A DNA stretch of 64,000 nucleotides from the NCBI GenBank assembly GCA_036785375.1, contig JAWMAR010002394.1, forward strand, positions 1 to 64,000, read 5' to 3'. The notes under the pieces are model-generated. The model was not told the DNA's origin and made no database searches. It saw nothing but the letters and a program-made list of their open reading frames with translations. The position numbers and the translations under genes were made by a program. Within the stretch, counting starts at the first letter, position 1. The number at the start of each line of letters is the position of its first letter. Below, piece by piece: positions 1-64,000 of this stretch. The stretch is from Leucoraja ocellata. Taxonomy: Eukaryota.

Positions 1-112
1 TCCATCGAAATCACTGACCTCAAAATGAACGATACAGGAAGGTATTACTGCCGAGTGAGTGTTTTCACAGGGGAAACATATAATGGTCACGGCACAGATG
101 TCACGGTCACAC
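1..112 (+). CDS. 3' part of Ig V(J)-type domain exon of receptor gene A (5' part lies outside the window)
   Basis: Frame 1 reads SIEITDLKMNDTGRYYCRVSVFTGETYNGHGTDVTVT: D-x-G-x-Y-Y-C F-strand and J-like GxGT motif. Phase-1 donor C|GTAAGT at 112/113. Near-identical to 30110-30221. Confidence 0.9.
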
Positions 113-569
113 GTAAGTTTACAGAACCTTAACTTTATCTTTACTGTTCTTAACATTCTTAATCCGACTGCACTTGCCTTTGTGTGTCGGAGGGAACTGC
201 AGACACAAAAACTGGAGAAACTCAGCGGGACAGGCAGCATCTCTGGAGAGAAGGAATGTGTGACGTTTTGGGTCGAGACCCTTCTTCAGACTGGTTAGGG
301 ATAAGGGAAACGAGAGATATAGGCGATGATATAGAGAGATATAACGAATGACAGAATGACATATATGCAAAGGGTGTCAGGAGTCAGGACTCAAATTAGT
401 TTTATTGTCATGATTGTCTGAGAAAAGTAACCATGATAAAGGAAACATGCCATTATTCGCTGTTTGTTGTGTGATAACGAGAAGCTGGTGCTACTTGGGT
501 GGGGGTGGGGGGGGGGGGGTGGTGGTGGTGGGGGGGGGGGGGGGGGGGGATAGAGAGAGAGAGAGAGAG

Positions 570-1770
570 GCTGCCGAAATTACTTGAAGTGAGAGAAATC
601 AATATTCATACCACTGGGGTGTAAACTGCCCAAACCAAATATGAGATGCTGCTCCTCCAATTTGCATTTAGCCTCAATCTGACAATGGAGGAGACCGAGG
701 ACAGAAAGGTCTGTGTGGGAATGGGGAGGATAATTAAAGTGTTCAGTAACTGGGAGATCAGGTTGGTGCAGGCGGTCTGAGCCAAGGTGTTTAGCGAAAC
801 GATCGCCCAGTCTGCGTTTGGTCTCGCCGATGTGTTAGAGTTCACATCTGGAACAACGGATACAGTAGATGAGGTTGGAGGAGCAGCAAGTGAACCTCTG
901 CCTCACCTGAAAGGACTGTTGGGGTCCCTGGACAGAGTTGAGGGAGGATGTATTAGAAACATAGAAACATAGATAATAGTTGCAGGAGTAGGCCATTCGG
1001 CCCTTCGAGCCTGCACCGCCATTCAATATGATCATGGCTGATCATCCAACTCAGTATCCTGCACCTGCCTTCTCTCCATACCCCCTGATCCCTTTAGGCA
1101 CAAGGCCCACATCTAACTCCGTCTTAAATATAGCCAACGAACTGGCCTCAACTACCTTCTGTGCCAGAGAATTCCACAGATTCACCACTCTCTGTGTGAA
1201 AAATGTTTTCTTCATCTCGGTCCTAAAAGATTTCCCCCTTATCCTTAAACTGTGACTCCCTTGTTATGGACTTCCCCAACATCGGGAACAATCTTCTTGC
1301 ATCTAGCCTGTCCAACGCCTTAAGAATTTTGAAAGTTTCTTTAAGATCCCCCCTCAATCTTCTAAATTCTAGCGAGTACAAACCGATTCTATCCAGTCTT
1401 TCTTCATACGAAAGTCCTGACATCCCAGAAATCAATCTGGTGAACCTTCTCTGTACTCCCTCCATGGCAAAAATGTATTTCCTCACATTAGAAGACCAAA
1501 GCTGTACGCAATACTCCAGGTGTGATCTCACCAAGACCTTGTACAACTGCAGTAGAACCTCCCTGCTGCTATACTCAAATCCTTTTGCTATGAATGCTAA
1601 CTTACCATTCGCCTTCTCCGGTGAGGACCGGTGTTGCATCTTCTGCGGTTGCTGGGGAAGGTACCTGGAGAAGGGGTGGTCTGGGTGGGAAGGGATGAGT
1701 TGACCAGTTAGTTGAGGAGGGAACGGTCTCTGAGGAGGGAAGCAAAAAGGGGTGGAGATGGGTAAATGTG
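570..1770 (-). mobile_element. Penelope-like element fragment, interrupted by a CR1 3' fragment (~955-1618)
   Basis: Minus-strand QSFQVRQRFTCCSSNLIYCIRCSRC matches the GIY-YIG region at 55669-56382. The CR1 insert (RT C-terminus ORF 1223-1639) is absent from the paralogous copy at 30280-30810. Confidence 0.8.
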
Positions 1771-2501
1771 AGGAACTCCAGATGCTGGTTTAGACCGAAG
1801 ATAGCTGGAGTAACTCAGCGGGACAGGCAGCATCTCTGGAGAGAAGGAATGGGTGACGTTTCGGGTGGAGACCCATTCATCATCTTGACCATCTTCTGCT
1901 TTGATCTGTCTTTTTCACACCTCACGTGCTCTTTGTACCCTTCCATATCTCTAGTCTCCCTGTCCCCAGACTCTCAGTCTGCGGAGAGGAAGTTGAAACG
2001 CCCAACTCCAGTACCAAGTCTGTTGAGCTTCACCCATGCTCCTCTGGGTAGGTCAGACCCTGGACAGGTTTTGTCTGGTGAACAGATGGAGCTGTGTAAT
2101 GGAGATGAGGTTGCCTTCCACTCCTGTGACCACTTGGTGGCTATCCAGTGTGCTTTTGTCTCCGTTGGCTGGATTGATGCTAGGAGTTGTTTAAGGATGT
2201 TAATTGCCTGTCAGGACGCGCGTCCTTGGGTTGAGAGAGGAAGCAATAACGCCCAGGGGAAACGCAGGCAATATAATGGAGAACGTGCAAACTCCACACA
2301 GACAGACAGCACCCGGGGTCAGGATCGAACCCGCGTTGTCTCACGACATTTAAAAGGCGTCTCGCCAAGCATTTGAAACGCTGAGACATAGAAAGGCCAT
2401 GATCCTAACGCGAGTAAATGGGATTGTGTAGATAGGTGTAATGGATGGCATTGACAGGGTCGGCCGAAAGGCCAGCGCCGAGACTATAATATTATTTCAA
2501 G

Positions 2502-2611
2502 TTGATGAATCGACCATACAATCACCGAATCTGATCATAGTTACTGAAGGCGGGACTGTGCGGATAAACTGTACATTTGTTGGCACCACAATCAGTTCAA
2601 TTGGGCACTAA
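2502..2611 (+). pseudogene. Truncated V-exon fragment broken by a CR1 3' fragment
   Basis: DESTIQSPNLIIVTEGGTVRINCTFVGTTISSI, then LINE sequence and TAA at 2609-2611. Upstream 2260-2500 is homologous to the intron before the V exon at 29898. Confidence 0.85.
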
Positions 2612-3601
2612 GATGAGGAAAACCTTTTTCACCCAGAGAGTTGTGAATCTGTGGAATTCTCAGCGTCATAAGGCAGTGGAGGCCGGTTCTCTGGATGCTT
2701 TCAAGAGAGAGTTAGATAGAGATTTAAAGAGAGCGGAGTCAATGGATATGGGGAGAAGGCAGGAACGGGGCACTGATTGTGAATGATCAGCCATGATCAC
2801 AGTGAATGGCGGTGCTGGCTCGAAGGGCCGAATGGCCTCCTCCTGCACCTATTGTCTATTGTCTATTGCCGACACCGGCCAACAATGTCCCAGCTACACT
2901 AGTCCCACCTGCCTGCGCCTGGTCAATATCCCACAAAACCTGTCCTATCCATGTACCTGTCCAACTGCTTCTTAAACCATGGGATAGTCCCAGCCCCAAC
3001 GACCTCTGGCAGCTTGCTCCATACACCGACTATTCTTTCCATCGAAGCGCAATCCAGTTCCTCCTTAATTCACATGCACGCTCCGCTCACTCCGACTCCT
3101 CCATATATCAGGGGTAAATTACACCTGTTCATTACCTATCAGGACGCACGTCTTTGGGATGAGAGAGGAAGCAGTAACGCCCAGGGGAAACACAGGGAAT
3201 AACACGGAGAACGTGCAAACTCCACACCGGCAGTCAGCATTGAGGCCGGGATACTGGCCCTCAGAGGCAGCAGCTGCTTCGGCTATTCCCTCAAGCAATC
3301 AAGGTGGAGATAAAAGGAACAGCAGATGCGGGGTTACAAACAAAAAGACGGAAAGTGCTGGAGTAACTCAGCGGTCAAGGCAGCATCTGTGGAGAACATG
3401 GATAGGTGACATTGTGGAATGCTGAAGAAGGGTGCCGACCTGAAATGTCGCCTATACACGGGGTTTGGAGATTGCAACCTTCACGTGGCCCGCCCTGTTT
3501 CGACGAATGCAATCAACCTGGTGTGCACAATCAAACAAGATCAAATAGAACAAGTTGTCCAACAACTTTGGGCAATGCACGCCATACGCAAGAAGAGGAA
3601 T

Positions 3602-3852
3602 CCTATACATGTTCTCCACAGATGCTGCCTGACCCGCTGAGTTACTCCAGCACTCTGTGAAACGTCACCTATCCATGTTCTCCACAGATGCTGCCTGACC
3701 CGCTGAGTTACTCCAGCACTCTGTGAAACGTCACCTATCCATGTTCTCCACAGATGCTGCCTGACCCGCTGAGTTACTCCAGCACTCTGTGAAACGTCAC
3801 CTATCCATGTTCTCCACAGATGCTGCCTAACCCGCTGAGTTACTCCAGCACT
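3602..3852. repeat. 66-bp tandem array (Penelope-terminal-repeat derived), ~4 units
   Basis: Unit aacgtcacctatccatgttctccacagatgctgcctgacccgctgagttactccagcactctgtga; 22-aa periodicity in ORF 3541-3876. Similar arrays at 9620-9920, 44440-44610 (inverted) and 46675-46990. Confidence 0.9.
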
Positions 3853-4021
3853 TTGAATTCTATGCAAGATTCCCACATCTGTTGTTACTGTTCAGGCAAC
3901 TGAAGTGTGGGAATTTGTCTACGTTTACAATGACAGTGGGAACATCTCGGTGTATAAGAATGGAAGGAAACAGAAAGAAAATGGGAAAGTAATTGGTGAA
4001 CTTGATGTTTTATTCCTTCAG

Positions 4022-4179
4022 GCCGGATCTCTGTAGAAATCCCTGCATGGGGATTACGTTGGCAGCTGGTGGTAATGGGAGTGAAACTTGCAACGTTCAT
4101 TGTGATCAACGTTATAATAGTTTTCATCATCCGCTCATGGGAGTCTTGTGGATTTGCCAGCCGGACAAAAGAAGCCTAA
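4022..4179 (+). CDS. Transmembrane + short cytoplasmic exon with TM lysine (activating-type receptor, gene A)
   Basis: Acceptor ttttattccttcAG|GC at 4021/4022 is phase 1, compatible with the V exon ending at 112. Reads RISVEIPAWGLRWQLVVMGVKLATFIVINVIIVFIIRSWESCGFASRTKEA* (Lys codon 4084-4086). Donor G|GTAAGA at 4194/4195 just after the stop. Frame intact in three copies. Confidence 0.8.
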
Positions 4180-4307
4180 CAGGCTGGTCAAACGGTAAGA
4201 GGATTGCCAGCGCCATGTGTGGGTTGTATTAGCAGCTGAGGTCACTGGACAATGGTGAATTTTATTGTCACCTGCGTGGTGCTACCACAGTGAAAATATT
4301 GTCCTTA

Positions 4308-4585
4308 CAAACTAAACTAAACTAAACTAAACTCAACTCAACTAAAATAAAATAAAATACTCTAAACGAAACTAAACGAAACTAAACTTAACCAAATCAA
4401 ACTAAACAAAATTCAACTAACCTAAACTAAAATAAACCTAACAAAATTTAAACAAACGAATCCAAAGCAAAGCAAACTAAACTAAACTAAACTAAACTAA
4501 ACCATACCAAACTAAACTAAACTAAACTGAACTAAACTAAACTAAACTAAACTAAACTTAAATTAACTTAAATTAACAACTAAAC
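4308..4585. repeat. Degenerate (AACTA)n microsatellite
   Basis: Seen directly. Paralogues at 10375-10520 and 47447-47780; another at 43392-43490. Confidence 0.95.
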
Positions 4586-4614
4586 TACTCTGAAATACAT
4601 TCAGTTCCATTGAA

Positions 4615-4760
4615 ATCCCGCACTCCCTTGGCCACGCTCTCATTTCACTCCTACCATCAAGTGGAAGATATCTGAGTCTGAAAACCGTGACCACAAGGTT
4701 CAAGAACAGCTTCTTCCCTGCAACTATCAGGCTCTTGAACATCACAGAAGACTAGGCTCA
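4615..4760 (+). mobile_element. Rex1/Babar-like LINE 3' fragment
   Basis: Reads LLPSSGRYLSLKTVTTRFKNSFFP, typical of the Rex1/Babar RT C-terminus. Copies at ~10680-10810 and ~47800-47940. Confidence 0.55.
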
Positions 4761-5336
4761 ACTATGAACATGAATGGACTTCCTTGTGTTGCACCAAGGA
4801 TCTTGTATTTTCGTGTTTGCACCAGATACACATTTATTGTTGGTTTTGTTTATTATATTTTATCTAAGTGTGTTGTATGTACAGGCCGGTTACGCTGCTG
4901 CCAGTAAGAATTCCATTGTCCGGTTGTCGGTACAACAAACTTAGATAAAATATAATCAACAAAACCAACAACAAATTTGTAACTAGTGCAAACCCTCTTG
5001 AATCTTGCAACGTAGACTTACTGCAACATAACAAAGGCGACATGGCAGGGAAAACTAGACCGAACCTGGCCAGAAATAAGGAGCTCATCCAGGACTTGGA
5101 TGGTACATGGATAGGTGGGTTTAGTGTAGCTGAGACATGTTGGCCGGTGCGGGGAGTGTGGGCCATAAGATCCTGTTTCCACGCTGTATCACTCCATGAC
5201 TCTATGACTAGGAGCTTTGTGGACACATACTTGACAAGAACTTTAATAACAATAATGTAGTCAATTGTGTTCAATGCTATTAATGTTTTTGCGCCTGTAC
5301 ATGTGATATAATAAAATATCTATTTTATTTTCACAG

Positions 5337-5520
5337 ACCATAAGTGTTGAACTCCCTACATATTTGAATCAACTCATCCAACAGATCAAACCATGAAAAG
5401 CAAACTCATTACTGAATCAACATTAGCTCAGTCAGCTGTGCTGATACTGTTGTGGACCATTTGGGATAATGTAATTTGTGAAATCTTACACTCATTAAAA
5501 CTCCACATTGCCTTCTTGTT
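5337..5520 (+). other. Putative terminal 3'UTR exon of gene A
   Basis: Acceptor tattttattttcacAG (5335-5336), ATTAAA at 5494-5499, T/GT-rich tract downstream. Conserved at 16038 and 48530. Confidence 0.5.
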
Positions 5521-5579
5521 TGTTCGTTCCTGACAACAACAGATTCAAGTCAGAGTAGTTACATTTCAAACGCAGACCA

Positions 5580-5925
5580 TTAGACAATAGACAATAGACA
5601 ATATTTGGTCTACAGTGTACAAGCCCAGCCGCTCCATTCTCTCAGCATATAACAGTCCCACCATCCCGGGAATTGACCTTGTAAAACTACGCTGCACTCC
5701 CTCAATAGCAAGAATGTCCTTCCTCAAATAAGGGGACCAAAACTGCGGATAATACTCCAGGTGTGGTCTCACTAGGGCCCTGTAAAACTGCAGAAGGTCC
5801 TCTTTGCTCCTATACTCACCTCCTCTTGTTATAAGGGCCAACATGCCATTCGCTTTCTTCACTGCCTGCTGCACCTGCATGCCCACTTTCATTGACTGAT
5901 GAACAAGGACCCCCCCCAGATCCTG
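5580..5925 (-). mobile_element. CR1-clade LINE 3' fragment
   Basis: ORF 5566-5982 [15 protein letters not shown]; (TAGACAA)n tail. Confidence 0.85.
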
Positions 5926-7074
5926 CTGCACCTCCCCAAGCGGCGATACCCTGTGAAGAAGCGTTTTCACCGGAAACATCACCCATTCCTTTTCTCCAGA
6001 GATGCTGCCTGACCCGCGGAGTTACTCCAGCTTTTTGTATCTATTTTCGGACAGTCCTCTTGTGTTCCATTTGCCTGATGGATCTCCCGGTTTCAAACCA
6101 TTTTAACTCTCCTTCCCATTCCCACACCGACCCCTCTGCCCTGAGTCTCCTCCATTGCCTGAGTGAGGCCATTGGAGAAACTGGACCTCATTCTCCATCT
6201 CGGTAGCTTAGAACCCAATATTGAACTGTGAATTTTCTAATGTCAGATCACGCCAGTTCAGGCGACAGTTCGAGCTCGACAAACGAATCATCGACACCAA
6301 GGTGTCTCGGCCACAAGATGGTGCCACAATGGTGTGATTTGACAGAGATTGTTACAGGTTGTAATAATAGACCAATAAGGACACTTTGTTAATAGGATCT
6401 TGTTCATGTTCTTTATATAATGACAACAATTTATCGCTGAATGATGTGCGCTGGAAAGTTATTAAAAGTCCTGCTGTATCCGAAACTGTAATAAGTCTCA
6501 TCTGTTACACGGATGTCCATTCTACCGGTAAATACACGTATGTGTCTCATAAGGTCATAAGGTCATAAGGTCATAAGTGATAGGAGCAGAATTAGGCCAT
6601 TTGGTCCATTAAGTCTACTCCACCATTCAATCATGGCTGATCTATATTTCCCTCCTAACCCCATTCTCCTGCCTTCTCCCCATTCCTCTAACACCTGTAC
6701 TAATCAATAATCTATCTATCTTTGCCTTACAAATATCCACTGACTTGGCCTCAACAACCTTCTGTGGCCAATAATTCCACAGATTCACCACCCTCTGACT
6801 AAATAAATTCCTCCCCATCTAGAACCTCATTTAATTCTGAGGCTATGACCTCGAGTCCTAGACCCTCTCGTTAGTGAAATAATCCTCTCCACATCCACTC
6901 TATCCAAGCCTTTCACTTTTCAGTAAATTTCAATAAGATATCCTCTCATCCTTCTAAATTCATGCTGGTACAGGCCCAGTGCCGTCAAACGCTCATCATA
7001 TGTTAACCCACTCAATCCTGGGATCATTCTTGTAAATCTCCTCTGGGCCCCTACAGCACTTTCAGCGGCAGAAT

Positions 7075-7308
7075 CGCAGGTTCGATCCCGACTACGGGTA
7101 CTGTCTGTACGGAGTTTGTTCGTCCTGTTGTCTCCGAGATCATCAGTTAAATCCACACTCCAAAGACATACAGGTTTGTAGGTTAACTGGCTCAGTATAT
7201 ATGTAAATTGTCCTTAGTGTGTGCAGTGTAGTGTTAAAGTGCGGGGATCGCTGGTCGGTACGGACACGATGGGCCGAATGGCCTGTTTCCGCGTTGTATC
7301 TCCAAAAC
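7075..7308 (+). mobile_element. tRNA-derived V-SINE copy
   Basis: B-box-like GGTTCGATCCC, V-domain-like core (ctgtctgtacggagtttg...cacactccaaagac), 3' end gggccgaatggcctgtttccgcgttgtatctc. Confidence 0.7.
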
Positions 7309-7309
7309 A

Positions 7310-9340
7310 CAGAAACATAGAAAATACCATTCGACCCTTCGAGCCAGCACCGCCATTCATTGTGATCATGGCTGATTATTCCCAATCAGTAACCCGTGCC
7401 TGCCTTCTCCCCATATCCCTTGACTCCACTAGCCCCTAGAGCTCTATCTAACTCTCTCTTAAATCCATCCAGTGAATTGGCCTCCACTGCCCTCTGTGGC
7501 ATGGAATTCCACAAATTCACAACTCTCTGGGTGAAATCGTTTTTTCTCACCTCAGTCTTAAATGCCTCCCCTTTATTCTAAGCCCCTGGTTCTGTACTCG
7601 TCGAACATTGGGAATTTTTTTCCAGCATCTAGCTTGTCCAGTCCTTTTATAATTTTATATGTTTCTATAAGATATCCCCTCATCCTTCTAAACTCCAGTG
7701 AATATAAGCCTAGTCTTTTCAATCTTTCCTCATATGACAGTCCCGCCATCCCAGGGATCAATCTCGTGAATCTATGCTGCACTGCCTCAATCACAAGGAT
7801 GTCTTCCCTCAAATTCGGAGACCAAAACTGTACACAATACTCCAGATTTGGGCTTTCTAGAGCCCTGTACAACTGCAGAAGAACCTCTCTACTCCTATAC
7901 TGAAATCCTCTTGTAATGAAGGCTAACATTCCATTAGCTTTCTTCACTGCCTGCTGTACCTGTAAGCCAACTTTCAGTGACAGGTGTACAAGGACACCCA
8001 GGTCTCGCTGTAGCTCCCCCTTATCTAACCTAACCCCATTGAGATAATAATCTGCCCCCTTGTTTTTCCGCCAAAGTGTATAACCCCACATTTATCTATA
8101 TTATACTGCATCTGCCACGCATCTGCCCACTCACTCAACCTGCCCAGGTCACCCTGCAACCTCCTAACATTCTCTTCACAGTTCACGCTGCCACCCACCT
8201 TGTGTCATCCGCAAACTTGCTAGTGTTGCTCCTAATTCCCTCTTCCAAATCATTAATATATATGGTAAACAGTTGTGGCCCCAACACCGCGCCTTGTGGC
8301 ACTCCACTGGCCACTGCCTGCCAATCTGAAAAAGACACGTTCAATCCTCCTCTTTGTTTCCTGTCTGCCAACCAATTTTCTATCCATGTCAACACCCCAC
8401 CCCCAATACCATGCGCTCTAATTTTAGTCACCAGTCTTCCGTGCGGGACCTTATCAAAGGCTTTCTGAAAGTCTAGATACACTACATCCACTGGCTCCCC
8501 TTCATCCATTTTAGATCTCACATCCTCAAAAGATTAGTCAAGCATGATTTCCCTTTCATAAATCCATGTTGACTTGGACTAATCCTTTTACTGCTATTCA
8601 AATGCCCCATTATTACATCTTTAATAATTGACTCCAGCATATTTCCCACCACTGAAGTCAGTCTAACTGGTCTATAATTCCCCGTTTTCTCTCTCGCTCC
8701 TTTCTTGAAAAGTGAGATAACATTAGCTATCCTCCAATCCACAGGAACTGATCCTGAATCTATGTAACATTGGAAAATTATCACCAATGCGTCCACTATT
8801 TCTAGAGCCACCTCCCTGAGAACCATCAGGCCCAGGGGATTTATCATCCTTCAGTCCCATTAGCCTACCCAATACTATGTCTCGCCTAATGAAAATTTAC
8901 TTCGGTTCCTCTACCCTTGTAGATCCTCAGTCCTCCAGTACATCTGGGAGATCGATTGTGTCTTCCTTAGTGAAGACAGATCCGAAGTACCCATTCAACT
9001 CTTCTGCCATTTCCTTGTTCCCCATAATAATTTCACCCGTGTCTGCCTTCAAGGGACCCACATTTGACTTTGCTATTATTTTTCCCTTAACGTATGCAAA
9101 TAAGCGTTTACTGTCCGTCTTTATATTCCTGGCCAGCTTCCCCTCTTACTTCATCTGTTCAGCCCGTATTGCCCGTTTTGTCTCCTTCTGTGATCCCATG
9201 AAAGTTTCCCTATCCTCTGGCTTCCGGCCACTCTTTGCTGCATTATATATTTTTCCTTTTAATTTTATTCTATCCGTAACTTCTCTTGTCAGCCACGTTT
9301 GCCTCCTACTCCCCTTAGAATCTGTCTTCCTTTTTGGACT
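7310..9340 (-). mobile_element. Decayed CR1 LINE ORF2 (RT), 5'-truncated
   Basis: Frameshifted ORFs 7573-8091, 8183-8521 ([21 protein letters not shown]) and 8518-8847 (NYRPV). Confidence 0.9.
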
Positions 9341-10088
9341 AACTGAACTAAACTGATCTAAACTGAACGAAACTGCACGAAACTAAACATTATTGAATCT
9401 CGGAATAGGTGACGTTTCGAGTGAGAACACTTATTCAGACTTTGTGTCTATTTTTGTAAACCAGCATTTGCAGTTCCTTGTTTCTACAATATATACAGTT
9501 GGTTCTGCTATAACTTGACATCTGTTTCTTAAAGCAACCTCGCCATTATGACAATTGGAAACGAGGGTTTGATCTCGAGTGTTTCTGAAATTAACGCTTA
9601 ACCCCCAGACAATTCTCCATAATTGCTGCCTGACCCGCTGACTTACTCCAGCATTCTGTGAAACGTCACCTATCCATGTTCTCCACATATGCTGCCTGAC
9701 CCGCTGAGTTACTCCAGCACTCTGTGAAACGTCACCTATCCATGTTCTCCACAGATGCTGCCTGACCCGCTGAGTTACCCCAGCACTCTGTGAAACGTCA
9801 CCTATCCATGTTCACCACAGATGCTGCCTGACCCGCTGACTTACTCCTGCACTCTGTGAAACGTAACCTATCCATGTTATCCACAGATGCTGCCTGACCC
9901 GCTGAGTTACTCCAGCACATTAAATTCCGTGCAAGATTCAAACATCTCTTGTTACTGTTCAGGCAACTGAAGTGTGCGAATTGGTCTACGTTTACAATGA
10001 CAGTGGGAACATCTCGGTGTATAAGAATGGAAGGAGACAGAAAGAAACTGGGAAAGTAATTGGTGAACTTGATGTTTTATTCCTACAG

Positions 10089-10246
10089 GCCGGATCCCTG
10101 TAGAAAGCCCTGCATGGGGATTACGTTGGCAGCTGCTGGTAATGGGAGTGAAACTTGCAACGTTCATTGTGATCAACGTTATAATAGTTTTCATCATTCG
10201 CTCATGGGAGTCTTGTGGATTTGCCAGCCGGACAAAAGAAGCCTAA
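10089..10246 (+). CDS. Second copy of TM-Lys exon (no V exon of its own seen upstream)
   Basis: Acceptor tattcctacAG at 10087-10088; RIPVESPAWGLRWQLLVMGVKLATFIVINVIIVFIIRSWESCGFASRTKEA*; donor GTAAGA at 10262. Confidence 0.65.
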
Positions 10247-11237
10247 CAGGCTGGTCAAACGGTAAGAGGATTGCCAGCGCCACGTGTGGGTTGTATTAGC
10301 AGCTGAGGTCACTGGACAATGGTGCATTTTATTGTCACTTACGAGGTGCCACCACAGTGAAAATATTTCCTTACAAACTAAACTAAACTAAACTCAACTC
10401 AACTAAACTAAAATAAAATACTCTAAACGAAACTAAACGAAACTAAACTTAACCAAACCAAACTAAACAAAATTCAACTTACCTAAACTAAAATAAACGT
10501 AACTAAATTTAAACAAACGNNNNNNNNNNNNNNNNNNNNNNNNNNNNNNNNNNNNNNNNNNNNNNNNNNNNNNNNNNNNNNNNNNNNNNNNNNNNNNNNN
10601 NNNNNNNNNNNNNNNNNNNNNNNNNNNNNNNNNNNNNNNNNNNNNNNNNNNNNAACTAATCTTCAATACATTCAGTTCCATTGAAATCCCGCACTACCTT
10701 GGCCACGCTCTCATTACACTCCTACCATCAAATAGAAGATATCTGAGTCTGAAAACCGTGACCACAAGGTTCAAGAACAGCTTCTTCCCTGCAACTATCA
10801 GGCTCTTGAACATCACAGAAGACTAGGCTCAACTATGGACATGAATTGATTTCCTTGTGTTGCACCAAGGATCTAGTATTTTCGTGTTTGCACCAGATAC
10901 AAATTTATTGTTGGTTTTGTTTATTATATTTTATCTAAGTGTGTTGTATGTACAGCCCTGTCACGCTGCTGCCAGTAAGAATTCCATTGTACAGTTGGCG
11001 GTACAACAAACTGAGATAAAATATAATCAACAAAACCAACAACAAATTTGTAACTAGTGCAAACCCTCTTGAATCTTGCAACGTAGACTTACTGCAACAT
11101 AACAAAGGCGACCTGGCAGGGAAAACTAGACCGAACCTGGCCAGAAATAAGGAGCGCATACAGGACTTGGATGGTACCTGGATAGGACATGCTTGGAGGG
11201 ATATAGGCAGGTGGGTTTAGTGTAGCTGGGACATGTT

Positions 11238-14200
11238 AAATTAAATCGAGCGCGGGGCTTGCTTTCACAGAGGCCCGGGAACCGTTGGAGCGAGTGGAGG
11301 AGGGTCAGGGCTTTTACCGAAATATGTTCCGTTCCACACCCCATAGGGATGGTTCTGGTGGAAACCGCTGATTGGGTGCAACCTCAGGTTAGCATTTCTG
11401 CTTTCTGGTTAAAAGTACAGTGCTTTAGAAAAGGTACAGTGAGCTAAGAGTACAGTGGGCTAAAGGTACAGTGCTTTAGTAAAGGTACAGTGAGCTAAAG
11501 GTACAGTGGGCTAAAGGTACAGTGCTTTAGTAAAGGTGCAGTGAGCCAAGGGTACAGTGGGTTAAAGGTGCAGTGCTTTAGTAAAGGTGCAGTGAGCCAA
11601 GGGTACAGTGGGCTAAAGGTACAGTGCTTTAGAAAAGGTACAGTGAGCCAAGGGTACAGTGCTTTAGTAAAGGTACAGTGAGCTAAGGGTACAGTGCTTT
11701 AGTAAAGGTACAGTGATTTTTGTTTATATAATAAAGGTGCAGTTTAAAGGTCACAAGGGAGCAGCTGTTGTGAGTCAGATACCTGCTGATTTCTCCCAAC
11801 AGTTTCTATTGTATTATACTTGTATCAGATCCAGGGTATGGTGGGAGAATGACAGTCAGAGCAGTGTACTGTTCTGGATGTCAGATGTTGGACGTCATGA
11901 TGTCGGATGGCCCTCCATACGTCCACATCTGCACCAGGTGCAGCGAGATTTGGCTCCTAAGGGACCGTATTAGGATCCTGGAGCAGCAGCTCGATGACCT
12001 CTGTCTGATCAGGGAGAGTGAGGAGGTCATAGAGGGGAGTGATAGGGAGGTGGTCACTCCAAATCCACGGGAGAGAGACATGTGGGTCACGTTAAGGAAG
12101 GGCAAGGGGCAGAGGCAGGGACGAGTGAGTACTCCAATGTCGGTACACCTTGCAAAGAAGTACTCCTGTTTGAGTACTGATGGGGGTGACAGCTTACGCG
12201 GGGGTAATGACAGCGGACGGGCCTCCAGCACAGAGAACGGCCCTGTTGCTCCGAAAGGTAGGGACAAAAAGAAGAGGGCAATAGTAATTGGGGACTCTAT
12301 TGTTAGGGGGTCGGATAGGCGATTATGTGGACGCAGTCGGGAGACCAGGATGGTGGTCTGCCTCCCAGGTGCCAAGGTCTCGGACGTGTCTCAACACATC
12401 CAAGATATCCTGAAATCAGAGAGAGAGGAGCTTGAGGTCGTGGTGCATATAGGTACCAATGACATAGGTAAAAAAAGGGAAGAGGTTCTGAAGGGAGGAT
12501 TTAGGGAGTTGGGAGGAGAGTTATGAAAAATGACCAAAAAGGTAACAATCTCAGGATTACTGCCTGCGCCACGCGACAGTGAGAGTAGGAATGGAGCGAG
12601 GTGGAGGATAAATGCGTGGCTGAAAGACTGGTGCAGAGGGCAGGGATTCAAGTTTCTGGATCATTTGGGACTTCTTTTGGGGAAGGTGGGACCTGTACAG
12701 AAAGGATGGGTTGCACTTGAACCCGAGGGGGACCAATATCCTGGCGGGGAAATTTGCAAAGGCTACTGGGGAGGCTTTAAACTAGAATGGTTGGGGCGAG
12801 GGACTCAAATAGAGAAAGCTAGTAGACAGAATGGGAGGCAGGAAGCAGAAAAGGGAAGCACTCGGACACAAGAGGAGAAAGAATAAAAAGGAAATAAACA
12901 GAGAATAAGAGAGGGTGGGTTTCTTAAATGTGTATATTTTAATGCTACGATCATTGTAAGAAAGGTGGATGAGCTTAGAGTCTGGATAGACAACTGGAAG
13001 TATGATGTTGTGGCGATCAGTGAAACGTGGTTGCAGGAGGGCTGTGATTGGAAACTAAATATTCCAGGATTTTGTTGCTTCAGGTGTGATAGAATTGGAG
13101 GGGCAAGAGGTGGAGGTGTTGCATTGCTAGTCAGGGAAGATATTACAGCAGTGCTTTGGCAGGATAGATTGGAGGGCTCATCTAGGGAGGCTATTTGGGT
13201 GGAATTGAAAAGTGGGAAAGGTGTAGCAACACTTATAGGGGTATATTATAGACCGCCAAATGGGAATCGAGAATTGGAAGAGCAAATATGTAAGGAGATA
13301 GCAGATATTAGTAGTAAGCACAAGGTAGTGATTGTGGGAGATTTTAACTTTCCACACATAGACTGGGAAACACATTCTGTAAATGGGCTGGATGCGTTGG
13401 AGTTTGTAAAATGTGTGCAGGATAGTTTTAATAGCAGCAATACATAGAGGTACATACTAGAGGAGGGGCAGTGCTGGACCTCCTGTTAGGAAATGAGACG
13501 GGACAGGTGGCGGAGGTATGCATTGGGGAGCACTTCGGGTCCAGTGATCACAATACCATTAGTTTCAATATAATTATGGAGAGGGTCAGAACTGGACCTA
13601 GGGTTGAGATTTTTGATTGGAGAAAGGCTAACTTTGATGAGATGCGAAATGATTTAACAGGAGTGAACTGGGACATTTTGTTTTATGGGAAGGATGTGGA
13701 AAAGAAATGGACGACATTTAAAGGTGAAATTTTAAGAGTACAGAATCTTTATGTCTCTGTTCGGTTGAAAGGAAACAGTAAAAATTGGAAAGAGCTCTAG
13801 TTTTCAAGGGAAATTGGACATCTTGTTCGGAAAAAGAGGGAGATCTACAATAATTATAGGCAGTATGAAGTAAATGAGGTGTTTGAAGAGTATAAGGAAT
13901 GTAAAACGAATATTAAGAAATAAATTAGAAAAGCTAAAAGAAGATATGAGGTTGCTTTGGCAATTAAGGTGAAAGTAAATCCAAAGGGTTTCTACAGCTA
14001 TATTAATAGCAAAAGGATAATGAGGGATAAAATTGGTCCATTTTTTTTCTTCGGTATTCACCAAGGAGAAGGATATTGAATTATGTGAGGTAAGGGAAAC
14101 AAGTAGAGTAGCTATGGATACTATGAGTGTCAAAGTAAAAGAAGTACTGACACTTTTGAAAAATATAAAAGTGGATAAGTCTCCAGGTTCTGACAGGATA

Positions 14201-15838
14201 TTCCCGAGGACATTGAGGGAAGTTCAATATGATCAGCCATGATCATATTGAATGGCGGTGCAGGCTCGAAGGGCCGAATGGCCTACTCCTGCACCTAATT
14301 TGTATGTTTCAAAGTTAGTGTAGAAATAGCCGGGGCTATGACAGAAATATTTCAAATGTCATTAGAAACGGGAATAGTCCCCGAGGATTGGCGCACTGCG
14401 CATGTTGTTCCATTGTTCAAAATGGGTTCTAAGAGTAAACCTAGCAATTATAGACATGTTAGTTTGACTTCAGTGGTGGGCAAATTAATGGAAAAGATAC
14501 TTAGAGATAATATATATAAGCATCTGTATAAACAGGGTCTGATTGGGTACAGTCAACATGGATTTTTACCTGGAAGGTCATGTTTGACTAATCTTCTTGA
14601 ATTATTTGAAGAGGTTACTAGGGAAATTGAAAGCAGTGGATGTTGTCTATATGGACTTTAGTAAGGCATTTGACAAGGTTCCTCATGCAAGGTTGGTTAA
14701 GAAGGTTCAACTGTTGGGTATAAATGCAGGAATAGCAAGATGGATTCAACAGTGGCTGAATGGGAGAAGCCAGAGGGTAATGGTGGATGGCTGTTTATCG
14801 GGTTGGAGGCAGGTGACTGGTGGGGTGCCTCAGGGATCTCTGTTGGGTCCTTTGTTGTTTGTCATATACATCAATGATCTGGATGAAGGTGTGGTAAATT
14901 GGATTAGTAAGTATGCAGATGATACCAAGATAGGGTGTGTTGTGGATAATGAAGAGGATTTCCAAAGACTACAGAGTGATTTAGGCAATTTGGAAGAATG
15001 GGCTGAAAGATGGCAGATGGAGTTTAATGCTGATAAATGTGAGGTGCTACACCTTGGCAGGACAAATCAAAATAGGACGTGCATGGTAAATGGTAGGGAA
15101 TTGAAGAATACAGTTGAACAGAGGGATCTGGGAATAACCGTGCATAGTTCATTGAAGGTGGAATCTCATATAGATAGGGTGGTAAAGAAAGCTTTTGGTA
15201 TGCTAGCCTTTATAAATCAGAGCATTGAGTATAGAAGCTGGGATGTAGTGTTAAAATTGTACAAGGCATTGGTGAGACCAGATCTGGAGTATGGTGTGAA
15301 ATATTGGTCGCCCAATTATAGGAAGGATGTCAACAAAATAGAGAGAGTACAGACAAGATTTACTAGAATGTTGCCTGGGTTTCAACAACTAAGTTACAGA
15401 GAAAGGTTGAATAAGTTAGGTCTATATTCTCTGGAGTGCAGAAGGTTAAGGGGAGACTTGATATAGGTCTTTAAAATGATGAGAGGGATAGACAGTGTTG
15501 ATGTGAATCAGCTTTTCCCCTTGAGAATAGGGAAGATTCAAACAAGAGGACATGACTTTAGAATTAAGGGACAGAATGTTAGGGGTAACATGAGGGGTAA
15601 CTTCTTTACTCAGAGAGTGGTAGCGGTGTGGAATGAGCTTCCATTGGAAGTGGTGGAGGCAGGTTCGTTGGTATCATTTAAAAATAAATTGGATAGGCAT
15701 ATGGATGGGAAGATAATGGAGGGTTATGGTATAAGTGCGGGCAGGTGGGACTAAGGGAAAAATGTTTTTCGGCACGTACTTGTAGGGCCGAGATGGCCTG
15801 TTTCCGTGCTGTAATTGTCATATGGTTATTTGGTTATA
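11238..15838 (+). mobile_element. Full-length decayed CR1 LINE (ORF1 zinc-finger/esterase + ORF2 APE-RT)
   Basis: ORF1 11849-12526 has CxxC..CxxC, VIGDSIVRG and HIGTND. Endonuclease 12965-13447 (ISETW, GDFN); RT 14597-15466 (YADDT). 5'UTR short tandem repeats 11410-11715. Apparent TSD ATGTT; empty site visible in paralogues at ~5137 and ~48330. Confidence 0.92.
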
Positions 15839-16037
15839 TGTTGGCTGGTGTGGGGAAAGTGGGTCTAAAGATCCTGTTTCCACGCTGTATCACTCCATGA
15901 CTCTATGACTAGGAGCTGTGTGGACACATACTTTACAAGAACATTAATAACAATAATGTAGTCAAGTGTGTTCAATACTATTTATGTTTTTGTGCCTGTA
16001 CATGTGGTATAATAATGTATCTATTTTATTTTCACAG

Positions 16038-16220
16038 ACCATAAGTGTTGAACTCCCTACATATTTGAATCAACTCATCCAACAGATCAAACCATGAAAA
16101 GCAAACTCATTACTGAATCAACATTAGCTCAGTCAGCTGTGCTGATACTGTTGTGGGCCATTTGGGATAATGTAATTTGTGAAATCTTACACTCATTAAA
16201 ACTCCACATTGCCTTCTTGT
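16038..16220 (+). other. Copy 2 of putative 3'UTR exon
   Basis: Acceptor AG 16036-16037, ATTAAA 16195-16200; near-identical to 5337-5520. Confidence 0.45.
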
Positions 16221-16582
16221 TTGTTCGTTCCTGACAACAACAGATTCAAGTCAGAGTGGTTGCATTTCAAACGCAGACCAATACACAATAGACAATAGAC
16301 AATATTTGGTCTACAGTGTACAAGCCCAGCCGCTCCATTCTCTCAGCATATGACAGTCCCGCATTCCCGAGAATTAACTTTGTAAACCTATGTTGCACTC
16401 CCTCAATAGCACGAATGTCCCTCCTCAAATTAGGGGACCAAAACTGCACACAAAACTACTCCACGTGTGGTCTCACTAAGGCCCCATACATCTGCAGAAG
16501 GACCTCTTTGCTCCTATACTCAACTACTCTTGTTATGAAGGCCAATTCGCTTTCTTCACTGCCTGCTGTGCCTGCATGCTTA

Positions 16583-19500
16583 GAAACATAGAAACATAGA
16601 AATTAGGTGCAGGAGTAGGCCATTCGGCCCTTCGAGCCTGCACCGCCATTTAATATGATCATGGCTGATCATCCAACTCAGTATCCCGTACCTGCCTTTT
16701 CTCCATACCCTCTGATCCCCTTGGCCACAAGGGCCACATCTAACTCCCTCTTAAATATAGCCAATGAACTGGCCTCAACTACCCTCTGTGGCAGAGAGTT
16801 CCAGAGATTCACCACTCTCTGTGTGAAAAAAGTTCTCCTCATCTCGGTTTTAAAGGATTTCCCCCTTATCCTTAAGCTGTGACCCCTTGTCCTGGACTTC
16901 CCCAACATCGGAAACAATCTTCCTGCATCTAGCCTGTCCAACCCCTTAAGAATTTTGTAAGTTTCTATAAGATCCCCTCTCAATCTCCTAAACTCTAGAG
17001 AGTATAAACCAAGTCTATCCAGTCTTTCTTTATAAGACAGTCCTGACATCCCAGGAATCAGTCTGGTGAAACTTCTCTGCACTCCCTCTATGGCAATAAT
17101 GTCCTTCCTCAGATTTGGAGACCAAAACTGCACGCAATACTCCAGGTGTGGTCTCACCAAGACCCTATAGAACTGCAGTAGAACCTCCCTGCTCCTATAC
17201 TCAAATCCTCTTGCTATGAAAGCCAACATGCCATTCGCTTTCTTTACTGCCTGCTGCACCTGCATGCCTACCTTCAATGACTGGTGTACCATGACACCCA
17301 GGTCTCGCTGCATCTCCCCCTTTCCCAATCGGCCACCGTTTAGATAATAATCTGCTTTCCCGTTTTTGCCACCAAAATGGATAACCTCACATTTATCCAC
17401 ATTAAACTGCATCTGCCAAACATTTGCCCACTCACCCAGCCTATCCAAGTCACCTTGCAGTCTCCTAGCATCCTCCTCACACCTAACACTGCCCCCCAGC
17501 TTAGTGTCATCCGCAAACTTGGAGATATTGCCTTCAATTCCCTCATCCAGATCATTAATATATATTGTAAATAGCTGGGGTCCCAGTACTGAGCCTTGCG
17601 GTACCCCACTAGTCACTGCCTGCCATTGTGAAAAGGACCCGTTTACTCCTACTCTTTGCTTCCTGTTTGCCAGCCAGTTCTCTATCCACATCAATACTGA
17701 ACCCCCAATGCCATGTGCTTTAAGTTTGTATACTAATCTCTTATGTGGGACCTTGTCGAAAGCCTTCTGGAAGTCCAGATACACCACATCCACTGGTTCT
17801 CCCCTATCCACGCTACTAGTTACATCCTCGAAAAATTCTATAAGATTCGTCAGACATGATTTACCTTTCGTAAATCCATGCTGACTTTGTCCAATGATTT
17901 CACCACTTTCTAAATGTGCTGCTATCCCATCTTTAATAACTGACTCTAGCAGTTTCCCCACTACCGATGTTAGGCTAACTGGTCTGTAATTCCCCGTTTT
18001 CTCTCTCCCTCCCTTCTTAAAAAATGGGGTTACGTTTGCTACCCGCCAATCCTCTGGAACTACTCCAGAATCTAAGGAGTTTTGAAATATTATTACTAAT
18101 GCATCCACTATTTCTGGAGCTACTTCCTTAAGTACTCTGGGATGCAGCCTATCTGGCCCTGGGGATTTATCGGCCTTTAATCCATTCAATTTACCCAACA
18201 CCACTTCCCGACTAACCTGGATTTCACTCAATTCCTCCACCTCATTTGACCCCGCGGGCCCCTGCTATTTCCGGCAGATCATTTATGTCTTCCTTAGTGA
18301 AGACGGAACCAAAGTAGTTATTCAATTGGTCCGCCATATCCTGGTTCCCCATGATCAACTCACCTGTTTCTGACTGCAAGGGACCTACATTTGTTTTAAC
18401 TAATCTCTTTCTTTTCACATATCTATAAAAACTTTTGCAGTCAGATTTTATGTTCACTGCCAGTTTTCTTTCATAATCCATTTTTCCTTTTCTAATTAAG
18501 CCCTTCGTCCTCCTCTGCTGGTCTCTGAATTTCTCCCAGTCCTCCGGTATGCTGCTTTTTCTGGCTAGTTTGTACGCATCATCCTTTGCTTTGATACTAT
18601 CCCTGATTTCCCTTGTTATCCATGGATGCACTACCTTCCCTGATTTATTCTTTTGCCAAACTGGGATGAACAATTTTTGTAGTTCATCCATGCAGTCTTT
18701 AAATGCCTTCCATTGCATATCCACCGTCAACCCTTTTAGAATTAATTGCCAGTCAATCTTGGCCAATTCACGTCTTATACCCTCAAAGTTACCTTTCTTT
18801 AAGTTCAAAACCATTGTTTCTGAATTAACAATGTCACTCTCCATCCTAATGAAGAACTCAACCATATTATGGTCACTCTTGCCCAAGGGGCCACACACAA
18901 CAAGACTACTAACTAACCCTTCCTCATTACTCAATACCCAGTCTAAAATAGCCAGCTCTCTCGTTGGTTCCTCTACATGTTGATTTAGATAACTATCCCG
19001 TATACATTCCAAGAAATCCTCTTCCTCAGCACCCCTGCCAGTTTGATTCACCCAATCTATATGTAGATTGAAGTCACCCATTATAACTGCTTTGCCTTTG
19101 TCGCAAGCATTTCTAATTTCCTGTTTGATGCCATCCCCAACTTCACTACTACTGTTAGGTGGCCTGTACACAACACCCACCAGCGTTTTCTGCCCCTTAT
19201 TGTTTCGCAGCTCTACCCATACCGATTCCACATCCTCCAAACTAATGTCCTTCCTTTCCATTGCGTTAATCTCCTCTCTAACCAGCAACACTACCCCACC
19301 TCCTTTTCCTTTCTCTCTATCCCTCCTGAATATTGAATATCCCGGGATGTTCAGCTCCCAGCCTTGGTCACCCTGGAGCCATGTCTCCGTGATCCCAACT
19401 ATATCATAATCATTAATGGCTATCTGCACGTTCAACTCATCCACCTTATTACGAATACTCCTTGCATTGAGACACAAAGCCTTCAGGCTTGTTTTTACAA

Positions 19501-19671
19501 CGCTCTTACCCCTTATACAATTATGTTGAAAAGTGGCCCTTTTTGATTTTTGCCCTGGTTTTGTCTGCCTGCCACTTTTACTTTTCACCTTGCTACCTAT
19601 TGCTTCTACCTTCATTTTACACCCCCCTGCCCCTCTGCTCTTGTACCCATCCCCCTGCCACATTAGTTTAA
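16583..19671 (-). mobile_element. Young CR1 LINE, complete ORF2 with one frameshift (~18250), lacks ORF1
   Basis: ORFs 18242-19663 (APE) and 16678-18240 (RT); (TTTCTATG)n tail on the element strand; TSD ATGCTTA at 16576-16582 and 19709-19715. Nearly identical to 59405-62480. Confidence 0.95.
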
Positions 19672-22056
19672 ATCCTCCCTTATTTTATGATATATTATCA
19701 TATATTATATGCTTATTTTCATTGACTGATGAACAAGGACCCCCCAGATCTGGTTATACTTCCCCTTTTCCAAAATTGACACCATTCAGATAATAACCTG
19801 CCTTCCTGTTCTCGCCACCAATGTGGATAACCTCACATTTATCCATATTAAACTGACCTGCCATGCATCTGCCCACTCCCCCAACCTGCCCAAGTCACCC
19901 TGCATCATCATAGCATCCTCCTCACAGTTCACAGAGCCAATCAGCTTTGTGTCATCTGTAAATGTGTTAATGCTACTTTGAATCCCTTCATCTAAAGCAT
20001 TGATGTATATTGTAAATAGCTACAGTCAACATTTTCCCCAGAGATGCTGCCTGACCCGCTGAGTTACTCCAGCTTTTCGTATCAGCTTTTTCGGACATGG
20101 ACTGATGGATCTCCCGGTTGCAAACCATTTTAACTCTCCTTCCCATTCCCACACCGACCCCCTCTGCCCTGGGTCCCCATTGCCTGAGCGAGGCCATTGG
20201 GGAAACGGAACTTGATAGTCCATCTGGACAGCTTAGAACCCAATATTTTCCAATGTCAGGTAAATCATCTGTAACCCCCTCCCTCCCTTCCCCCACTCTT
20301 CCATGTGCCAAAGCTGGATATGCACCCATTTCCCTTGCCCGCCCCTTCCGCCTTTCTTCCTTCCTCTGGTTCCGCAATCATATTATCCATTCACACCTCT
20401 AATTCCCTCATGGAATGCCTAATTGTATCAACTTCCCTTACCCTTTCACGCTGCGAGTTTCAGATCCATGTGACACACTATTGCACCTGTATACGATTTG
20501 TATAGATTGTATCATGTGTGGTGGAGAGGTTCACGTGTCGCATGAACACTCATATAATATTTAAACATACACAGTGTAATAGACCATAGACAATAGGTGC
20601 AGGAGGAGGCCATTCGGCCCTTCGAGCCAGCACCGCCATTTAATGTGATCATGACTGATCATCCCCAATCAGTATCCCGTTCCTGCCTTCTCACCATATC
20701 CTCTGACTCCGCTATCTTTAAGAGCCCTATCTAGCTCTCTCCTGAAAGTATCCAGAGAACCGGACTACACCGCCCTCTGAGGCAGAGAGTTCCACAGACT
20801 CACAACTCTCTATGTGAAGAAGTGTTTCCTCATCACCGTTCTAAATGTCTTATTCTTAATATTAATATTAGTAACAAAGCGATGGCTGCCAAGTGAAGTC
20901 TAGCTCTGTTGTCCAGATCAGCGTTGATTGTTCGGCCCAGAACTTCCCACATCGACCCCTCTGCCCTGAGTCTCCTCCATTGCCTGAGTGAGGCCATTGG
21001 AGAAACTGGACCTCATTCTCCATCTCGGTAGCTTAGAACCCGATATTGAACTGTGAATTTTCTAATGTCAGATCACGCCAGTTCAGGCGACAGTTCGAGC
21101 TCGACAAACGAATCTTCGACACCAAGGTGTCTCGGCCACAAGATGGCGCCACAATGGTGTGATTTGACAGAGATTGTTACAGGTTGTAATAATAGTCCAA
21201 TAATTACACTTTGTTAATAGGATCTTGTTCATGTTCTTTATATAATGACAACAATTTATCGCTGAATGATGTGCGCTGGAAAGTTATTAAAAGTTCTGCT
21301 GTATCCGAAACTGTAATGAGTCTCTTCTGTTACACGGATGTCCATTCTACCGGTAAATACACGTATGTGTCTCATAAGGTCATAAGGACATGTGATAGGC
21401 GCAGAATTAGGCCATTTCGTCCATCAAGTCTACTCCACCATTCAATCATGGCTTATCTATATCTCCCTCCTAACCCCATTCCCCTGCCTTCTCCCCATTC
21501 CTCTAACACCTGTACTAATCAATAATCTATCTATTTTTGCCTTACAAATATCCACTGATTTGACATCCACAACCTTCTGTGGCAAATAATTCCACAGATT
21601 CACCACCCTCTGACTAAATAAATTCATCCCCATCTCCTTCCGTAAAGAACCTCCTTTAATTCAAAGGCTATGACCTCGAGTCCTAGACTCTCTAATTAGT
21701 GGAATAATCCTCTCCACATCCACTCTATCCAAGCCTTTCACTATTCAGTAAATTTCAATGAGATATCCTCTCATCCTTCTAAATTCCTGCTGTTACAGGC
21801 CCAGTGCCGTCAAACGCTCATCATATGTTAACCCACTCAATACTGGGATCATTCTTGTAAATCTCCTCTGGGCCCTCTCCAGAGCCAGCACATCCTTCCT
21901 CAGATATTGGTCTTGTAGAATCCTACAGCTCCTCTCCTTGGCGTTCACTGCAACCCGATCTCAGATAAAACATTTCCAATCTCCGCAATGTGTTAACAAA
22001 TAATCTGAAATAGTGTTTGAAATTAACCCAAGGAATATACACAAGTAAAGAAACGC

Positions 22057-22325
22057 AGGTTCGATCCCCACTACGGGTACTGTCTGTGCCGAGTTTGTTC
22101 GTTCTCCTCGGGACCTGGTCAGGATGGCTCCGACATCTTCAGTTTCATCCCACACTCCCATGACATACAGGTTTGTAGGTTAATTGGCTCAGTATTTCTG
22201 TAAATTGTCCCCAGTGTGTGTAGTGTAGTGTTAATGTGCGGGGATCGCTGGTCGGTACCGACACGGTGGGCCGAAGGGTCTGTTTCCGCGCTGTTCTCTA
22301 AACCCAACTAAACTGAACGAAACTA
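22057..22325 (+). mobile_element. V-SINE copy with (AACT[A/G])n tail
   Basis: GGTTCGATCCC box and the same core as 7075-7308. Confidence 0.7.
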
Positions 22326-23256
22326 AAAATCATTGAAGCTCTGAATAGGTGACGTTTCTGGTCAGAACCCGTATTCAGACTTTGTGCCTATTTTTGTAAA
22401 CCAGCATTTGCAGTTCCTTGTTTCTACAATATATGCAGGTGTTTCTGCTGTAACTCGACATCTGCTTCTTGAAGCAACCTCGCCATTATGTCAATTGGAA
22501 ACGTGGGTTTGGGCTCGAGTGTTTCTGAACGTAACGCTTAACCCCCAGACAATTCTCCAAAACAATGAGGTTTTTCTTCATAGCTAAAATATATATATAT
22601 GTGTATTACTGCAAGCTAAAATACTAATGTTACATTGTTAAATTGAGTATTATTGCACAAGCGGTTGCTTGTACATTTCAATAGCTACTTGCAGCGAAAT
22701 CGACAGCCTGTGTTCTTCAGAAACAATTATCACTGATTGCTACAGGGAGGTTACATGGAAACAGTTTTTCGTTATCCCCGACTGTTTTCCACAAGGCCGG
22801 TTTTTATCCTGCATGTAAATTTGCATAATGGGTTTCAAATGGTTCTCAAGCATCAGTCGAGTCATGTCTCAATCGCGTTGTGCAAACACTGAAATAGCAG
22901 AAATTTCCTGCATTGTGAAACATTTCGGGGGATTTGCTACTGACATCAGTAGAAAGATCTTTCAATTTCAATGCATTGCTCCAACATTCCTAACCAATGA
23001 CCGTTCCAAAAAATGCATGGCCACGGATCAAACAGCAGGATTTCAGTGTTTAAGAAGGAACTGCAGATGCTGGAGAATCGAAGGTACACAAAAAAGCTGG
23101 AGAAACTCAGCGGGTGCAGCAGCATCTATGGAGCGAAGGAAATAGGCAACGTTTCGGGCCGAAACCCTTCTTCAGACTGATCGGGGGCGGGGGTGGGCGG
23201 GGACAAGAAAGGAAAAAGGAGGAGGGTTATCAGTTATCATTTTAGTTTATTCTCAC

Positions 23257-24020
23257 GTGAGGTTATCTACTTTGGTGGCAAAAACAGGAAAGTAGATTAT
23301 TATACACCAATCATTGAAAGTAGACATGCAGGTGCAGCAGGCAGTGAAGAAAGCGAATGGTATGTTAGCTTTCATAGCAAAAGGATTTGAGTATAGGAGC
23401 AGGGATGTTCTACTGCAGTTGTACAGGGTCTTGGTGAGACCACACCTGGAGTATTGCGTACAGTTTTGGTCTCTTAATCTGAGGAAAGACATTCTTGCCA
23501 GAGAGGGAGTACAGAGAAGGTTCACCAGACTGATTCCTGGGATGTCAGGACTTTCATATGAAGAAAGACTGGATAGACTCGGCTTGAACTCGCTAGAATT
23601 CAGAAGATTGAGGGGGGATCTTATAGAAACTTACAAAATTCTTAAGGGGTTGGACAGGCTAGATGCAGGAAGATTGTTCCCGATGTTGGGGAAGTCCAGA
23701 ACAAGGGGTCACAGTTTAAGGATAAGGGGGAAATCTATTAGGACCGAGATGAGGAAAACATTTTTCACACAGAGAGTGGTGAATCTCTGGAATTCTCTGC
23801 CGCGGAAGATTGTTTTGGCTATATTTAAGAGGGAATTAGATGTGGCCCTTGTGGCTAAAGGGATCAGGGGGTATGGAGAGAAGGCAGGTACAGGATACTG
23901 AGTTGGATGATCAGCCATGATCATATTGAATGGCGGTGCAGGCTCGAAGGGCCGAATGGCCTCCTCCTGCATCTATTTTCTATGTTTCTATGTCTATGTT
24001 TCTATGTCTATGTTTCTACG
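23257..24020 (+). mobile_element. CR1 LINE 3' fragment
   Basis: ORF 23314-23901 RT C-terminus; (TTTCTATG)n tail. Confidence 0.9.
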
Positions 24021-24833
24021 TGTACCGAGGTACAGCGAAAAGCTTTTGTTGCGTGCTAACCAGTCAGCGGAAAAACATAACATGATTACAATCACTGAAG
24101 AAGGGTCTCGACCCGAAACGTCGCCCATTCTTTCTCGCCAGAGATGCTGACTCACCCGCCGAGTTTCTCCAGCATTTTGTGTCTACCTGTGGGATAGAAC
24201 TAATGGACGGGGTGATCATTGGTCGGCGCGGACTCTGTGGGCCGAAGGGACTGTTTCCGCGCAGTTTCTCTAAAGCCACTAATGTCTAAAGACTCACTAA
24301 AACAGGTCACTGCATCTTATCAACTGTCCCAATTTCTGTAAAAGACCGCCATTGGCACTGACAGATTCTTATCCAGGGCTTGACCCGTGTCCCAGGTGAA
24401 GCAGCGATTCCCAGCATCTGTTCCGATCCAGAGTGTTCTAGTGCTCATAGAGACTTAGAGTGATACAGTGTGGAAACAGGCCCTTCGGCCCAACTAGTCC
24501 GTACCGACCAATATATCCCATACACTACATTCTATCCTTGTCCCGCCCCCTCCCATGACATCAGTCCGAAGAGTCTCGACCCAAAACTTCGCCCATTCCT
24601 TCTCTCCAGAGATGTTGCCTGTCCCGCTGAGTGACTCCAGCATTTTGTGTCTACCTTCGATTTAAACCAGCATCTGCAGTTCTTTCTTGCACATTTTGTC
24701 CGCTCCACTGCGAAATCTCCTCAAGGTGTGTCTACTTTGAAGAAGTACTCCTCCTCTCTCCGACGAGAGTACAGCAACATCCTCTCTCACTCCTACATTC
24801 TATCCTTGTCTCTCCCCCTCCCCTGACATCAGT

Positions 24834-24861
24834 CTGAAGAAGGGTCTCGACCCGAAACGTC
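24834..24861 (+). ncRNA. Minimal hammerhead ribozyme motif (Penelope-associated)
   Basis: CTGAAGA-A-GGGTC-TC-GACCC-GAAAC-GTC gives the CUGANGA core, a short stem II, GAAA and a GUC triplet. Same motif at 24095-24122. Confidence 0.65.
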
Positions 24862-27324
24862 ACCCATTCCTTCTCTCCAGAGATGCTGCCTGTCTCGCTG
24901 AGTTACTCCAGCATTTTGTGTCTACCATCCACACTAGTCCCACCTGCCCGAGTTTGCCCCATATCACTCCACACCTGTCCTACCCATGCACCTGTCCAAT
25001 TGTATCTTAAACCTGCGATAGTCCCTGCCTCAACTACCTCCTCTGGTAGCTTGTTCCATAAACCCATCACCCTCTGTGTGAAAATGTTACCCCTCAGTCT
25101 TTTTAGTTTAAGTTTGATATGGTTTAGTTTGGTTTAGTTCAGTTCAGTTCAGGTTGGTTTTGTTCCGTTTAGAATTACAACGTGGAAACAGGCCATTCGG
25201 CCCACCGAGTCCGCGCCGTACAACCATTAGCCGCTCACATTTGTTCTGTGTTCTGTATAGAAACTTACTTAAGGGATTGGACAGGCTAGATGCAGGAAGA
25301 TTGTTCCCGATGGTGGGGAAGTCCAGAACACGGGGTCACAGTTTAAGGAAAAGGGAAAGTCTTTTAGGACCGAGATGAGAAAATGATTGTTTACACAGAG
25401 AGTGGCGAATCTGTGGAACTCTCTGCCACAGAGGGTAGTTGAGGCCAGTTCATTGGCTATATTTAAGAGGGAGTTAGATGTGGCCCTTGTGGCTAAAGGG
25501 ATCAGGGGGTATGGAGAGAAGGCAGGTACAGGATACTGAGTTGAATGATCAGCCATAATCATATTGAATGGCGTCAGTCTCAGTCTCAGTCTACCCCACG
25601 ACAGAAGGGGGAGGAGTTGTACAGTTACATCTCCACAGGGAAGAATGATCTCCAGTGACGTTCTGTGCTGCATCTTGGTGGAACCAGTCTGTTGCCTGCC
25701 CTCCAAGGCCACCTCCCATGAATCCAACTCCGCCCCCAGGACGGAGCCATCTTCCTGGTGAGTTTTAGCTGAAGAAACCCAAGACATGGTGACCACACAG
25801 AATTTGCCCTCGTCACCCAACATGGTTTATGGAAACTAGAATTGTGCCGGTTGCAGATAAGACTGGAGGTTCACGAGACCTCTCTGTTTTTGTAGCTCGG
25901 TGTTTCGCTTCACCCCCTGTAAGAAGTCCAAGGGCTGCTTTAGATCCAACGCTGCAAATTGAGTGGGGGTAAGTACCGGAATATCGAGTTGCCCTCGGGA
26001 GGGCGTTGGGAATATTGTGTGTTTATGTTGTTGGGTCTAACCAGGTTAGTTTAATTTAGAAATACAGTGCTAACGTCCCTACGGGCGGAGAGCACCCGTG
26101 GTCGGGATCGAACCCGGGACTCTGGCGCTGTAAGCGCTGTAAGGCAGCAACTCTGCCGCTGCGCCACCATGATCACCAGTCTAATGCGGTAGAAGACTGA
26201 GTGTTGGTGAATGAGTTACTCTGGAGGGTGTTCATGGATGGAAGGGGAGGGGGAGTGGGGAGAGGAGGAAGGTGGGTGGGGAGAGGTGGAGGCAGAGAAG
26301 GGGAGGGGGGGAGAAAGAGGGGAGAGAGAAGGGAGAGGGAGGAGAGGGGAGACAGGTGGTGAGAGAGGGGGGAGATGGGGGTAGAGAGGGGGCGAGGGAG
26401 GGGAGGGGGAGAGAGAGGAGGGGAAGCGACTGTTCCACGTTATTTATATTTAACTTATCTTGTGTATGTATCGAGGAGTGGGGGAATTGAAGACTGTACG
26501 GAGAAAAAAAAACTCTTAAACAAAGCGGGTTGTTTAAGAAGGAATTGCAGATGCTGTAAAATCGTAGGTGGACAAAAATGCTGGAGAAAGTCAGCGGGTG
26601 CAGCAGCATCTATGGAGCGAAGGAAATAGGCAACGTTTTTGTGTACCTTAAACATAGCGGAGTCAGAGGATATGGGGAGAAGGCAGGAACGGGGTACTCA
26701 CTGATTGGGGACTTTAAACCCCAACTCCGCGAGATATCAAGTTGGTGGACACATTGTGAACCATGTGAATGCAGAAGGACGGTAAATCCAGAGGAACTAA
26801 ACAACTTGGCGTTAACCAGGCTGCAGATGCGGTATCTCAACATCAATTTCCCACACGTCGTTATTCATCACACACTTCTTTTCTTACATCATAATCATAA
26901 AATTTAGGAAGTTTAGTGCATGCTTGTGAGGAAGTGACACTAGCTGTGAGCAATCTTGATGCTTCTATTTTAAATTTCATGCGAAAAGATCAGAATATCT
27001 TTAGCTTGCTTCCTCTTGCTTGAAGTCCACTGTACCCACATGTTGATATGATGATCGGTCCTGTTACTAGGGATACGGGATCCAAGTCTCCGCGTTTGAT
27101 CTAGACCCTGACTGCTGTCTGAATAGAGTCTGCACATCTCCAAATGCACTTCTTGGGGTTACTTGTGTGCTCCAGTATCCTGGTTTGAAGCTAAATGGCT
27201 AGTAATTTTGTCCCAAGTAAATTGGGAACAAAGTAGAGATGGTTCAAAACTTGGAATTCCAAGAGGTCAAAGTCACCAACAACTTCTCCTGCACCATCCA
27301 TATTGGAGCAACGATGAATAGACA

Positions 27325-28435
27325 ACAGACAATAGACAATAGATGCAGGAGTAGGCCATTCGGTCTTTCGAGCCAGCACCGCCATTCAATGTGATCATGG
27401 CTGATCATCTCAAATCAGTAACCCCTTTCTCCCTTCACCCCATATCCCTTCACTCCGCTGTCATTAAGAACTCTATCTCTCTCTCTCATGAAAGCATACA
27501 GAGAATCGGCCTCCGCCGCCTTCTGAGGCAGAAAATTCCTCAGACTCACAACTCTCTGTGTGAAAATGTTTTTCCTCATCTCCGTTCTAAATGGCTTACA
27601 CCTTATTCTTAAACTGGTTCTGAACTCCCCCAACATCTGGAATGTTTCCTGCCTCTAGCGCAGTGGTTCCCAACCTTTTTTTGGCCATGCCCCACCTAAT
27701 CACCTCTAAAATCCTGATGCCCCCCCCCCCCCCCCACCCATGTGGTGATATATAATTCTTATCATTTAAAAAGTGAACTCCGTTTCAGCTGAAGAAGCTT
27801 AAAACGCCAATACCTTGGTTTAAACGAGCTTCAAAAGAACATGGCATCCATGAAAAATAAAAATGAAATAAACAATAGACAGTTAAAGTTCTGAGCAAGA
27901 AATTACTAAAGAAATAGTAAAAAAATAAATAAAACGACAATTTGGACCCAGACCTCCTCAGTCGCGCTCAATTGCCCCCCTTAAAAATCAAATTGCCCCC
28001 CTGTGGGGCGTACGCCCCACGTTGGGAACCACTGCTCTAGCGTGTCCAAACCCTGAATAATCATATATGTTTCAATAAGATTCCCTCTCATCTTTCTAAA
28101 CTCCAGAATGTACAAGTCCAGCCGCTCCATTCTCTCAAGATATGGCAGTCCCGCCATCCCGGGAATTAACCTGGTAAACATACGCTGCACTCCCTCAATA
28201 GTAAGAATATCCGTCCTCAAATTTGGAGACCAAAACTGCACACAATACTCCAGGTGTGGTCTCATTCGGACCCTGTACAACTGCAGAAGGACCGCTTTGC
28301 TCCTTTACTCAACTCCTCTTGTTATAAAGGCCAACATGCCATTCGCTTTCTCCACTGCCTGCTGTACCTGCATGCTTACTTTCATAGACTGATGAACAAG
28401 GAGCCCCAGATCCCATTGTACTTCCCCTTTTCCCA
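27325..28435 (-). mobile_element. CR1 LINE 3' fragment hosting a hAT MITE
   Basis: ORFs 27415-27636 and 27981-28280 RT C-terminus. Confidence 0.85.
27661..28034. mobile_element. Non-autonomous hAT (Charlie-like) MITE
   Basis: TIR CAGTGGTTCCCAAC...GTTGGGAACCACTG; perfect 8-bp TSD CTCTAGCG at 27653-27660 and 28035-28042. Confidence 0.9.
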
Positions 28436-29089
28436 ACAGGGTGGAAGTAGAACCATGAGAGCAGCGGATGGCTCATTATCGCCCCCATCTTACTTATAGA
28501 CCTGCCAATGAGTGGATTATTTGCACGCAAAGAGTTACAAGGATTTGTCATATTTGAGGCAGCTAATGCCCTGTTTCTTCCGGAATAGCGGCCCAGCTTG
28601 TTCCTCCTGAATGGATTTCACAATGTAGCACCCACAATGTTATAACTCCGCCCCGTCCATAGTGCCGGTGGAACCAAACGGGTCAGACGGCATCTCCGGA
28701 GGTCAAAACAATGAACCGCAGGTGCTGGTTAATGCACAAGGGGACATAACGTGATGGAGTAACTTAACAGGTCAGGCAGCGCCTCTGGAGATGGGAACGA
28801 GGAACTGCAATGCTGGTTGATGCACAAGAAAGAGGACTTAATGTGCTGGAGTAACTCCACCGGTCAGGCAGCGTCTCTGGAGGTGGGAACAAGGAACTGC
28901 AGAGCCTGGTGGATGCACAACAGAACAAAAAGTACTGGAATAGATCAGCGCGTCAAGAAGCATCTCTGGAGAACATGGACAGGCGACGTTTCGGGTCTGG
29001 ATCTCTCTTCAGACGGATTTCACATTTCTTCCGCAGATGCTGCCTGACCTGTTTTTGTGTTTGTTTCCGCCTCAGGTAGTCGTTCAAAG

Positions 29090-29127
29090 ATGCAGTGGAG
29101 TGTGGTCGCTTGGTCCGTTCTGCTATT
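29090..29127 (+). CDS. Signal-peptide exon of receptor gene B (runs into N-gap)
   Basis: Acceptor ttgtttccgcctcAG at 29074-29075; aagATG at 29090; MQWSVVAWSVLL hydrophobic leader ~800 bp upstream of the V exon. Donor presumably in gap 29128-29317. Confidence 0.7.
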
Positions 29128-29897
29128 NNNNNNNNNNNNNNNNNNNNNNNNNNNNNNNNNNNNNNNNNNNNNNNNNNNNNNNNNNNNNNNNNNNNNNNNN
29201 NNNNNNNNNNNNNNNNNNNNNNNNNNNNNNNNNNNNNNNNNNNNNNNNNNNNNNNNNNNNNNNNNNNNNNNNNNNNNNNNNNNNNNNNNNNNNNNNNNNN
29301 NNNNNNNNNNNNNNNNNCATTATCGCCCCCCTGGTTTATTCTGTCAATCATTTAGACCCCGGGGTTCAAAGTGGGATGTTTTGATGTTGCGAACTGTAGT
29401 GGTGTTATATAAATAGCAAGAAAGATTCTTCAAGAAGACAGCATGACACAGATCAATTAGAAAATGGGCGACGTGTTAGTGAACGGAACTCAACTTTGGC
29501 AAAGGCGAGCCCCACGTTAATTAGTCCACACCACGACGTTATCCCACTTTCCCATCAACTCACAACACATCAGGAGACATTTACAGAGGATTATTAACCG
29601 ACCAACCTGCACGTCTTTGGGATGTGGGTGGGAACCGGCGCACCCGGAGAAAACCCGCGCGGTCCCTGTGAGAACGTGCAAACTCCACACGAACAGATAG
29701 CACGCGGGGTCAGGATCGAACCCGGTTGTCTCACGATATTTAAAAGGCGTCTCGCCAAGCACTTGAAACGCTGAAACATAGAAAGGCTATGATCCTAACG
29801 CGAGTAAATGGGATTGTGTAGATAGGTGTAATGGATGGCATTGACGGGGTGGGCCGAAAGGCCCGCGCCCGAACTATAAGATTATTTCTGGTTTCAG

Positions 29898-30221
29898 GTG
29901 CTGTTGGATCCGATGAATCGATCATACAATCACCGAAGCAAATCACAGTTACTGAAGGCGGGACTGTGCGGCTAAACTGTGCAGTTGTTGGCAACACAAT
30001 TGGGGCCATTAGTTGGTACAAAGACGTGGAAACTCGTGCCGTTTCCAACACGAGCGGCGACTATTATGGCCGCGTTCTGAAATATAATTCACCGGGGATT
30101 CTAAAAGAATCCATCGACATCACTGACCTCAACATGAACGAGACAGGAAGGTATTACTGCCGATGGAGTGCTTTCTCAGGTGAAATATATAATGGTCACG
30201 GCACAGATGTCACGGTCACAC
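29898..30221 (+). CDS. Ig V(J)-type domain exon of receptor gene B (NKp30/SIRP-like)
   Basis: Acceptor ttctggtttcAG|GT, phase 1. Reads GAVGSDESIIQSPKQITVTEGGTVRLNCAVVGNTIGAISWYKDVETRAVSNTSGDYYGRVLKYNSPGILKESIDITDLNMNETGRYYCRWSAFSGEIYNGHGTDVTVT, with canonical Cys, Trp, YYC and GxGT. Donor C|GTAAGT. Confidence 0.93.
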
Positions 30222-30279
30222 GTAAGTTTGCAGAACCTTAACTTTATCTTTACGGGGGATAGAGAGAGAGAGAGAGAGG

Positions 30280-30810
30280 ATGCCGGAATTACTTGAAGTG
30301 AGATAAATCAATATTCATACCACTGGGGTGTAAACTGCCCAAACCAAATATGAGATGCTGCTCCTCCAATTTGCATGTAGCCTCACTCTGACAATGCAGG
30401 AGACCGAGGACAGAAAGGTCTGTGTGGGAATGGGAAGGAGAATTAAAGTGTTCAGTAACCGGGAGTTCAGGTTGGTGCAGGCGGTCTGAGCCAAGGTGTT
30501 TAGCGAAACGACCGCCCTGTCTGCGTTTGGTCTCGCCGATGTGTTAGAGTTCACATCTGGAACAACGGATACAGTAGATGAGGTTGGAGGAGCAGCAAGT
30601 GAACCTCTGCCTCACCTGAAAGGACTGTCGGGGTGCCTGGACAGAGTCGATAGATGAATTCAAGGGACCAGTGTTGCATCTCCTGCGGTTGCTGGGGGAA
30701 GGTACCTGGAGAAGGGGTGGTCTGGGTGGGAAGGGATGAGTTGACCAGTTAGTTGAGGAGGGAACGGTCTCTGCGGAGGGAAGCAAAAAGGGGTGGAGAT
30801 GGGAAAATGT
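30280..30810 (-). mobile_element. Penelope-like element fragment
   Basis: ORF 30544-30786 RRRCNT...LIYCIRCSRC; paralogue of 570-1770. Confidence 0.8.
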
Positions 30811-31199
30811 GAGGAACTCCAGATGCTGGTTTAGACCGAAGATAGCTGGAGTAACTCAGCGGGACAGGCAGCATCTCTGGAGAGAAGGAATGGGTGACGT
30901 TTCGGGTGGAGACCCATTCATCATCTTCAGCATCTTCTGCTTTGATCTGTCTTTTTCACACGTCACGTGCTCTTTGTACCCTTCCATATCTCTAGTCTTC
31001 CTCTCACAAGACTCTCAGTCTGGAGAGAAGTCCCATCTTCAGACACAACCAAACTCACCGCACCCGTAGCAAAGAGCACGTGTCCCCAGGTGGGGAGGGC
31101 AGACCCTGGACACGTGCTCTTTGTACGGGTGACGTTTCGGGTTGTGTCTGAAGAGGGGACCCTTCTTTAGGCTGAGAGTCAGGAGAGAGGGATATGGAA

Positions 31200-31765
31200 G
31201 GCCCTAGTGAGACCACACCTGGAGTAATGTGTGCAGTTTTGGTCCCCTCATTTGAAGAAGGACATTCTTGCTATTGAGGGAGTGCAGCGTAAGTTTACAA
31301 GGTTAATTCCCGGGATGGCGGGACTGTCATATGTTGAGAAAATGGAGCGGCTGTGCTCGTATAGTCTGGAATTTCGAACGATGAGAGGGTATCGTATTGA
31401 AACATGTAAGATCATTAAGGGTTTCGACACGCTAGAGGCAGGAAACATGTTCCCGATGTTGGGGGGGGGGGGGGGGGGGGGGGTCCAAAACCAGGGGCCA
31501 CACAGTTTAAGAATAAGGGGTAAGCCATTTAGAACTGAGATGAGGAAACACGTTTTCACATAGAGAGTTGTGAGTCTGTGGAATTTTCTGCCTCAGAGGG
31601 CGGTGGATGCAGGTTCTCTGGATACTTTCAAGAGAGAGCTAGATAAGGCTCTTAAATATAGCGGAGTTAGGGGATATGGGGAGAAGGCAGGAACGGGGAT
31701 GTCGGTGCTGGCTCGTAGGACCGAATGGCCTACTCCTACACCTATTGTTTATTGTCTATTGTCTA
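31200..31765 (+). mobile_element. CR1 LINE 3' fragment
   Basis: ORF 31231-31563 RT C-terminus. Confidence 0.85.
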
Positions 31766-32310
31766 TGGGACAACGAGCATGTGAAGTGTGAAAACGACAG
31801 ATCAATGCAGAGGATACCAGGACGATGATGTTGGCTGAGGGGAAGGTGACAAGGGGGCATGCAATCCATACAGTTTATCAAGGGGGGGGGGGGCAGTGAA
31901 ACGTGGGGGAACTAGGATGGGAGCGACAGAGAGAGCGGGGATGCAAGAGTTATTTGGAATTAGAGCAGTCAATATTCATACCGCTGGGGTGTAACACTCC
32001 AGAGACGTACAGGTGTGTAGGTTAATCGGCTTGGTGTAAATGTAAATTGTCCCTAGTGTGTGTAGGATGGTGTCAGTGTGAGGGGATCGCTGGTCGGCAC
32101 GGACCCGGTGGGCCGAAGGGCCTGTTTCCGCGCTGTATCTCTAAACTAAAGCTGAACAAACAAAAAACACCCCGATGCCTTCTCTCCATAACACCCGACA
32201 CCTGTACTGATCATGAATCAATCAATCTCCGACTTAAAACATGTATAGATTGGCTTGGCCTGTACATCACATGTTGCTGTGCCTTTTACTGTATTTTTGT
32301 TTCTCAACAG

Positions 32311-32436
32311 CGCCTGTTCCGAGCGGCAAGGGTGGAACTTATAACATTCCGCTTGTGTGTGGACTCTCGGGTGTGGCGTTGCTCGGGATGGTACTGATTC
32401 TCATCATTTACCTGCGACGCCGCGGTCGATCTCCAG
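32311..32436 (+). CDS. Stalk + uncharged transmembrane exon of gene B
   Basis: Acceptor ttttgtttctcaacAG; 126 bp, phase 1-1. Reads PPVPSGKGGTYNIPLVCGLSGVALLGMVLILIIYLRRRGRSP with a basic stop-transfer segment. Donor CAG|GTAACA. Confidence 0.88.
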
Positions 32437-32629
32437 GTAACAACATCAAGTCAAGTCAAGTTTATTTGTCACATACAAGATGCGCAGTGAAATGAAAGTG
32501 GTGGATTGTGGAAAACAACAGCACAACAGAACAGAATAGAACAGAACCAGTTGTTACATTTTAGGGGATCCATTAAAAAAAAGACACAACACAACTGTAA
32601 ATTAGTTAATTAGACCCTCGTGAGGTCAG

Positions 32630-32925
32630 CGTTTACAGTCCTGAAGGCCTGTGGGATGAAACTCCGTCTCTGGATCTGCACCTGCTGGTGTATAGTTCCT
32701 GCAGGGGGGAGAGTATAGTTCCCATGGTGCGTTCGGCCGAACGCACTACTCTCTGCAGAGCCTTCCTGTCCTGGGCAGAGCTGTTCACAACCCAGATTGT
32801 GATGTTACCGGACAAGATGCTTTCTACAGCCCCAGAATAGAAGCACTGAAGGATCCTCAGAGAGACTCTGAAATTCAGCTGCCTGTGGTGTTAAAGGCGC
32901 TGCCTTGCCTTGCTCACCAGTGCTG
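32630..32925 (-). mobile_element. Rex1/Babar-like LINE fragment
   Basis: SGNITIW..NSSAQDRKALQRVVRSAE. Related fragment at 34385-34700 (LSGCITAWFGNSSIQDRK). Confidence 0.65.
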
Positions 32926-34947
32926 TATGGAAGCAATGTCCTCTCTCCTTGGTAGGCGAACGCAAGCGAGAACTCAGAAGGAATTCCTCGGACGATTAGG
33001 TCTCCTGGGCTCTAAAGGTCCTGTCCATGTGTTAGTTTAGTTTATTTTGGAGATACAGCGCGGAAACAGGCCCTTCGGCCCAGCGACTCCGCACCGACCA
33101 GCGACGCCTGCACCTCCTCCAACCTCGTCTGCTGCATCCGCTGTTCCAGGTGCAAACTTGGTCCAAGCTGAACACCTCCGCTCAGCCAGTGTTAACCAAC
33201 CTGATCGCCCTGTTGCTCAGCGCTTCAACTCCCCCTCCCATTCCCACACTGACCTTTTGTGTCCTGGGCCTCCTCTATTGTCAGAGTGAGGCCCAGCGCA
33301 AATTGGAGGAACAACACCTCATATTTCTCTTGGGTAGTTTACACCCCATGGTATGAACATTGACTTCTCTAATTTTAGACAGTCCTTGTTTTCTCCCTCC
33401 CCCTCCCCTTCCCAGTTCTCCCGCAGCCCACTGTCTCCGCCTACTTCCTTTCGTTTTCCCGCCCCCATCCTACCACCCCCCCCCCCCCCTAGCCCGACAT
33501 CAGTCTGAAGAAGCATCTCGACCCGAAACGCCGCCTGTTCCTTCTCTCCATAGCTGCTGCCTCACCCGCTGAGTTTCACCAGCATTTCTTGTCCACCTTC
33601 GATTGTTCCAGCATCTTCAGTTCTTTCTTAGACAACTGACCTACAGACCTGTAGATCTTTGGAGTGTGGGAGGAAACCGAAGATCTCGAGGAAACCCCAC
33701 GCGGGTCACGGGGAGCACGTACAAACTCCGTGTCAGACAGCACCCGTAGCCGGGATCGAACCCGGGTCTCCAGCGCTCCAGAGATGCTGCCTGACACTCT
33801 GTTATTCTAGCATTTTGTGCTTTCTTCAAAAAAACTAAATGCATTGCACAGGTTTTGGAAATTATTTCGTGCTAATCAGAAGCGAGGAAGATTCTTGTTC
33901 ATGCATGCAAAATAGCAGCAAGGTCTTCGCCTATTTATTGGTCCCTAAAACTATCCCAGGAAGCTTCTGACAAGGGAATACGAGGGTGGTCATGTTCCGA
34001 ATGTGGAGGGAGAAACATAACACGGGGGATTATTAAATGTGCAGCAAATACAAGTTTATTATCTCAATGTGTGGGAAGGAACTGGAGAAAGTGGTTGAGA
34101 CACAAAATGCTGGAGTAACTCAGCGGGACAGGCAGCATCTCTGGAGGGAAGGAACGGATGACGTTTCGGGTCGAGACTCATCATCAGACTGAGTGTCAGG
34201 GGAGAGGGAGATACAGAGATAAGAAAATATAAGGAGTGAGAACGAGAACGAGATACCTTTCCCTTGATCTCCACCCCTTTTGATATCTCGTTCTCACACC
34301 TTACACTTCCTTATCTCTGTATCTCGCTCAAGTCAAGTCAAGTCAAGTCAAGTCAAGAGAGTTTATTGTCATGTACCCCAGATAGGACAATGAAATTCTT
34401 GCTTGGGACTAGGGTGCGAGTGGTCTTGCCGAGGCAGCGTGAGGTATAAATGGAGTCAATAGGAAGGAGGTTGGTTCGTGTGATGGTCTGGGCTTCGTCC
34501 ACAATTAAATGCCATTCTTTGCGGTCTTGGATGGAGCTGTTCCCAAACCAAGCTGTGATGCATCCTGATAAAAATGCTTTCCATGGTGCATCTGTAGAAC
34601 TTGGTGAGAGTTGTAGCAGACTCGCCAAAATTCCTAAGGCTTCCAAGGAAGTAGAGGCGTTGGTGTCCCGACGAAATGTCTGGAGACATGCGGCCAAACG
34701 TGAGATTCATCATTGCTGAAAACATCAGCTTGTTTCGGTGCTGTGTGAGTCTATATTAAACACAGAATTGTACAGAGAAAATATAATTTGTAACAGCAAG
34801 GTTATGTTAATGAAGATTAAAGTTATGCTAATGAGCGAACTATATTCTCATTAGCCACATCCTCTATTGGATGAAATCGAATTTTATTATCGGTAGTTAT
34901 TTTGTTCCGGGGCTTGAAATAAGTAACTTGTTTATAATGTATTACAG

Positions 34948-34979
34948 ATAAAGGAACCGGAACAGAAGATGAGGCTACG
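34948..34979 (+). CDS. 32-bp cytoplasmic micro-exon of gene B
   Basis: Acceptor tgtattacAG, donor ACG|GTATGT. Phase 1 to 0 exactly bridges the TM exon and last exon; DKGTGTEDEAT. Confidence 0.7.
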
Positions 34980-35059
34980 GTATGTAGTTAATTAACCTTT
35001 AGATGTTCCCTCTGACTTGATCAGTGGTTATTTGCCATTTTGTGTTTCTTTGTGAATTA

Positions 35060-35750
35060 AATAGACAAAAGGTACAGGATGAGGCCATTCGGAATTTCGA
35101 GCCAGTACCGCCATTCAATGTGATCGTGGCTGATCATCCCAATCAGTACCCCGTTCCTGCCTTCTCCCCATATCCCCTGACTCCGCTGTCTTTAAGAGCC
35201 CTATCCAGCTCTCTCTTGAAAGTATCCAGAGAACCGGCCTCTGAGGCAGAGAATGCCACAGATTCACAACTCTCTGTGAGAATACGTGTTTCCTCGTCTC
35301 CGTTCTAAATGGCCGACCCCTTATTCTTAAACTGTGGTCCCTGGTTCTGGACTCCCCCAACATCGGGAACATGCTTTCCTGCCTCTAGCGTGTCCAAACC
35401 ATTAACAATCTTATATGTTTCAATAAGATCCCCTCTCATCCTTCTAAACTCCAGAGTATACAAGCCCAGCCGCTCCATTCTCTCAGGATAAGACAGTCCC
35501 GCCATCCCGGGAATGAACCTTGTAAAAGTCTGTGGAATATTCTGGCTCAGATGCCGGTGGAGGCCGGTTCTCTGGAAACTTTCAAGAGAGAGCTAGATAG
35601 TGCTCTTGAAGATAGCGGAGTCTGGGGATATGGGGAGAAGGCAGGAACGGGGTACTGATTGTGGATGATCAGCCGTGATCACATTGAATGGCGGTGCTGG
35701 CTCGAGGGACCGAATGGCCTACTCCTGCACCTATTGTCTATTGTCTATGC
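35060..35750. mobile_element. Two CR1 3' fragments in opposite orientation
   Basis: Minus-strand RT C-terminus 35060-35525 abutting a plus-strand 3' end 35528-35750. Confidence 0.75.
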
Positions 35751-36794
35751 ATACGCCTCTTAAACGCCATTGACGTAATGCCTCCACAACCACCGATGAC
35801 AATTTTGTTCCAGACCCCAACCAACATCCGTNNNNNNNNNNNNNNNNNNNNNNNNNNNNNNNNNNNNNNNNNNNNNNNNNNNNNNNNNNNNNNNNNNNNN
35901 NNNNNNNNNNNNNNNNNNNNNNNNNNNNNNNNNNNNNNNNNNNNNNNNNNNNNNNNNNNNNNNNNNNNNNNNNNNNNNNNNNNNNNNNNNNNNNNNNNNN
36001 NNNNNNNNNNNNNNNNNNNNNNNNNNNNNNNNNNNNNNNNNNNNNNNNNNNNNNNNNNNNNNNNNNNNCCCCCCTAGTGTTCGCATTTCGACCCAATCAA
36101 TGTTGAATTAATTTATTTTCACGGTGACCAAACTAGAATAGGACACTTCCCTTCAGGCTATTGCTTCGGGATAAATATTGTATTTTCAATTAAAGAGATT
36201 TTCAAGCGAGTTGCTGGAAAATGAATCATTTATCGCAAGCATTTGCTCAGCCCCGGTATAATCTGCTCAACATTCTATGGTGTTACTAACATTGGAATCA
36301 ACAGGTGACGGTGGATATATTAATATCCTAACTTAATGACGAACCTAAAACAATGAAGTTGCTTTCATCCCGCGGCTAGATTCGCAGCGCAGCTGTTATA
36401 CATGTTAGGTTGCTGAAACCGCTTCATGAAAGAGGCCCATTGACCAGAAACTAACACAAAGCCCGAAACCTCACATCGTTCTGAATTTCCGAAGATGGAT
36501 AAGTTACTGGACAATTTCCAATCTTGTGTAGGTTTCAAATCTTGTAACAAATGACTTGTGACATTCCAGGAACTAACACAAAGCTCATACCTCAAAGCAA
36601 TAGACAATAGACAATAGGTGCAGGAGTAGGCCATTCGGCCCTTCGAGCCAGCACCGCCATTCAATGTGATCATGGCTGATCATCCACAATCAGTATCCCG
36701 TTCCTGCCTTCTCCCCATATCCCCTGACTCCGTTGTGAACTTTAGAAGCGGGATAAGTTACCGGACAATTTCAATCGTATGTAGGTTTCAAATA

Positions 36795-37265
36795 GAGTCA
36801 TAGAGTGATACAGCGTGGAAACAGGCCCTTCGGCCCAACTTGCCCACACCGGCCAACAATGTCCCAGTTACACTAGTCCCACCTGCCTGCACTTGGTCCA
36901 TATCCCTCCAAACCTGTCCTATCCATGTACATGTCTAACTGTTTCTTAAATGTTGGGATAGGCCCAGCCTCAACCACCTCCTCTGGCAGCTTGTTCCATT
37001 CACCCACCATCCTCTGTGTCGAAAAGTTACTCCTCAGATTCCTATTTAATCTTTTCCCCTTCACCTTGAACAACCGTCCTCTGGTCCTCGGTTCCCCTAC
37101 TCTGGGCAAGAGACTCTGTGCATCTACCCGATCTATTCCTCTCGTGGTTTTGTACACCTCTATAAGATCACCCCCTCATCCTACTACGCTCCAAGGAATA
37201 GAGACCCAGCCTGCTCAACCTCTCCCTGTAGCTCACACCCTCTAGTCCTGGAAACATCCGTGTAA
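36795..37265 (-). mobile_element. CR1-like LINE 3' fragment (different subfamily)
   Basis: ORF 36873-37157 RGIDRVDAQSLLPR...EGYGPSAGRWD. Confidence 0.8.
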
Positions 37266-37673
37266 AGTCTTGCAACAAATAATCCAGAATCGTAAGGGCC
37301 TGTCCCACTTTACGAGGCAATTCACGAATTCTCCCGAGTTTGAATTCTCCCGAGTTTTCCCCTTAATTCAAACTCGCAGACTGTTCGTAACGGGTCCGTA
37401 GATATATCGTAGCACCTCGTTATGCCAGACGCAGGTCCTCGGGCATAAGTCGGGACGTTTACGGGACGCCTGATATAAAATGTCCACGAGTAAAGAAATA
37501 GTCGGGAGGATGCCCCGAGCACCTACGGCAGGTTTACGATATATCTACGTACTCCTACGGCCTCCTACGGACCCGTTACGATCTTTGGGCTTTAGAAGAG
37601 AGACGAGATGCTGGACAATTTCCAAACTTGTTTAGATTTCAAATGTTGTAACAAATATTCTGTTACATTCCAG

Positions 37674-37959
37674 GAAAATGACACATCGAAAAATATAATC
37701 TATGCTGACCTGAATATCAAAAAGTTGAACAGTAATCACCGTTCGGGTCAAGATGCCAGAGGGAATGGGGCTCGGGTCAAAAACCCCGGCGGGGCCGGAC
37801 CTCTGTCCGAGGCAGGTGGAAGGGAAGACCCGGTTCAGAAATCCCGCTCAGACGGACAATCCAGCATCGAACAAGCAGAAGAAGGATCGCATAAGAAATG
37901 AACAACAGGTTGTGTACGCAACCGTGAATGCTCAGCGTCCACCAGTTCCCCAACACTGA
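37674..37959 (+). CDS. Terminal cytoplasmic exon of gene B with ITIM(s); apparent +1 frameshift between motifs
   Basis: Acceptor gttacattccAG|GAA, phase 0. ENDTSKNIIYADLNIKK (ITIM 37695-37712), stop ending at 37901. The +1 frame, open 37729-37959, ends RNEQQVVYATVNAQRPPVPQH* (ITIM 37909-37926). Confidence 0.82.
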
Positions 37960-38743
37960 ACATTGGGAATGAGAGGACAATACTAGGCGGCGGCGTTCTC
38001 TTAGATTAGTTCAGTAACGCGGAAACAGGCCCTTCGGCCACCCGAGTCCGCGCCGACCAGCGCTACTAGCCCTATCCTACACACATAAGGGACAATTTAC
38101 AATTTTTGCCGAAGCCAAATTAAACCACGAGCCCGAACGTCTTTGGAGTGTGGGAGGAAACCGGAGCGCCCGGGGAAAACCCACGCGGGTCACGCGGAGA
38201 ACCTAAAAACTCCGTACAGACCGCACCCGTAGTCAGGATGGAACCCGCTAGCCTTGTTCCATGTACCAGCCAATTAAATATAACATTTCCAAGTTTGCGG
38301 ATGACACAAAGCTGGGTGGCAGTGTGAACTGTGGAACAGGATGCTATGAGGCTGCAGGGTGACTTGGGTAGGTTGGGTGAGTGGGTAATGCATGGCAGAT
38401 GCAGTAAAATGTCGGTTATAAATGTAGCATTGATGCCGTATAAAGGGCCGAATGGCCTACTCCTGCACCTATATTCTATGTTGCTATGTTTTATAATTAA
38501 TTCCAACAGCTTTGGAGCAGTCTAATAGTTATTTCTGGAAGACTTTCATTTTAATAAGACACGAGCGCCATTGCATTCGATGAAATTTACTAACAAATGA
38601 CCATTCGTGTAAATCTCGATGGATATATTACCTATGCTACTTGTGTGAGGGATTTTGAAGGACAGAGAGATATTATGACATAAGTATGGTTGTTATACAC
38701 AAACCAATTCAGTGCTGCCTGTGGTTTAAACATTCGATATTTC

Positions 38744-38749
38744 AATAAA
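38744..38749 (+). promoter_or_regulatory. Candidate polyadenylation signal of gene B
   Basis: AATAAA in non-repeat AT-rich sequence ~800 bp after the stop. Confidence 0.4.
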
Positions 38750-39003
38750 GTTTTGGAATGATATCACACCGAGTATTTAATATCGACGTCTGATTTCCTT
38801 CCGCCTTTACGCCAATTGACTCCAACATTCTCCCCGTGACCGCGTGAGTTTCTCCGAGATCTTCTGTTTCCCTCCCATACTCCACGGATGTACAGGTATG
38901 TAGGTTAATTGGCTTGTAGTATGTGTGAATTGTCCCTGGTGTGTGTGTGTGGTCATATTGAATGTCGGTGCTGGCCTCGAAGGGCGAATGGCCTACTCCT
39001 GCC

Positions 39004-42000
39004 TAAAGATCCTAGAGGAGCAAGATAGACCACTCCTCGAAAAACGCGTAGTATGACGTGTGTGATCGTGGACGCCATTTTTCGAGGCATTTATTGGGTT
39101 CCCCACACTGTCATGGCGTCCTTATCTAAATTTCATCTCACTGCTCTGCTATCAAGTATTCTAATCGTAAATCTAAACCACCCGACCTGTCATTTTTAGG
39201 TTCCCCAATAAAAAAGAAAGGTGAGAAAATATTTTTATTATTTTCAGTCGATATTCTGTCGTGAAAATGTTATTTTCTGTTCTCCCATCAACGGCCATTG
39301 GGAAAATGGGTTTGTCGGTACATTAGAAAGTTATTAGACTTATTTTTATAGTTCTTTACTCACCACAATAATAAAGACAATTTTAACACTTCTGTACGTT
39401 TTTGGTTTTGTTCTTGTAAGGGATTGGTCTCCACAATATGGCCCGCGGACACATCAGCTCCAGTGACCAGGAGATTTTTCGAGCTCAGATTCAAGTGCGA
39501 GAATGGGCGGCTGTTACCCATTATATTCCTCGAACATAGGGACATAGCAAACAACACTCACATACATACAAGACATCACAAGCAAAGATCACAAGCGCGC
39601 CGTGAAGAAGGGTGCAATCAAATATTATATAACTCTGCTCTATCATCTTTGGGTGCAATGGTGGGTCGGGGGGTTCGGTGGCGGCGGCCGCAATCAAGAT
39701 ACTAGTGGAGCTCTGCTCTATAATCTTTGGTCGGAATGGGACGGCTGCGCGTTATAATGTGCTATCGTTCCACTCTCCCTCTCCCCCTTCTCCCTCTCCC
39801 CTTCTCCTCCCCCCTTCTCCTGTCCCCCCCCCCTTTCCCCTTCTCCCTCCCCTTCTCCCTCTCCCCTTCTCCCTCTCCCCCTTCTCCCTCTCCCCCTTCT
39901 CCCTCTCTTCTCTCGANNNNNNNNNNNNNNNNNNNNNNNNNNNNNNNNNNNNNNNNNNNNNNNNNNNNNNNNNNNNNNNNNNNNNNNNNNNNNNNNNNNN
40001 NNNNNNNNNNNNNNNNNNNNNNNNNNNNNNNNNNNNNNNNNNNNNNNNNNCCTCTTCGTGAGAGGTGGCAGCTCTGCTATGCCTTGGGTCCAAAAGAGGA
40101 TAGATAGAAAATACTTAATGGGCTTTGTAAGAAGATTTTAATAAGCTCTTCTACATTTAAGGTAAATTGACATATAGATGGCAAAACGCATTTTCAATAT
40201 ACAGGTCTCCACACAACTGAAAACAATTGCATTAAGTGATATATCATCCATTGTCCAGGCAAGTAGCACTAGTTACAATAAACTTCCTACATATTCCAGG
40301 AATTCTTATCATAAAAATGGGAGAGGCTTAAATGCATTGTAAAATCATAAATCCATGTTGACTTGGACTAATCCTTTTACAGCTATCCAAATGCCCCATT
40401 ATTACATCTTGAATAATTGACTCCAGCATCTTTCACACCACCAAAGTCAGGCTAACTGGTCTGTAATTCCCCAATTTCTCTCTCGCTCCTTTCTTGAAAA
40501 GTGGGATAGCATTAGCTATCCTCCAATCTCACAGGAACTGGTCGTAAATCTATTGATCGTTGGAAAATAATAGAAACATAGAAACAAGAAATTGGGTGCA
40601 GGAGTAGGCCATTCGGCCCTTCGAGCCTACACCGCCATTCAATATGATCATGGCTGATCATCCAACTCAGTATCCCGTACCTGCCTTCTCTCCATACCCC
40701 TGATCCCCTTAGCCACAAGGGCCACATCTAAACTCACTCTTAAATATAGCCAATGAACTGGCCTCGACTACCCTCTGCGGCAGAGAGTTCCAGAGATTCA
40801 CCACTCTCTGTGTGAAAAAGGTTCTTCTCATCTCGGTTTTAAAGGATTTCCCCCTTATCCTTAAGCTGTGACCCCTTGTCCTGGACTTCCCCAACATCGG
40901 GAGAAATCTTCCTGCATCTAGTCTGTCCAACCCCTTAAGAATTTTGTAAGTTTCTATAAGATCCCCTCTCAATCTCCTAAATTCTGGAGAGTATAAACCA
41001 AGTGTATCCAGTCTTTCTTCATAAGACAGTCCTGACATCCCAGGAATCAGTCTGGTGAACCTCCTCTGCACCCCTCTATGGCAATAATGTCCTTCCTCAG
41101 ATTTGGAGGACCAAAACTGTACGCAATACTCCAGGTGTGGTCTCACCAAGACCCTGTACAACTGCAGTAGAAACTCTCTGCTCCTATACTCAAGTCCTTT
41201 CGCTATGAAAGCTAACATACCATTCGCTTTCTTCACTGCCTGCTGCACCTGCACGCCTACTTTCAATGACTGGTGTACAATGACATAGAAAAAAAAACAT
41301 AGAAACATAGAAAGTAGGTGCGAGAGTAGACCACCAGGTCCGTCGAGCCCGCACCGCCATTCGCTCATGGCTGAACACTAAACAGACACACTTACCCACA
41401 AACAGTAGACACAAGACACAGAACACAAGACACTACCCTCCCCTTTATACCGCTATCACCCCTCTCCACCCAAGAACCTCGTGATCTCCTGGGGGAGGCA
41501 AAAAACCGGATAAAAACCCAGGTCCAATTCGGGAAAAAAATCCGGGAAATTCCTCTCCGACCCCAATCCAGGCGATCGACACTTGTCCAGGAGATCACTC
41601 AGGTCTTACTATACTAACCATACCTAGGTCCATTATCCCTGCCCTCTCCCCCGTAGCCCCTTATCCCCTTGGCAGCTAAAAAACCATCTATTTTAGTCTT
41701 AAATATATTTAAAGTTTCTGCTTCCACTGCTCCCTGGGGCAGTGAATTCCATAAATTAACCACCCTCTGGGTGAAGAAGTTCTTCCTCATCTCAGTTTTA
41801 AAAGAGCCCCCTCTTATTCTGCAACTATGTCCCTAGTTCTAGTTTCCCCGATCATTGGGAACATCCTCGGTGCATCCACCCGATCAAGGCCCCTCACGAT
41901 CTTATATGTTTCAATGAGGTCGCCTCTCATTCTTCTAAACTCCAAAGAGTAGAGTTCCAGCCTACTTAACCTTTCCTCATATGTCAATCCCCTCATTGCA

Positions 42001-43270
42001 GGAATTAATCTGTAAACCTTCGCTGCACTGCCTCCAGGGCTAGTACATCCTTTCTTAAGTATGGACCCCAGAACTGTACATAGTATTCCAAATGTGGTCT
42101 CACTAAATGACACCCAGGTCTCGCTGCATCTCCCCTTTTCCTAGTCGGCCGCCATTTAGATAATAGTCTGCTTTCCTGTTTTTGCCACCAAAATGGATAA
42201 CCTCACATTTATCCACATTATACTGCATCTGCCAAACATTTGCCACTCACCCAGCCTATCCAAGTCACCTTGCAGTCTCCTATGCATCCTCCTCACAGCT
42301 AACACTGCCCCCCAGCTTAGTGTCATCCGCAAACTTGGAGATATTGCCTTCAATTCCCTCATCCAGATCATTAATATATATTGTAAATAGCTGGGGTCCC
42401 AGCACTGAGCCTTGCGGTACCCCACTAGTCACTGCCTGCCTAATGAAGAACTCAACCATATATGGTCACTCTAGCCAAGGGGGCACGTACAACAAGATTG
42501 CTAACTAACCCTTCCTCATTACTCAATACCCAGTCTAAAATAGCCTGCTCTCTCGTTGGTTCCTCTACATGTGAATCATATGTATAAATATATATGCATG
42601 TATGTGTATATATATATGTATATGTGTGTATATATGTATGTATATATATGTTTATATGTGTGTATGTATGCATATAAATGTATCCATATGNNNNNNNNNN
42701 NNNNNNNNNNNNNNNNNNNNNNNNNNNNNNNNNNNNNNNNNNNNNNNNNNNNNNNNNNNNNNNNNNNNNNNNNNNNNNNNNNNNNNNNNNNNNNNNNNNN
42801 NNNNNNNNNNNNNNNNNNNNNNNNNNNNNNNNNNNNNNNNNCCTTTATGGTTTATGTATATCATCTTACAAGACAAATAAATTAATAGTGATTATTTAAA
42901 TCAAATTTGCTTCTGATCCATGAGAATCAACTTAACTATCTCTAACTTGCCTCTCACACACAGACACACATTCATATAAATATATATAATATGTATACGT
43001 AAATTAATTTTGTACAGTGTGTGTTAAAGCAATACAATGCAAGGGAAACTACGCAAAGGAGGGGCTGTTCCCGCTACAGATACTCGAGGATCTTTGCTTT
43101 GGATCAAAGATTATAGCGGAGCTCTAAAATCTTTGCTTTGGATCACAGCGGGTGGCATACCGGAAGTCGCGTGGCGCATTGAAAATGGCGGCCGTGACGT
43201 TCCGTCACGTACTACACGCCAGTCCATTGGATTCGAAGGAGTGGTCTATCTTGCTCCTCTAGGATCTTTG
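39004..43270. mobile_element. Non-autonomous TIR DNA transposon with 8-bp TSD (hAT or P superfamily), carrying nested CR1s
   Basis: TIR (T/C)AAAGATCCTAGAGGAGCAAGATAGACCACTCC at both ends. TSD CTCCTGCC at 38996-39003 and 43271-43278. Splits a CR1 3' tail. Confidence 0.8.
40570..42570 (-). mobile_element. CR1 fragment with a second CR1 subfamily nested at ~41286-42105
   Basis: RT ORFs 40709-41368, 41814-42113, 42156-42425; TSD AATGACA at 41279-41285 and 42106-42112. Confidence 0.8.
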
Positions 43271-43544
43271 CTCCTGCCCTATTTTTCTACGTGTCTATGT
43301 TTTTCTATGTGTAGGATGGGATGGTGTTAATGTGTGCGGGTATCGCTGGTCGGCATATGTGGGTCAAAGGCATTTTTCCGCGCTGTATCTCTAAACTAAA
43401 CAAAACTAAACTAAACTAAACTAAACGAAACTAAACTAAACTAAACTGAATTAAACTAAACTAAACTAAACGAAACTAAACTAAACTAAACACAAGACGT
43501 GATTAATTTACTACTTAGTCAGCGTTGAAGGTAAATTAAGATTT

Positions 43545-43807
43545 AGTTTAGAGACACAGCGCGGAAACAGGCCCTTCGGCCCACCGGGTCCGCGCCGACC
43601 AGCGATCCCCGCACACTAACACTATCCTACACCCACTAGGGACAATTTTCACATTTACCCCAAGCCAATTTATCAATAAACCTGCACGCCTTTGGAGTGT
43701 GGGAGGAAACCGAATTTCTCGGAGAAAATCAACGCAGGTCACGGGGAGAAGGGGCAAACCTCCGTACAGACAGCACCCCGTAGTCGGGATCGAACCCGGG
43801 TCTCTGG
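43545..43807 (-). mobile_element. V-SINE copy (5' end in gap)
   Basis: Reverse complement has GGTTCGATCCCGACTACGG, the V-domain core and an actaa tail. Other copies near 29510-29725, 33640-33780, 38005-38250. Confidence 0.75.
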
Positions 43808-45342
43808 NNNNNNNNNNNNNNNNNNNNNNNNNNNNNNNNNNNNNNNNNNNNNNNNNNNNNNNNNNNNNNNNNNNNNNNNNNNNNNNNNNNNNNNNNNNNN
43901 NNNNNNNNNNNNNNNNNNNNNNNNNNNNNNNNNNNNNNNNNNNNNNNNNNNNNNNNNNNNNNNNNNNNNNNNNNNNNNNNNNNNNNNNNNNNNNNNNNNN
44001 NNNNNNNGTGGTTGTTCAGGATAATAGATCGTCTGATCACAGCTGGACAAGCGTGTGGCATCATGTTTCAGCAGTGTGTCTCAGTCTTTGATCGCTTGAT
44101 CTAACAGAGACGGAGCCATGATGTTGATGAATGAAGATATATTGGCAACATAATCCAGTGTGATGGGATTATCACCCTCGTCAGTAAACTGTGGTCTGAG
44201 CGGCTAATACCAGCATTGGGTTGCCAAGTGAAAGACTCCATATGTTGAGTCCACGTGATGGGGTGATGTGTGGCCCTCAACCAAACCACCTGGTCACAAC
44301 ATTCCTACATTGACAGAAACACCACTCTGGTCAACTCAAACATAGCCCCTCATTGAATGATCCAGCATGGAAACAGGCCCTTCGGCCCAACTAGCCCAAA
44401 ACGGCCAACATGCCCCATCTACACTTCATCTAAATATAGAATGCTGGAGTGACTCAGCGGGTCAGGCAGCATCTGTGGAGAACATGGATAGGTGACGTTT
44501 CACAGAGTGCTGGAGTAACTCAGCGGGTCAGCAGCATCTGTGGAGAACATGGATAGGTGACGTTTCACAGAGTGCTGGAGTAACTCAGCGGGTCAGGCAG
44601 CATCTGTGGAGCTAAGGAAATAGGCAACGTTTCGGGTCGAAACCCTTCCGGGTTTCGGCCCGAAACGTTGCCTATTTCCTGAAGGGTTTTGGCCCGAAAC
44701 GTTGCTATTTCCTTCGCTCCATAGATGCTGCTGCACCATAACTCAGCAGGTCAGGCAACATCTGTGGAGAACATGGATAGGTGACGTTTCACAGAGTGCT
44801 GGAGTAACTCAGCGGGTCAGGCAGCATCTGCTGGAGAGAATGGATGGTGACGTTTCGGGTGGAGACCCATTCATCATCTTGAGCATCTTCTGCTTTGATC
44901 TGTCTTTTTCACACCTCGCGTGCTCTTTGTACCCTTCCATATCTCTAGTCTTCCTCTCCCCAGACTCTCAGTCTGCGGAGAGGAAGTTGAAGCGCCCAAC
45001 TCCAGTACCAAGTCTGTTGAGCTTCACCCACGCTCCTCTGGGGAGGTCAGACCATGGACAGGTTTGATCTGGTGAACAGATGGAGCTGTGTAATGGAGAT
45101 CAGGTTGCCTTCCACTCCTGTGACCACTTGGTGGCTATCCAGTATGCTTTTGTCTCCGTTGGCTGGATGGATGCTAGGAGTTGTTTAGGGATGTTAATTG
45201 CCTGTCAGGACGCGCGTCCTTGGGTTGAGAGAGGAAGCAAGAACGCCCAGGGGAAACGCAGGCAATATAATGGAGAACGTGCAAACTCCACACAGACAGA
45301 CAGCACCCGGGGCCAGCGCCGAGACTATAATATGTTTTCAAG

Positions 45343-45440
45343 TTGATGAATCGATCATACAATCACCGAATCAGATCATAGTTACTGAAGGCGGGACTGT
45401 GCCGCTAAACTGTGCATTTGTTAGCAACACAGTCAGTTAA
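45343..45440 (+). pseudogene. Truncated V-exon fragment, copy 2
   Basis: DESIIQSPNQIIVTEGGTVPLNCAFVSNTVS*, then the same CR1 junction as at ~2603. Confidence 0.85.
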
Positions 45441-46236
45441 ATTGGGCACTGAGATGAGGAAAGGCTTTTTCACCCAGAGAGTTGTGAATCTATGAAATTC
45501 TCAGCGTCAGAGGGCGGTGGAGGCAGGTTCTCTGGATGCTTTCAAGAGAGAATTAGATAGAACTCTTAAAGATAGCGGAGTCAATGGATATGGGGAGAAG
45601 GCAGGAACGGGGCACTGATTGTGAATGATCAACCATGATCACAGTGAATGGCGGTGCTGGCTTGAAGGGCCGAATGGCCGCCTCCTGCACCTATTGTCTA
45701 TTGTCTATTGCCCACACCGGCCAACAATGTCCCAGCTACACTAGTCCCACCTGCCTGCGCCTGGTCAATATCCCACAAAACCTGTCTATCCGTGTACCTG
45801 TCCCACTGCTTCTTAAACGATGGGATAGTCCCAGCCTCAAAGACCTCTGGCAGCTTCCTCCATACACCGACTATTCTTTCCATCGAAGCGCAATCCAGTT
45901 CCTCCTTAATTCACATGCACGCTCCGCTCACTCCGACTCCTCCATATATCAGGGGTAAATTACACCTGTTCATTACCTATCAGGACGCACGTCTTTGGGA
46001 TGAGAGAGGAAGCAGTAACGTCCAGGGGAAACACATGGAATAACACGGAGAACGTGCAAACTCCACACCGGCATTCAGCATTGAGGCCGGGATACTGGCC
46101 CTCAGAGGCAGCAGCTGCTTCGGCTATTCCCTCAAGCAAACAACGTTGAGATAAAAGGAACAGCAGATGCGGGGTTACAAACAAAAAGACACAAAGTGCT
46201 GGAGTAACTCAGCGGGCAAGGCAGCATCTGTGGAGA

Positions 46237-46420
46237 AGGTTACACAAAAAAGCTGGAGAAACTCAGCGGGTGCAGCAGCATTTATGGAGCGAAGGAAATA
46301 GGCAACGTTTCGGGCCGAAACCCCAGTCTGAAGAAGGGTTTCGGCCCGAAACGTTGCCTATTTCCTTCGCTCCATAGATGCTGCTGCACCCGCTGAGTTT
46401 CTCCAGCTTTTTTGTGTAAC
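46237..46420. repeat. Long inverted repeat of a Penelope terminal segment containing a hammerhead motif
   Basis: ~85-bp arms (ggttacacaaaaagctggagaaactcag...ctccagcttttttgtgtaacc) around CTGAAGAAGGGTTTCGGCCCGAAACGTT. Confidence 0.8.
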
Positions 46421-47157
46421 CTTCGATTCTCCAGCATCTGCAGTTCCTTCTTAAACTCTGTGGAGAACATGGATAGGTGACATTGTGGAATGCTGAAGAA
46501 GGGTGCCGACCTGAAATGTCGCCTATACACGGGGTTTGGAGATTGCAAACCTTCACGTGGTCCGCCCTGTTTCGACGAATGCAATCAACCTGGTGTGCAC
46601 AATCAAATAAGATCAAATAGAACAAGTTGTGCAACAACTTTGGGCAATGCACGCCATACGCAAGAAGAGGAATCCTATCCAAGTTCTCCACAGATGCTGC
46701 CTGACCCACTGAGTTACTCCAGCTCTCTGTGGGACGTCACCTATCCATGTTCTCCACAGATGCTGCCTGACCCACTGAGCTACTCCAGCACTCTGTGAAA
46801 CGTCACCTATCCATGTTCTCCACAGATGCTGCCTGACCCGCTGAGTTACTCCAGCACTCTGTGAAACGTCACCTATCCATGTTCTCCACAGATGCTGCCT
46901 GACCTGTTGACTTACTCCAACACTGTGAAACGTCACCTATCCATGTTATCCACAGATGCTGCCTGACCTGCTGAGTTACTCCAGCACTTTGAATTCTATG
47001 CAAGATTCCCACATCTGTTGTTACTGTTCAGGCAACTGAAATGTGCGAATTGGTCTACGTTTACAATGACAGTGGGAACATCTCGGTGTATAAGAATGGA
47101 AGGAGACAGAAAGAACCTGGGAAAGTAATTGGTGAACTTGATGTTTTATTCCTTCAG

Positions 47158-47315
47158 GTCGGATCCCTGTAGAAAGCCCTGCATGGGGATTACGTTGGCA
47201 GCTGGTGGTAATGGGAGTGAAACTTGCAACGTTCATTGTGATCAACGTTATAATAGTTTTCATCATCCGCTCATGGGAGTCTTGTGGATTTGCCAGCCCG
47301 ACAAAAGAAGCCTAA
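47158..47315 (+). CDS. Third copy of TM-Lys exon
   Basis: Acceptor tattccttcAG 47156-47157; RIPVESPAWGLRWQLVVMGVKLATFIVINVIIVFIIRSWESCGFASPTKEA*; donor GTAAGA at 47331. Confidence 0.7.
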
Positions 47316-48529
47316 CAGGCTGGTCAAACGGTAAGAGGATTGCCAGCGCCATGTGTTAGTTGTATTAGCAGCTGAGGTCACTGGACAATGGTGCATTTTA
47401 TTGTCACCTGCGAGGTGCTACCACAGTGAAAATATTTCCTTACAATCTAAACTAAACTAAACTAAACTAAACTAAACTAAACTAAACTAAACTAAACTAA
47501 ACTAAACTAAACTAAACTAAAACAAACTTATCTAAATTTAAACAAACGAATCCAAAGCATAACAAACAAAACTAAACTAAACTAAATTAACCTAAACTAA
47601 ACAAAGAAACGAAACTAAAATGAGCTAAACTAAACAGAAATAGTCTAAACGAAACGAAACTTAACTAAACTAAGCTTAACTTAACTTAACTAAACAAAAA
47701 CAAACTTAACTAAACTTAACCAAACCGAACCAAACAACATTAAACGAATCTAAACTAAACTTAAATTAACAACTAAACGAATCTTCAATACATTCAGTTC
47801 CATTGAAATCCCGCACTCCCTTGGTCACGCTCTCATTACACTCCTACCATCAAGTAGAATAAATCTGAGTCTGAAAACCGTGACCACAAGGTTCAAGAAC
47901 AGTTTCTTCCCTGCAACTATCAGGCTCTTGAACACCACAGAAGACTAGGCTCAACTATGAACATGAATGGACTTCCTTGTGTTGCACCAAGGATCTTGTA
48001 TTTTCGTGTTTGCACCAGATACACATTTATTGTTGATTTTGTTTATTATATTTTGTCTAAGTGTGTTGTATGTACAGCCCTGTTACGCTGCTGCCAGTAA
48101 GAATTCCATTGTACAGTTGTCGGTACAACAAACTTAGATAAAATATAATCAACAAAACCAACAACAAATTTGTAACTAGTGCAAACCCTCTTGAATCTTG
48201 TAACGTAGACTTACTGCAACATAACAAAGGCGACCTGGCAGGGAAAACTAGACCGAACCTGGCCAGAAATAAGGAGCTCATCCAGGACTTGGATGGTACA
48301 TGGATAGGTGGGTTTAGTGTAGCTGAGACATGTTGGCCGGTGTGGGGAGTGTGGGCCATAAGATCCTGTTTCCACGCTGTATCACTCTATGACTCTATGA
48401 CTAGGAGCTATGTGGACACATACTTGACAAGAACTTTAATAACAATAATATAGTCAATTGTGTTCAATGCTATTAATGTTTTTGTGCCTGTACATGTGGT
48501 ATAATAATATATCTATTTTATTTTCACAG

Positions 48530-48715
48530 ACCATAAGTGTTGAACTCCCTACATATTTGAATCAACTCATCCAACAGATCAAACCATGAAAAGCAAACTC
48601 ATTACTGAATCAACATTAGCTCAGTCAGCTGTGCTGATACTGTTGTGGGCCATTTGGGATAATGTAATTTGTGAAATCTTACACTCATTAAAACTCCACA
48701 TTGCCTTCTTGTTTC
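48530..48715 (+). other. Copy 3 of putative 3'UTR exon
   Basis: AG 48528-48529; ATTAAA 48687-48692. Confidence 0.45.
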
Positions 48716-50584
48716 TTCGTTCCTGACAACAACAGATTCAAGTCAGAGTGGTTACATTTCAAACGCAGACCATTAGACAATAGACAATAGACAATATTTG
48801 GTCTACAGTGTACAAGCCCAGCCGCTCCATTCTCTCAGCATATAACAGTCCTGCAATCCCGGGAATTAACCTTGTAAACCTACGCTGCACTCCCTCAATA
48901 GCATGAATGTCCTTCCTCAAATTAGGGGACCAAAACTGCAGATAATACTCCATGTGTGGTCTCACTAGGGCCATGTACAACTGAAGAAGGACCTCTTTGC
49001 TCCTATACTCACCTCCTCTTGTTATAAGGGCCAACATGCCATTCGCTTTCTTCACTGCCTGCTGCACCTGCATGCCCACTTTCATTGACTGATGAACAAG
49101 GACCCCCCAGATCCTGCTGCACCTCCCCAAGCGGCGACACCCTGTGAAGAAGCGTCTTCACCTGAAACATCACCCATTCCTTTTCTCCAGAGATGCTGCC
49201 TGACCCGCGGAGTTACTCCAGCTTTTTGTATCTATTTTCGGACAGTCCTCTTGTGTTCCATTTGCCTGATGGATCTCCCGGTTTCAAACCATTTTAACTC
49301 TCCTTCCCATTCCCACACCGACCCCTCTGCCCTGAGTCTCCTCCGTTGCCTGAGTGAGGCCATTGGAGAAACTGGACCTCATTCTCCATCTCGGTAGCTT
49401 AGAACCCAATATTGAACTGTGAATTTTCTATTGTCAGATCACGCCAGTTCAGGCGACTGTTCGAGCTCGACAAACGAATCTTCGAGACCAAGGTGTCTCG
49501 GCCACAAGATGGCGCCACAATGGTGTGATTTGACAGAGATTGTTACAGGTTGTAATAATAGACCAATAATGACACTTTGTTAATAGGATCTTGTTCATGT
49601 TCTTTATATAATGACACCAATTTATCGCCGAATGTTGTGCGCTGGAAAGTTATTAAAAGTCCTGCTGTATCCGAAACTGTAATACGTCTCTTCTGTTAAA
49701 TGGATGTCCATTCAACCGGTAAATACGCGTATGTGTCTCATAAGGTCATAAGGTCATAAGGTCAAAAGGTCATAAGTGATAGGAGCAGAATTAGGCCATT
49801 TGGCCCATCAAGTCTACTCCACCAGTCAATCATGGCTGATCTATATCTCCCTCCTAACCCCATTCCCCTGCCTTCTCCCCATTCCTCTAACACCTGTACT
49901 AATCAATAATCTATCTATCTTTGCCTTACAAATATCCACTGATTTGACATCATCAAGCTACAAAAATAATTCCACAGATTCACCACCCTCTGACTAAATA
50001 AATTCCTCCCCATCTCCTTCCGAAAAGAACCTCCTTTAATTCTGAGTCTATGAGCTCGAGTCCTAGACTCTCTGGTTAGTGGAATAATCCTCTCCACATT
50101 CACTCTATCCAAGCCTTTCACTATTCAGTAAATGTCAATGAGATATCCTCTCATCCTTCTAAATTCCTGCTGGTACAGGCCCAGTGCCGTCAAACGCTCA
50201 TCATATGTTAACCCACTCAATCCTGGGATCATTCTTGTAAATCTCCTCTGAACCCTCTCCGGAGCCAGCACATCCTTCCTCAGATATTGGTCTTATAGAA
50301 TCCTACAGCTCCTCTCCTTGGCATTCACTGCAACCCGATCTCAGGTAAAACATTTCCAATCTCCGCAATGTGTTAACAAATAATCTGAAATAGTGTTTGA
50401 AATTAACCCAAGGAGTATACACAAGTAAAAGATCACAACATCCCAAAGGAGCAGCAGCAACTGTGGAGAACATGGTTATTACCGGATTGTCTGCAGAACA
50501 AAGCATTTCACTGCATCAAGGTACATGTGAGAATCAAGTGCCATTAGGGCAGCCCGGTGGCGCAGCGGTAGAGTTGCTGCCTTA

Positions 50585-51700
50585 CTTCTAATTCCCTCTT
50601 CCAAATCATTAATATATATGGTAAACAGTTGTGGCCCCAACATCGAGCCTTGTGGGACTCCACTCGCCACTGCCTGCCAATCTGAAAAAGACACGTTCAC
50701 TCCTACTCTTTGCTTCCTCTCTGCCAACCAATTTTCTATCCATGTCAACACCCTACCCCCAATACCATGCGCTCTAATCCTAGACACCAGTCTCCCGTGC
50801 GGGACCTTATCAAAGGCTTTCTGAAAGTCTAGATACACTACATCCACTGGCATCCCTTCATCCATTTTACTTGTCACATCCTCACAAAATTCAGAAGATT
50901 AGTCAAGCATGATTTCCCTTTCATAAATCCATGTTGACTTGGACTAATCCTTTTACTGCTATCCAAATCCCCATTATTACCTCTTTAATAATTGACTCCA
51001 GCACCTTTCCCACCACCGAAGACAGGCTAACTGGTCTATAATTCCCCGTTTTCTCTATCGCTCCTTTCTTGAAAAGTGGGATAACATTAGCTATCCTCCA
51101 ATCCACAGGAACTGATCCTGAATCAATTGAACATTGGGAAATGATCACCAATGCGTCCACTATTTCTAGAGCCACCTCCCTGAGAACCATCAGGCCCAGG
51201 GGATTTATCATCCTTCAGTCCCATTAGCCTACCCAATACTATTTCTCGCCTAATGAAAATTTATTTCGGTTCCTCTACCTCTGTAGATCCTCAGTCCTCC
51301 AGTACATCTGGGAGATTGTTTGTGTCTTCCTTACTGAAGACAGATCCGAGGTACCTATTCAACTCTTCTGCCATTTCCTTGTTCCCCATAATAATTTCAC
51401 CCGTATCTGCCTTCAAGGGACCCACATTTGACTTTGCTACTCTTTTACCCTTACCATATCTAAAGAAGCTTTTACTGTCCTTCTTTATATTCCCGGCCAG
51501 CTTCCCATCTTACTTCATCTTTTCAGCCCGTATTGCCCGTTTTGTTTCCTTCTGTTGTCCCATGAAAGTTTCCCAATCCTCTGGCTTCCGGCTACTCTTT
51601 GCTGCATTATACATTTTTCCTTTTAATTTTATACTAACCGTAACTTCTCTTGTCAGCCACGTTTGCCTCCTACTCCCCTTAGAATCTGTCTTCCTTTTTG
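50585..51700 (-). mobile_element. CR1 ORF2 fragment (paralogue of 8210-9340)
   Basis: ORFs 50479-50877 and 50921-51211 with RT motifs. Confidence 0.88.
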
Positions 51701-52292
51701 GACTAACTGAACTAAACTGATCTAAACTCAACAAAACTGAACGAAACTAAGCATTATTGAATCTCGGAATAGGTGACGTTTCGGGTGAGAACACTTATTC
51801 AGACTTTGTGTCTATTTTTGTAAACCAGCATTTGCTGTTCCTTGTTTCTACAATATATACAGTTGGTTCTGCTATAACTTGACATCTGTTTCTTAAAGCA
51901 ACCTCGCCATTATGACAATTGGAAACGAGGGTTTGGTCTCGAGTGTTTCTGAAATTAACGCTTAACCCCCAGACAATTCTCCATAACAATTAGGTTTTTT
52001 CCATAGCTAATATAATAATATATATTAGTTATGAAAAAATCCTTGAAAAAATACTGTATATGTGTATTACTGCAAGCTAAATTACTAATGTTACATTGTT
52101 AAATCGATTAGTATTGTACAAGATATTGCTTGTAAATTTCAATGGCTTCCTGCAGCGAAACTCACAGCCTGTGTTGTTACGAAACAATGATCATTGATTA
52201 CTCCAGGGAGGTTACATGGAAACAGTTTTTCGTTATCCCCGACTGTTTTCCCACAAGGCCGGTATTTTTCCTGCATGTAAATTTGCATAATA

Positions 52293-55200
52293 CAGTGGTT
52301 TGCAAAAGTTTTACATACCCCATGAACTTTTCCACATTTTGTCACGTTACAACCACAAATGTAAATGTATTTTATTGGGATTTTATGTGATAGACCAACA
52401 CAAAGTGGTGCAAAATTGTGAAGTGGAAGGAAAATGATACATGGTTTTCAAATTGTTTTACAAATAAAAAACTGAAATGTGTGGCGTGCAAAATTATTCA
52501 GCCCCCCTGAGTCAATACTTTGTAGAACCACCTTTCGCTGCAATTACAGCTGCAAGTCGTTTGGGGTATGTCTCTACCAGATTTGCACATCTAGAGACTG
52601 AACTTTTTGCCCATTCTTCTTTGCAAAATAGCTCAAGCTCAGTCAGATTGGACGGAGAGCGTCTGTGAACAGCAATTTTCACGTCTTGCCAGAAATTATC
52701 AATTGGATTTTGTTCTGGACTTTGACTGGGCCATTCTAACACATGAATATGCTTTGATCTAAACCATTCCATTGTAGCTCTGGCAGTATGTTTAGGGTCG
52801 TTGTCCTGCTGGAAGGTGAACCTCCGCCCCAGTCTCAAGTCTTTTGCAGACTCTAACAGATTTTCTTCCAAGATTGCCCTGTATTTGGCACCTTCCATCT
52901 TCCCATCAACTCTGACCAGCTTCCCTGTCCCTGCTGAAGAAAAACATTACTACAGCATGGTGCTGCCACCACCATGTTTCACAGTGGGGATAGTGTGTTC
53001 AGGGTGATGTGCAGTGTTAGCTTTCCGCCACACATAGTATTTTGCATTTAGGCCAAAAGCTTAAATTGTGTTCACATCTGACCAGAGCACCTTCCTCCAC
53101 ATGTTTGCTGTGTCCCCCACATGGCTTGAGGCAAACTGCAAACGGGACTTCTTATGGCTTTTTTCAACAATGGCTTTCTTCTTGCCACTCTTCCGTAAAG
53201 GCCCGATTTGTGGAGTGCACGACTAATAGTTGTCCTGTGGACAGATTCTCCCACCTGAGCTGTGGATCTATGCAGCTCCTCCAGAGTTGGCTATTTGGCT
53301 GCTTCACTGATCAATGCTCTCCTTGCCCGGCCTGTCAGTTTAGGTGGACGGCCATGTCTTGGTAGATTTGCAGATGTGCCACACCCTTTCCATTTTCGGG
53401 TGATGGATTGAACAGTGCTCCGTGAGATGTTCAAAGCTTGGGATTTTTTTTATAACCTGACCCTGCTTTAAACTTCTCCACAACTTTATCCCTGACCTGT
53501 CTGGTGTGTTCCTTGGGCTTCGTGATGCTGTTTGTTCACTAATGAATCGATTGGCCAGGTGGGCAGAGGAATGGTTGATGGAATGTAATACAGAGAAGGG
53601 TGAGGTGTTGCAATTTGGGACGTCGAACAATGACAGGACCTACGCAGTAAATGGTAGGCCTCTGGGTAGTATTGTAGAGCAGAGGGATCTAGGAGTACAG
53701 GTGCATGGTTCCATGAAGGTCAAGTTGCAGGTAGATAAGGTCAGAAAGGCTTTTGGCACTTTGGCCTTCATTAGTCACAGTATTGAGTATAGAAGTTGGG
53801 AGGTCATGTTGCAGTTGTATCAGACGTTGGTGAGACCGCATTTAGAATATTGTGTTCTGTTCTGGGCACCATGTTATAGGAAAGATATTGTCAAGCTTGA
53901 AAGGATTCAGAAAAGATTTATGAGGATGTTGCCAGGACTGGAGGGTGTGAGCTATGGGGAGAGGTTGAGTAGGCTGGGTCCATGGAGCGTAGGAGGATGA
54001 GGGGAGATCTTATAGAAGTATTCAAAATCATGAGAGGAATAGATCGGGTAGATGCACAAAGTCTCTTGTCCAGAGTAGGGGAATCGAGGACCAGAGGACA
54101 TAAGATGGCGGACTGCGGGGGTGATGCGCCGTTGTGTATGGCTGCTCCTCCTGCAGTCCGTCCTTTCTCCCTTTTTTATTTTTATTTTTAGTCCTGTCCG
54201 TGAAAATTGTTCATTGGGAGTCTTCTTTAATGTGGTGGGTGGGGGGGTGGGGGGGAAGGGGGAAACTGTTTTAATCCCAGTCCTACCTGGTCGGAGATGC
54301 GGTTTTCTTCCGAACCGCTTCTTCGTCCTCTCTGTGCGGCCTACCATCGAGCTGGAGCAGCGCTGGAGCGACGATTTCCTGCCGGGACTACAGCTTCGCC
54401 GGCGGTGCAGATTCTGGGACACCAACACCAACACAGAGCGGGCGATGCCTTACCGGGTCGCCTTCCGGTAAGCTCCGGGGCACTGGGAACGCCGACTGCA
54501 ACATCGCTGAGCTGCGGCTGCAGAGCGTCCAGCCGCGGGCAGGCGGCACTGGATTTCAACACCGCGGGGCCTGGTGTCCGAGTTCGCCAGTGTCAGAGGT
54601 CCGGCCAGCGCGGCCTGAGAACTTTGGACATTGCAGTCTTCAGGGAGGAAGCGGCCGCTTCAGTCCAGGCCGTTGAAGAGTGTTCACCCGACGCCGATGG
54701 TCCAGCTTCATGGCAGAGGGCCTGAGAACATCGAGTTGGCTGAGGAGGCCACATATAGACCCCGACCTCGGGTGGACTATGAGGGGGAGAACTGGATATT
54801 TTTAGTGCCTTCCCTCACAGTGAATTCTGCTGTGGGGGGACGTTTCATGTTGATTTCTATAGTGTACTGTTCTGTGTCTTTTTTCTTTTTCTCTTTTTTG
54901 TTTTGTATCGATTTATTGACATTTGATCTGTTCAATTAATTTAATCAATCTCTGTAAAGCACTTTGGTTCAAATACTGGTTTTGTTGAAAAGTGCTATAT
55001 AAATAAACATTATTATTATTATTAATGTTCTCTAACACACCTCTGATGCCCTCACAGAACAGCTGTATTCATACTGAGATTAGATCACACACAAGTGGAC
55101 TTTATTTACTAATTAGGTGGCTTCTGAAGGCAATTGGTTGCACTGGATTTTATTTAGGGGTATCAGAGTAAAGGGGGCTGAATACTTTTGCACGCCACAC

Positions 55201-55385
55201 TTTTCAGTTTTTTATTTGTAAAAAAAATTGAAAACCATGTATCATTTTCCTTCCACTTCACAAGTATGCGCCACTTTGTGTTGGTCTATCACATAAAATC
55301 TCAATAAAATACATTTACGTTTATGGTTGTAACGTGACAAAATGTTGAAAAGTTCAAGGGGTATGAATACTTTTGCAAGCCACTG
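52293..55385 (-). mobile_element. Tc1-like DNA transposon, decayed, with a nested insertion
   Basis: TA-flanked ~210-bp TIRs CAGTGG(T/C)TTGCAAAAGT. Transposase fragments FQQDNDPKH...WPSQSP (52512-52898) and GLYGRVARRKPLL (53072-53254). Empty site in paralogue at ~22828. Confidence 0.92.
53545..55022 (+). mobile_element. Composite insert in Tc1: CR1 RT fragment (53545-54100) joined to a GC-rich element with an L2-like (ATT)n tail
   Basis: ORF 53506-54000 RT C-terminus; 3' end tgtaaagcactttg...aaagtgctatataaataaac(att)n; flanked by TAATG on both sides. Confidence 0.65.
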
Positions 55386-55434
55386 TAGTTTTCAAGCGGT
55401 TCCCACGCATCCGTCGAGTCATGTCTCAATCGCA

Positions 55435-56510
55435 GGTACACAAAAAAGCTGGAGAAACTCAGCGGGTGCAGCATCATCTATGGAGCGAAGGAAATAGGCA
55501 ACATTTCGGGCCGAAACCCTTCTTCAGACTGATCGGGGGCGGGGGTGGGTGGGGACAAGAAAGGAAAAAGGAGGAGGAGCCGAAGGCTAGGGGATGGGAG
55601 GAGACAGCAGGAGGGCTAAGGAAGGGGAGGAGACAGCAAGGACTAACAAAATTGGGAGAATTCGATGTTCATGCCCCCAGGATGCAGACTATCCAAACGG
55701 AATATGAGGTGCTGTTCCTCCAATTTCCGGTGCTGCTCACTGTGGCCATGGAGGAGACCCAGGACAGAGAGGTCGGAGACGGAGTGGGAGGGGGAGTTGA
55801 AGTGCTGAGCCACCGGGAGGTCAGCTTGGTTATTGCGGACCGAGCGGAGGTGTTCGGCGAAACGATCGCCCAAGCTGGCTTGGTCTCACCGATATAGATC
55901 TGCTGACATCTAGAGCAGCGGATGCAATAGATGAGGTTGGATGAGGTGCAGGTAAACCTCTGTCGCACCTGGAACGATTGCTTGGGTCCTTGAACGGAGT
56001 CGAGGGGGGAGGTAAAGGGACAAGTGTTGCATCTCTTGCGGTTGCAAGGGAAAGTGCCCGGGGAGGGGGTGGTACGAGAGGGAAGGGAAGAATTGACAAG
56101 GGAGTTATGGAGGGAGCGGTCTTTGCGGAAGGCAGATATGGGGGGAGATGGGAAGATGTGGCGAGTGGTGGGGTCACGATGGAGGTGGCGAAACTGACGG
56201 AGGATTACTTGTTGTATGTGACGGCTGGTGGGGTGAAAGGTGAGGACTAGGGGGACTCGGCCCTTGTTGCGGGTGGGGGGATGGGGAGAGAGAGCGGTGT
56301 TGCGGGGTATGGAAGAGACCTTCGTGCGAGCCTCATTCATGGTGGAGGAGGGGAAACCCCGTTCCCTGGATAATGAGGACATGTCAGATGTCCTGGTGTG
56401 GAACGCCTCGTCCGTGGAGCAGATGCGGCGTAGACGGAGGAATTGGTAGTAGGGGATGGAGTCCTTACAGGAAGCAGGGTGGGAAGAAGTGTAGTCCAGA
56501 TAGCGTCTGG
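55435..56510 (-). mobile_element. Penelope-like retroelement 3' part (GIY-YIG endonuclease)
   Basis: ORF 55669-56382 PCNRKRCNTC...LIYCIRCSRCQQIYIGET; ORF 55643-55873 RFAEHL...VAQHFN...EQHLIFRL; hammerhead-like motif at ~55500-55527. Confidence 0.88.
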
Positions 56511-57672
56511 ACTACATGTCTCAATAGCGTTGTGCAAACACTGAAATAGTAGACATTTCCTGCAATTGTGAAACATTTCGGGGGTTTTGCAATTTCATCG
56601 CATCGCTCTCACGGTCTTTACCAAACACCGTCCCAAGAAATACATGGCCACGGATCAAACAGCAGGATTTCAGCTATCAGTTTAGTTTATTGTCACGTGT
56701 ACCGAGGTACAGTGAAAAGCTTTTGTTGCTTGCTATCCAGTCGGCAGAAAAACAATACATGATTACAATCGAGCCATTGTATACATGATAAGGGAATAAC
56801 GTTTAGTGCAAAGTAAGGCCAGTAAAATCCCATCAATGATAGTCCGAGGGTCACCAATGAGGTAGATAGTAGTTCAGCGCTGATCTATGGTTCTGGTGAG
56901 ATGGTTCAATTGCCTAATAACAGATGGGAAGAAACTGGCCCTGAACTGAATTGAAATTTGCATTCCAACTCATTCCAAGTGCAACATAAAAGTTAGTAGA
57001 AAAGTAGACACAAAATGCTGGAGTAACTCAGCGGATGAGGCAGCATCTGTGGAGAGAAGGAATGGTCGACGTTTCGTGTCGAGACCCTTCTTCAGTCTGA
57101 AATTCAGGAGGGAAATTGATCTGCCGACTGCCATAAAAACACAAAACATGAAATTAATGTGACGAGTGGAAAGGATTGGGGATGTGCAAAAATTGAGGTG
57201 TGGGGTAGGGGGAAGGGGTTAATCTCAGTCTACCCCACGACAGAAGGGAGAGGAGTTGTACAGTTTGATCGCCACTGGGAAGAAGGATCTCAAGTGACGT
57301 TCTGTGCTGCATCCTGGTGGAACCAGTCTGTTGCTGAAGGTGCGATATGGAACGATGAATGAAAGACATGCAAAAACAGTAACGATGACAAAGCAAGCAT
57401 GCTCAGGACTTTCATATGAAGAAAGACTGGATAGACTCGGCTTGTACTCGCTAGAATTTAGAAGATTGAGGGGGGATCTTATAGAAACTTACAACATTCT
57501 TAAAGGGTTGGACAGGCTAGATGAAGGAAGAATGTTCCCGATGTTGGGGAAGTCCAGAACAATGGGTCACAGTTTAAGGATGAAGGGGTAATCCTTTAAG
57601 ACCGAGATGAGAAAAACATTTTTCACACAGAGAGTGGTGAATCTGTGGAATTCTCTGCCACAGAAGGTAGAT

Positions 57673-58208
57673 GAGGCCCAGGGAGCCGTTGCCGAGAGAG
57701 GGGAGGAGTACCTGCGCTGTAAGTATAAAATACACCGCGGGGCTTGTTTCCACAGAGGCCCAGGGAGCCGTTGCCGAGAGAGGGGAGGAGTACCTGCGCT
57801 GTAAGTATAAAATACACCGCGGGGCTTGTTTCCACAGAGGCCCAGGGAGCCGTTGCCGAGAGAGGGGAGGAGTACCTGCGCTGTAAGTATAAAATACACC
57901 GCGGGGCTTGTTTCCACAGAGGCCCAGGGAGCCGTTGCCGAGAGAGGGGAGGAGTACCTGCGCTGTAAGTATAAAATACACCGCGGGGCTTGTTTCCACA
58001 GAGGCCCAGGGAGCCGTTGCCGAGAGAGGGGAGGAGTACCTGCGCTGTAAGTATAAAATACACCGCGGGGCTTGTTTCCACAGAGGCCCAGGGAGCCGTT
58101 GCCGAGAGAGGGGAGGAGTACCTGCGCTGTAAGTATAAAATACACCGCGGGGCTTGTTTCCACAGAGGCCCAGGGAGCCGTTGCCGAGAGAGGGGAGGAG
58201 TACCTGCG
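57673..58208 (+). repeat. 82-bp monomer tandem array (~6.5 units) forming the 5'UTR of a full-length CR1
   Basis: Unit aggcccagggagccgttgccgagagaggggaggagtacctgcgctgtaagtataaaatacaccgcggggcttgtttccacag; ORF-track period 82. Confidence 0.93.
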
Positions 58209-61200
58209 TACCAAATCGCCAACGTTCCAGAGAAAGAGCTGGGGGAATCCTCTGATTGGTTCAGAGGAAGCCACTGATTGGTTTACATTTTTACATTTTT
58301 GCCTTTAGGCTAAGGATTCTGGGAGGTAAGGATTCTGGGAGGTAAGGATTCTGGGAGGTAAGGATTCTGGGAGGTAAGGGTACAGTATTTATTAGTAAAG
58401 TTTAACAGATAAAGTTTTGTGTTTTTTAATATTTAATATAGTTAAATTGGGAGTAGGATATGTCAGTGGAGATTGGCCCCGTGGTTTGCTCAGCCTGCAA
58501 CATGTGGGAGATCAGGGATATGGTCGGTGTCCCTGGTGACTATGTTTGCAGGAAGTGTGTACAGCTGCAGCTCCTGGCAGACCGCATTGAACGATTGGAG
58601 CTGCGGTTGGATTCATACTGGAGCATCCACGACGCTGAGAAAGTCGTGGACAGCACGTACAGTGAGTTGGTCACACCGCAGGTAAAAGGTAAGAGGACGG
58701 AAGGGGAACGGGTGGCCAATAGTCAGCAAAGCAGTAGGCAGGTAGTGCAGGAGTCCCCTGCGGTCATCTCCCTCCTAAACAGATATACCATTTTGGAAAC
58801 TGTTGATGGAGATTGCTCATCAGGGGAATGCAGCAGCAGCCAAGTTCATGGCACCATGGGTGGCTCTGCGGCACATGAGGGGGGGGGGGGGGGAAAGAGT
58901 GGAAGGGCAATAGTAATAGGGGATTCAATTGTCAGGGGAATAGATAGGCGTTTCTGCGGCCGCAAAAGAGACTCCAGGATGGTATGTTGCCTCCCTGGTG
59001 CAAGGGTCAGCGATGTCACTGAACGACTGCAGAACATTCTGGAGGGGGAGGGTGAACAGCCAGTTGTCGTGGTGCATATTGGCACCAACGATATAGGTAA
59101 AAAAAGGGATGAGGTCCGAAAGGATGAATTTAGGGAGCTAGGAGATAAGCTTAAAAGTAGGACCTCAAAGGTAATAATCTCTGGATTACTACCAGGACCA
59201 CGGACCAGTCAGAGCAGAAATAGGAGGATATTGCAGATGAATACGTGGCTTGAAAAATGGTGCAAGGGGGAGGGATTCAAATTTTTAGGGCATTGGAACC
59301 AGTTCTGGGGGAGGTGGGACCAGTACAAACAGGACGGTCTGCACCTGGACTGGAATGGAACCAATGTCCTTGGGGGGGGTGTTTGCTACTGCTGTCGGGG
59401 AGGATTTAAACTAATGTGGCAGGGGGATGGGTACAAGAGCAGAGGGGCAGGGGGGTGTAAAATGAAGGTAGAAGCAAGTGGTAGCAAGGTGAAAAGTAAA
59501 AGTGGCAGGCAGACAAAACCAGGGCAAAAATCAAAAAGGGCCACTTTTCAACATAATTGTATAAGCGTTGTAAAAACAAGCCTGAAGGCTTTGTGTCTCA
59601 ATGCAAGGAGTATTCGTAATAAGGTGGATGAGTTGAACGTGCAGATCGCCATTAATGATTATGATATAGTTGGGATCACGGAGACATGGCTCCAGGGTGA
59701 CCAAGGCTGGGAGCTGAACATCCCGGGATATTCAATATTCAGGAGGGATAGAGAGAAAGGAAAAGGAGGTGGGGTAGTGTTGCTGGTTAGAGAGGAGATT
59801 AACGCAATGGAAAGGAAGGACATTAGTTTGGAGGATGTGGAATCGGTATGGGTAGAGCTGCGAAACAATAAGGGACAGAAAACGCTGGTGGGTGTTGTGT
59901 ACAGGCCACCTAACAGTAGTAGTGAAGTTGGGGATGGCATCAAACAGGAAATTAGAAATGCTTGCGACAAAGGCAAAGCAGTTATAATGGGTGACTTCAA
60001 TCTACATATAGATTGGGTGAATCAAACTGGCAGGGGTGCTGAGGAAGAGGATTTCTTGGAATGTATACGGGATAGTTATTTAAACCAACATGTAGAGGAA
60101 CCAACGAGAGAGCTGGCTATTTTGGACTGGGTATTGAGTAATGAGGAAGGGTTAGTTAGTAGTCTTGTTGTGCGTGGCCCCTTGGGCAAGAGTGACCATA
60201 ATATGGTTGAGTTCTTCATTAGGATGGAGAGTGACATTGTTAATTCAGAAACAATGGTTTTGAACTTAAAGAAAGGTAACTTTGAGGGTATGAGACGTGA
60301 ATTGGCCAAGATTGACTGGCAATTAATTCTAAAAGGGTTGACGGTGGATATGCAATGGAAGGCATTTAAAGACTGCATGGATGAACTACAAAAATTGTTC
60401 ATCCCAGTTTGGCGAAAGAATAAATCAGGGAAGGTAGTGCATCCATGGATAACAAGGGAAATCAGGGATAGTATCAAAGCAAAGGATGATGCGTACAAAC
60501 TAGCCAGAAAAAGCAGCATACCGGAGGACTGGGAGAAATTCAGAGACCAGCAGAGGAGGACGAAGGGCTTAATTAGAAAAGGAAAAATGGATTATGAAAG
60601 AAAACTGGCAGTGAACATAAAATCTGACTGCAAAAGTTTTTATAGATATGTGAAAAGAAAGAGATTAGTTTAAACAAATGTAGGTCCCTTGCAGTCAGAA
60701 ACAGGTGAGTTGATCATGGGGAACCAGGATATGGCGGACCAATTGAATAACTACTTTGGTTCCGTCTTCACTAAGGAAGACATAAATGATCTGCCGGAAA
60801 TAGCAGGGGCCCGCGGGTCAAAGGAGGTGGAGGAATTGAGTGAAATCCAGGTTAGTCGGGAAGTGGCGTTGGGTAAATTGAATGGATTAAAGGCCGATAA
60901 ATCCCCAGGGCCAGATAGGCTGCATCCCAGAGTACTTAAGGAAGTAGCTCCAGAAATAGTGGATGCATTAGTAATAATCTTTCAAAACTCCTTAGATTCT
61001 GGAGTAGTTCCAGAGGATTGGCGGGTAGCAAACGTAACCCCACTTTTTAAGAAGGGAGGGAGAGAGAAAACGGGGAATTACAGACCAGTTAGCCTAACAT
61101 CGGTAGTGGGGAAACTGCTAGAGGCAGTTATTAAAGATGGGATAGCAGCACATTTAGAAAGTGGTGAAATCATTGGACAAAGTCAGCATGGATTTACGAA

Positions 61201-62485
61201 AGGTAAATCATGTCTGACGAATCTTATAGAATTTTTCGAGGATGTAACTAGTAGCGTGGATAGGGGAGAACCAGTGGATGTGGTGTATCTGGACTTCCAG
61301 AAGGCTTTCGACAAGGTCCCACATAAGAGATTAGTATACAAACTTAAAGCACATGGCATTGGGGGTTCAGTATTGATGTGGATAGAGAACTGGCTGGCAA
61401 ACAGGAAGCAAAGAGTAGGAGTAAACGGGTCCTTTTCACAATGGCAGACAGTGACTAGTGGGGTACCGCAAGGCTCAGTACTGGGACCCCAGCTATTTAC
61501 AATATATATTAATGATCTGGATGAGGGAATTGAAGGCAATATCTCCAAGTTTGCGGATGACACTAAGTTGGGGGGCAGTGTTAGGTGTGAGGATGATGCT
61601 AGGAGACTGCAAGGTGATTTGGATAGGCTGAGTGGGCAAATGTTTGGCAGATGCAGTTTAATGTGGATAAATGTGAGGTTATCCATTTTGGTGGCAAAAA
61701 CGGGAAAGCAGATTATTATCTAAACGGTGGCCGATTGGGAAAGGGGGAGATGCAGCGAGACCTGGGTGTCATGGTACACCAGTCATTGAAGGTAGGCATG
61801 CAGGTGCAGCAGGCAGTAAAGAAAGCGAATGGCATGTTGGCTTTCATAGCAAGAGGATTTGAGTATAGGAGCAGGGAGGTTCTACTACAGTTGTATAGGG
61901 TCTTGGTGAGACCACACCTGGAGTATTGCGTGCAGTTTTGGTCTCCAAATCTGAGGAAGGACATTATTGCCATGGAGGGAGTGCAGAGAAGGTTCACCAG
62001 ACTGATTCCTGGGATGTCAGGACTGTCTTATGAAGAAAGACTGGATAGACTTGGTTTATACTCTCTAGAGTTTAGGAGATTGAGAGGGGATCTTATAGAA
62101 ACTTACAGAATTCTTAAGGGGTTGGACAGGCTAGATGCAGGAAGATTGTTTCCGATGTTGGGGAAGTCCAGGACAAGGGGTCACAGCTTAAGGATAAGGG
62201 GGAAATCCTTTAAAACCGAGATGAGGAGAACTTTTTTCACACAGAGAGTGGTGAATCTCTGGAACTCTCTGCCACAGCGGTTAGTTGAGGCCAGTTCATT
62301 GGCTATATTTAAGAGGGAGTTAGATGTGGCCCTTATGGCCAAGGGGATCAGAGGGTATGGAGAAATGGCAGGTACGGGATACTGAGTTGGATGATCAGCC
62401 ATGATCATATTAAATGGCGGTGCAGGCTCGAAGGGCCGAATGGCCTACTCCTGCACCTAATTTCTATGTTTCTATGTTTCTATAT
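57673..62485 (+). mobile_element. Full-length young CR1 LINE (ORF1 Zn-finger/coiled-coil/SGNH esterase; ORF2 APE + RT), few lesions
   Basis: ORF 58460-60673 (CxxC, GDSIVRG, HIGTND, DGLH, then NARS, ITETW, GDFN, SDH); 60689-61723 (FADDT); 61651-62385; (TTTCTATG)n tail. Confidence 0.95.
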
Positions 62486-62539
62486 TTCATTGGCTATATT
62501 TAAGAGGGTTAGATGTCGCCCTTGTGGCTAAAGGGATCA

Positions 62540-63894
62540 TAGAAACATAGAAACATAGAAATTAGGTGCAGGAGTAGGCCATTCGGCCCTTCGAGCCTGC
62601 ACCGCCATTCAATATGATCATGGCTGATCATCCAACTCAGTATCCCGTACCTGCCTTCTCTCCATACCCCCTGATCCCCTTAGCCACAAGGGCCACATCT
62701 AACTCCCTCTTAAATATAGCCAATGAACTGGCCTCAACTACCCTCTGTGGCAGAGAGTTCCAGAGATTCACCACACTCTGTGTGAAAAAAGTTCTTCTCA
62801 TCTCGGCTTTAAAGGATTTCCCCCTTATCCTTAAGCTGTGACCCCTTGTCCTGGACTTCCCTAACATCGGGAACAATCTTCCTGCATCTAGCCTGTCCAA
62901 CCCCTTAAGAATTTTGTAAGTTTCTATAAGATCCCCTCTCAATCTTCTAAATTCTAGAGAGTATAAACCAAGTCTATCCAGTCTTTCTTCATAAAACAGT
63001 CCTGACATCCCAGGAATCAGTCTGGTGATCCGTCTCTGCACTCCCTCTATGGCAATAATGTCCTTCCTCAGATTTGGAGACCAAAACTGTACGCAAAACT
63101 CCAGGTGTGGTCTCACCAAAACCCTGTACAACTGCAGTAGAACCATTCGCTTTCTTCACTGCCCGCTGCACCTGCATGCCTACCTTCAATGACTGGTGTA
63201 CCATGACACCCAGGTCTCGCTGCATCCCCCCCTTTCCCAATTGGCCACCATTTAGATAATATTCTGCTTTCCCGTGTTTGCCCCCAAAATGGATAACCTC
63301 ACATTTATCCACATTATTCTGCATCTGCCAAATATTTGCCCACTCACCCAGCCTATCCAAGTCACCTTGCAGTCTCCTAGCATCCTCCTCACAGCTAACA
63401 CTGCCCCCAGCTTAGTGTCATCCGCAAACTTGGAGATATTGCCTTCAATTCCCTCATCCAGATCATTAATATATTATTGTAAATAGTTGGGGTCCCAGCA
63501 CTGAGCCTTGCGGTACCCCACTAGTCACTGCCTGCCATTGTGAAAAGGACCCGTTTACTCCTACTCTTTGCTTCCTGTTTGCCAGCCAGTTCTCTATCCA
63601 CATCAATACTGAACCCCCAATGCCTTGTGCTTTAAGTTTGTATACTAATTTCTTATGTGGGATCTTGTCGAATGCCTTCTGGAAGTCCAGATACACCACA
63701 TCCACTGGTTCTCCCCTATCCACGCTACTAGTTACATCCTCGAATAATTCTATAAGATTCGTCAGGCATGATTTACCTTTCGTAAATCCATGCTGACTTT
63801 GTCCAATGATTTCACCACTTTCCAAATGTGCTGCTATCCCATCTTTAATAACTGACTCTAGCAGTTTCCCCACTACCGATGTTAGACTAACTGG
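62540..63894 (-). mobile_element. CR1 LINE 5'-truncated copy
   Basis: RT ORFs 62637-63146, 62989-63360, 63466-63873; tail reads (TAGAAACA)n on +. Confidence 0.9.
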
Positions 63895-64000
63895 TCAGGG
63901 GGTATGGAGAGAAGGCAGGGATGGGATACTGAGTTGGATGATCAGCCGTGATCATATTGAATGGCGGTGCAGGCTCGAAGGGCCGACTGGCCTAATCCTA

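Follow-up and report, generated by a model that had tools for sequence, protein, structure and literature searches.

NCR3/NKp30-like genes of the skate Leucoraja ocellata: a probable activating and inhibitory pair with moderate evidence for diversification of the V-domain loops

Anatomy of the paired genes and their cluster

The window analysed here, the first 64,000 nucleotides of Leucoraja ocellata contig C2394, carries two linked genes, A and B, that have similar ectodomains and opposite signalling parts, a charged transmembrane (TM) segment in gene A and an ITIM in gene B (Table 1). Because the window starts at base 1 of the contig, exon A amounts to the last 37 codons (112 bases) of its V exon, and the 5' part and the leader lie off the contig. 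No lesion was found in these bases, in the donor or in the TM exon, which is in phase with exon A. In gene B every splice site that can be seen follows the GT-AG rule, and joining the exons preserves the reading frame. It is the only inhibitory gene found and keeps one ITIM as assembled; a frameshift near 37830 puts a VVYATV motif (37909) out of frame. Compared with Rhinoraja longicauda P0002, about 14 bases with a second tyrosine motif are apparently missing from 37824-37926, reflecting either a real allele or an assembly error.

The original prediction took A and B for paired receptors. This idea holds, since exon A lies upstream of a Lys-TM exon with a short tail and exon B lies within a single gene that has an uncharged TM and the ITIM IIYADL. 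An adjacent activating/inhibitory pair is also present in Rhinoraja longicauda (LOC144602683, Lys-TM, and LOC144602684, ITIM; XP_078271940.1 and XP_078271942.1, both annotated as 'uncharacterized'). These closest relatives, with 71-73% V identity, have adjacent gene numbers and share the leader and the Lys-TM and ITIM tails of the skate genes; being neighbours, one with a leader-V-Lys-TM structure and the other with an ITIM tail, they support both of our gene models. The Rhinoraja inhibitory tail has three tyrosine motifs, compared with one in frame in gene B. Adjacent genes of Hypanus sabinus (LOC132394821/2) show the same activating/inhibitory pair. Ten oligo-dT reads from a relative, all from one of the three runs searched (0 in the other two), cover a family V exon, end at the exon limits and represent two variants, and they lend weak support to spliced expression. 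Reads mapped to 29000-38800 were dominated by repeats and gave no usable splice joints. A search of sequencing runs listed no RNA run that contains the sequence, and the best DNA run had a share of 0.32.

Table 1. Coordinates of the receptor-related features in the window
Feature	Position	Strand	Remarks
Gene A V exon, 3' part of a VJ-type Ig V exon (activating-type unit)	1..112	+	GT donor at 113
Gene A intron, blocks 545-941 and 1625-1987	545..1987	+	~96% identical to gene B intron 30254-31028; neutral baseline
Broken 5' V-exon fragment, then repeat	2504..2592	+	
Gene A transmembrane exon	4022..4179	+	AG acceptor, open frame, TM Lys (codon 4084-4086), short tail, TAA stop
Orphan second Lys-TM exon	10089..10246	+	No own V exon upstream
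Gene B leader exon	29076..29127	+	ATG at 29090; 3' end under N; same leader in Rhinoraja longicauda P0001
Gene B complete VJ-type V exon	29898..30221	+	Phase 1-1; Pfam V-set E 2e-10; model pLDDT 91.7
Gene B uncharged transmembrane exon	32311..32436	+	Single match in genome search
Gene B small cytoplasmic exon, 32 bases	34948..34979	+	Matches DKG.. segment of Rhinoraja P0002
Gene B last coding exon	37674..37901	+	ITIM IIYADL at 37695-37712; single match in genome search
Second 5' V fragment	45345..45431	+	Duplicate of the 2504 unit
Third Lys-TM exon	47158..47315	+	Only a V fragment upstream

The genome search returned 28 V matches (25 near-full exons, exon A and 2 fragments) and 15 leaders, both counts being lower bounds, together with 12 Lys-TM exons, 1 ITIM-type TM exon and 1 last exon. 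What had been described as two V exons is a family with 26 or more members. The second TM type, with Lys in the membrane span and a short tail, emerged from a scan for hydrophobic exons; the AG acceptor, the open frame and the Lys are present in 12/12. The notion that downstream V exons have no TM at all, being secreted or donor-only, was rejected after this second type was found. On the six contigs mapped, a unit consists of a leader, two or three tandem phase 1-1 V exons and one Lys-TM exon, and the cluster V exons are 88-92% identical to that of gene B. We aligned 26 V exons, excluding the two short fragments. Eleven are intact as far as visible and 15 are broken as assembled, 11 of them by private indels of 1-4 bases and 4 by AG-to-AT acceptors, two of these with a stop as well. 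Between contigs, some copies are separated by no more than 1-5 bases and may be haplotigs, so the true gene number is uncertain.

A segmental duplicate (1804-9622 / 44798-51986, 93-96%) carries a V fragment and a Lys-TM exon, and with the orphan TM exon at 10089 it shows birth-and-death debris around gene B. Elsewhere in the cluster, two tandem leader exons precede the first V exon (C3415:5730-7188 and C742:186926-188236). A 66-bp minisatellite derived from a dispersed repeat lies about 170 bases before each Lys-TM exon (3602-3852, 9613-9918, 46674-46988, and in other units), and its length differs among units (~280-680 bases). We rejected it as a stalk exon: the array consists of a dispersed repeat, two of its frames contain stops and it has no clear splice sites. 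A tandem ERV-like array stands beside the cluster, with head-to-tail copies of ~8.6 kb that are 95-97% identical (C3415 ~18-33 kb; C742 ~141-177 kb) and Pfam matches to reverse transcriptase, RNase H, MLV-type integrase and an env-like domain. The window also contains a perfect 82-bp tandem repeat (57673-58208, 6.5 copies, 100% identity), which lies immediately before a LINE (58457-61720) that has an endonuclease and an ORF1 region resembling a GDSL esterase, and an inverted LINE pair (16581-19679 / 59398-62482) that is 98.6% identical over 3.1 kb and belongs to a recently active family.

Relationship to NCR3/NKp30 and other receptors

To judge from their sequences, exons A and B belong to an elasmobranch NCR3/NKp30-like receptor cluster. 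The V alignment has invariant C27, W39, C87, G99 and G101, and each domain is a single non-rearranging VJ-type exon with Cys-Trp-Cys and G-x-G. When 1.84 billion representatives were searched without a profile, the hits came from stingrays, electric rays and sharks; several were named NCR3-like, and nurse shark NCR3 was included; among the 20 matches looked up, 6 were named NCR3 or NCR3-like, 8 were uncharacterized and 6 bore SIRP-like or other automatic names. The NCR3-like family is already known, and relatives already labelled NCR3-like in RefSeq include Hemitrygon akajei XP_072920818.1 and XP_072892294.1 and Heterodontus francisci XP_067865303.1. ITIM-bearing relatives also occur in rays and sharks. 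None of the papers listed by our literature search deals with selection or with paired signalling in NCR3-like genes of skates; ITIM/Lys-TM subtypes may already be described in Kinlein 2021, Flajnik 2012 and Ohta and Flajnik 2015, which lay beyond its reach.

Humans have one conserved NKp30 gene, which is activating and carries Arg in its TM. Human NKp30 was the best single-domain match of a 21-row family profile in the PDB (3NOI, 3PV6, 6YJP), scoring ~105 bits vs ~70 for SIRP, about 35 bits less, in a comparison that is partly circular because the profile rows include NCR3-like proteins. A single-sequence PDB search was uninformative. The AlphaFold model of the gene B V domain has a V-set fold, and NKp30 ranks second in Foldseek among antibody-type domains, with ~22% structural-alignment identity; Foldseek does not separate NKp30 from nanobody and TCR V domains. 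Two named alternatives fit less well. In SIRP the V domain is followed by C1 domains, whereas V joins the TM directly in gene B and in the Rhinoraja models. In skate MDIR/CD300-like receptors the V domain contains an additional pair of Cys and lacks a J-like strand, whereas the V domain of this family has only two Cys and a G-x-G strand.

With elasmobranch NCR3 (nurse shark QTT61904.1 and QTT61898.1) the cluster shares the single-exon VJ structure, G-x-G, the Cys-to-GxG length and the leader-V-TM layout. The TM of QTT61904 has 10/23 identities with the cluster Lys-TM (E 2e-5 for the pair), and a WQ..G.KL motif in the Lys-TM is common to the cluster, this protein and stingray proteins. The skate genes differ from the elasmobranch family in reflecting a recent lineage-specific burst, in which a single ITIM gene stands against 12 or more Lys-TM exons and each unit has two or three V exons. 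A 41-row protein tree placed our copies in a batoid clade (89/89), apart from two nurse shark rows, and left the deep branches unresolved. In PMC12227049 and PMC10751288, VJ genes such as NCR3/NKp30 are described as MHC-linked and non-rearranging. Among the 53 flanking frames scanned on our short contigs there were no MHC genes; they held retroelement families and one more VJ gene. The latter (C5487:24348-24641, minus strand) is a divergent NCR3-like gene that is 28% identical to the V of gene B, has an uncharged TM near 22787 and is separated by 23 kb from a family leader, which sits at the end of the contig.

Divergence, conversion and selection in the V exons

Aligning exon A with 30110-30221 reproduced the original counts exactly: 9 nucleotide differences (positions 9, 24, 33, 55, 56, 62, 67, 72 and 77), giving 7 amino acid changes (E/D, K/N, D/E, V/W, V/A, T/S and T/I) and one synonymous change (GGG/GGT). 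Both exons retain the N-x-T sequon (NDT/NET) and the J-like strand with G-x-G, and 4 of the changes do sit between the second Cys and G-x-G. However, over 37 codons the divergence that had been called almost purely nonsynonymous does not exceed chance expectation. With 8 nonsynonymous changes in 81-84 sites vs 1 synonymous change in 27-30.5 sites, pN/pS is 2.6-3.0 and Fisher p is 0.24-0.31, and we rejected the pairwise dN/dS as proof of selection. The proposed concentration in the FG loop depends on the stretch chosen: 4 of the 7 amino acid changes fall in the 11-codon Cys-to-GxG stretch (p=0.10), and p=0.045 is reached only with the 9-codon loop first quoted.

The intron shared by A and B, with 33 mismatches in ~838 aligned bases (3.9%), provided a neutral yardstick. 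Against it the synonymous rate is ordinary (1/27, p=1.0), and nonsynonymous divergence is raised overall (8/84, p=0.027) and within the FG stretch (5/25, p=0.0035, a post hoc test) but not outside it (3/59, p=0.43). Both states of 6 of the 7 amino acid differences occur among the other 24-25 copies, the Ser of B being the one private state. The pair alone is too short to show selection. The two-exon comparison is ordinary and underpowered; what matters is the pattern across the family.

Of the final 29 residues of the V domain, A and B share 24 and the Rhinoraja pair 25, compared with only 15-16 for cross-species pairs; the FG loop differs between Rhinoraja and L. ocellata but is matched within each species. 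The Hemitrygon ITIM gene is placed among Lys-TM genes in the protein tree, with a support of 100/98. The much closer V match within than between species and this stingray grouping point to concerted evolution, as in CEACAM. A PHI-type test detected recombination with windows of 3, 6 and 12 sites (p 0.0005, 0.015 and 0.016; 0.17 for 20), and the 5' and 3' halves of the V exon give different trees. SIRP-alpha/beta, PILR and Siglec-11/16 are further paired receptors under concerted evolution. PMC5112662 describes concerted evolution by gene conversion for the Xenopus and human CEACAM paired receptors, and the skate pair is alike in having ectodomains matched by conversion and nonsynonymous change on the CC'FG face. 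Unlike the CEACAM pairs, it belongs to a different Ig family, its homology reaches the leader and an intron, and its genes share one orientation.

Codon models were fitted with our own GY94-type code, not codeml, using branch lengths optimised under M0 and then scaled, 4-5 beta classes and naive empirical Bayes. Under M0 the whole-exon omega of the 26 V exons is 0.97, so dN/dS does not exceed 1 over full V exons; taken literally, this speaks against the diversifying selection originally proposed. What stood of that proposal is a contrast of moderate significance between the loops (omega ~2-3) and the framework (0.5). The site models, including the M7/M8 comparison suggested at the outset, are marginal. 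For the 26 exons p was 0.047 (M1a/M2a), 0.032 (M7/M8) and 0.008 (M8a/M8), but M7/M8 rose to 0.087 with F1x4 frequencies (M1a/M2a 0.043, M8a/M8 0.021). In the same order of tests, the 11 intact copies gave 0.12, 0.098 and 0.021, and the 22 copies remaining without the AT-acceptor ones gave 0.024, 0.022 and 0.003. Under M1a, about 74% of codons fit an omega close to 1. Masking the singletons brought the site models to p ~1e-5, a result that was set aside because masking biases such tests.

These results could be explained by birth-and-death under relaxed constraint, in which the cluster is paired, its loops tolerate change at an omega of ~1, its copies decay, and conversion and two-base changes mimic an omega above 1. 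The whole-exon omega, the 15/26 broken copies, the orphan TM exons and V fragments in the window, the marginal and unstable site tests and the detected recombination all agree with it. Two-base differences inflate codon-model omega, and both codon 39 (GCC/TTC) and the V/W change (GTG/TGG) are of this kind. Tree-free counts within the loops were also not significant (FG, 21 nonsynonymous vs 3 synonymous, p=0.082; BC, ratio 1.02).

Partition models, anchored on Cys, Trp and GxG and with loop boundaries set after the alignment was seen, gave an omega of 0.50 for the framework (p=0.003 below 1), 1.87 for BC (p=0.086), 2.77 for FG (p=0.032) and 2.15 for BC+FG (p=0.008). Without A and B the FG omega was 3.37 (p=0.021), so the FG signal holds in the other copies; with local trees it was 2.54 (p=0.054) and BC was 1.68 (p=0.17). 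In null simulations of 25 sequences (A excluded) with omega=1 loops on four local trees, the BC+FG statistic was reached in 3/246 and the FG statistic in 13/246, and with recombination false positives were about twice as frequent as the nominal level (8-10% at 5%). The selection statistics are weakened by gene conversion and by noise in the assembly.

Other observations argue against relaxed constraint. When each variant is counted once, the BC+FG nonsynonymous density is 1.92-fold the exon-wide synonymous density (p=0.003), and for variants in at least two copies it is 3.3-fold (p=8e-5). In the 116/325 pairs with alignable flanks, the median loop pN is 0.155, against 0.063 for the intron and 0.065 for pS. 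Omega is higher on internal branches (1.44) than on terminal ones (0.75), where recent decay would give the reverse, though this difference is not significant (2dL=3.3). We regard relaxed constraint as the less likely explanation. The evidence for loop diversification is moderate and not decisive; taking all copies together, it seems likely that modest positive selection drives diversification of the predicted ligand-binding loops.

The variation can be placed on the NKp30 structure by an alignment anchored on IGSV-T-W and C-R-V-E-V-L-G. In the model, what was called the FG loop spans the last part of strand F, the turn and the first part of G. According to PMC3135353, NKp30 contacts B7-H6 via Ile50-Val53, Leu80, Ser82, Phe85, Leu86, Glu111, Leu113 and Gly114, and Ser52Arg cuts B7-H6 binding 150-fold. 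Alignment codon 39 (A/F/S), with a posterior of 0.98 the only site above 0.95, aligns with Ser52, and codons 37-40, all variable, align with Ile50-Val53. Codons 93 and 96 (posteriors 0.79 and 0.73) align with Glu111 and Gly114; the position of Leu113 is an invariant Phe in the skate copies. By analogy, the skate proteins may use the same face as in the NKp30-B7-H6 complex.

Interpretation and significance

Our preferred reading, to which we assign a probability of roughly 0.6, is that A and B are near-identical NKp30/NCR3-like VJ domains of an activating and inhibitory pair, that their V exons are shuffled by conversion, and that the BC/C and F-G surface diversifies under modest positive selection. 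Gene anatomy, copy counts, the loop-versus-framework contrast and the mosaic sharing of variants are the observed parts of this reading. Charged-TM receptors pair with ITAM adaptors such as DAP12 or Fc-receptor-gamma, and the Lys-TM copies would signal through an adaptor of one of these types. Gene B would recruit SHP-type phosphatases, and its product most likely senses a self ligand. Duplication and conversion may generate and refresh the activating copies, which in their expanded number could follow a ligand that varies, or a pathogen molecule that mimics the ligand of the inhibitory receptor. The binding face would diversify while the V exons are shuffled by gene conversion.

A different role for the extra V exons would be that of a reservoir of alternative cassettes or conversion donors, germline and possibly somatic, in which case the A/B differences would be borrowed patches. 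The layout of the units, in which a single leader and a single Lys-TM exon flank two or three phase 1-1 V exons in tandem, would suit this role, as would four last-position V exons that have no acceptor (one still with an open frame), the occurrence of 6 of the 7 A/B amino acid differences in other copies and the conflicting trees of the two exon halves. However, NCR3-like proteins with several V domains are annotated in other sharks (P0004 with three, P0011 with two), so the tandem V exons may simply encode multi-domain ectodomains, and nothing in the present data points to somatic change. We consider a mainly reservoir role unlikely. Rather improbable as well is the reading of the locus as RAG-free, with one inhibitory gene shadowed by a dozen activating genes whose spare V exons act as cassettes or conversion donors, and with an NK-type repertoire built on NKp30's B7-H6 surface. 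If true, it would represent an innate route to V diversity in a family thought to resemble the antigen-receptor precursor. Finally, many private 1-base indels, near-identical copies on different contigs and contigs that break inside V exons could suggest that copies such as A are alleles or badly polished reads and their differences errors, but this is highly improbable given that 30 kb of a single contig separate A from B and different exons follow each of them, that 6 of their 7 amino acid differences recur in other copies, that several of the same variant bases appear in independent short-read runs of a relative, and that errors would not spare the framework.

An expanded paired NKp30-like cluster with a variable binding face, as in our preferred reading, would show that this family once filled a KIR/Ly49/SIRP-type niche. 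The cluster also supplies concrete candidates for the little-known NK receptors of skates.

What the first reader, a model, noticed from the sequence alone, without database searches (positions are those of the whole stretch)
1..47331. Candidate paired activating/inhibitory single-IgV receptor family in a probable cartilaginous fish
Seen: two near-identical V exons (ending 112 and 30221) are each followed by a phase-compatible but unrelated TM module. One has a TM lysine (VVMGVKLATFIVINVIIVFII) and a 15-aa tyrosine-free tail. The other has an uncharged TM and ITIM-bearing tail. Established: this is the architecture of paired immune receptors (SIRPa/SIRPb1, KIR, CD300, PILR), where TM Lys pairs with the ITAM adaptor DAP12 and ITIMs recruit SHP-1/2. 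Inference: a lineage-specific, recently duplicated paired-receptor system. The activating exon is easy to miss because the ORF track shows it only in wrong frames.
Basis: partly seen in the sequence, partly recalled or inferred. Interest (0 to 1): 0.92.

Follow-up and report, generated by a model that had tools for sequence, protein, structure and literature searches.

The report
Skate paired activating/inhibitory VJ-type receptor genes
This stretch of a skate-like genome holds a small cluster of single-domain immune receptor genes, one wired to switch cells off and others apparently wired to switch them on; it is a real but fairly ordinary kind of immune gene family, still unnamed in these fish.

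Summary
The sequence features are as described. V exons end at 112 and 30221. A Lys-bearing TM/short-tail exon starts at 4022. An uncharged TM exon and an ITIM exon follow V2.

New here:
- The Lys-TM exon occurs three times (4022, 10089, 47158) inside 93-95% identical segmental duplications.
- Truncated V relics lie 1.4-1.7 kb upstream of two of them, at 2504 and 45345.
- The inhibitory tail is frameshifted relative to its skate homologue and keeps only one ITIM.
- The leader of the inhibitory gene runs into the gap at 29128.

The strongest support is external. The only real hit of the Lys-TM exon among 1.84 billion proteins is a RefSeq model of the skate Rhinoraja longicauda. That model joins leader, V and Lys-TM at the predicted junction. 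The locus with the next number is the ITIM form.

RNA reads cover the V and Lys-TM exons on the sense strand at low depth, but they carry paralogue variants. The 112>4022 joint was not among the 15 of 3814 joints shown.

Verdict: a real paired VJ-type receptor family, a new member of a known kind. Splicing and function at this locus are unproven. Other notes of this scan cover the same stretch and a further unit beyond the window.

The parts
1..112 (+). 3' part of V exon 1 (gene A). The window starts inside the exon. It ends ..YYCRVSVFTGETYNGHGTDVTVT + 1 nt, with donor gtaagt.
1804..1993 (+). Single copy of a high-copy repeat. Here unit 1 switches from gene-B-like sequence (5') to sequence like that upstream of S3 (3'). 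This is the proposed recombination joint.
   Evidence: RNA depth above 1000 in this bin
2504..2602 (+). Relic V exon fragment (codons about 5-37). It is 18 nt shorter at its 5' edge, which removes the acceptor, and it is cut off by a repeat insertion.
4022..4195 (+). Lys-TM exon, copy S1. Coding runs to the stop at 4177-4179; a conserved donor acg|gtaaga lies at 4195/4196.
10089..10262 (+). Lys-TM exon, copy S2 (RIPVESPAWGLRWQLLVMGVK...). The RNA reads of run X15 carry this copy's three variants.
29090..29127 (+). Start of the leader exon of gene B (MQWSVVAWSVLL), which runs into the gap at 29128-29317.
29898..30221 (+). V exon 2 (gene B), whole, phase 1 at both ends, a VJ-type V-set domain.
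30845..31031 (+). Upstream copy of the repeat that brackets the inhibitory cassette.
32311..32436 (+). Stalk plus uncharged TM exon of gene B.
34948..34979 (+). Short cytoplasmic exon (D-KGTGTEDEAT).
37674..37901 (+). Last coding exon with ITIM I-I-Y-A-D-L. As assembled, the stop is at 37899-37901.
37837..37959 (+). The ancestral tail frame, now out of frame (+1). It still reads ..QQVVYATVNAQRPPVPQH-stop and is homologous to the C-terminus of P0004.
44798..44987 (+). Downstream copy of the bracketing repeat.
45345..45434 (+). Second relic V fragment, with the same 18-nt loss and the same truncation point as the one at 2504.
47158..47331 (+). Lys-TM exon, copy S3.

Best explanation
The window holds part of a tandem cluster of non-rearranging, VJ-type, single-V immune receptor genes of a skate-like fish. 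The family comes in two wirings.

Gene B (leader 29090, V 29898-30221, TM 32311, tail exons 34948 and 37674) is the inhibitory form. After ligand binding its ITIM tyrosine would be phosphorylated and recruit SHP-type phosphatases. That step is inferred.

The Lys-TM exon (4022, 10089, 47158) is the activating module. It has a short tail without signalling motifs, and a membrane Lys (with conserved Thr and Asn). The Lys would pair with the Asp of an ITAM adaptor dimer of the DAP12 / FcR-gamma / CD3-zeta type. That step is also inferred.

Gene A is V1 spliced to a Lys-TM exon. It most likely arose when recombination between two copies of a dispersed repeat deleted the inhibitory cassette (31031 to 44798 in gene B coordinates). 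That put an intact V exon in front of a Lys-TM exon whose own V exon was already dead.

Shown: the sequence architecture, the homology and the cross-species gene models. Inferred: splicing at this locus, the adaptor, the phosphatase and the ligand.
For: - Exon edges, phases and motifs were read directly.
- V-set domain, E 2e-10. The best full-length PDB matches are TCR-alpha, light-chain-type, nanobody and SIRP-alpha V domains, aligned through the J motif.
- The Lys-TM exon has 1 real hit of 3 among 1.84e9 proteins. It is P0001 (XP_078271940.1, R. longicauda, 196 aa), made of leader + V + Lys-TM, with 34 of 44 identical and K, T and N kept.
- P0004 (LOC144602684, same contig) has V + uncharged TM + IIYADL / VVYSAL / IVYATV.
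- Both models are collinear with the window's exons.
- The Lys-TM core is better conserved between species than the inhibitory TM. BLASTP aligns 44 aa at 77% for the former and only 10 aa for the latter.
- The Lys exon diverges less than its flanks: 4 of 174 mismatches against 5.1%, binomial P 0.054. Acceptor and donor are kept in 3 of 3 copies.
- Stranded RNA run X15 gives depth 8.65 on V (bin 1-200) and 4.06 on the Lys exon (bin 4001-4200). Both are on the same strand. Depth is 0.19 in the next bin.
- Three-way alignment shows unit 1 as gene-B-like on the 5' side and like the sequence upstream of S3 on the 3' side. The switch lies inside the shared repeat.
- Both V relics share the same 18-nt loss and the same truncation point.
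Against: - No junction read was seen. The joint table listed 15 of 3814 joints, none of them 112>4022.
- In X15, 0 of 11 reads over 55/56/62 carry V1's letters, and 4 of 4 reads at 4040 and 4069 carry S2-type letters. The transcripts may therefore come from paralogues elsewhere.
- Runs X8 and X12 give at most a few reads on these exons.
- The skate proteins are automatic RefSeq models, and their RNA support is unknown to me.
- Gene B's tail is frameshifted against P0004 and loses two of three Tyr motifs. It may be decaying, or the assembly may be wrong there.
- The leader donor lies in a gap.
- One diagnostic site in the recombination alignment (column 157) disagrees with a single switch.
- The exon-versus-flank constraint is only marginal (P about 0.05).
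- One paper states that the FcR gamma chain appeared with bony fish (PMC4016189, passages). The adaptor in skates is therefore open.
Confidence: 0.6

Rival explanations
1. At this locus the Lys-TM exons are relics. Their own V exons were destroyed, gene A is an accidental deletion product that is not expressed, and the RNA reads come from intact activating genes elsewhere in the genome. The family is still paired, but this window shows only an inhibitory gene plus debris.
For: - V relics lie upstream of 2 of 3 Lys exons.
- 0 of 11 X15 reads match V1 at its diagnostic sites.
- The three copies differ by only 2-3%, so an intact frame is expected by chance alone.
- The locus is heavily invaded by LINEs and other repeats.
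Against: - The exon is somewhat less diverged than its flanks.
- Splice sites are intact in 3 of 3 copies.
- The X15 reads carry exactly the three variants of S2, which lies in this window.
- One read each in X8 and X12 keeps V1's letters.
Confidence: 0.2
2. There is one gene with two endings. V2 is spliced either to the inhibitory exons or, skipping them, to the Lys-TM exon at 47158. A single V domain then gives both an inhibitory and an activating isoform.
For: - The Lys exon at 47158 lies downstream of gene B on the same strand.
- It is phase-compatible with V2.
- It has no intact V exon of its own.
Against: - Four assembly gaps lie between V2 and this exon (35832, 39917, 42691, 43808), so adjacency rests on scaffolding.
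- In R. longicauda the two forms are separate loci.
- The intron would be 17 kb and would cross a terminal exon.
- No read evidence was obtained for this region.
Confidence: 0.1
3. The Lys form is not an adaptor-coupled activator. It could be a signalling-dead decoy or co-receptor, with the membrane Lys serving assembly with some other partner, or retention.
For: - No adaptor gene was seen or tested here.
- The tail has no motif.
- The Lys sits in the outer third of the predicted helix, residue 7 of the 19-residue hydrophobic core LVVMGVKLATFIVINVIIV.
Against: - K, T and N of the helix are kept between two skate species while neighbouring residues vary. That is the pattern expected for a polar membrane contact.
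- In every well-studied paired family, a basic TM residue plus a short tail means adaptor coupling. This rests on established knowledge, recalled.
Confidence: 0.1

Closest known systems
Shark NCR3 / NKp30 family (Flajnik et al. 2012; Kinlein et al. 2021). Neither paper could be read here; their content is recalled. The accession range MT914154-914161 for the NCR3 genes was seen in passages of PMC12227049.
   Same: A non-rearranging single VJ-type V domain followed directly by a TM. It is a multigene family in an elasmobranch. The mammalian member has a basic TM residue and a short tail (recalled).
   Different: No NKp30 chain is among the best 60 PDB matches, either of V2 (60 of 3142) or of the family profile (60 of 2267); TCR and Ig V domains score higher. 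MHC linkage could not be tested. The basic residue here is Lys, where human NKp30 has Arg (recalled). Whether the shark NCR3 subtypes include ITIM forms is not known to me.
NITRs of ray-finned fishes
   Same: V domains with a J-like motif. Clustered multigene families with inhibitory (ITIM) forms and activating forms that carry a charged TM residue and couple to Dap12 (bioRxiv 10.1101/2021.06.11.448072, passages).
   Different: NITRs typically have a second I-type domain (same preprint), whereas this family has one V only. The preprint reports no evidence of NITR homologues in cartilaginous fishes. Sequence relatedness was not tested here.
MDIRs of the clearnose skate
   Same: A multigene family of activating and inhibitory Ig receptors in a skate (PMC3031540, passages).
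   Different: MDIR V domains are of the CD300 / TREM / pIgR type (same paper). V2 has only the two canonical Cys and a J motif.
Mammalian paired receptors (SIRP-alpha/beta, PILR, CD300, KIR)
   Same: Linked genes with similar ectodomains. One has ITIMs; the other has a membrane Lys and a short tail.
   Different: The similarity is in working principle only. SIRP has extra C1 domains and KIR has C2-type domains. No orthology is implied. SIRP-alpha V is a moderate PDB match (E 8e-6).
R. longicauda LOC144602683 / LOC144602684 (RefSeq, 'uncharacterized protein')
   Same: True family members: V 71-73% identical, Lys-TM 77%, and the same junctions and tail motifs.
   Different: They are another species or paralogues. 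Both carry an extra S-T-A-V-T-V-T stretch after V. The activating model reads on past the window's stop, and the inhibitory model keeps all three Tyr motifs.

Membership tests
Paired activating/inhibitory IgSF receptors (a class defined by how it works) | Linked genes with closely similar ectodomains | tested here: met
   V1 and V2 are 30 kb apart on one strand, with 103 of 112 nt and 30 of 37 aa identical over the part of V1 in the window.
Paired activating/inhibitory IgSF receptors (a class defined by how it works) | One form with a basic residue in the TM and a short tail without Tyr motifs | tested here: met
   LVVMGVKLATFIVINVIIV is the hydrophobic core, followed by a 15-aa tail without Tyr, in 3 of 3 copies.
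Paired activating/inhibitory IgSF receptors (a class defined by how it works) | The other form with an uncharged TM and ITIM(s) | tested here: met
   I-I-Y-A-D-L in the 37674 exon. The second and third motifs of the homologue P0004 are lost or out of frame here.
Paired activating/inhibitory IgSF receptors (a class defined by how it works) | The V exon is really spliced to the Lys-TM exon | tested here: inconclusive
   The RefSeq model P0001 joins them at the homologous point. In the reads the joint is not among the 15 of 3814 joints listed.
Paired activating/inhibitory IgSF receptors (a class defined by how it works) | Binding of an ITAM adaptor and of SHP phosphatases | not testable with these tools
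   This needs co-expression and pull-down experiments.
NCR3 / NKp30 | Non-rearranging VJ-type single V domain | tested here: met
   The V and J-like motif lie in one exon, with no break after Y-Y-C. PDB alignments run through the J motif.
NCR3 / NKp30 | Specific sequence relatedness to NKp30 V domains | tested here: inconclusive
   NKp30 is absent from the 60 best of 3142 matches and the 60 best of 2267 matches.
NCR3 / NKp30 | Linkage to the MHC | not testable with these tools
   The window holds only this family and repeats.
NITR | V domain with a J motif, plus activating (charged TM) and inhibitory (ITIM) forms in clusters | tested here: met
   The definition is taken from passages of bioRxiv 10.1101/2021.06.11.448072.
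NITR | Typical second, membrane-proximal I-type domain | tested here: not met
   There is no Ig exon between V and TM in the window, or in P0001 and P0004.
CD300 / TREM / MDIR-type receptors | V domain with an extra cysteine pair and no J motif (feature recalled) | tested here: not met
   V2 has two Cys only (N-C and Y-Y-C) and ends in a G-x-G-T-x-V-T-V motif.
SIRP / UrIg | V followed by C1-type constant domains | tested here: not met
   V is followed directly by the stalk and TM. UrIg is described as VJ-C1 in PMC10751288 (passages).

The most novel reading that the evidence does not exclude
This locus may have caught the birth of an activating receptor in the act. An older activating neighbour lost its own V exon to an 18-nt deletion and a repeat insertion. 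Recombination between two dispersed-repeat copies then deleted the whole inhibitory cassette of a duplicated unit. That placed an intact, fast-diverging V exon directly in front of the orphan Lys-TM exon. If so, repeats drive the switching of inhibitory receptors to activating ones in a VJ-type family. Such a family would be the cartilaginous-fish counterpart of the NITR / NKp30 receptors.
Probability: 0.35. Interest if true: 0.6.

Novelty: new member of a known kind. Interest (0 to 1): 0.45.

Why it matters
Paired receptors are a recurring solution in vertebrate innate immunity, and they are thought to evolve under pressure from pathogens. Cartilaginous fishes are the oldest lineage with human-type adaptive immunity, and their NK-type receptors are poorly known.

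A VJ-type family with both wirings in skates adds a data point on two questions:
- How old this design is.
- Whether NITR- or NKp30-like receptors predate bony fishes. The holostean preprint names this as open.

It also implies that skates have an ITAM adaptor with a membrane Asp. The locus gives a concrete, testable example of how a repeat-mediated deletion can turn an inhibitory gene into an activating one.

Tried and rejected
- **V2 alone in the search for homologous proteins.** Blank. The tool sees only proteins of 59-187 aa, so this says nothing; the family member found later is 196 aa.
- **P0001 and P0004 as queries.** Each found only these two proteins (2 of 2240 and 2 of 225 candidates). 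No other annotated member is in that collection.
- **P0002 and P0003.** Repeat-built proteins that match only the I-S-x-x-x-P-A-W-G stretch. Rejected as chance.
- **Reads.** The output was dominated by repeats.
- **pN/pS of V1 against V2.** 2.3 but not significant (Fisher P 0.68). The exon is more diverged than the introns (9 of 112 against 29 of 788, P 0.043). This is suggestive only.
- **NKp30 membership.** Could not be settled.
- **CD28-family membership.** Rejected. The CDR3 P-P-P type motifs described in PMC11599192 (passages) are absent from V2.
- **Pfam on the three TM and tail exons.** Nothing above cut-off.
- **Searches for prior description.** Searches found no paper on this family in skates. 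Kinlein 2021, Flajnik 2012 and Ohta & Flajnik 2015 are not held. I opened no supplementary files, and those of PMC11599192 and PMC12227049 might list related chondrichthyan genes.
- **Spliced model.** Exons were searched apart.

Full report
**Observation.**
The named features are all in the sequence. V1 ends at 112 and V2 spans 29898-30221. Both end ..G-H-G-T-D-V-T-V-T plus one base before gtaagt. V2 is a V-set domain (E 2e-10) with its J-like strand in the same exon.

The exon at 4022 follows an 'ag' acceptor. In the phase left by V it encodes a stalk, a hydrophobic core LVVMGVKLATFIVINVIIV and a 15-residue tail without Tyr, with the stop at 4177-4179. Exons 32311-32436, 34948-34979 and 37674-37901 have proper splice sites and compatible phases. 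They give an uncharged TM and an I-I-Y-A-D-L ITIM.

'Near-identical' is generous. Over the 112 nt of V1 inside the window, 9 nt and 7 of 37 residues differ from V2.

**Gaps, tested first.**
- Gene A's parts (1-10519) lie on one gap-free stretch. So do V2, the inhibitory TM exon and the 34948 exon (29318-35831).
- The gap at 10520-10653 is collinear with both paralogous copies.
- The gap at 29128-29317 cuts the leader exon of gene B. Its reading M-Q-W-S-V-V-A-W-S-V-L-L starts at 29090 and runs into the N run, so the end of the leader and its donor are unread.
- The gap at 35832-36068 lies in the last intron. The exon order across it agrees with the skate protein P0004.
- The three gaps between 39917 and 44007 cannot be checked. 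They matter only for the adjacency of gene B to the third Lys-TM copy.
- Nothing was filled in.

- A self-comparison and tblastn show three Lys-TM exons: 4022-4195, 10089-10262 and 47158-47331. They lie inside segments S1, S2 and S3, which are 93-95% identical.
- Acceptor, frame, stop and a donor acg|gtaaga are kept in 3 of 3 copies.
- The exon is less diverged than its flanks: 4 of 174 mismatches against 5.1%, binomial P 0.054.
- About 1.4-1.7 kb upstream of S1 and S3 lie V fragments, at 2504-2602 and 45345-45434. Both lack the same 18 nt, including the acceptor, and both stop at the same repeat insertion. These are dead V exons.
- Their upstream sequence is 87% identical to that upstream of V2.

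**External evidence.**
The 51-residue Lys exon was searched against 1.84 billion proteins and gave three hits. Two are repeat artefacts. The third is P0001 (E 3e-11). P0001 is XP_078271940.1, 'uncharacterized protein LOC144602683' of the skate Rhinoraja longicauda.

P0001 has 196 residues: a leader M-Q-W-G-V-V-A-W.., a V domain 71-73% identical to V2, and a Lys-TM segment with 34 of 44 residues identical, including K, T and N.

Searching with P0001 found one more protein, P0004 (LOC144602684, same 41.49 Mb contig).

**The inhibitory tail.**
Against P0004, the window's last exon matches in one frame up to 37835 and in the +1 frame from 37837. The middle Tyr motif is missing, and the last one (V-V-Y-A-T-V, 37909-37926) is out of frame. 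As assembled, gene B keeps one ITIM. This may be real decay or an assembly error.

**Reads.**
One call was allowed (window 1-6000, four runs). X1 is DNA-like: a contig runs collinearly across the intron-exon edge at 4021/4022.

In the stranded RNA run X15, depth with the first mate on the minus strand was 8.65 in bin 1-200, 3.58 in 2401-2600, 4.06 in 4001-4200 and 0.19 in 4201-4400. Depth on the other strand was 0.29 in bin 1-200 and 0 in the other three bins. The V and Lys-TM exons are therefore transcribed in sense, and coverage stops near the donor at 4195.

However, 11 of 11 reads over 55/56/62 differ from V1. Also, 3 of 3 reads at 4030 and 4 of 4 reads at 4040 and 4069 carry the S2-type letters (one search lists these). 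X8 and X12 gave only a few reads on these exons. The joint table showed 15 of 3814 joints, all in repeats. Expression is therefore shown for the family, not for gene A, and splicing is not shown.

**History.**
Unit 1 is collinear with gene B from the V exon to 31031, and with the region upstream of S3 from 44798 on. In a three-way alignment, unit 1 is identical to gene B on the left and follows the S3-upstream copy on the right. The switch lies inside a shared high-copy repeat, and one site disagrees.

The simplest reading has four steps:
1. An old tandem pair of an inhibitory and an activating gene.
2. Loss of the activating gene's V exon.
3. Duplication of the whole unit, with 4-5% divergence since.
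4. Deletion of the inhibitory cassette in one copy by recombination between repeats.

The V exon is more diverged than the introns (8.0% against 3.7%, P 0.043), with 7 non-synonymous and 1 synonymous codon changes. The pN/pS ratio is not significant.

**Comparison with known families.**
The V domain is of the antigen-receptor-like VJ kind. Its best PDB matches are TCR-alpha, light-chain-type, nanobody, NAR and SIRP-alpha V domains.

- It works like NITRs, NKp30, SIRP-beta and PILR-beta.
- It is not CD300/MDIR-type: it has two Cys only and a J motif.
- It is not SIRP or UrIg: it has no C domains.
- It is not a typical NITR: it has no I domain.

Membership of the shark NCR3/NKp30 family is open. 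NKp30 is not among the listed PDB matches, MHC linkage cannot be tested, and the key paper (Kinlein 2021) is not held. I recall only its abstract, which reports eight divergent nurse shark NCR3 subtypes.

Papers seen as passages only:
- PMC3031540 (MDIR).
- PMC11599192 (the VJ set and CD28 motifs).
- PMC10751288 and PMC12227049 (NKp30 and UrIg as non-rearranging VJ genes; NCR3 accession numbers).
- bioRxiv 10.1101/2021.06.11.448072 (NITR definition; no evidence of homologues in cartilaginous fishes).

**Limits.**

**Verdict.**
This is a real, coherent paired VJ-type receptor family in a skate-like genome. It is a new, unnamed member of a well-known kind. Function and locus-specific splicing are unproven. 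Interest is moderate.

Noticed in passing
window 16581-19679 (-) and 59398-62482 (+): Two inverted LINE copies are 98.6% identical. The + copy has an intact 737-aa ORF (58460-60673) with GDSL-esterase and endonuclease domains, followed by a reverse transcriptase ORF. The element looks recently active.
   Followed up: partly
window 57673-58208: A tandem array with an 82-bp period and 100% identical copies lies just upstream of the LINE ORF.
   Followed up: no
window 3602-3852, 9613-9918, 46674-46993; inverted copy at 44438-44611: 66-bp tandem repeats head each Lys-TM segment. RNA read depth there is above 1000 in all three RNA runs, so this is a high-copy transcribed repeat.
   Followed up: no
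window 37835-37837: Gene B's tail changes frame relative to the R. longicauda homologue and lacks the middle Tyr motif. This is either a real truncating change or an assembly indel.
   Followed up: partly
window 55, 56, 62: All 11 X15 reads over these sites carry T, G, G. That matches neither V1 nor V2 exactly (V2 has C at the site matching 62). A third V paralogue is therefore the one expressed in that sample.
   Followed up: no
window 4195/4196, 10262/10263, 47331/47332: A conserved donor-like acg|gtaaga lies 16 nt after the stop of each Lys-TM exon, and read depth drops there. The exon may be internal, with a 3'-UTR exon further on. The R. longicauda model instead reads on through this site.
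   Followed up: partly
window 492-577 and 4302-4579: A long poly-G run and an (aactaaact)n-type microsatellite. The reads tool skipped both as repeats.
   Followed up: no

Follow-up and report, generated by a model that had tools for sequence, protein, structure and literature searches.

The window, a 64,000-nucleotide stretch of DNA from Leucoraja ocellata, reads as carrying a five-exon gene made up of a leader exon, a V-J exon, an exon for an uncharged transmembrane (TM) segment, a 32-nt micro-exon, and a tail exon with tyrosine motifs. Judged by its sequence, it is a genuine immune-receptor gene of a cartilaginous fish, belonging to a family with existing annotations in other rays and sharks. 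The gene is probably the inhibitory partner in a tandem pair, or cluster, of VJ-type cartilaginous-fish receptors that have a single V domain resembling that of NKp30 (NCR3). In such a receptor, the V domain would bind a cell-surface ligand, Src-family kinases would phosphorylate the tyrosines of the ITIMs, and phosphatases of the SHP-1/SHP-2 type would be recruited; these would damp the signals of an activating partner, which may itself signal via an ITAM adaptor bound through the lysine of its TM segment. In combining an extracellular V domain with intracellular tyrosine motifs that recruit SH2 phosphatases, the gene would work on a principle shared with SIRPalpha and PD-1.

Exon structure and closest relatives

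All exons, motifs, and repeats located here lie on the forward strand. The leader exon is partial (29090 to 29127): an ATG start, 12 codons, and 2 bases are readable, and the last few bases of the exon fall, together with its donor, in an N gap (29128 to 29317). Nine of the 12 leader residues are identical to the signal peptide of the Rhinoraja longicauda protein P0002. The V-J exon (29898 to 30221, phase 1 in and out) is a single open reading frame that runs from the A strand through a Cys/Trp/Cys core to a GxGTxVTV J-like strand. It matches the Pfam V-set domain (E = 2e-10), and its AF2 model has nine strands and a pLDDT of 89.8. The sequence-only reading had proposed a germline-joined VJ-type V domain from the segments IGAISWYKD and NGHGTDVTV; both lie in this one open exon, with NGHGTDVTV ending the domain, and the proposal is borne out. 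Next come the stalk and TM exon (32311 to 32436), in which an uncharged TM segment (Kyte-Doolittle 19-mer maximum 2.79) is followed by an RRRGR stop-transfer sequence, and the 32-nt micro-exon (34948 to 34979, phase 1 in and 0 out), which supplies D-KGTGTEDEAT with the family's "SPDK" junction. The tail exon as read in the assembly (37674 to 37901) has 75 codons and a stop at 37899 to 37901, and its similarity to a skate protein reaches E = 2e-18. Similarities of this strength, here and in the V-J exon, lie well outside what chance would give.

All readable internal splice sites are canonical AG/GT, and the exon phases (1/1, 1/1, 1/0, and 0) are consistent with one transcript. A second N gap (35832 to 36068) lies inside intron 4; in the closest relative, the micro-exon residues run directly into those of the tail exon, and we therefore expect no coding exon in this gap. 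The earlier proposal that an uncharged TM segment, a micro-exon, and an ITIM-bearing tail follow the V domain is confirmed in this order, and relatives with a matching layout are known.

The closest relative of the gene is R. longicauda LOC144602684 (P0161, named "uncharacterized protein"). The two share the stalk and TM, the RSPDK junction, and a 10-residue micro-exon segment, which in P0161 reads KGNRTEECDQ and matches the window's micro-exon in length and position. The membrane-proximal segment of P0161 (a DTSKN stretch and the ITIM, through LNI) is identical to that of the focal gene, and the C-terminal QQ(I/V)VYATVN(V/A)QRPP is nearly so. The P0161 gene model is truncated at its N terminus and is missing most of the V domain. 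For the V-J exon, the closest protein among 1.84 billion representatives is P0002, the product of the neighboring gene LOC144602683, which matches over the whole exon with 73% identity (78 of 107 residues, E = 1.6e-40). P0002 has the activating TM that is found in the window in three copies.

Among the best 75 matches to the V exon, eight are single-V elasmobranch relatives. Three of these eight, and in addition two Pristis proteins, are named "natural cytotoxicity triggering receptor 3-like" by NCBI. The inhibitory forms of this family include proteins so named in Pristis (P0158) and Heterodontus (P0075) and unnamed proteins in Hemitrygon (P0024), Hypanus (P0154 and P0063), Mobula (P0155 and P0157), and Narcine (P0021); most of the relatives come from automated gene prediction. 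Like the focal gene, these forms combine a single VJ-type V domain with an uncharged TM and an (S/T/R)-x-DK junction; their tails carry two or three (I/V)xYxx(L/V) motifs and end in xVYAxV. Their V domains are 41 to 54% identical to the focal V domain, their tails are in frame, and the stingray forms have longer CDR1-like loops than the focal gene.

We placed the focal V domain in a tree of 46 V domains, assembled without curated NCR3, NITR, PD-1, TIGIT, or CD28 sequences. It is sister to that of P0002 (support 100/99) within a clade of 16 rows (96/85) that unites activating with inhibitory receptors of elasmobranchs, among them the inhibitory forms above and P0160, and activating and inhibitory V domains pair by species. 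The frog protein P0043, the sole tetrapod row labeled NCR3, groups with shark multi-V proteins outside the elasmobranch clade. The sequence-only reading had asked whether the V domain clusters with a known inhibitory orthologue. In this tree it shows no grouping with a known inhibitory orthologue such as SIRP, PD-1, or TIGIT, and instead groups robustly with annotated elasmobranch "NCR3-like" receptors of both signaling types. For that reason we do not regard the gene as a new type.

Likeness of the V domain to NKp30 and other receptors

Mammalian NKp30 is, like the focal gene, a non-rearranging VJ-type V domain. NKp30 has a basic TM residue and partners with CD3zeta and FcRgamma. When we searched the PDB with a profile built from 16 family sequences, it matched four NKp30 chains (6yjp, 3pv6, 3noi, and 9fww) at E values of 3.8e-19 to 1.7e-18. 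Human NKp30 scored 72.4 bits in one domain, compared with at most 54.5 bits for the next single-V chains and at most 33.9 bits per antibody V domain. The segments W(Y/F)(K/R)D, (Y/F)xGR(V/L), YxC(K/R)VE, and GxGTxxxV align between NKp30 and the family. The NKp30 strings cited in the sequence-only reading are visible in the profile alignment, and the resemblance claimed there stands in that NKp30 is the family's best solved relative by sequence. Identity between NKp30 and the focal V domain is about 23%, and NKp30 is absent from the best 60 PDB matches when the window V sequence alone is the query. The profile comparison points to NKp30 as the nearest characterized V domain for the elasmobranch family.

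Searches with the modeled structure do not single out NKp30, which appears tied with all antigen-receptor V domains. Foldseek ranked NKp30 first, though level with VNARs and nanobodies, and VIA-align placed it at rank 42 (Z 14.1, compared with a top Z of 15.2). The two receptors also differ in signaling type: NKp30 is activating, whereas the focal receptor joins ITIMs to a TM segment free of charge. The basic TM residue of NKp30 is missing from the focal TM exon, whose TM has no charged residue, but has a counterpart, a Lys, in the three neighboring activating-type exons.

We considered whether the V domain could instead derive from another inhibitory family (SIRP, PD-1/CD28, or TIGIT), and judge this very improbable. 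SIRPalpha V domains do appear in both PDB sequence searches (29 bits with the single sequence, 52.8 bits with the profile), the relative P0157 is named "TIGIT-like" by NCBI, and Atlas look-alikes at 0.93 to 0.94 include clusters named for PD-1 and TIGIT. Against this origin, the family profile scores NKp30 about 18 to 20 bits over SIRPalpha and every other single-V chain, and PD-1 and TIGIT are absent from the best 60 PDB matches with that profile. SIRPs carry extra C1 domains that the focal gene does not have: tblastn detected no additional Ig exon separating the V exon from the TM exon, and in the 46-domain tree the SIRP-like V domains form their own clade (100/100), apart from the focal one.

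In the PD-1 gene, leader, V, TM, and short exons precede a final exon that carries the tyrosines, and the sequence-only reading had likened the focal layout to that of PDCD1. The likeness holds for the exon layout, including the micro-exon (32 nt, for a predicted length of about 30 bp), and fails for the motifs. The second motif of PD-1 is an ITSM (TxYxxV/I), whereas both window motifs are of the ITIM type, with I or V at position -2; among the relatives, only Heterodontus has T at this position (TVYAAV). With no ITSM among the window motifs, the PD-1 parallel is one of exon layout only. No PD-1 chain is among the best 60 matches in either PDB search. The reading that we favor for the V domain is the NKp30-like one.

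The tail exon and its 14-nt deletion

The string NIIYADLNIK, which the sequence-only reading had singled out, is present at the start of the tail exon (from 37674). It contains the membrane-proximal ITIM IIYADL (37695 to 37712), which is identical in P0161 and is the sole tyrosine motif left in frame. In a tblastn search, residues 95 to 137 of P0161 map to 37671 to 37835 in frame 3 and residues 143 to 178 map to frame 1 from 37837, with only 1 base left in the window for residues 138 to 142. This equals a 14-nt deletion relative to related genes, sited at 37835/37836, that shifts the frame by +1. P0161 carries three tyrosines in a single frame, with the middle motif VVYSAL, whereas the focal gene keeps a single base of the five codons for VYSAL and has lost this middle motif. 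The remainder of the tail (37837 to 37959) is open in frame +1; it includes the C-terminal ITIM VVYATV (37909 to 37926), within an ORF spanning 37753 to 37959, and the ancestral stop (37957 to 37959). The earlier description of a two-tyrosine last exon does not hold, since the frame of NIIYADLNIK stops at 37899 to 37901 and VVYATV lies in frame +1; nor would two tyrosines be the design of the tail, the ancestral form having three tyrosine motifs. The predicted product retains IIYADL as its single ITIM and terminates 21 residues past the break. Set against the inhibitory form of the family, the TM, the junction, and the first ITIM are present, whereas the tyrosine motifs do not share a single frame, the middle one being deleted and the C-terminal one displaced.

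The deletion could reflect a genuine allele that is weakened or dying, a polymorphic variant, or a mistake in the assembly. If it is real, the gene may be a pseudogene, with the family's most conserved signaling motif out of frame and the locus decaying like the truncated V relics nearby. We consider this rather unlikely. The tail does have a frameshift and a premature stop, and in all nine inhibitory-type relatives counted, from rays and a shark (P0161, P0158, P0157, P0155, P0154, P0024, P0021, P0063, and P0075, leaving out the isoforms P0151, P0153, P0156, and P0159), the C-terminal tyrosine is in frame with the membrane-proximal segment. The cluster also sheds exons, as two V relics (2504 to 2602 and 45345 to 45434) attest. 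A search for RNA runs containing the tail exon found none, and the four runs aligned to the window were all contigs; this result carries no weight, because the runs searched included no RNA from this species. On the other hand, the V, TM, and micro-exons and every readable splice site are intact, and one canonical ITIM still reads in frame. Past the break, the displaced frame continues for 41 codons without a premature stop, and its 64% identity to P0161 does not fall below the 51% of the in-frame part; because this remainder is undecayed, the break would be young, polymorphic, or an artifact.

The same lack of decay downstream of the break speaks for an assembly or haplotype artifact, or a rare allele, in which case the normal gene of the species would have three in-frame tyrosine motifs. 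We regard this as a tentative possibility, better than remote. A public contig (run X1, contig record 7) that is 99% identical to the window, with 3 other letters in 313, places 327 letters on the 313 window letters from 37552 to 37864, which is 14 extra. These 14 letters fall somewhere within that interval and match the deletion by size only. A second contig (run X2, record 16) ends at most 4 letters from the site, as at a heterozygous bubble. Against an artifact, a loss of 14 bases is atypical as a consensus error, and the runs are coded, each containing at most 0.52 of the words, and may come from another individual or even another species.

The surrounding cluster

The window holds further members of the family. 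At its start lies the 3' end of the V exon of an upstream paralogue, gene A (1 to 113, cut by the window start), in which 30 of 37 residues are identical to the focal V domain. Downstream of gene A is an activating-type terminal exon with a Lys-bearing TM (4022 to 4179), followed by a second copy (10089 to 10246); both are intact. The third such exon (47158 to 47315) is likewise intact: its acceptor is in phase 1, its TM segment contains Lys and Asn, and its short tail is closed by a TAA stop. It is 75% identical to residues 142 to 196 of P0002. With the V end of gene A and three Lys-TM exons within the window, activating partners with almost the same ectodomain are at hand, and the sequence indicates that the locus is a paired activating/inhibitory cluster.

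The V relic between the focal gene and the third activating exon (45345 to 45434) keeps its first ~30 codons, which are followed by a stop and an inserted repeat. Direct repeats of about 190 nt bracket the inhibitory cassette. The left copy (30845 to 31031) lies in a segment, 30665 to 31031, that is 95.9% identical to 1625 to 1993 of gene A, and the right copy (44798 to 44987) lies in a segment, 44798 to 45316, that is 96.0% identical to 1804 to 2322; gene A has a single copy (1804 to 1993).

This arrangement raises the question of whether one V exon serves two tails, with 29898 to 30221 splicing in one form to the inhibitory cassette and in the other bypassing the cassette to join 47158 to 47315. 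If so, a single gene would yield both an inhibitory and an activating receptor. The V-exon donor and the activating-exon acceptor are both phase 1, the activating exon is intact, and truncation of the V exon that formerly preceded it has left it without a V of its own. We nevertheless hold this to be distinctly unlikely: the activating exon is 17 kb downstream, beyond the terminal exon, and in relatives each form has a gene of its own. The activating and inhibitory V domains of Pristis differ slightly (106 of 114 residues identical), and Rhinoraja has two LOC numbers.

A broader account joins these observations, and we think it improbable as a whole. In it, the focal unit has the order V exon, inhibitory cassette, dead V, and activating exon, and gene A would be a focal-type unit minus the 13.8-kb inhibitory cassette, lost by recombination between the ~190-nt direct repeats, which would set a live V exon beside an activating exon. 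Alternative splicing would still connect the focal V exon to each of the two tails, and the 14-nt deletion would mark a stage in the change of the gene from inhibitory to activating. If this were true, the locus would record how activating and inhibitory receptors arise from one another, and one NKp30-like gene would switch sign. An inhibitory gene standing beside separate activating partners is the reading that we prefer. Among 10 long ORFs scanned elsewhere in the window, 5 were without a family and 5 were of the LINE reverse transcriptase/endonuclease type.

Exon structure of the focal gene and identity of its V domain

We read positions 28500-38500 and translated the pieces, which gave a coherent receptor gene of five exons on the plus strand (29090-37959). 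The leader exon starts with an ATG at 29090 and runs for 12 codons and two bases. A gap of Ns at 29128-29317 interrupts it a few bases short of its expected end, so the leader donor and its continuity with the downstream sequence cannot be read. The V-J exon (29898-30221) and the stalk/transmembrane (TM) exon (32311-32436) are phase 1 at both ends, the 32-nt micro-exon (34948-34979) is entered in phase 1 and left in phase 0, and the tail exon, from 37674, holds NIIYADLNIK. All readable acceptors have a pyrimidine tract and end with AG, and the donors are GTAAGT, GTAACA, and GTATGT. A second gap, 35832-36068, lies within intron 4; because the residues of the micro-exon directly adjoin those of the tail in the closest relative, we would expect no exon there. 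Every string quoted in an earlier sequence-only reading of this DNA was found in the sequence, and the leader, V, TM, micro-exon, and last exon it laid out are present with the phases given here, but the two tyrosines it placed in the last exon do not share one frame. The predicted product begins with a secreted-type leader, and its single V domain carries two N-glycosylation sequons. Its TM segment is uncharged (19-mer hydropathy 2.79), with RRRGR after it, and the cytoplasmic tail bears motifs of the ITIM consensus.

The product of the V-J exon is a V-set domain by Pfam (E 2e-10). We searched 1.84 billion representatives exhaustively with HMMER and found 670 proteins at the threshold of E 0.001 or better; the high scorers were mostly giant multi-Ig proteins, which sum many weak domains. 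The top one-domain match was P0002, the activating Rhinoraja longicauda LOC144602683 (E 1.6e-40, 73% identity); next, with 44-52% identity, came P0021, P0022, P0024, P0026, P0027, P0063, and P0075. These eight proteins come without exception from rays or the horn shark; NCBI names three of them "natural cytotoxicity triggering receptor 3-like" and five "uncharacterized." A word-index protein search, in which 13 of 4379 candidates matched, added members from Pristis, Mobula, and Hypanus, as well as P0161, the inhibitory Rhinoraja longicauda LOC144602684. Neither a tetrapod or nurse-shark NCR3 nor a protein from the window's own genome was found in the word-index searches (these 13 of 4379 candidates; 1 of 1413, the query itself; and 2 of 8000 scored).

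When the family profile was compared with the PDB, four NKp30 chains were the top single-domain entries (E 3.8e-19 to 1.7e-18). The only entries above them were antibody constructs of two to four V domains, with at most 33.9 bits per domain versus 72.4 for NKp30, and the single-V chains that came after NKp30 were VNAR (54.5 bits), TCR alpha (53.5), and SIRPa (52.8). The NKp30 segments quoted in the sequence-only reading are visible in the profile alignment. The likeness to NKp30 proposed there is borne out by the family profile (72.4 bits), but neither a single-sequence search nor the fold singles NKp30 out: it was absent from the best 60 PDB matches of the window V sequence alone, it took first place in Foldseek by a hair only, and VIA-align put it level with nanobodies, VNARs, and TCR/Ig V domains. 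An AlphaFold model of the V domain, built on 16 family sequences, has nine strands and a pLDDT of 89.8; as modeled, the domain shows an antigen-receptor-type V fold and nothing finer. We discarded structure as a discriminator of family, since the fold cannot separate NKp30 from VNAR, VHH, and TCR V domains, and the ESM Atlas also, which gave generic V-set clusters only, PD-1- and TIGIT-named ones among them. We call the V domain NKp30-like at the level of the family profile, short of orthology with tetrapod NCR3.

Activating and inhibitory forms across elasmobranchs

NKp30 is usually presented as an activating receptor and as the only one of the natural cytotoxicity receptors whose conservation extends from sharks to humans. 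We compared 46 V domains, taken from 27 proteins and the window, in a tree that omits proteins longer than 520 residues, the isoforms P0151, P0153, P0156, and P0159, P0161 (29 V residues only), and P0060, P0068, P0090, P0104, P0111, P0113, P0132, P0136, and P0162-P0166. Activating and inhibitory ectodomains pair in this tree by lineage, not by signaling type: the window groups with the Rhinoraja activating form (100/99), Pristis activating with Pristis inhibitory (98/97), and the stingray activating form adjoins the stingray inhibitory one. Pairing of this kind is a signature of paired receptors, which suggests that the elasmobranch clade consists of paired activating and inhibitory receptors. 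By sequence comparison, the focal gene is a member of this clade, which is already in public annotation in at least eight species, partly under NCR3-like names and in both signaling versions. The focal gene and its relatives show that the NKp30-like V domain has paired activating and inhibitory versions in rays and in one shark or more, and that these exchange their ectodomains or evolve them in concert, much like the KIR, Ly49, SIRP, and NITR genes. This fits the idea that VJ-type receptors, as relatives of antigen-receptor V domains, have had paired signaling from early on.

ITIM-bearing NCR3-like models are known from databases for several species, and the point is not new there. A literature search, to which the main shark NCR3 paper was not open, found no description of cytoplasmic tails for the NCR3 genes of sharks. 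The study of the nurse-shark NCR3 family by Kinlein et al. 2021 may already describe ITIM-bearing NCR3-like forms.

In its predicted working the focal gene is like SIRPa and PD-1, but it stands outside both families: C1 domains are lacking, the V domains of SIRPs sit in a clade of their own, and no ITSM of the PD-1 kind is present in the window. It has its type of V domain in common with NKp30 but not the activating TM feature of that receptor. By analogy with NKp30, we take B7H6-like molecules to be the obvious candidate ligands. If the gene works as the ITIM receptors KIR, SIRPa, and PD-1 do, ligand binding would draw the tail to Src-family kinases, the phosphotyrosines would then dock the tandem SH2 domains of SHP-1/SHP-2, and adjacent activating signals would be switched off, most plausibly those of a Lys-TM partner with an ITAM adaptor.

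Reading frame of the tail exon

The frame that holds NIIYADLNIK meets a stop at 37899-37901, and the second tyrosine motif, VVYATV, is in frame +1 (ORF 37753-37959). In this assembly the "two-tyrosine last exon" of the sequence-only reading therefore does not exist as one open frame, IIYADL and VVYATV being in different frames. The closest relative of the inhibitory part is P0161. In tblastn, its residues 30-92 matched the TM exon, residues 95-137 matched 37671-37835 in one frame, and residues 143-178 matched 37837-37944, one frame on. For VYSAL, the five residues that separate the last two stretches, the window has just one base, which amounts to 14 bases lost at 37835/37836. With this loss the middle tyrosine motif is gone and the frame is shifted, so that the last and best conserved motif is untranslated; the assembled product keeps only one canonical ITIM, IIYADL (37695-37712). 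The C-terminal tyrosine motif is in frame in nine of nine inhibitory relatives (P0161, P0158, P0157, P0155, P0154, P0024, P0021, P0063, and P0075), a count that omits the isoforms P0151, P0153, P0156, and P0159.

Contigs from coded public sequencing runs match this region. A 327-letter contig of run X1 aligns with 313 window letters (37552-37864); 3 letters differ and 14 fall in gaps, which agrees with the predicted deletion by size, not by position within 37552-37864. A contig of run X2 has an end within four letters of the deletion site. Because each of the runs listed for the tail exon (37674-37990) has at most 0.52 of its sampled words, none can be taken as the assembled animal. The out-of-frame remainder has stayed open, and its identity to P0161 is 64%, versus 51% for the in-frame part, which argues that the frame break is recent, polymorphic, or an artifact. 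A cryptic intron that restores the frame was rejected, as there is no donor/acceptor pair of usable size between 37830 and 37910. If the deletion is real, the focal copy would be attenuated or on its way out, and with one ITIM left, weaker docking of tandem-SH2 phosphatases would be expected.

Among the public runs matched with the tail exon, none classed as RNA contained it. In run X5, whose kind is only guessed to be RNA, a contig of 155 letters lies on 37672-37781 with 38 letters unplaced; its match ends two bases before the predicted acceptor, and depth is 2 at 34972, within the micro-exon. This is how a micro-exon-to-tail splice would appear, a hint only, with the joint absent from the alignments shown.

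Paralogous exons and a repeat-flanked inhibitory cassette

The window is a receptor cluster, not a lone gene. Positions 1-113 belong to the 3' end of a V exon paralogous to the focal one (gene A), with its counterpart at 30110-30221. Nine of the 37 codons that gene A shares with the focal V exon differ, eight of them nonsynonymously and mostly in the F-G (CDR3-like) loop. The following intron, at 96.4% identity, is more alike than the first 144 aligned bases (exon end and first intron bases), at 93%; the sample is small, but diversifying selection on the F-G loop gives this pattern. Two V relics (2504-2602 and 45345-45434), in which one and the same repeat has inserted at an identical codon and cut the exon short, both lacking the first exon bases at the acceptor, belong to a segmental duplication (1804-9622 / 44798-51986, 94-96% identical). 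Three intact terminal exons of activating type (4022-4179, 10089-10246, and 47158-47315) encode a short tail and a TM segment in which Lys and Asn occur. Their identity to the activating end of P0002 is 74-79%, and their acceptors, all of phase 1, are compatible with the V exon donor. All three end at a common stop, eight codons before the end of P0002.

Self-comparison showed that the DNA downstream of gene A matches 30254-31031 and then jumps to 44798-51986, and that 1804-1993 (~190 bases) has two matches, one at 30845-31031 and one at 44798-44987. The inhibitory TM, micro-exon, and tail exons lie within 13.8 kb flanked by this ~190-nt direct repeat, and gene A has one repeat copy and no inhibitory cassette. 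Since two copies flank the cassette and one is present in gene A, gene A looks like a recombinant that lost the cassette, as by unequal recombination. What the window adds locally is a skate member, a broken tail, and what appears to be a clean case of repeat-mediated loss of an inhibitory cassette; most is to be learned from the repeat-flanked cassette and from the broken tail. In both P0002 and P0161 the V domain is followed by a short segment, (M/I)STAVTVT, whose counterpart in the window straddles the inhibitory TM exon's acceptor. The Rhinoraja activating gene may therefore retain a piece of an inhibitory-type exon.

The remaining sequence of the window is LINE and SINE, and the 10 longest ORFs outside the gene (five LINE reverse transcriptase/endonuclease, five without a family) include no marker gene for synteny. 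Endonuclease and reverse transcriptase ORFs are present in LINE copies at 16678-19663 (minus strand), 58460-62385 (plus), and 14597-15466 (plus), and the ORF at 58460-60673 has a GDSL-esterase-like domain as well. The copies at 16581-19679 and 62482-59398 are 98.6% identical and were therefore recently active. A tandem repeat with an 82-nt period occupies 57673-58208, where 57673-58126 and 57755-58208 give a 100% self-match.

What the first reader, a model, noticed from the sequence alone, without database searches (positions are those of the whole stretch)
30845..44980. Inhibitory cassette is bracketed by a ~180-bp direct repeat; gene A looks like the recombinant lacking it
Seen: 1-1981 matches 30110-31021 (apart from insertions) and 1805 onward matches 44800 onward. 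The overlap (1805-1981, 30845-31021, 44800-44975) shares the idiosyncratic junction acccattcatcatctt..catcttctgctttgatctg. Gene A therefore equals V-B plus intron joined directly to the downstream activating module. Inference: unequal crossover in this intron can swap signalling tails under one ectodomain, a mechanism for generating activating/inhibitory pairs.
Basis: partly seen in the sequence, partly recalled or inferred. Interest (0 to 1): 0.72.

Follow-up and report, generated by a model that had tools for sequence, protein, structure and literature searches.

The report
Skate NKp30-like receptor with borrowed ectodomain
In a cluster of NKp30-like immune receptor genes from a skate-like fish, the one inhibitory gene likely took its front half from its activating neighbours, a known way of making paired receptors, while the 'cassette between two repeats' is likely an assembly mis-join.

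Summary
The repeat is real: its junction motif occurs at exactly 4 sites in the 3.4-Gb genome (three in the window, one on C742). The locus is a cluster of NKp30/NCR3-like V genes with 12 lysine-TM (activating-type) exons and one ITIM tail. Gene A is not a B x C recombinant: 17 of 25 other V exons are closer to it than V-B, it keeps DNA that B and C have each lost, and a fourth gene has the same V-intron-repeat layout. Directly behind the repeat, gene B keeps a 21-bp remnant of the activating-type intron inside a palindromic scar, so B is likely the chimera. The 850 bp before the 44800 copy match an intron of an unrelated CaM-kinase-I gene, begin at a run of N and end in letters alternating between both sources: likely a mis-join. 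Both tails have orthologues in stingrays, so crossover here did not create them. Ectodomain exchange in paired receptors is known (FCGR2C, SIGLEC5/14, NKG2); this scan noted a similar case in a shark. Reads did not settle either junction.

The parts
1..114 (+). 3' part of a V exon of gene A, cut by the contig start
   Evidence: translation and GT donor; window = C2394:1-64000; 92.1% to V-B, 97.4% to V at C2394:73338
1804..1981 (+). repeat copy A (SINE-like head plus private junction and inverted SINE-like piece)
   Evidence: the label SINE is recalled, not from a library
1982..2503 (+). activating-type intron behind the repeat; from 1993 also found before the last V of genes at C2394:97096 and 116425, which lack the repeat
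2504..2592 (+). remnant of the last V exon of gene A: acceptor region and 3' part deleted, same deletions as at 45345-45431
4022..4179 (+). TM exon with lysine (…MGVKLATF…) and short tail, activating type, gene A
   Evidence: matches TM of P0001, P0021, P0025, P0026 above all 300 shuffles
10089..10246 (+). second lysine-TM exon without its own V exon, in a tandem duplicate that starts in the 66-bp array at 9613
25580..29127 (+). upstream region and leader exon (ATG 29090, end hidden by N) of gene B, in pieces 88-92% identical to the upstream region of the C742/C3415 gene
29898..30221 (+). V exon of gene B, intact, VJ-type V-set domain
   Evidence: profile of the family hits human NKp30 as best single domain
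30845..31021 (+). repeat copy B; end of high identity to the activating family
31022..31199 (+). palindromic junction scar; contains a 21-mer of the activating-type intron at 31092-31112, at nearly the same distance from the repeat as in A, plus short pieces of the repeat in both orientations
   Evidence: unique in the genome apart from SINE-like parts
32311..32436 (+). uncharged TM exon of the inhibitory gene, single copy
34948..34979 (+). short cytoplasmic exon
   Evidence: in-frame splice sites; not shown by RNA
37674..37959 (+). last exon, single copy: ITIM IIYADL in frame; conserved second motif VVYATV in another frame
43808..44007 (.). run of 200 N; mask or assembly gap cannot be told apart in the window
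   Evidence: runs of exactly 200 N also at C2394:111543 and three places on C742
44008..44856 (-). copy (96.6% overall; 5 substitutions in about 420 unique bases) of an intron of a CaM-kinase-I-type gene on contig C4841
44798..44975 (+). repeat copy C; 44798-44845 alternates between kinase-intron array letters and repeat letters, 44846-44975 is clean
45345..45431 (+). V exon remnant of module C
47158..47315 (+). lysine-TM exon of module C; no leader or intact V exon of its own in the assembly

Best explanation
The ~180-bp repeat is a piece of common repetitive DNA with a private junction that sits in an intron of four NKp30-like genes, and it likely marks the end of the stretch by which the single inhibitory gene B took its promoter, leader and V exon from the activating family, while the copy at 44800 is likely a mis-joined piece of another activating gene and not the right bracket of a cassette. 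Shown: the family layout (leader, one to three V exons, lysine-TM), the single ITIM tail, the four repeat copies, the remnant of activating-type intron behind B's repeat, the foreign origin of 44008-44856, and the age of both tails. Inferred: a break about 90 bp behind the repeat of an A/C742-type gene was repaired onto a related repeat in the intron of the old inhibitory gene (unequal crossover or long conversion with template switching), which left the palindromic scar; the product would be an inhibitory receptor whose V domain is 79-86% identical to those of its activating neighbours and would bind similar ligands. Gene A is an ordinary activating member whose last V exon is dead and would be skipped.
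For: Polarity: V-intron-repeat-post-repeat intron occurs in A and on C742; the post-repeat intron leads to a V and a lysine-TM in two more genes. B holds the 21-mer of that intron 70 bases behind the repeat (65 in A); with up to 2 mismatches it occurs at 6 places in 534,543 fetched bases, B and the five post-repeat introns; local score reached by 0 of 2000 shuffles. A is not derived from B or C: V fragment closer to 17 of 25 other V exons; left intron 3.7% from B versus 2.2-3.4% from three others; 2612-3020 is 5.4% from C, the farthest of 10; TM block 3.2% from C versus 2.3% from the gene at 108 kb; A keeps 145-544 (lost in B) and 2323-2469 (lost in C) as outgroup genes do, and shares an insertion at about 951 with the gene at 68 kb and with C3415 that B lacks. 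44008-44856 matches only C4841, between two kinase exons, starts at the N run and ends in alternating letters. Tails are old: B's tail matches inhibitory proteins of Narcine, Hemitrygon, Hypanus and Heterodontus above all 300 shuffles and none of the four activating ones; the lysine-TM shows the reverse. V-B is 79-86% identical to V domains of activating genes here and 42-50% to those four inhibitory relatives. A search with the Narcine inhibitory protein found no other close V exon for the tail (150 of 177 candidates scored).
Against: No read spans either junction: the laid contigs and RNA were swamped by repeats and listed no splice joint. The left arm of B's scar (31022-31090) itself looks like a mixture of the activating-type intron and the reverse complement of the right arm, the same kind of pattern that I read as an artefact at 44800, so B's junction may be mis-assembled too. 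A and C share two derived deletions in the dead V exon, so they are sister modules, and in 1626-1803 A is closer to B (2.2%, 4 of 178) than to C742 (4.8%): an old crossover between ancestors of B and C, later blurred by conversion, is not strictly excluded. The tree of the right-hand blocks places A beside C only weakly (59/69) and the V tree is poorly resolved, so donor and order of events are not fixed by trees. The reverse flow (front half of the inhibitory gene copied onto activating modules) is hard to exclude, because the two genes at 97 and 116 kb have the post-repeat intron without the repeat. B's last exon is frameshifted, so the receptor may be truncated.
Confidence: 0.6

Rival explanations
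1. Both junctions are assembly errors: B's front half is really an activating gene (perhaps the allele of module C), and the 14-kb inhibitory piece was joined to it at a similar repeat.
For: Mixed letters in 31022-31090; only 10 of 25 V exons read through, the others have small indels or stops; C3415 and C742 are collinear over about 75 kb at 91-98%, so both haplotypes appear to be in the assembly; on C742 the same gene stops at a 200-N run and unrelated DNA follows, while C3415 goes on into V and TM exons.
Against: The junction lies far from any N run; B and C differ at 5 of 130 bases in the repeat core, so they are not one copy; no other V exon for the ITIM tail was found, and relatives have leader-V-TM-ITIM proteins; the TM exon lies 2.1 kb behind V-B, a usual distance in this family.
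Confidence: 0.2
2. The assembly is right: a piece of kinase intron really was inserted before module C by recombination between related repeats, leaving an orphan activating module 16 kb behind V-B that could serve as an alternative tail by splicing or by looping out the 14 kb.
For: V-B ends in phase 1 and the lysine-TM exon at 47158 starts in phase 1; module C has no leader or intact V in the assembly; the kinase piece differs from C4841 by 5 substitutions in about 420 unique bases, so it is not an exact copy; the N run may be a mask and not a gap.
Against: One crossover gives one switch of source; 44817-44850 switches about four times and holds both alternative letters at one site. The foreign piece begins exactly at the N run, and 42842-43807 does not continue the C4841 match. 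1.2% lies within the 0.9-3.0% seen between the apparent haplotypes C3415 and C742.
Confidence: 0.1
3. One reading: B-cassette-C is the ancestral layout and gene A arose from it by unequal crossover between the two repeats.
For: A matches B on the left and C on the right with the repeat as overlap; the junction motif is private to this family; A and C share derived deletions; A is closest to B in 1626-1803.
Against: A keeps ancestral DNA lost in B and in C and carries an insertion shared with other genes; its V is closer to 17 of 25 others; distances to B and C are no smaller than to other paralogues; B has the remnant of activating-type intron behind its repeat; the DNA left of copy C is unrelated to the cassette.
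Confidence: 0.08

Closest known systems
Cartilaginous-fish NCR3 (NKp30)-like multigene family
   Same: Single-exon VJ-type V domain; closest relatives are batoid and shark proteins, three of eight named 'natural cytotoxicity triggering receptor 3-like' by NCBI; human NKp30 is the best single-domain hit of the family profile, E 8e-16. Inhibitory and lysine-TM forms have neighbouring identifiers in Hypanus (LOC132394821/2) and Hemitrygon.
   Different: Here the activating genes are expanded with two or three tandem V exons, and the inhibitory V is 79-86% identical to them; in the stingrays the inhibitory and activating V domains are 41-63% identical. The shark NCR3 paper (Kinlein et al. 2021) was seen only as a reference title; it is not held.
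FCGR2C (unequal crossover of FCGR2A and FCGR2B)
   Same: A gene with the front of one paralogue and the signalling tail of another (PMC6786274, passages).
   Different: There the product is activating and lies at the junction of an 82-kb duplication of more than 98% identity; here the likely product is the inhibitory gene, about 3-4% from its donors, with a repeat-associated scar.
Ligand-binding-domain homogenisation of paired receptors (NKG2A/C/E, PIR; SIGLEC5/14, SIGLEC11/16)
   Different: Those are mammalian, expressed and functionally tested; here it is a cartilaginous fish, the tract includes at least 3.5 kb of upstream DNA, and expression, ligand and polymorphism are untested.

Membership tests
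NCR3/NKp30-like receptors | V-set domain with J-like G strand in one exon | tested here: met
   Pfam V-set above cut-off; one 324-nt exon ending in GHGTDVTV
NCR3/NKp30-like receptors | NKp30 is the closest characterised relative | tested here: met
   profile search: four NKp30 chains at ranks 3, 4, 6, 7, ahead of all single TCR, Ig and SIRP domains; the single sequence alone did not list NKp30 among the 60 shown of 278
NCR3/NKp30-like receptors | charged residue in the TM of activating forms | tested here: met
   lysine in 12 TM exons, conserved in P0001, P0021, P0025, P0026; human NKp30 has arginine (recalled)
NCR3/NKp30-like receptors | location in the MHC or an MHC paralogon | tested here: inconclusive
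   26 ORFs from the C742 and C3415 flanks gave only retroelement-type or coiled-coil domains, no marker gene; only 160 of 713 kb of C742 were fetched
NCR3/NKp30-like receptors | binding to B7-H6 and expression on NK-like cells | not testable with these tools
   no assay possible; RNA run gave only a few reads on the V exon
Paired activating/inhibitory receptors with homogenised ectodomains | closely related ectodomains with opposite signalling parts in one cluster | tested here: met
   V-B 79-86% to activating V domains; ITIM tail versus lysine-TM; rests on B's junction being real
Paired activating/inhibitory receptors with homogenised ectodomains | tails older than the ectodomain similarity | tested here: met
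   both tails have relatives in stingrays while V domains are only 39-55% identical to theirs
Paired activating/inhibitory receptors with homogenised ectodomains | both partners expressed and signalling in opposite directions | tested here: inconclusive
   no splice joint listed; last exon of B frameshifted
Deletion-fusion allele by unequal crossover (FCGR2C or SIGLEC14/5 type), for gene A | left part closest to one parent, right part closest to the other, with a switch in the repeat | tested here: not met
Deletion-fusion allele by unequal crossover (FCGR2C or SIGLEC14/5 type), for gene A | both parents lie in direct orientation on one continuous molecule | tested here: inconclusive
   a run of N and 850 bp of foreign DNA lie between them; no spanning read

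The most novel reading that the evidence does not exclude
The assembly is right, and one V exon of a skate NKp30-like gene sits ahead of two complete tails: an ITIM tail and, 16 kb on, an orphan lysine-TM tail. Splicing, or crossover between the two repeats that loops out the 14 kb, would flip the same ectodomain from inhibitory to activating, as a switch that is still polymorphic.
Probability: 0.1. Interest if true: 0.65.

Novelty: new member of a known kind. Interest (0 to 1): 0.33.

Why it matters
If B is real, it extends ectodomain exchange between paired receptors, described in mammals, to an NKp30-like cluster of a batoid, and it keeps a readable breakpoint scar at a repeat, which is seldom seen. 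It suggests that the same pressure to keep inhibitory and activating receptors on one ligand acts in the oldest jawed lineage. The headline claim (an excisable cassette, gene A as its product) likely rests on a mis-join, so the finding is also a caution about reading tandem immune clusters from an assembly that keeps both haplotypes. Two library searches plus two narrower ones listed no paper on skate NKp30-like paired genes, but the three key papers on shark NKp30 are not held, so absence from print is not shown.

Tried and rejected
Reads: the look-up of sequencing runs listed no RNA holder and no run with half of the words (best 0.41). One lay on 28900-38200 (4 of 24 listed runs) was swamped by repeats, listed no exon-exon joint and no piece across 31022-31199; it showed only that two DNA runs hold the inhibitory exons at single-copy-like depth. 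Protein atlas: no result. Synteny: 40 and then 14 ORFs of 506 were scanned against Pfam; only retroelement-type, coiled-coil and two kinase hits. Trees of V exons and of the right-hand intron blocks (9 rows; A2, the gene at 83 kb and C3415 left out because they lack a block) were too weak to name a donor; no clade test was run. Rejected: C as the true continuation of the C742 gene (about 8 substitutions in 245 shared bases, read); B and C as one copy (5 of 130 differ); the palindrome at 31022-31199 as a repeat family (no full-length second copy among 40 scored of 89 candidates); SIRP, TCR or Ig as closest family (lower scores). The TM comparison was run in the wrong frame and was repeated. No structure or complex was predicted, as it would not bear on the junctions. 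Papers not held: PMC4594805, PMC3709836, PMC8273117.
Full report
Observation. The junction motif has 3 exact matches in the window and none in 100 shuffles. In the whole genome a 35-place form has 4 exact matches: the three in the window and C742:189912. The repeat is made of a very common element (1371 candidates), which I call SINE-like from recall; the junction in its middle is private to these four copies.

The locus. The window is the first 64 kb of contig C2394 (139 kb). The exon at 29898-30221 encodes a V-set domain. Relatives of it lie on five contigs: 25 near-complete V exons and 3 fragments, with 12 TM exons that carry a lysine and 1 fragment of the intron behind them. The usual gene is leader, two or three V exons, lysine-TM. 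The uncharged TM exon at 32311 and the ITIM exon at 37674 are each found once in the genome. The nearest protein is a V plus lysine-TM protein of the skate Rhinoraja (71-73%); next come ray and shark proteins at 44-52%, three of them named NCR3-like. A profile of 11 sequences finds human NKp30 as the best single domain in the PDB (E 8e-16). So this is an NKp30-like cluster of a skate-like fish; MHC linkage and ligand are untested.

Both tails are old. B's spliced tail matches the tails of four inhibitory relatives (Narcine, Hemitrygon, Hypanus, Heterodontus) above all 300 shuffles and none of the four activating ones. The lysine-TM exon shows the reverse. In Hypanus and Hemitrygon the two forms have neighbouring identifiers. 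V-B, however, is 79-86% identical to V domains of activating genes in this genome and 42-50% to the four inhibitory relatives. Old tails under a young shared ectodomain is the pattern described for NKG2 and PIR (PMC3210942, passages) and SIGLEC5/14 (PMC4042635, passages).

Is gene A the recombinant? A crossover product should be closest to B on the left and to C on the right. Its V fragment is 92.1% identical to V-B, and 17 of the 25 other V exons are closer. Left intron 620-941: 3.7% from B, 2.2-3.4% from the three other copies. Repeat core: 5.4% from B, 3.1% from C and from the C742 copy. 1993-2322: 3.6% from C, 2.4-2.7% from two other genes. 2612-3020: C is the farthest of 10 (5.4%). Only 1626-1803 is closest to B (4 of 178 differences against 8 of 165 for C742). 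A keeps 145-544, which B has lost, and 2323-2469, which C has lost; outgroup genes keep both; and A shares an insertion at about 951 with the gene at 68 kb and with C3415, absent from B and C742. A recent B x C origin of A is excluded; an old one is not strictly excluded but needs several extra events.

Direction. The layout V-intron-repeat-post-repeat intron is also on C742, where it stops at a 200-N run. Behind B's repeat lies a 180-bp imperfect palindrome (self score 202 against at most 42 in 200 shuffles) built from pieces of the repeat in both orientations. In its loop is a 21-mer of the activating-type intron, 70 bases behind the repeat (65 in A); with up to 2 mismatches it occurs only in B and in the five post-repeat introns among 534,543 bases. 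So B's front half once continued like A (inference). B's match to the C742/C3415 gene reaches, in pieces, 3.5 kb upstream of the leader. The simplest reading is that an A/C742-type front half was joined to the old inhibitory tail close behind the repeat. A search with the Narcine inhibitory protein found no other close V exon that could serve the tail. Against this, the left arm of the scar mixes letters of two sources, which polishing of collapsed paralogues could also produce.

The right-hand bracket. 44010-44350 matches one other place, C4841:15002-15341 (99%). The match runs from 44008, the first base after the N run, to 44856 and lies between two kinase exons on C4841 whose best PDB matches are CaM kinase I proteins; that exon is single-copy. 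42842-43807 does not continue the match. At 44817-44850 the letters alternate between the 66-bp array of the kinase intron and the repeat, with both alternative letters present at one site. One crossover would give one switch; a consensus of two overlapping reads gives such a mixture (inference). Whether the N run is a gap or a mask cannot be told in the window; runs of exactly 200 N occur at four places outside it, and at one of them, on C742, the gene breaks off while the collinear contig C3415 goes on into V and TM exons. The assembly appears to keep both haplotypes, and only 10 of 25 V exons read through. So copy C is likely the start of a contig piece that has lost its own V exon, and the 14 kb 'cassette' is the 3' half of gene B plus flank.

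Reads. No listed run held half of the words and none was on record as an RNA holder. Laying four runs on 28900-38200 gave no exon joint and no piece across the scar. One contig covers 37552-37864 with 14 gap letters and another covers 37664-37834 with none, which hints that the frameshift in the last exon is a short deletion in this copy; its place was not shown.

Comparison and verdict. Swapping tails under one ectodomain by unequal crossover is the known origin of FCGR2C (PMC6786274, passages). PMC10751288 and PMC12227049 (passages) mention NKp30/NCR3 as an MHC-linked VJ gene of cartilaginous fish; PMC11599192 (passages) concerns the CD28 family and did not bear; PMC12272517 and PMC10450919 gave only the reference title of the shark NCR3 paper. 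No supplements were opened. Verdict: observation confirmed, interpretation partly supported and likely reversed, the bracket likely an artefact. New member of a known kind, interest 0.33.

Noticed in passing
window 37674-37959: The last exon of the inhibitory gene is frameshifted: the conserved second motif VVYATV lies in another frame than IIYADL. One public contig has 14 gap letters in 37552-37864, which hints at a short deletion in this copy.
   Followed up: partly
window 9613-22829: Tandem copy of the lysine-TM module without a V exon, starting in the 66-bp array and split by two long LINE-like insertions (about 11717-15800 and 16581-19679); a similar truncated copy is at C3751:8854-11769.
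   Followed up: partly
G000:C2394:68323-121899; C3751; C4569; C3415: Activating-type genes carry two or three tandem V exons, whereas the skate and stingray relatives found have one V; the V exons differ most in the loops after the first cysteine and before the G strand.
   Followed up: partly
G000:C3415:4307-78549 and C742:101890-189671: Collinear over about 75 kb at 91-98%: apparent haplotypes, yet their first genes differ in the intron (C3415 has the insertion and lacks the repeat; C742 the reverse). C742 has three copies of an 8.6-kb unit where C3415 has about one and a half. Both have two leader exons before the first V.
   Followed up: partly
G000:C4841: 39-kb contig with a CaM-kinase-I-type gene; a 330-420-bp composite of the 66-bp array occurs four times in it at 97-98% identity.
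   Followed up: partly
window 57673-58208: Perfect tandem array of an 82-bp unit, about 6.5 copies, at the 5' end of a long LINE-like element (58209-62482) whose 3' part is 98.6% identical to 16581-19679.
   Followed up: no
window 41295-42106: 812-bp element 98.4% identical to two places on C3751 (52169-52980, 63730-64542): a young mobile copy inserted inside an older LINE-like piece.
   Followed up: no
L027:8462-9999 and L028:3-1580 (C742 about 208-212 kb): ORFs with RT-RNase H, integrase zinc finger and integrase core domains: an LTR retrotransposon; observed only.
   Followed up: no
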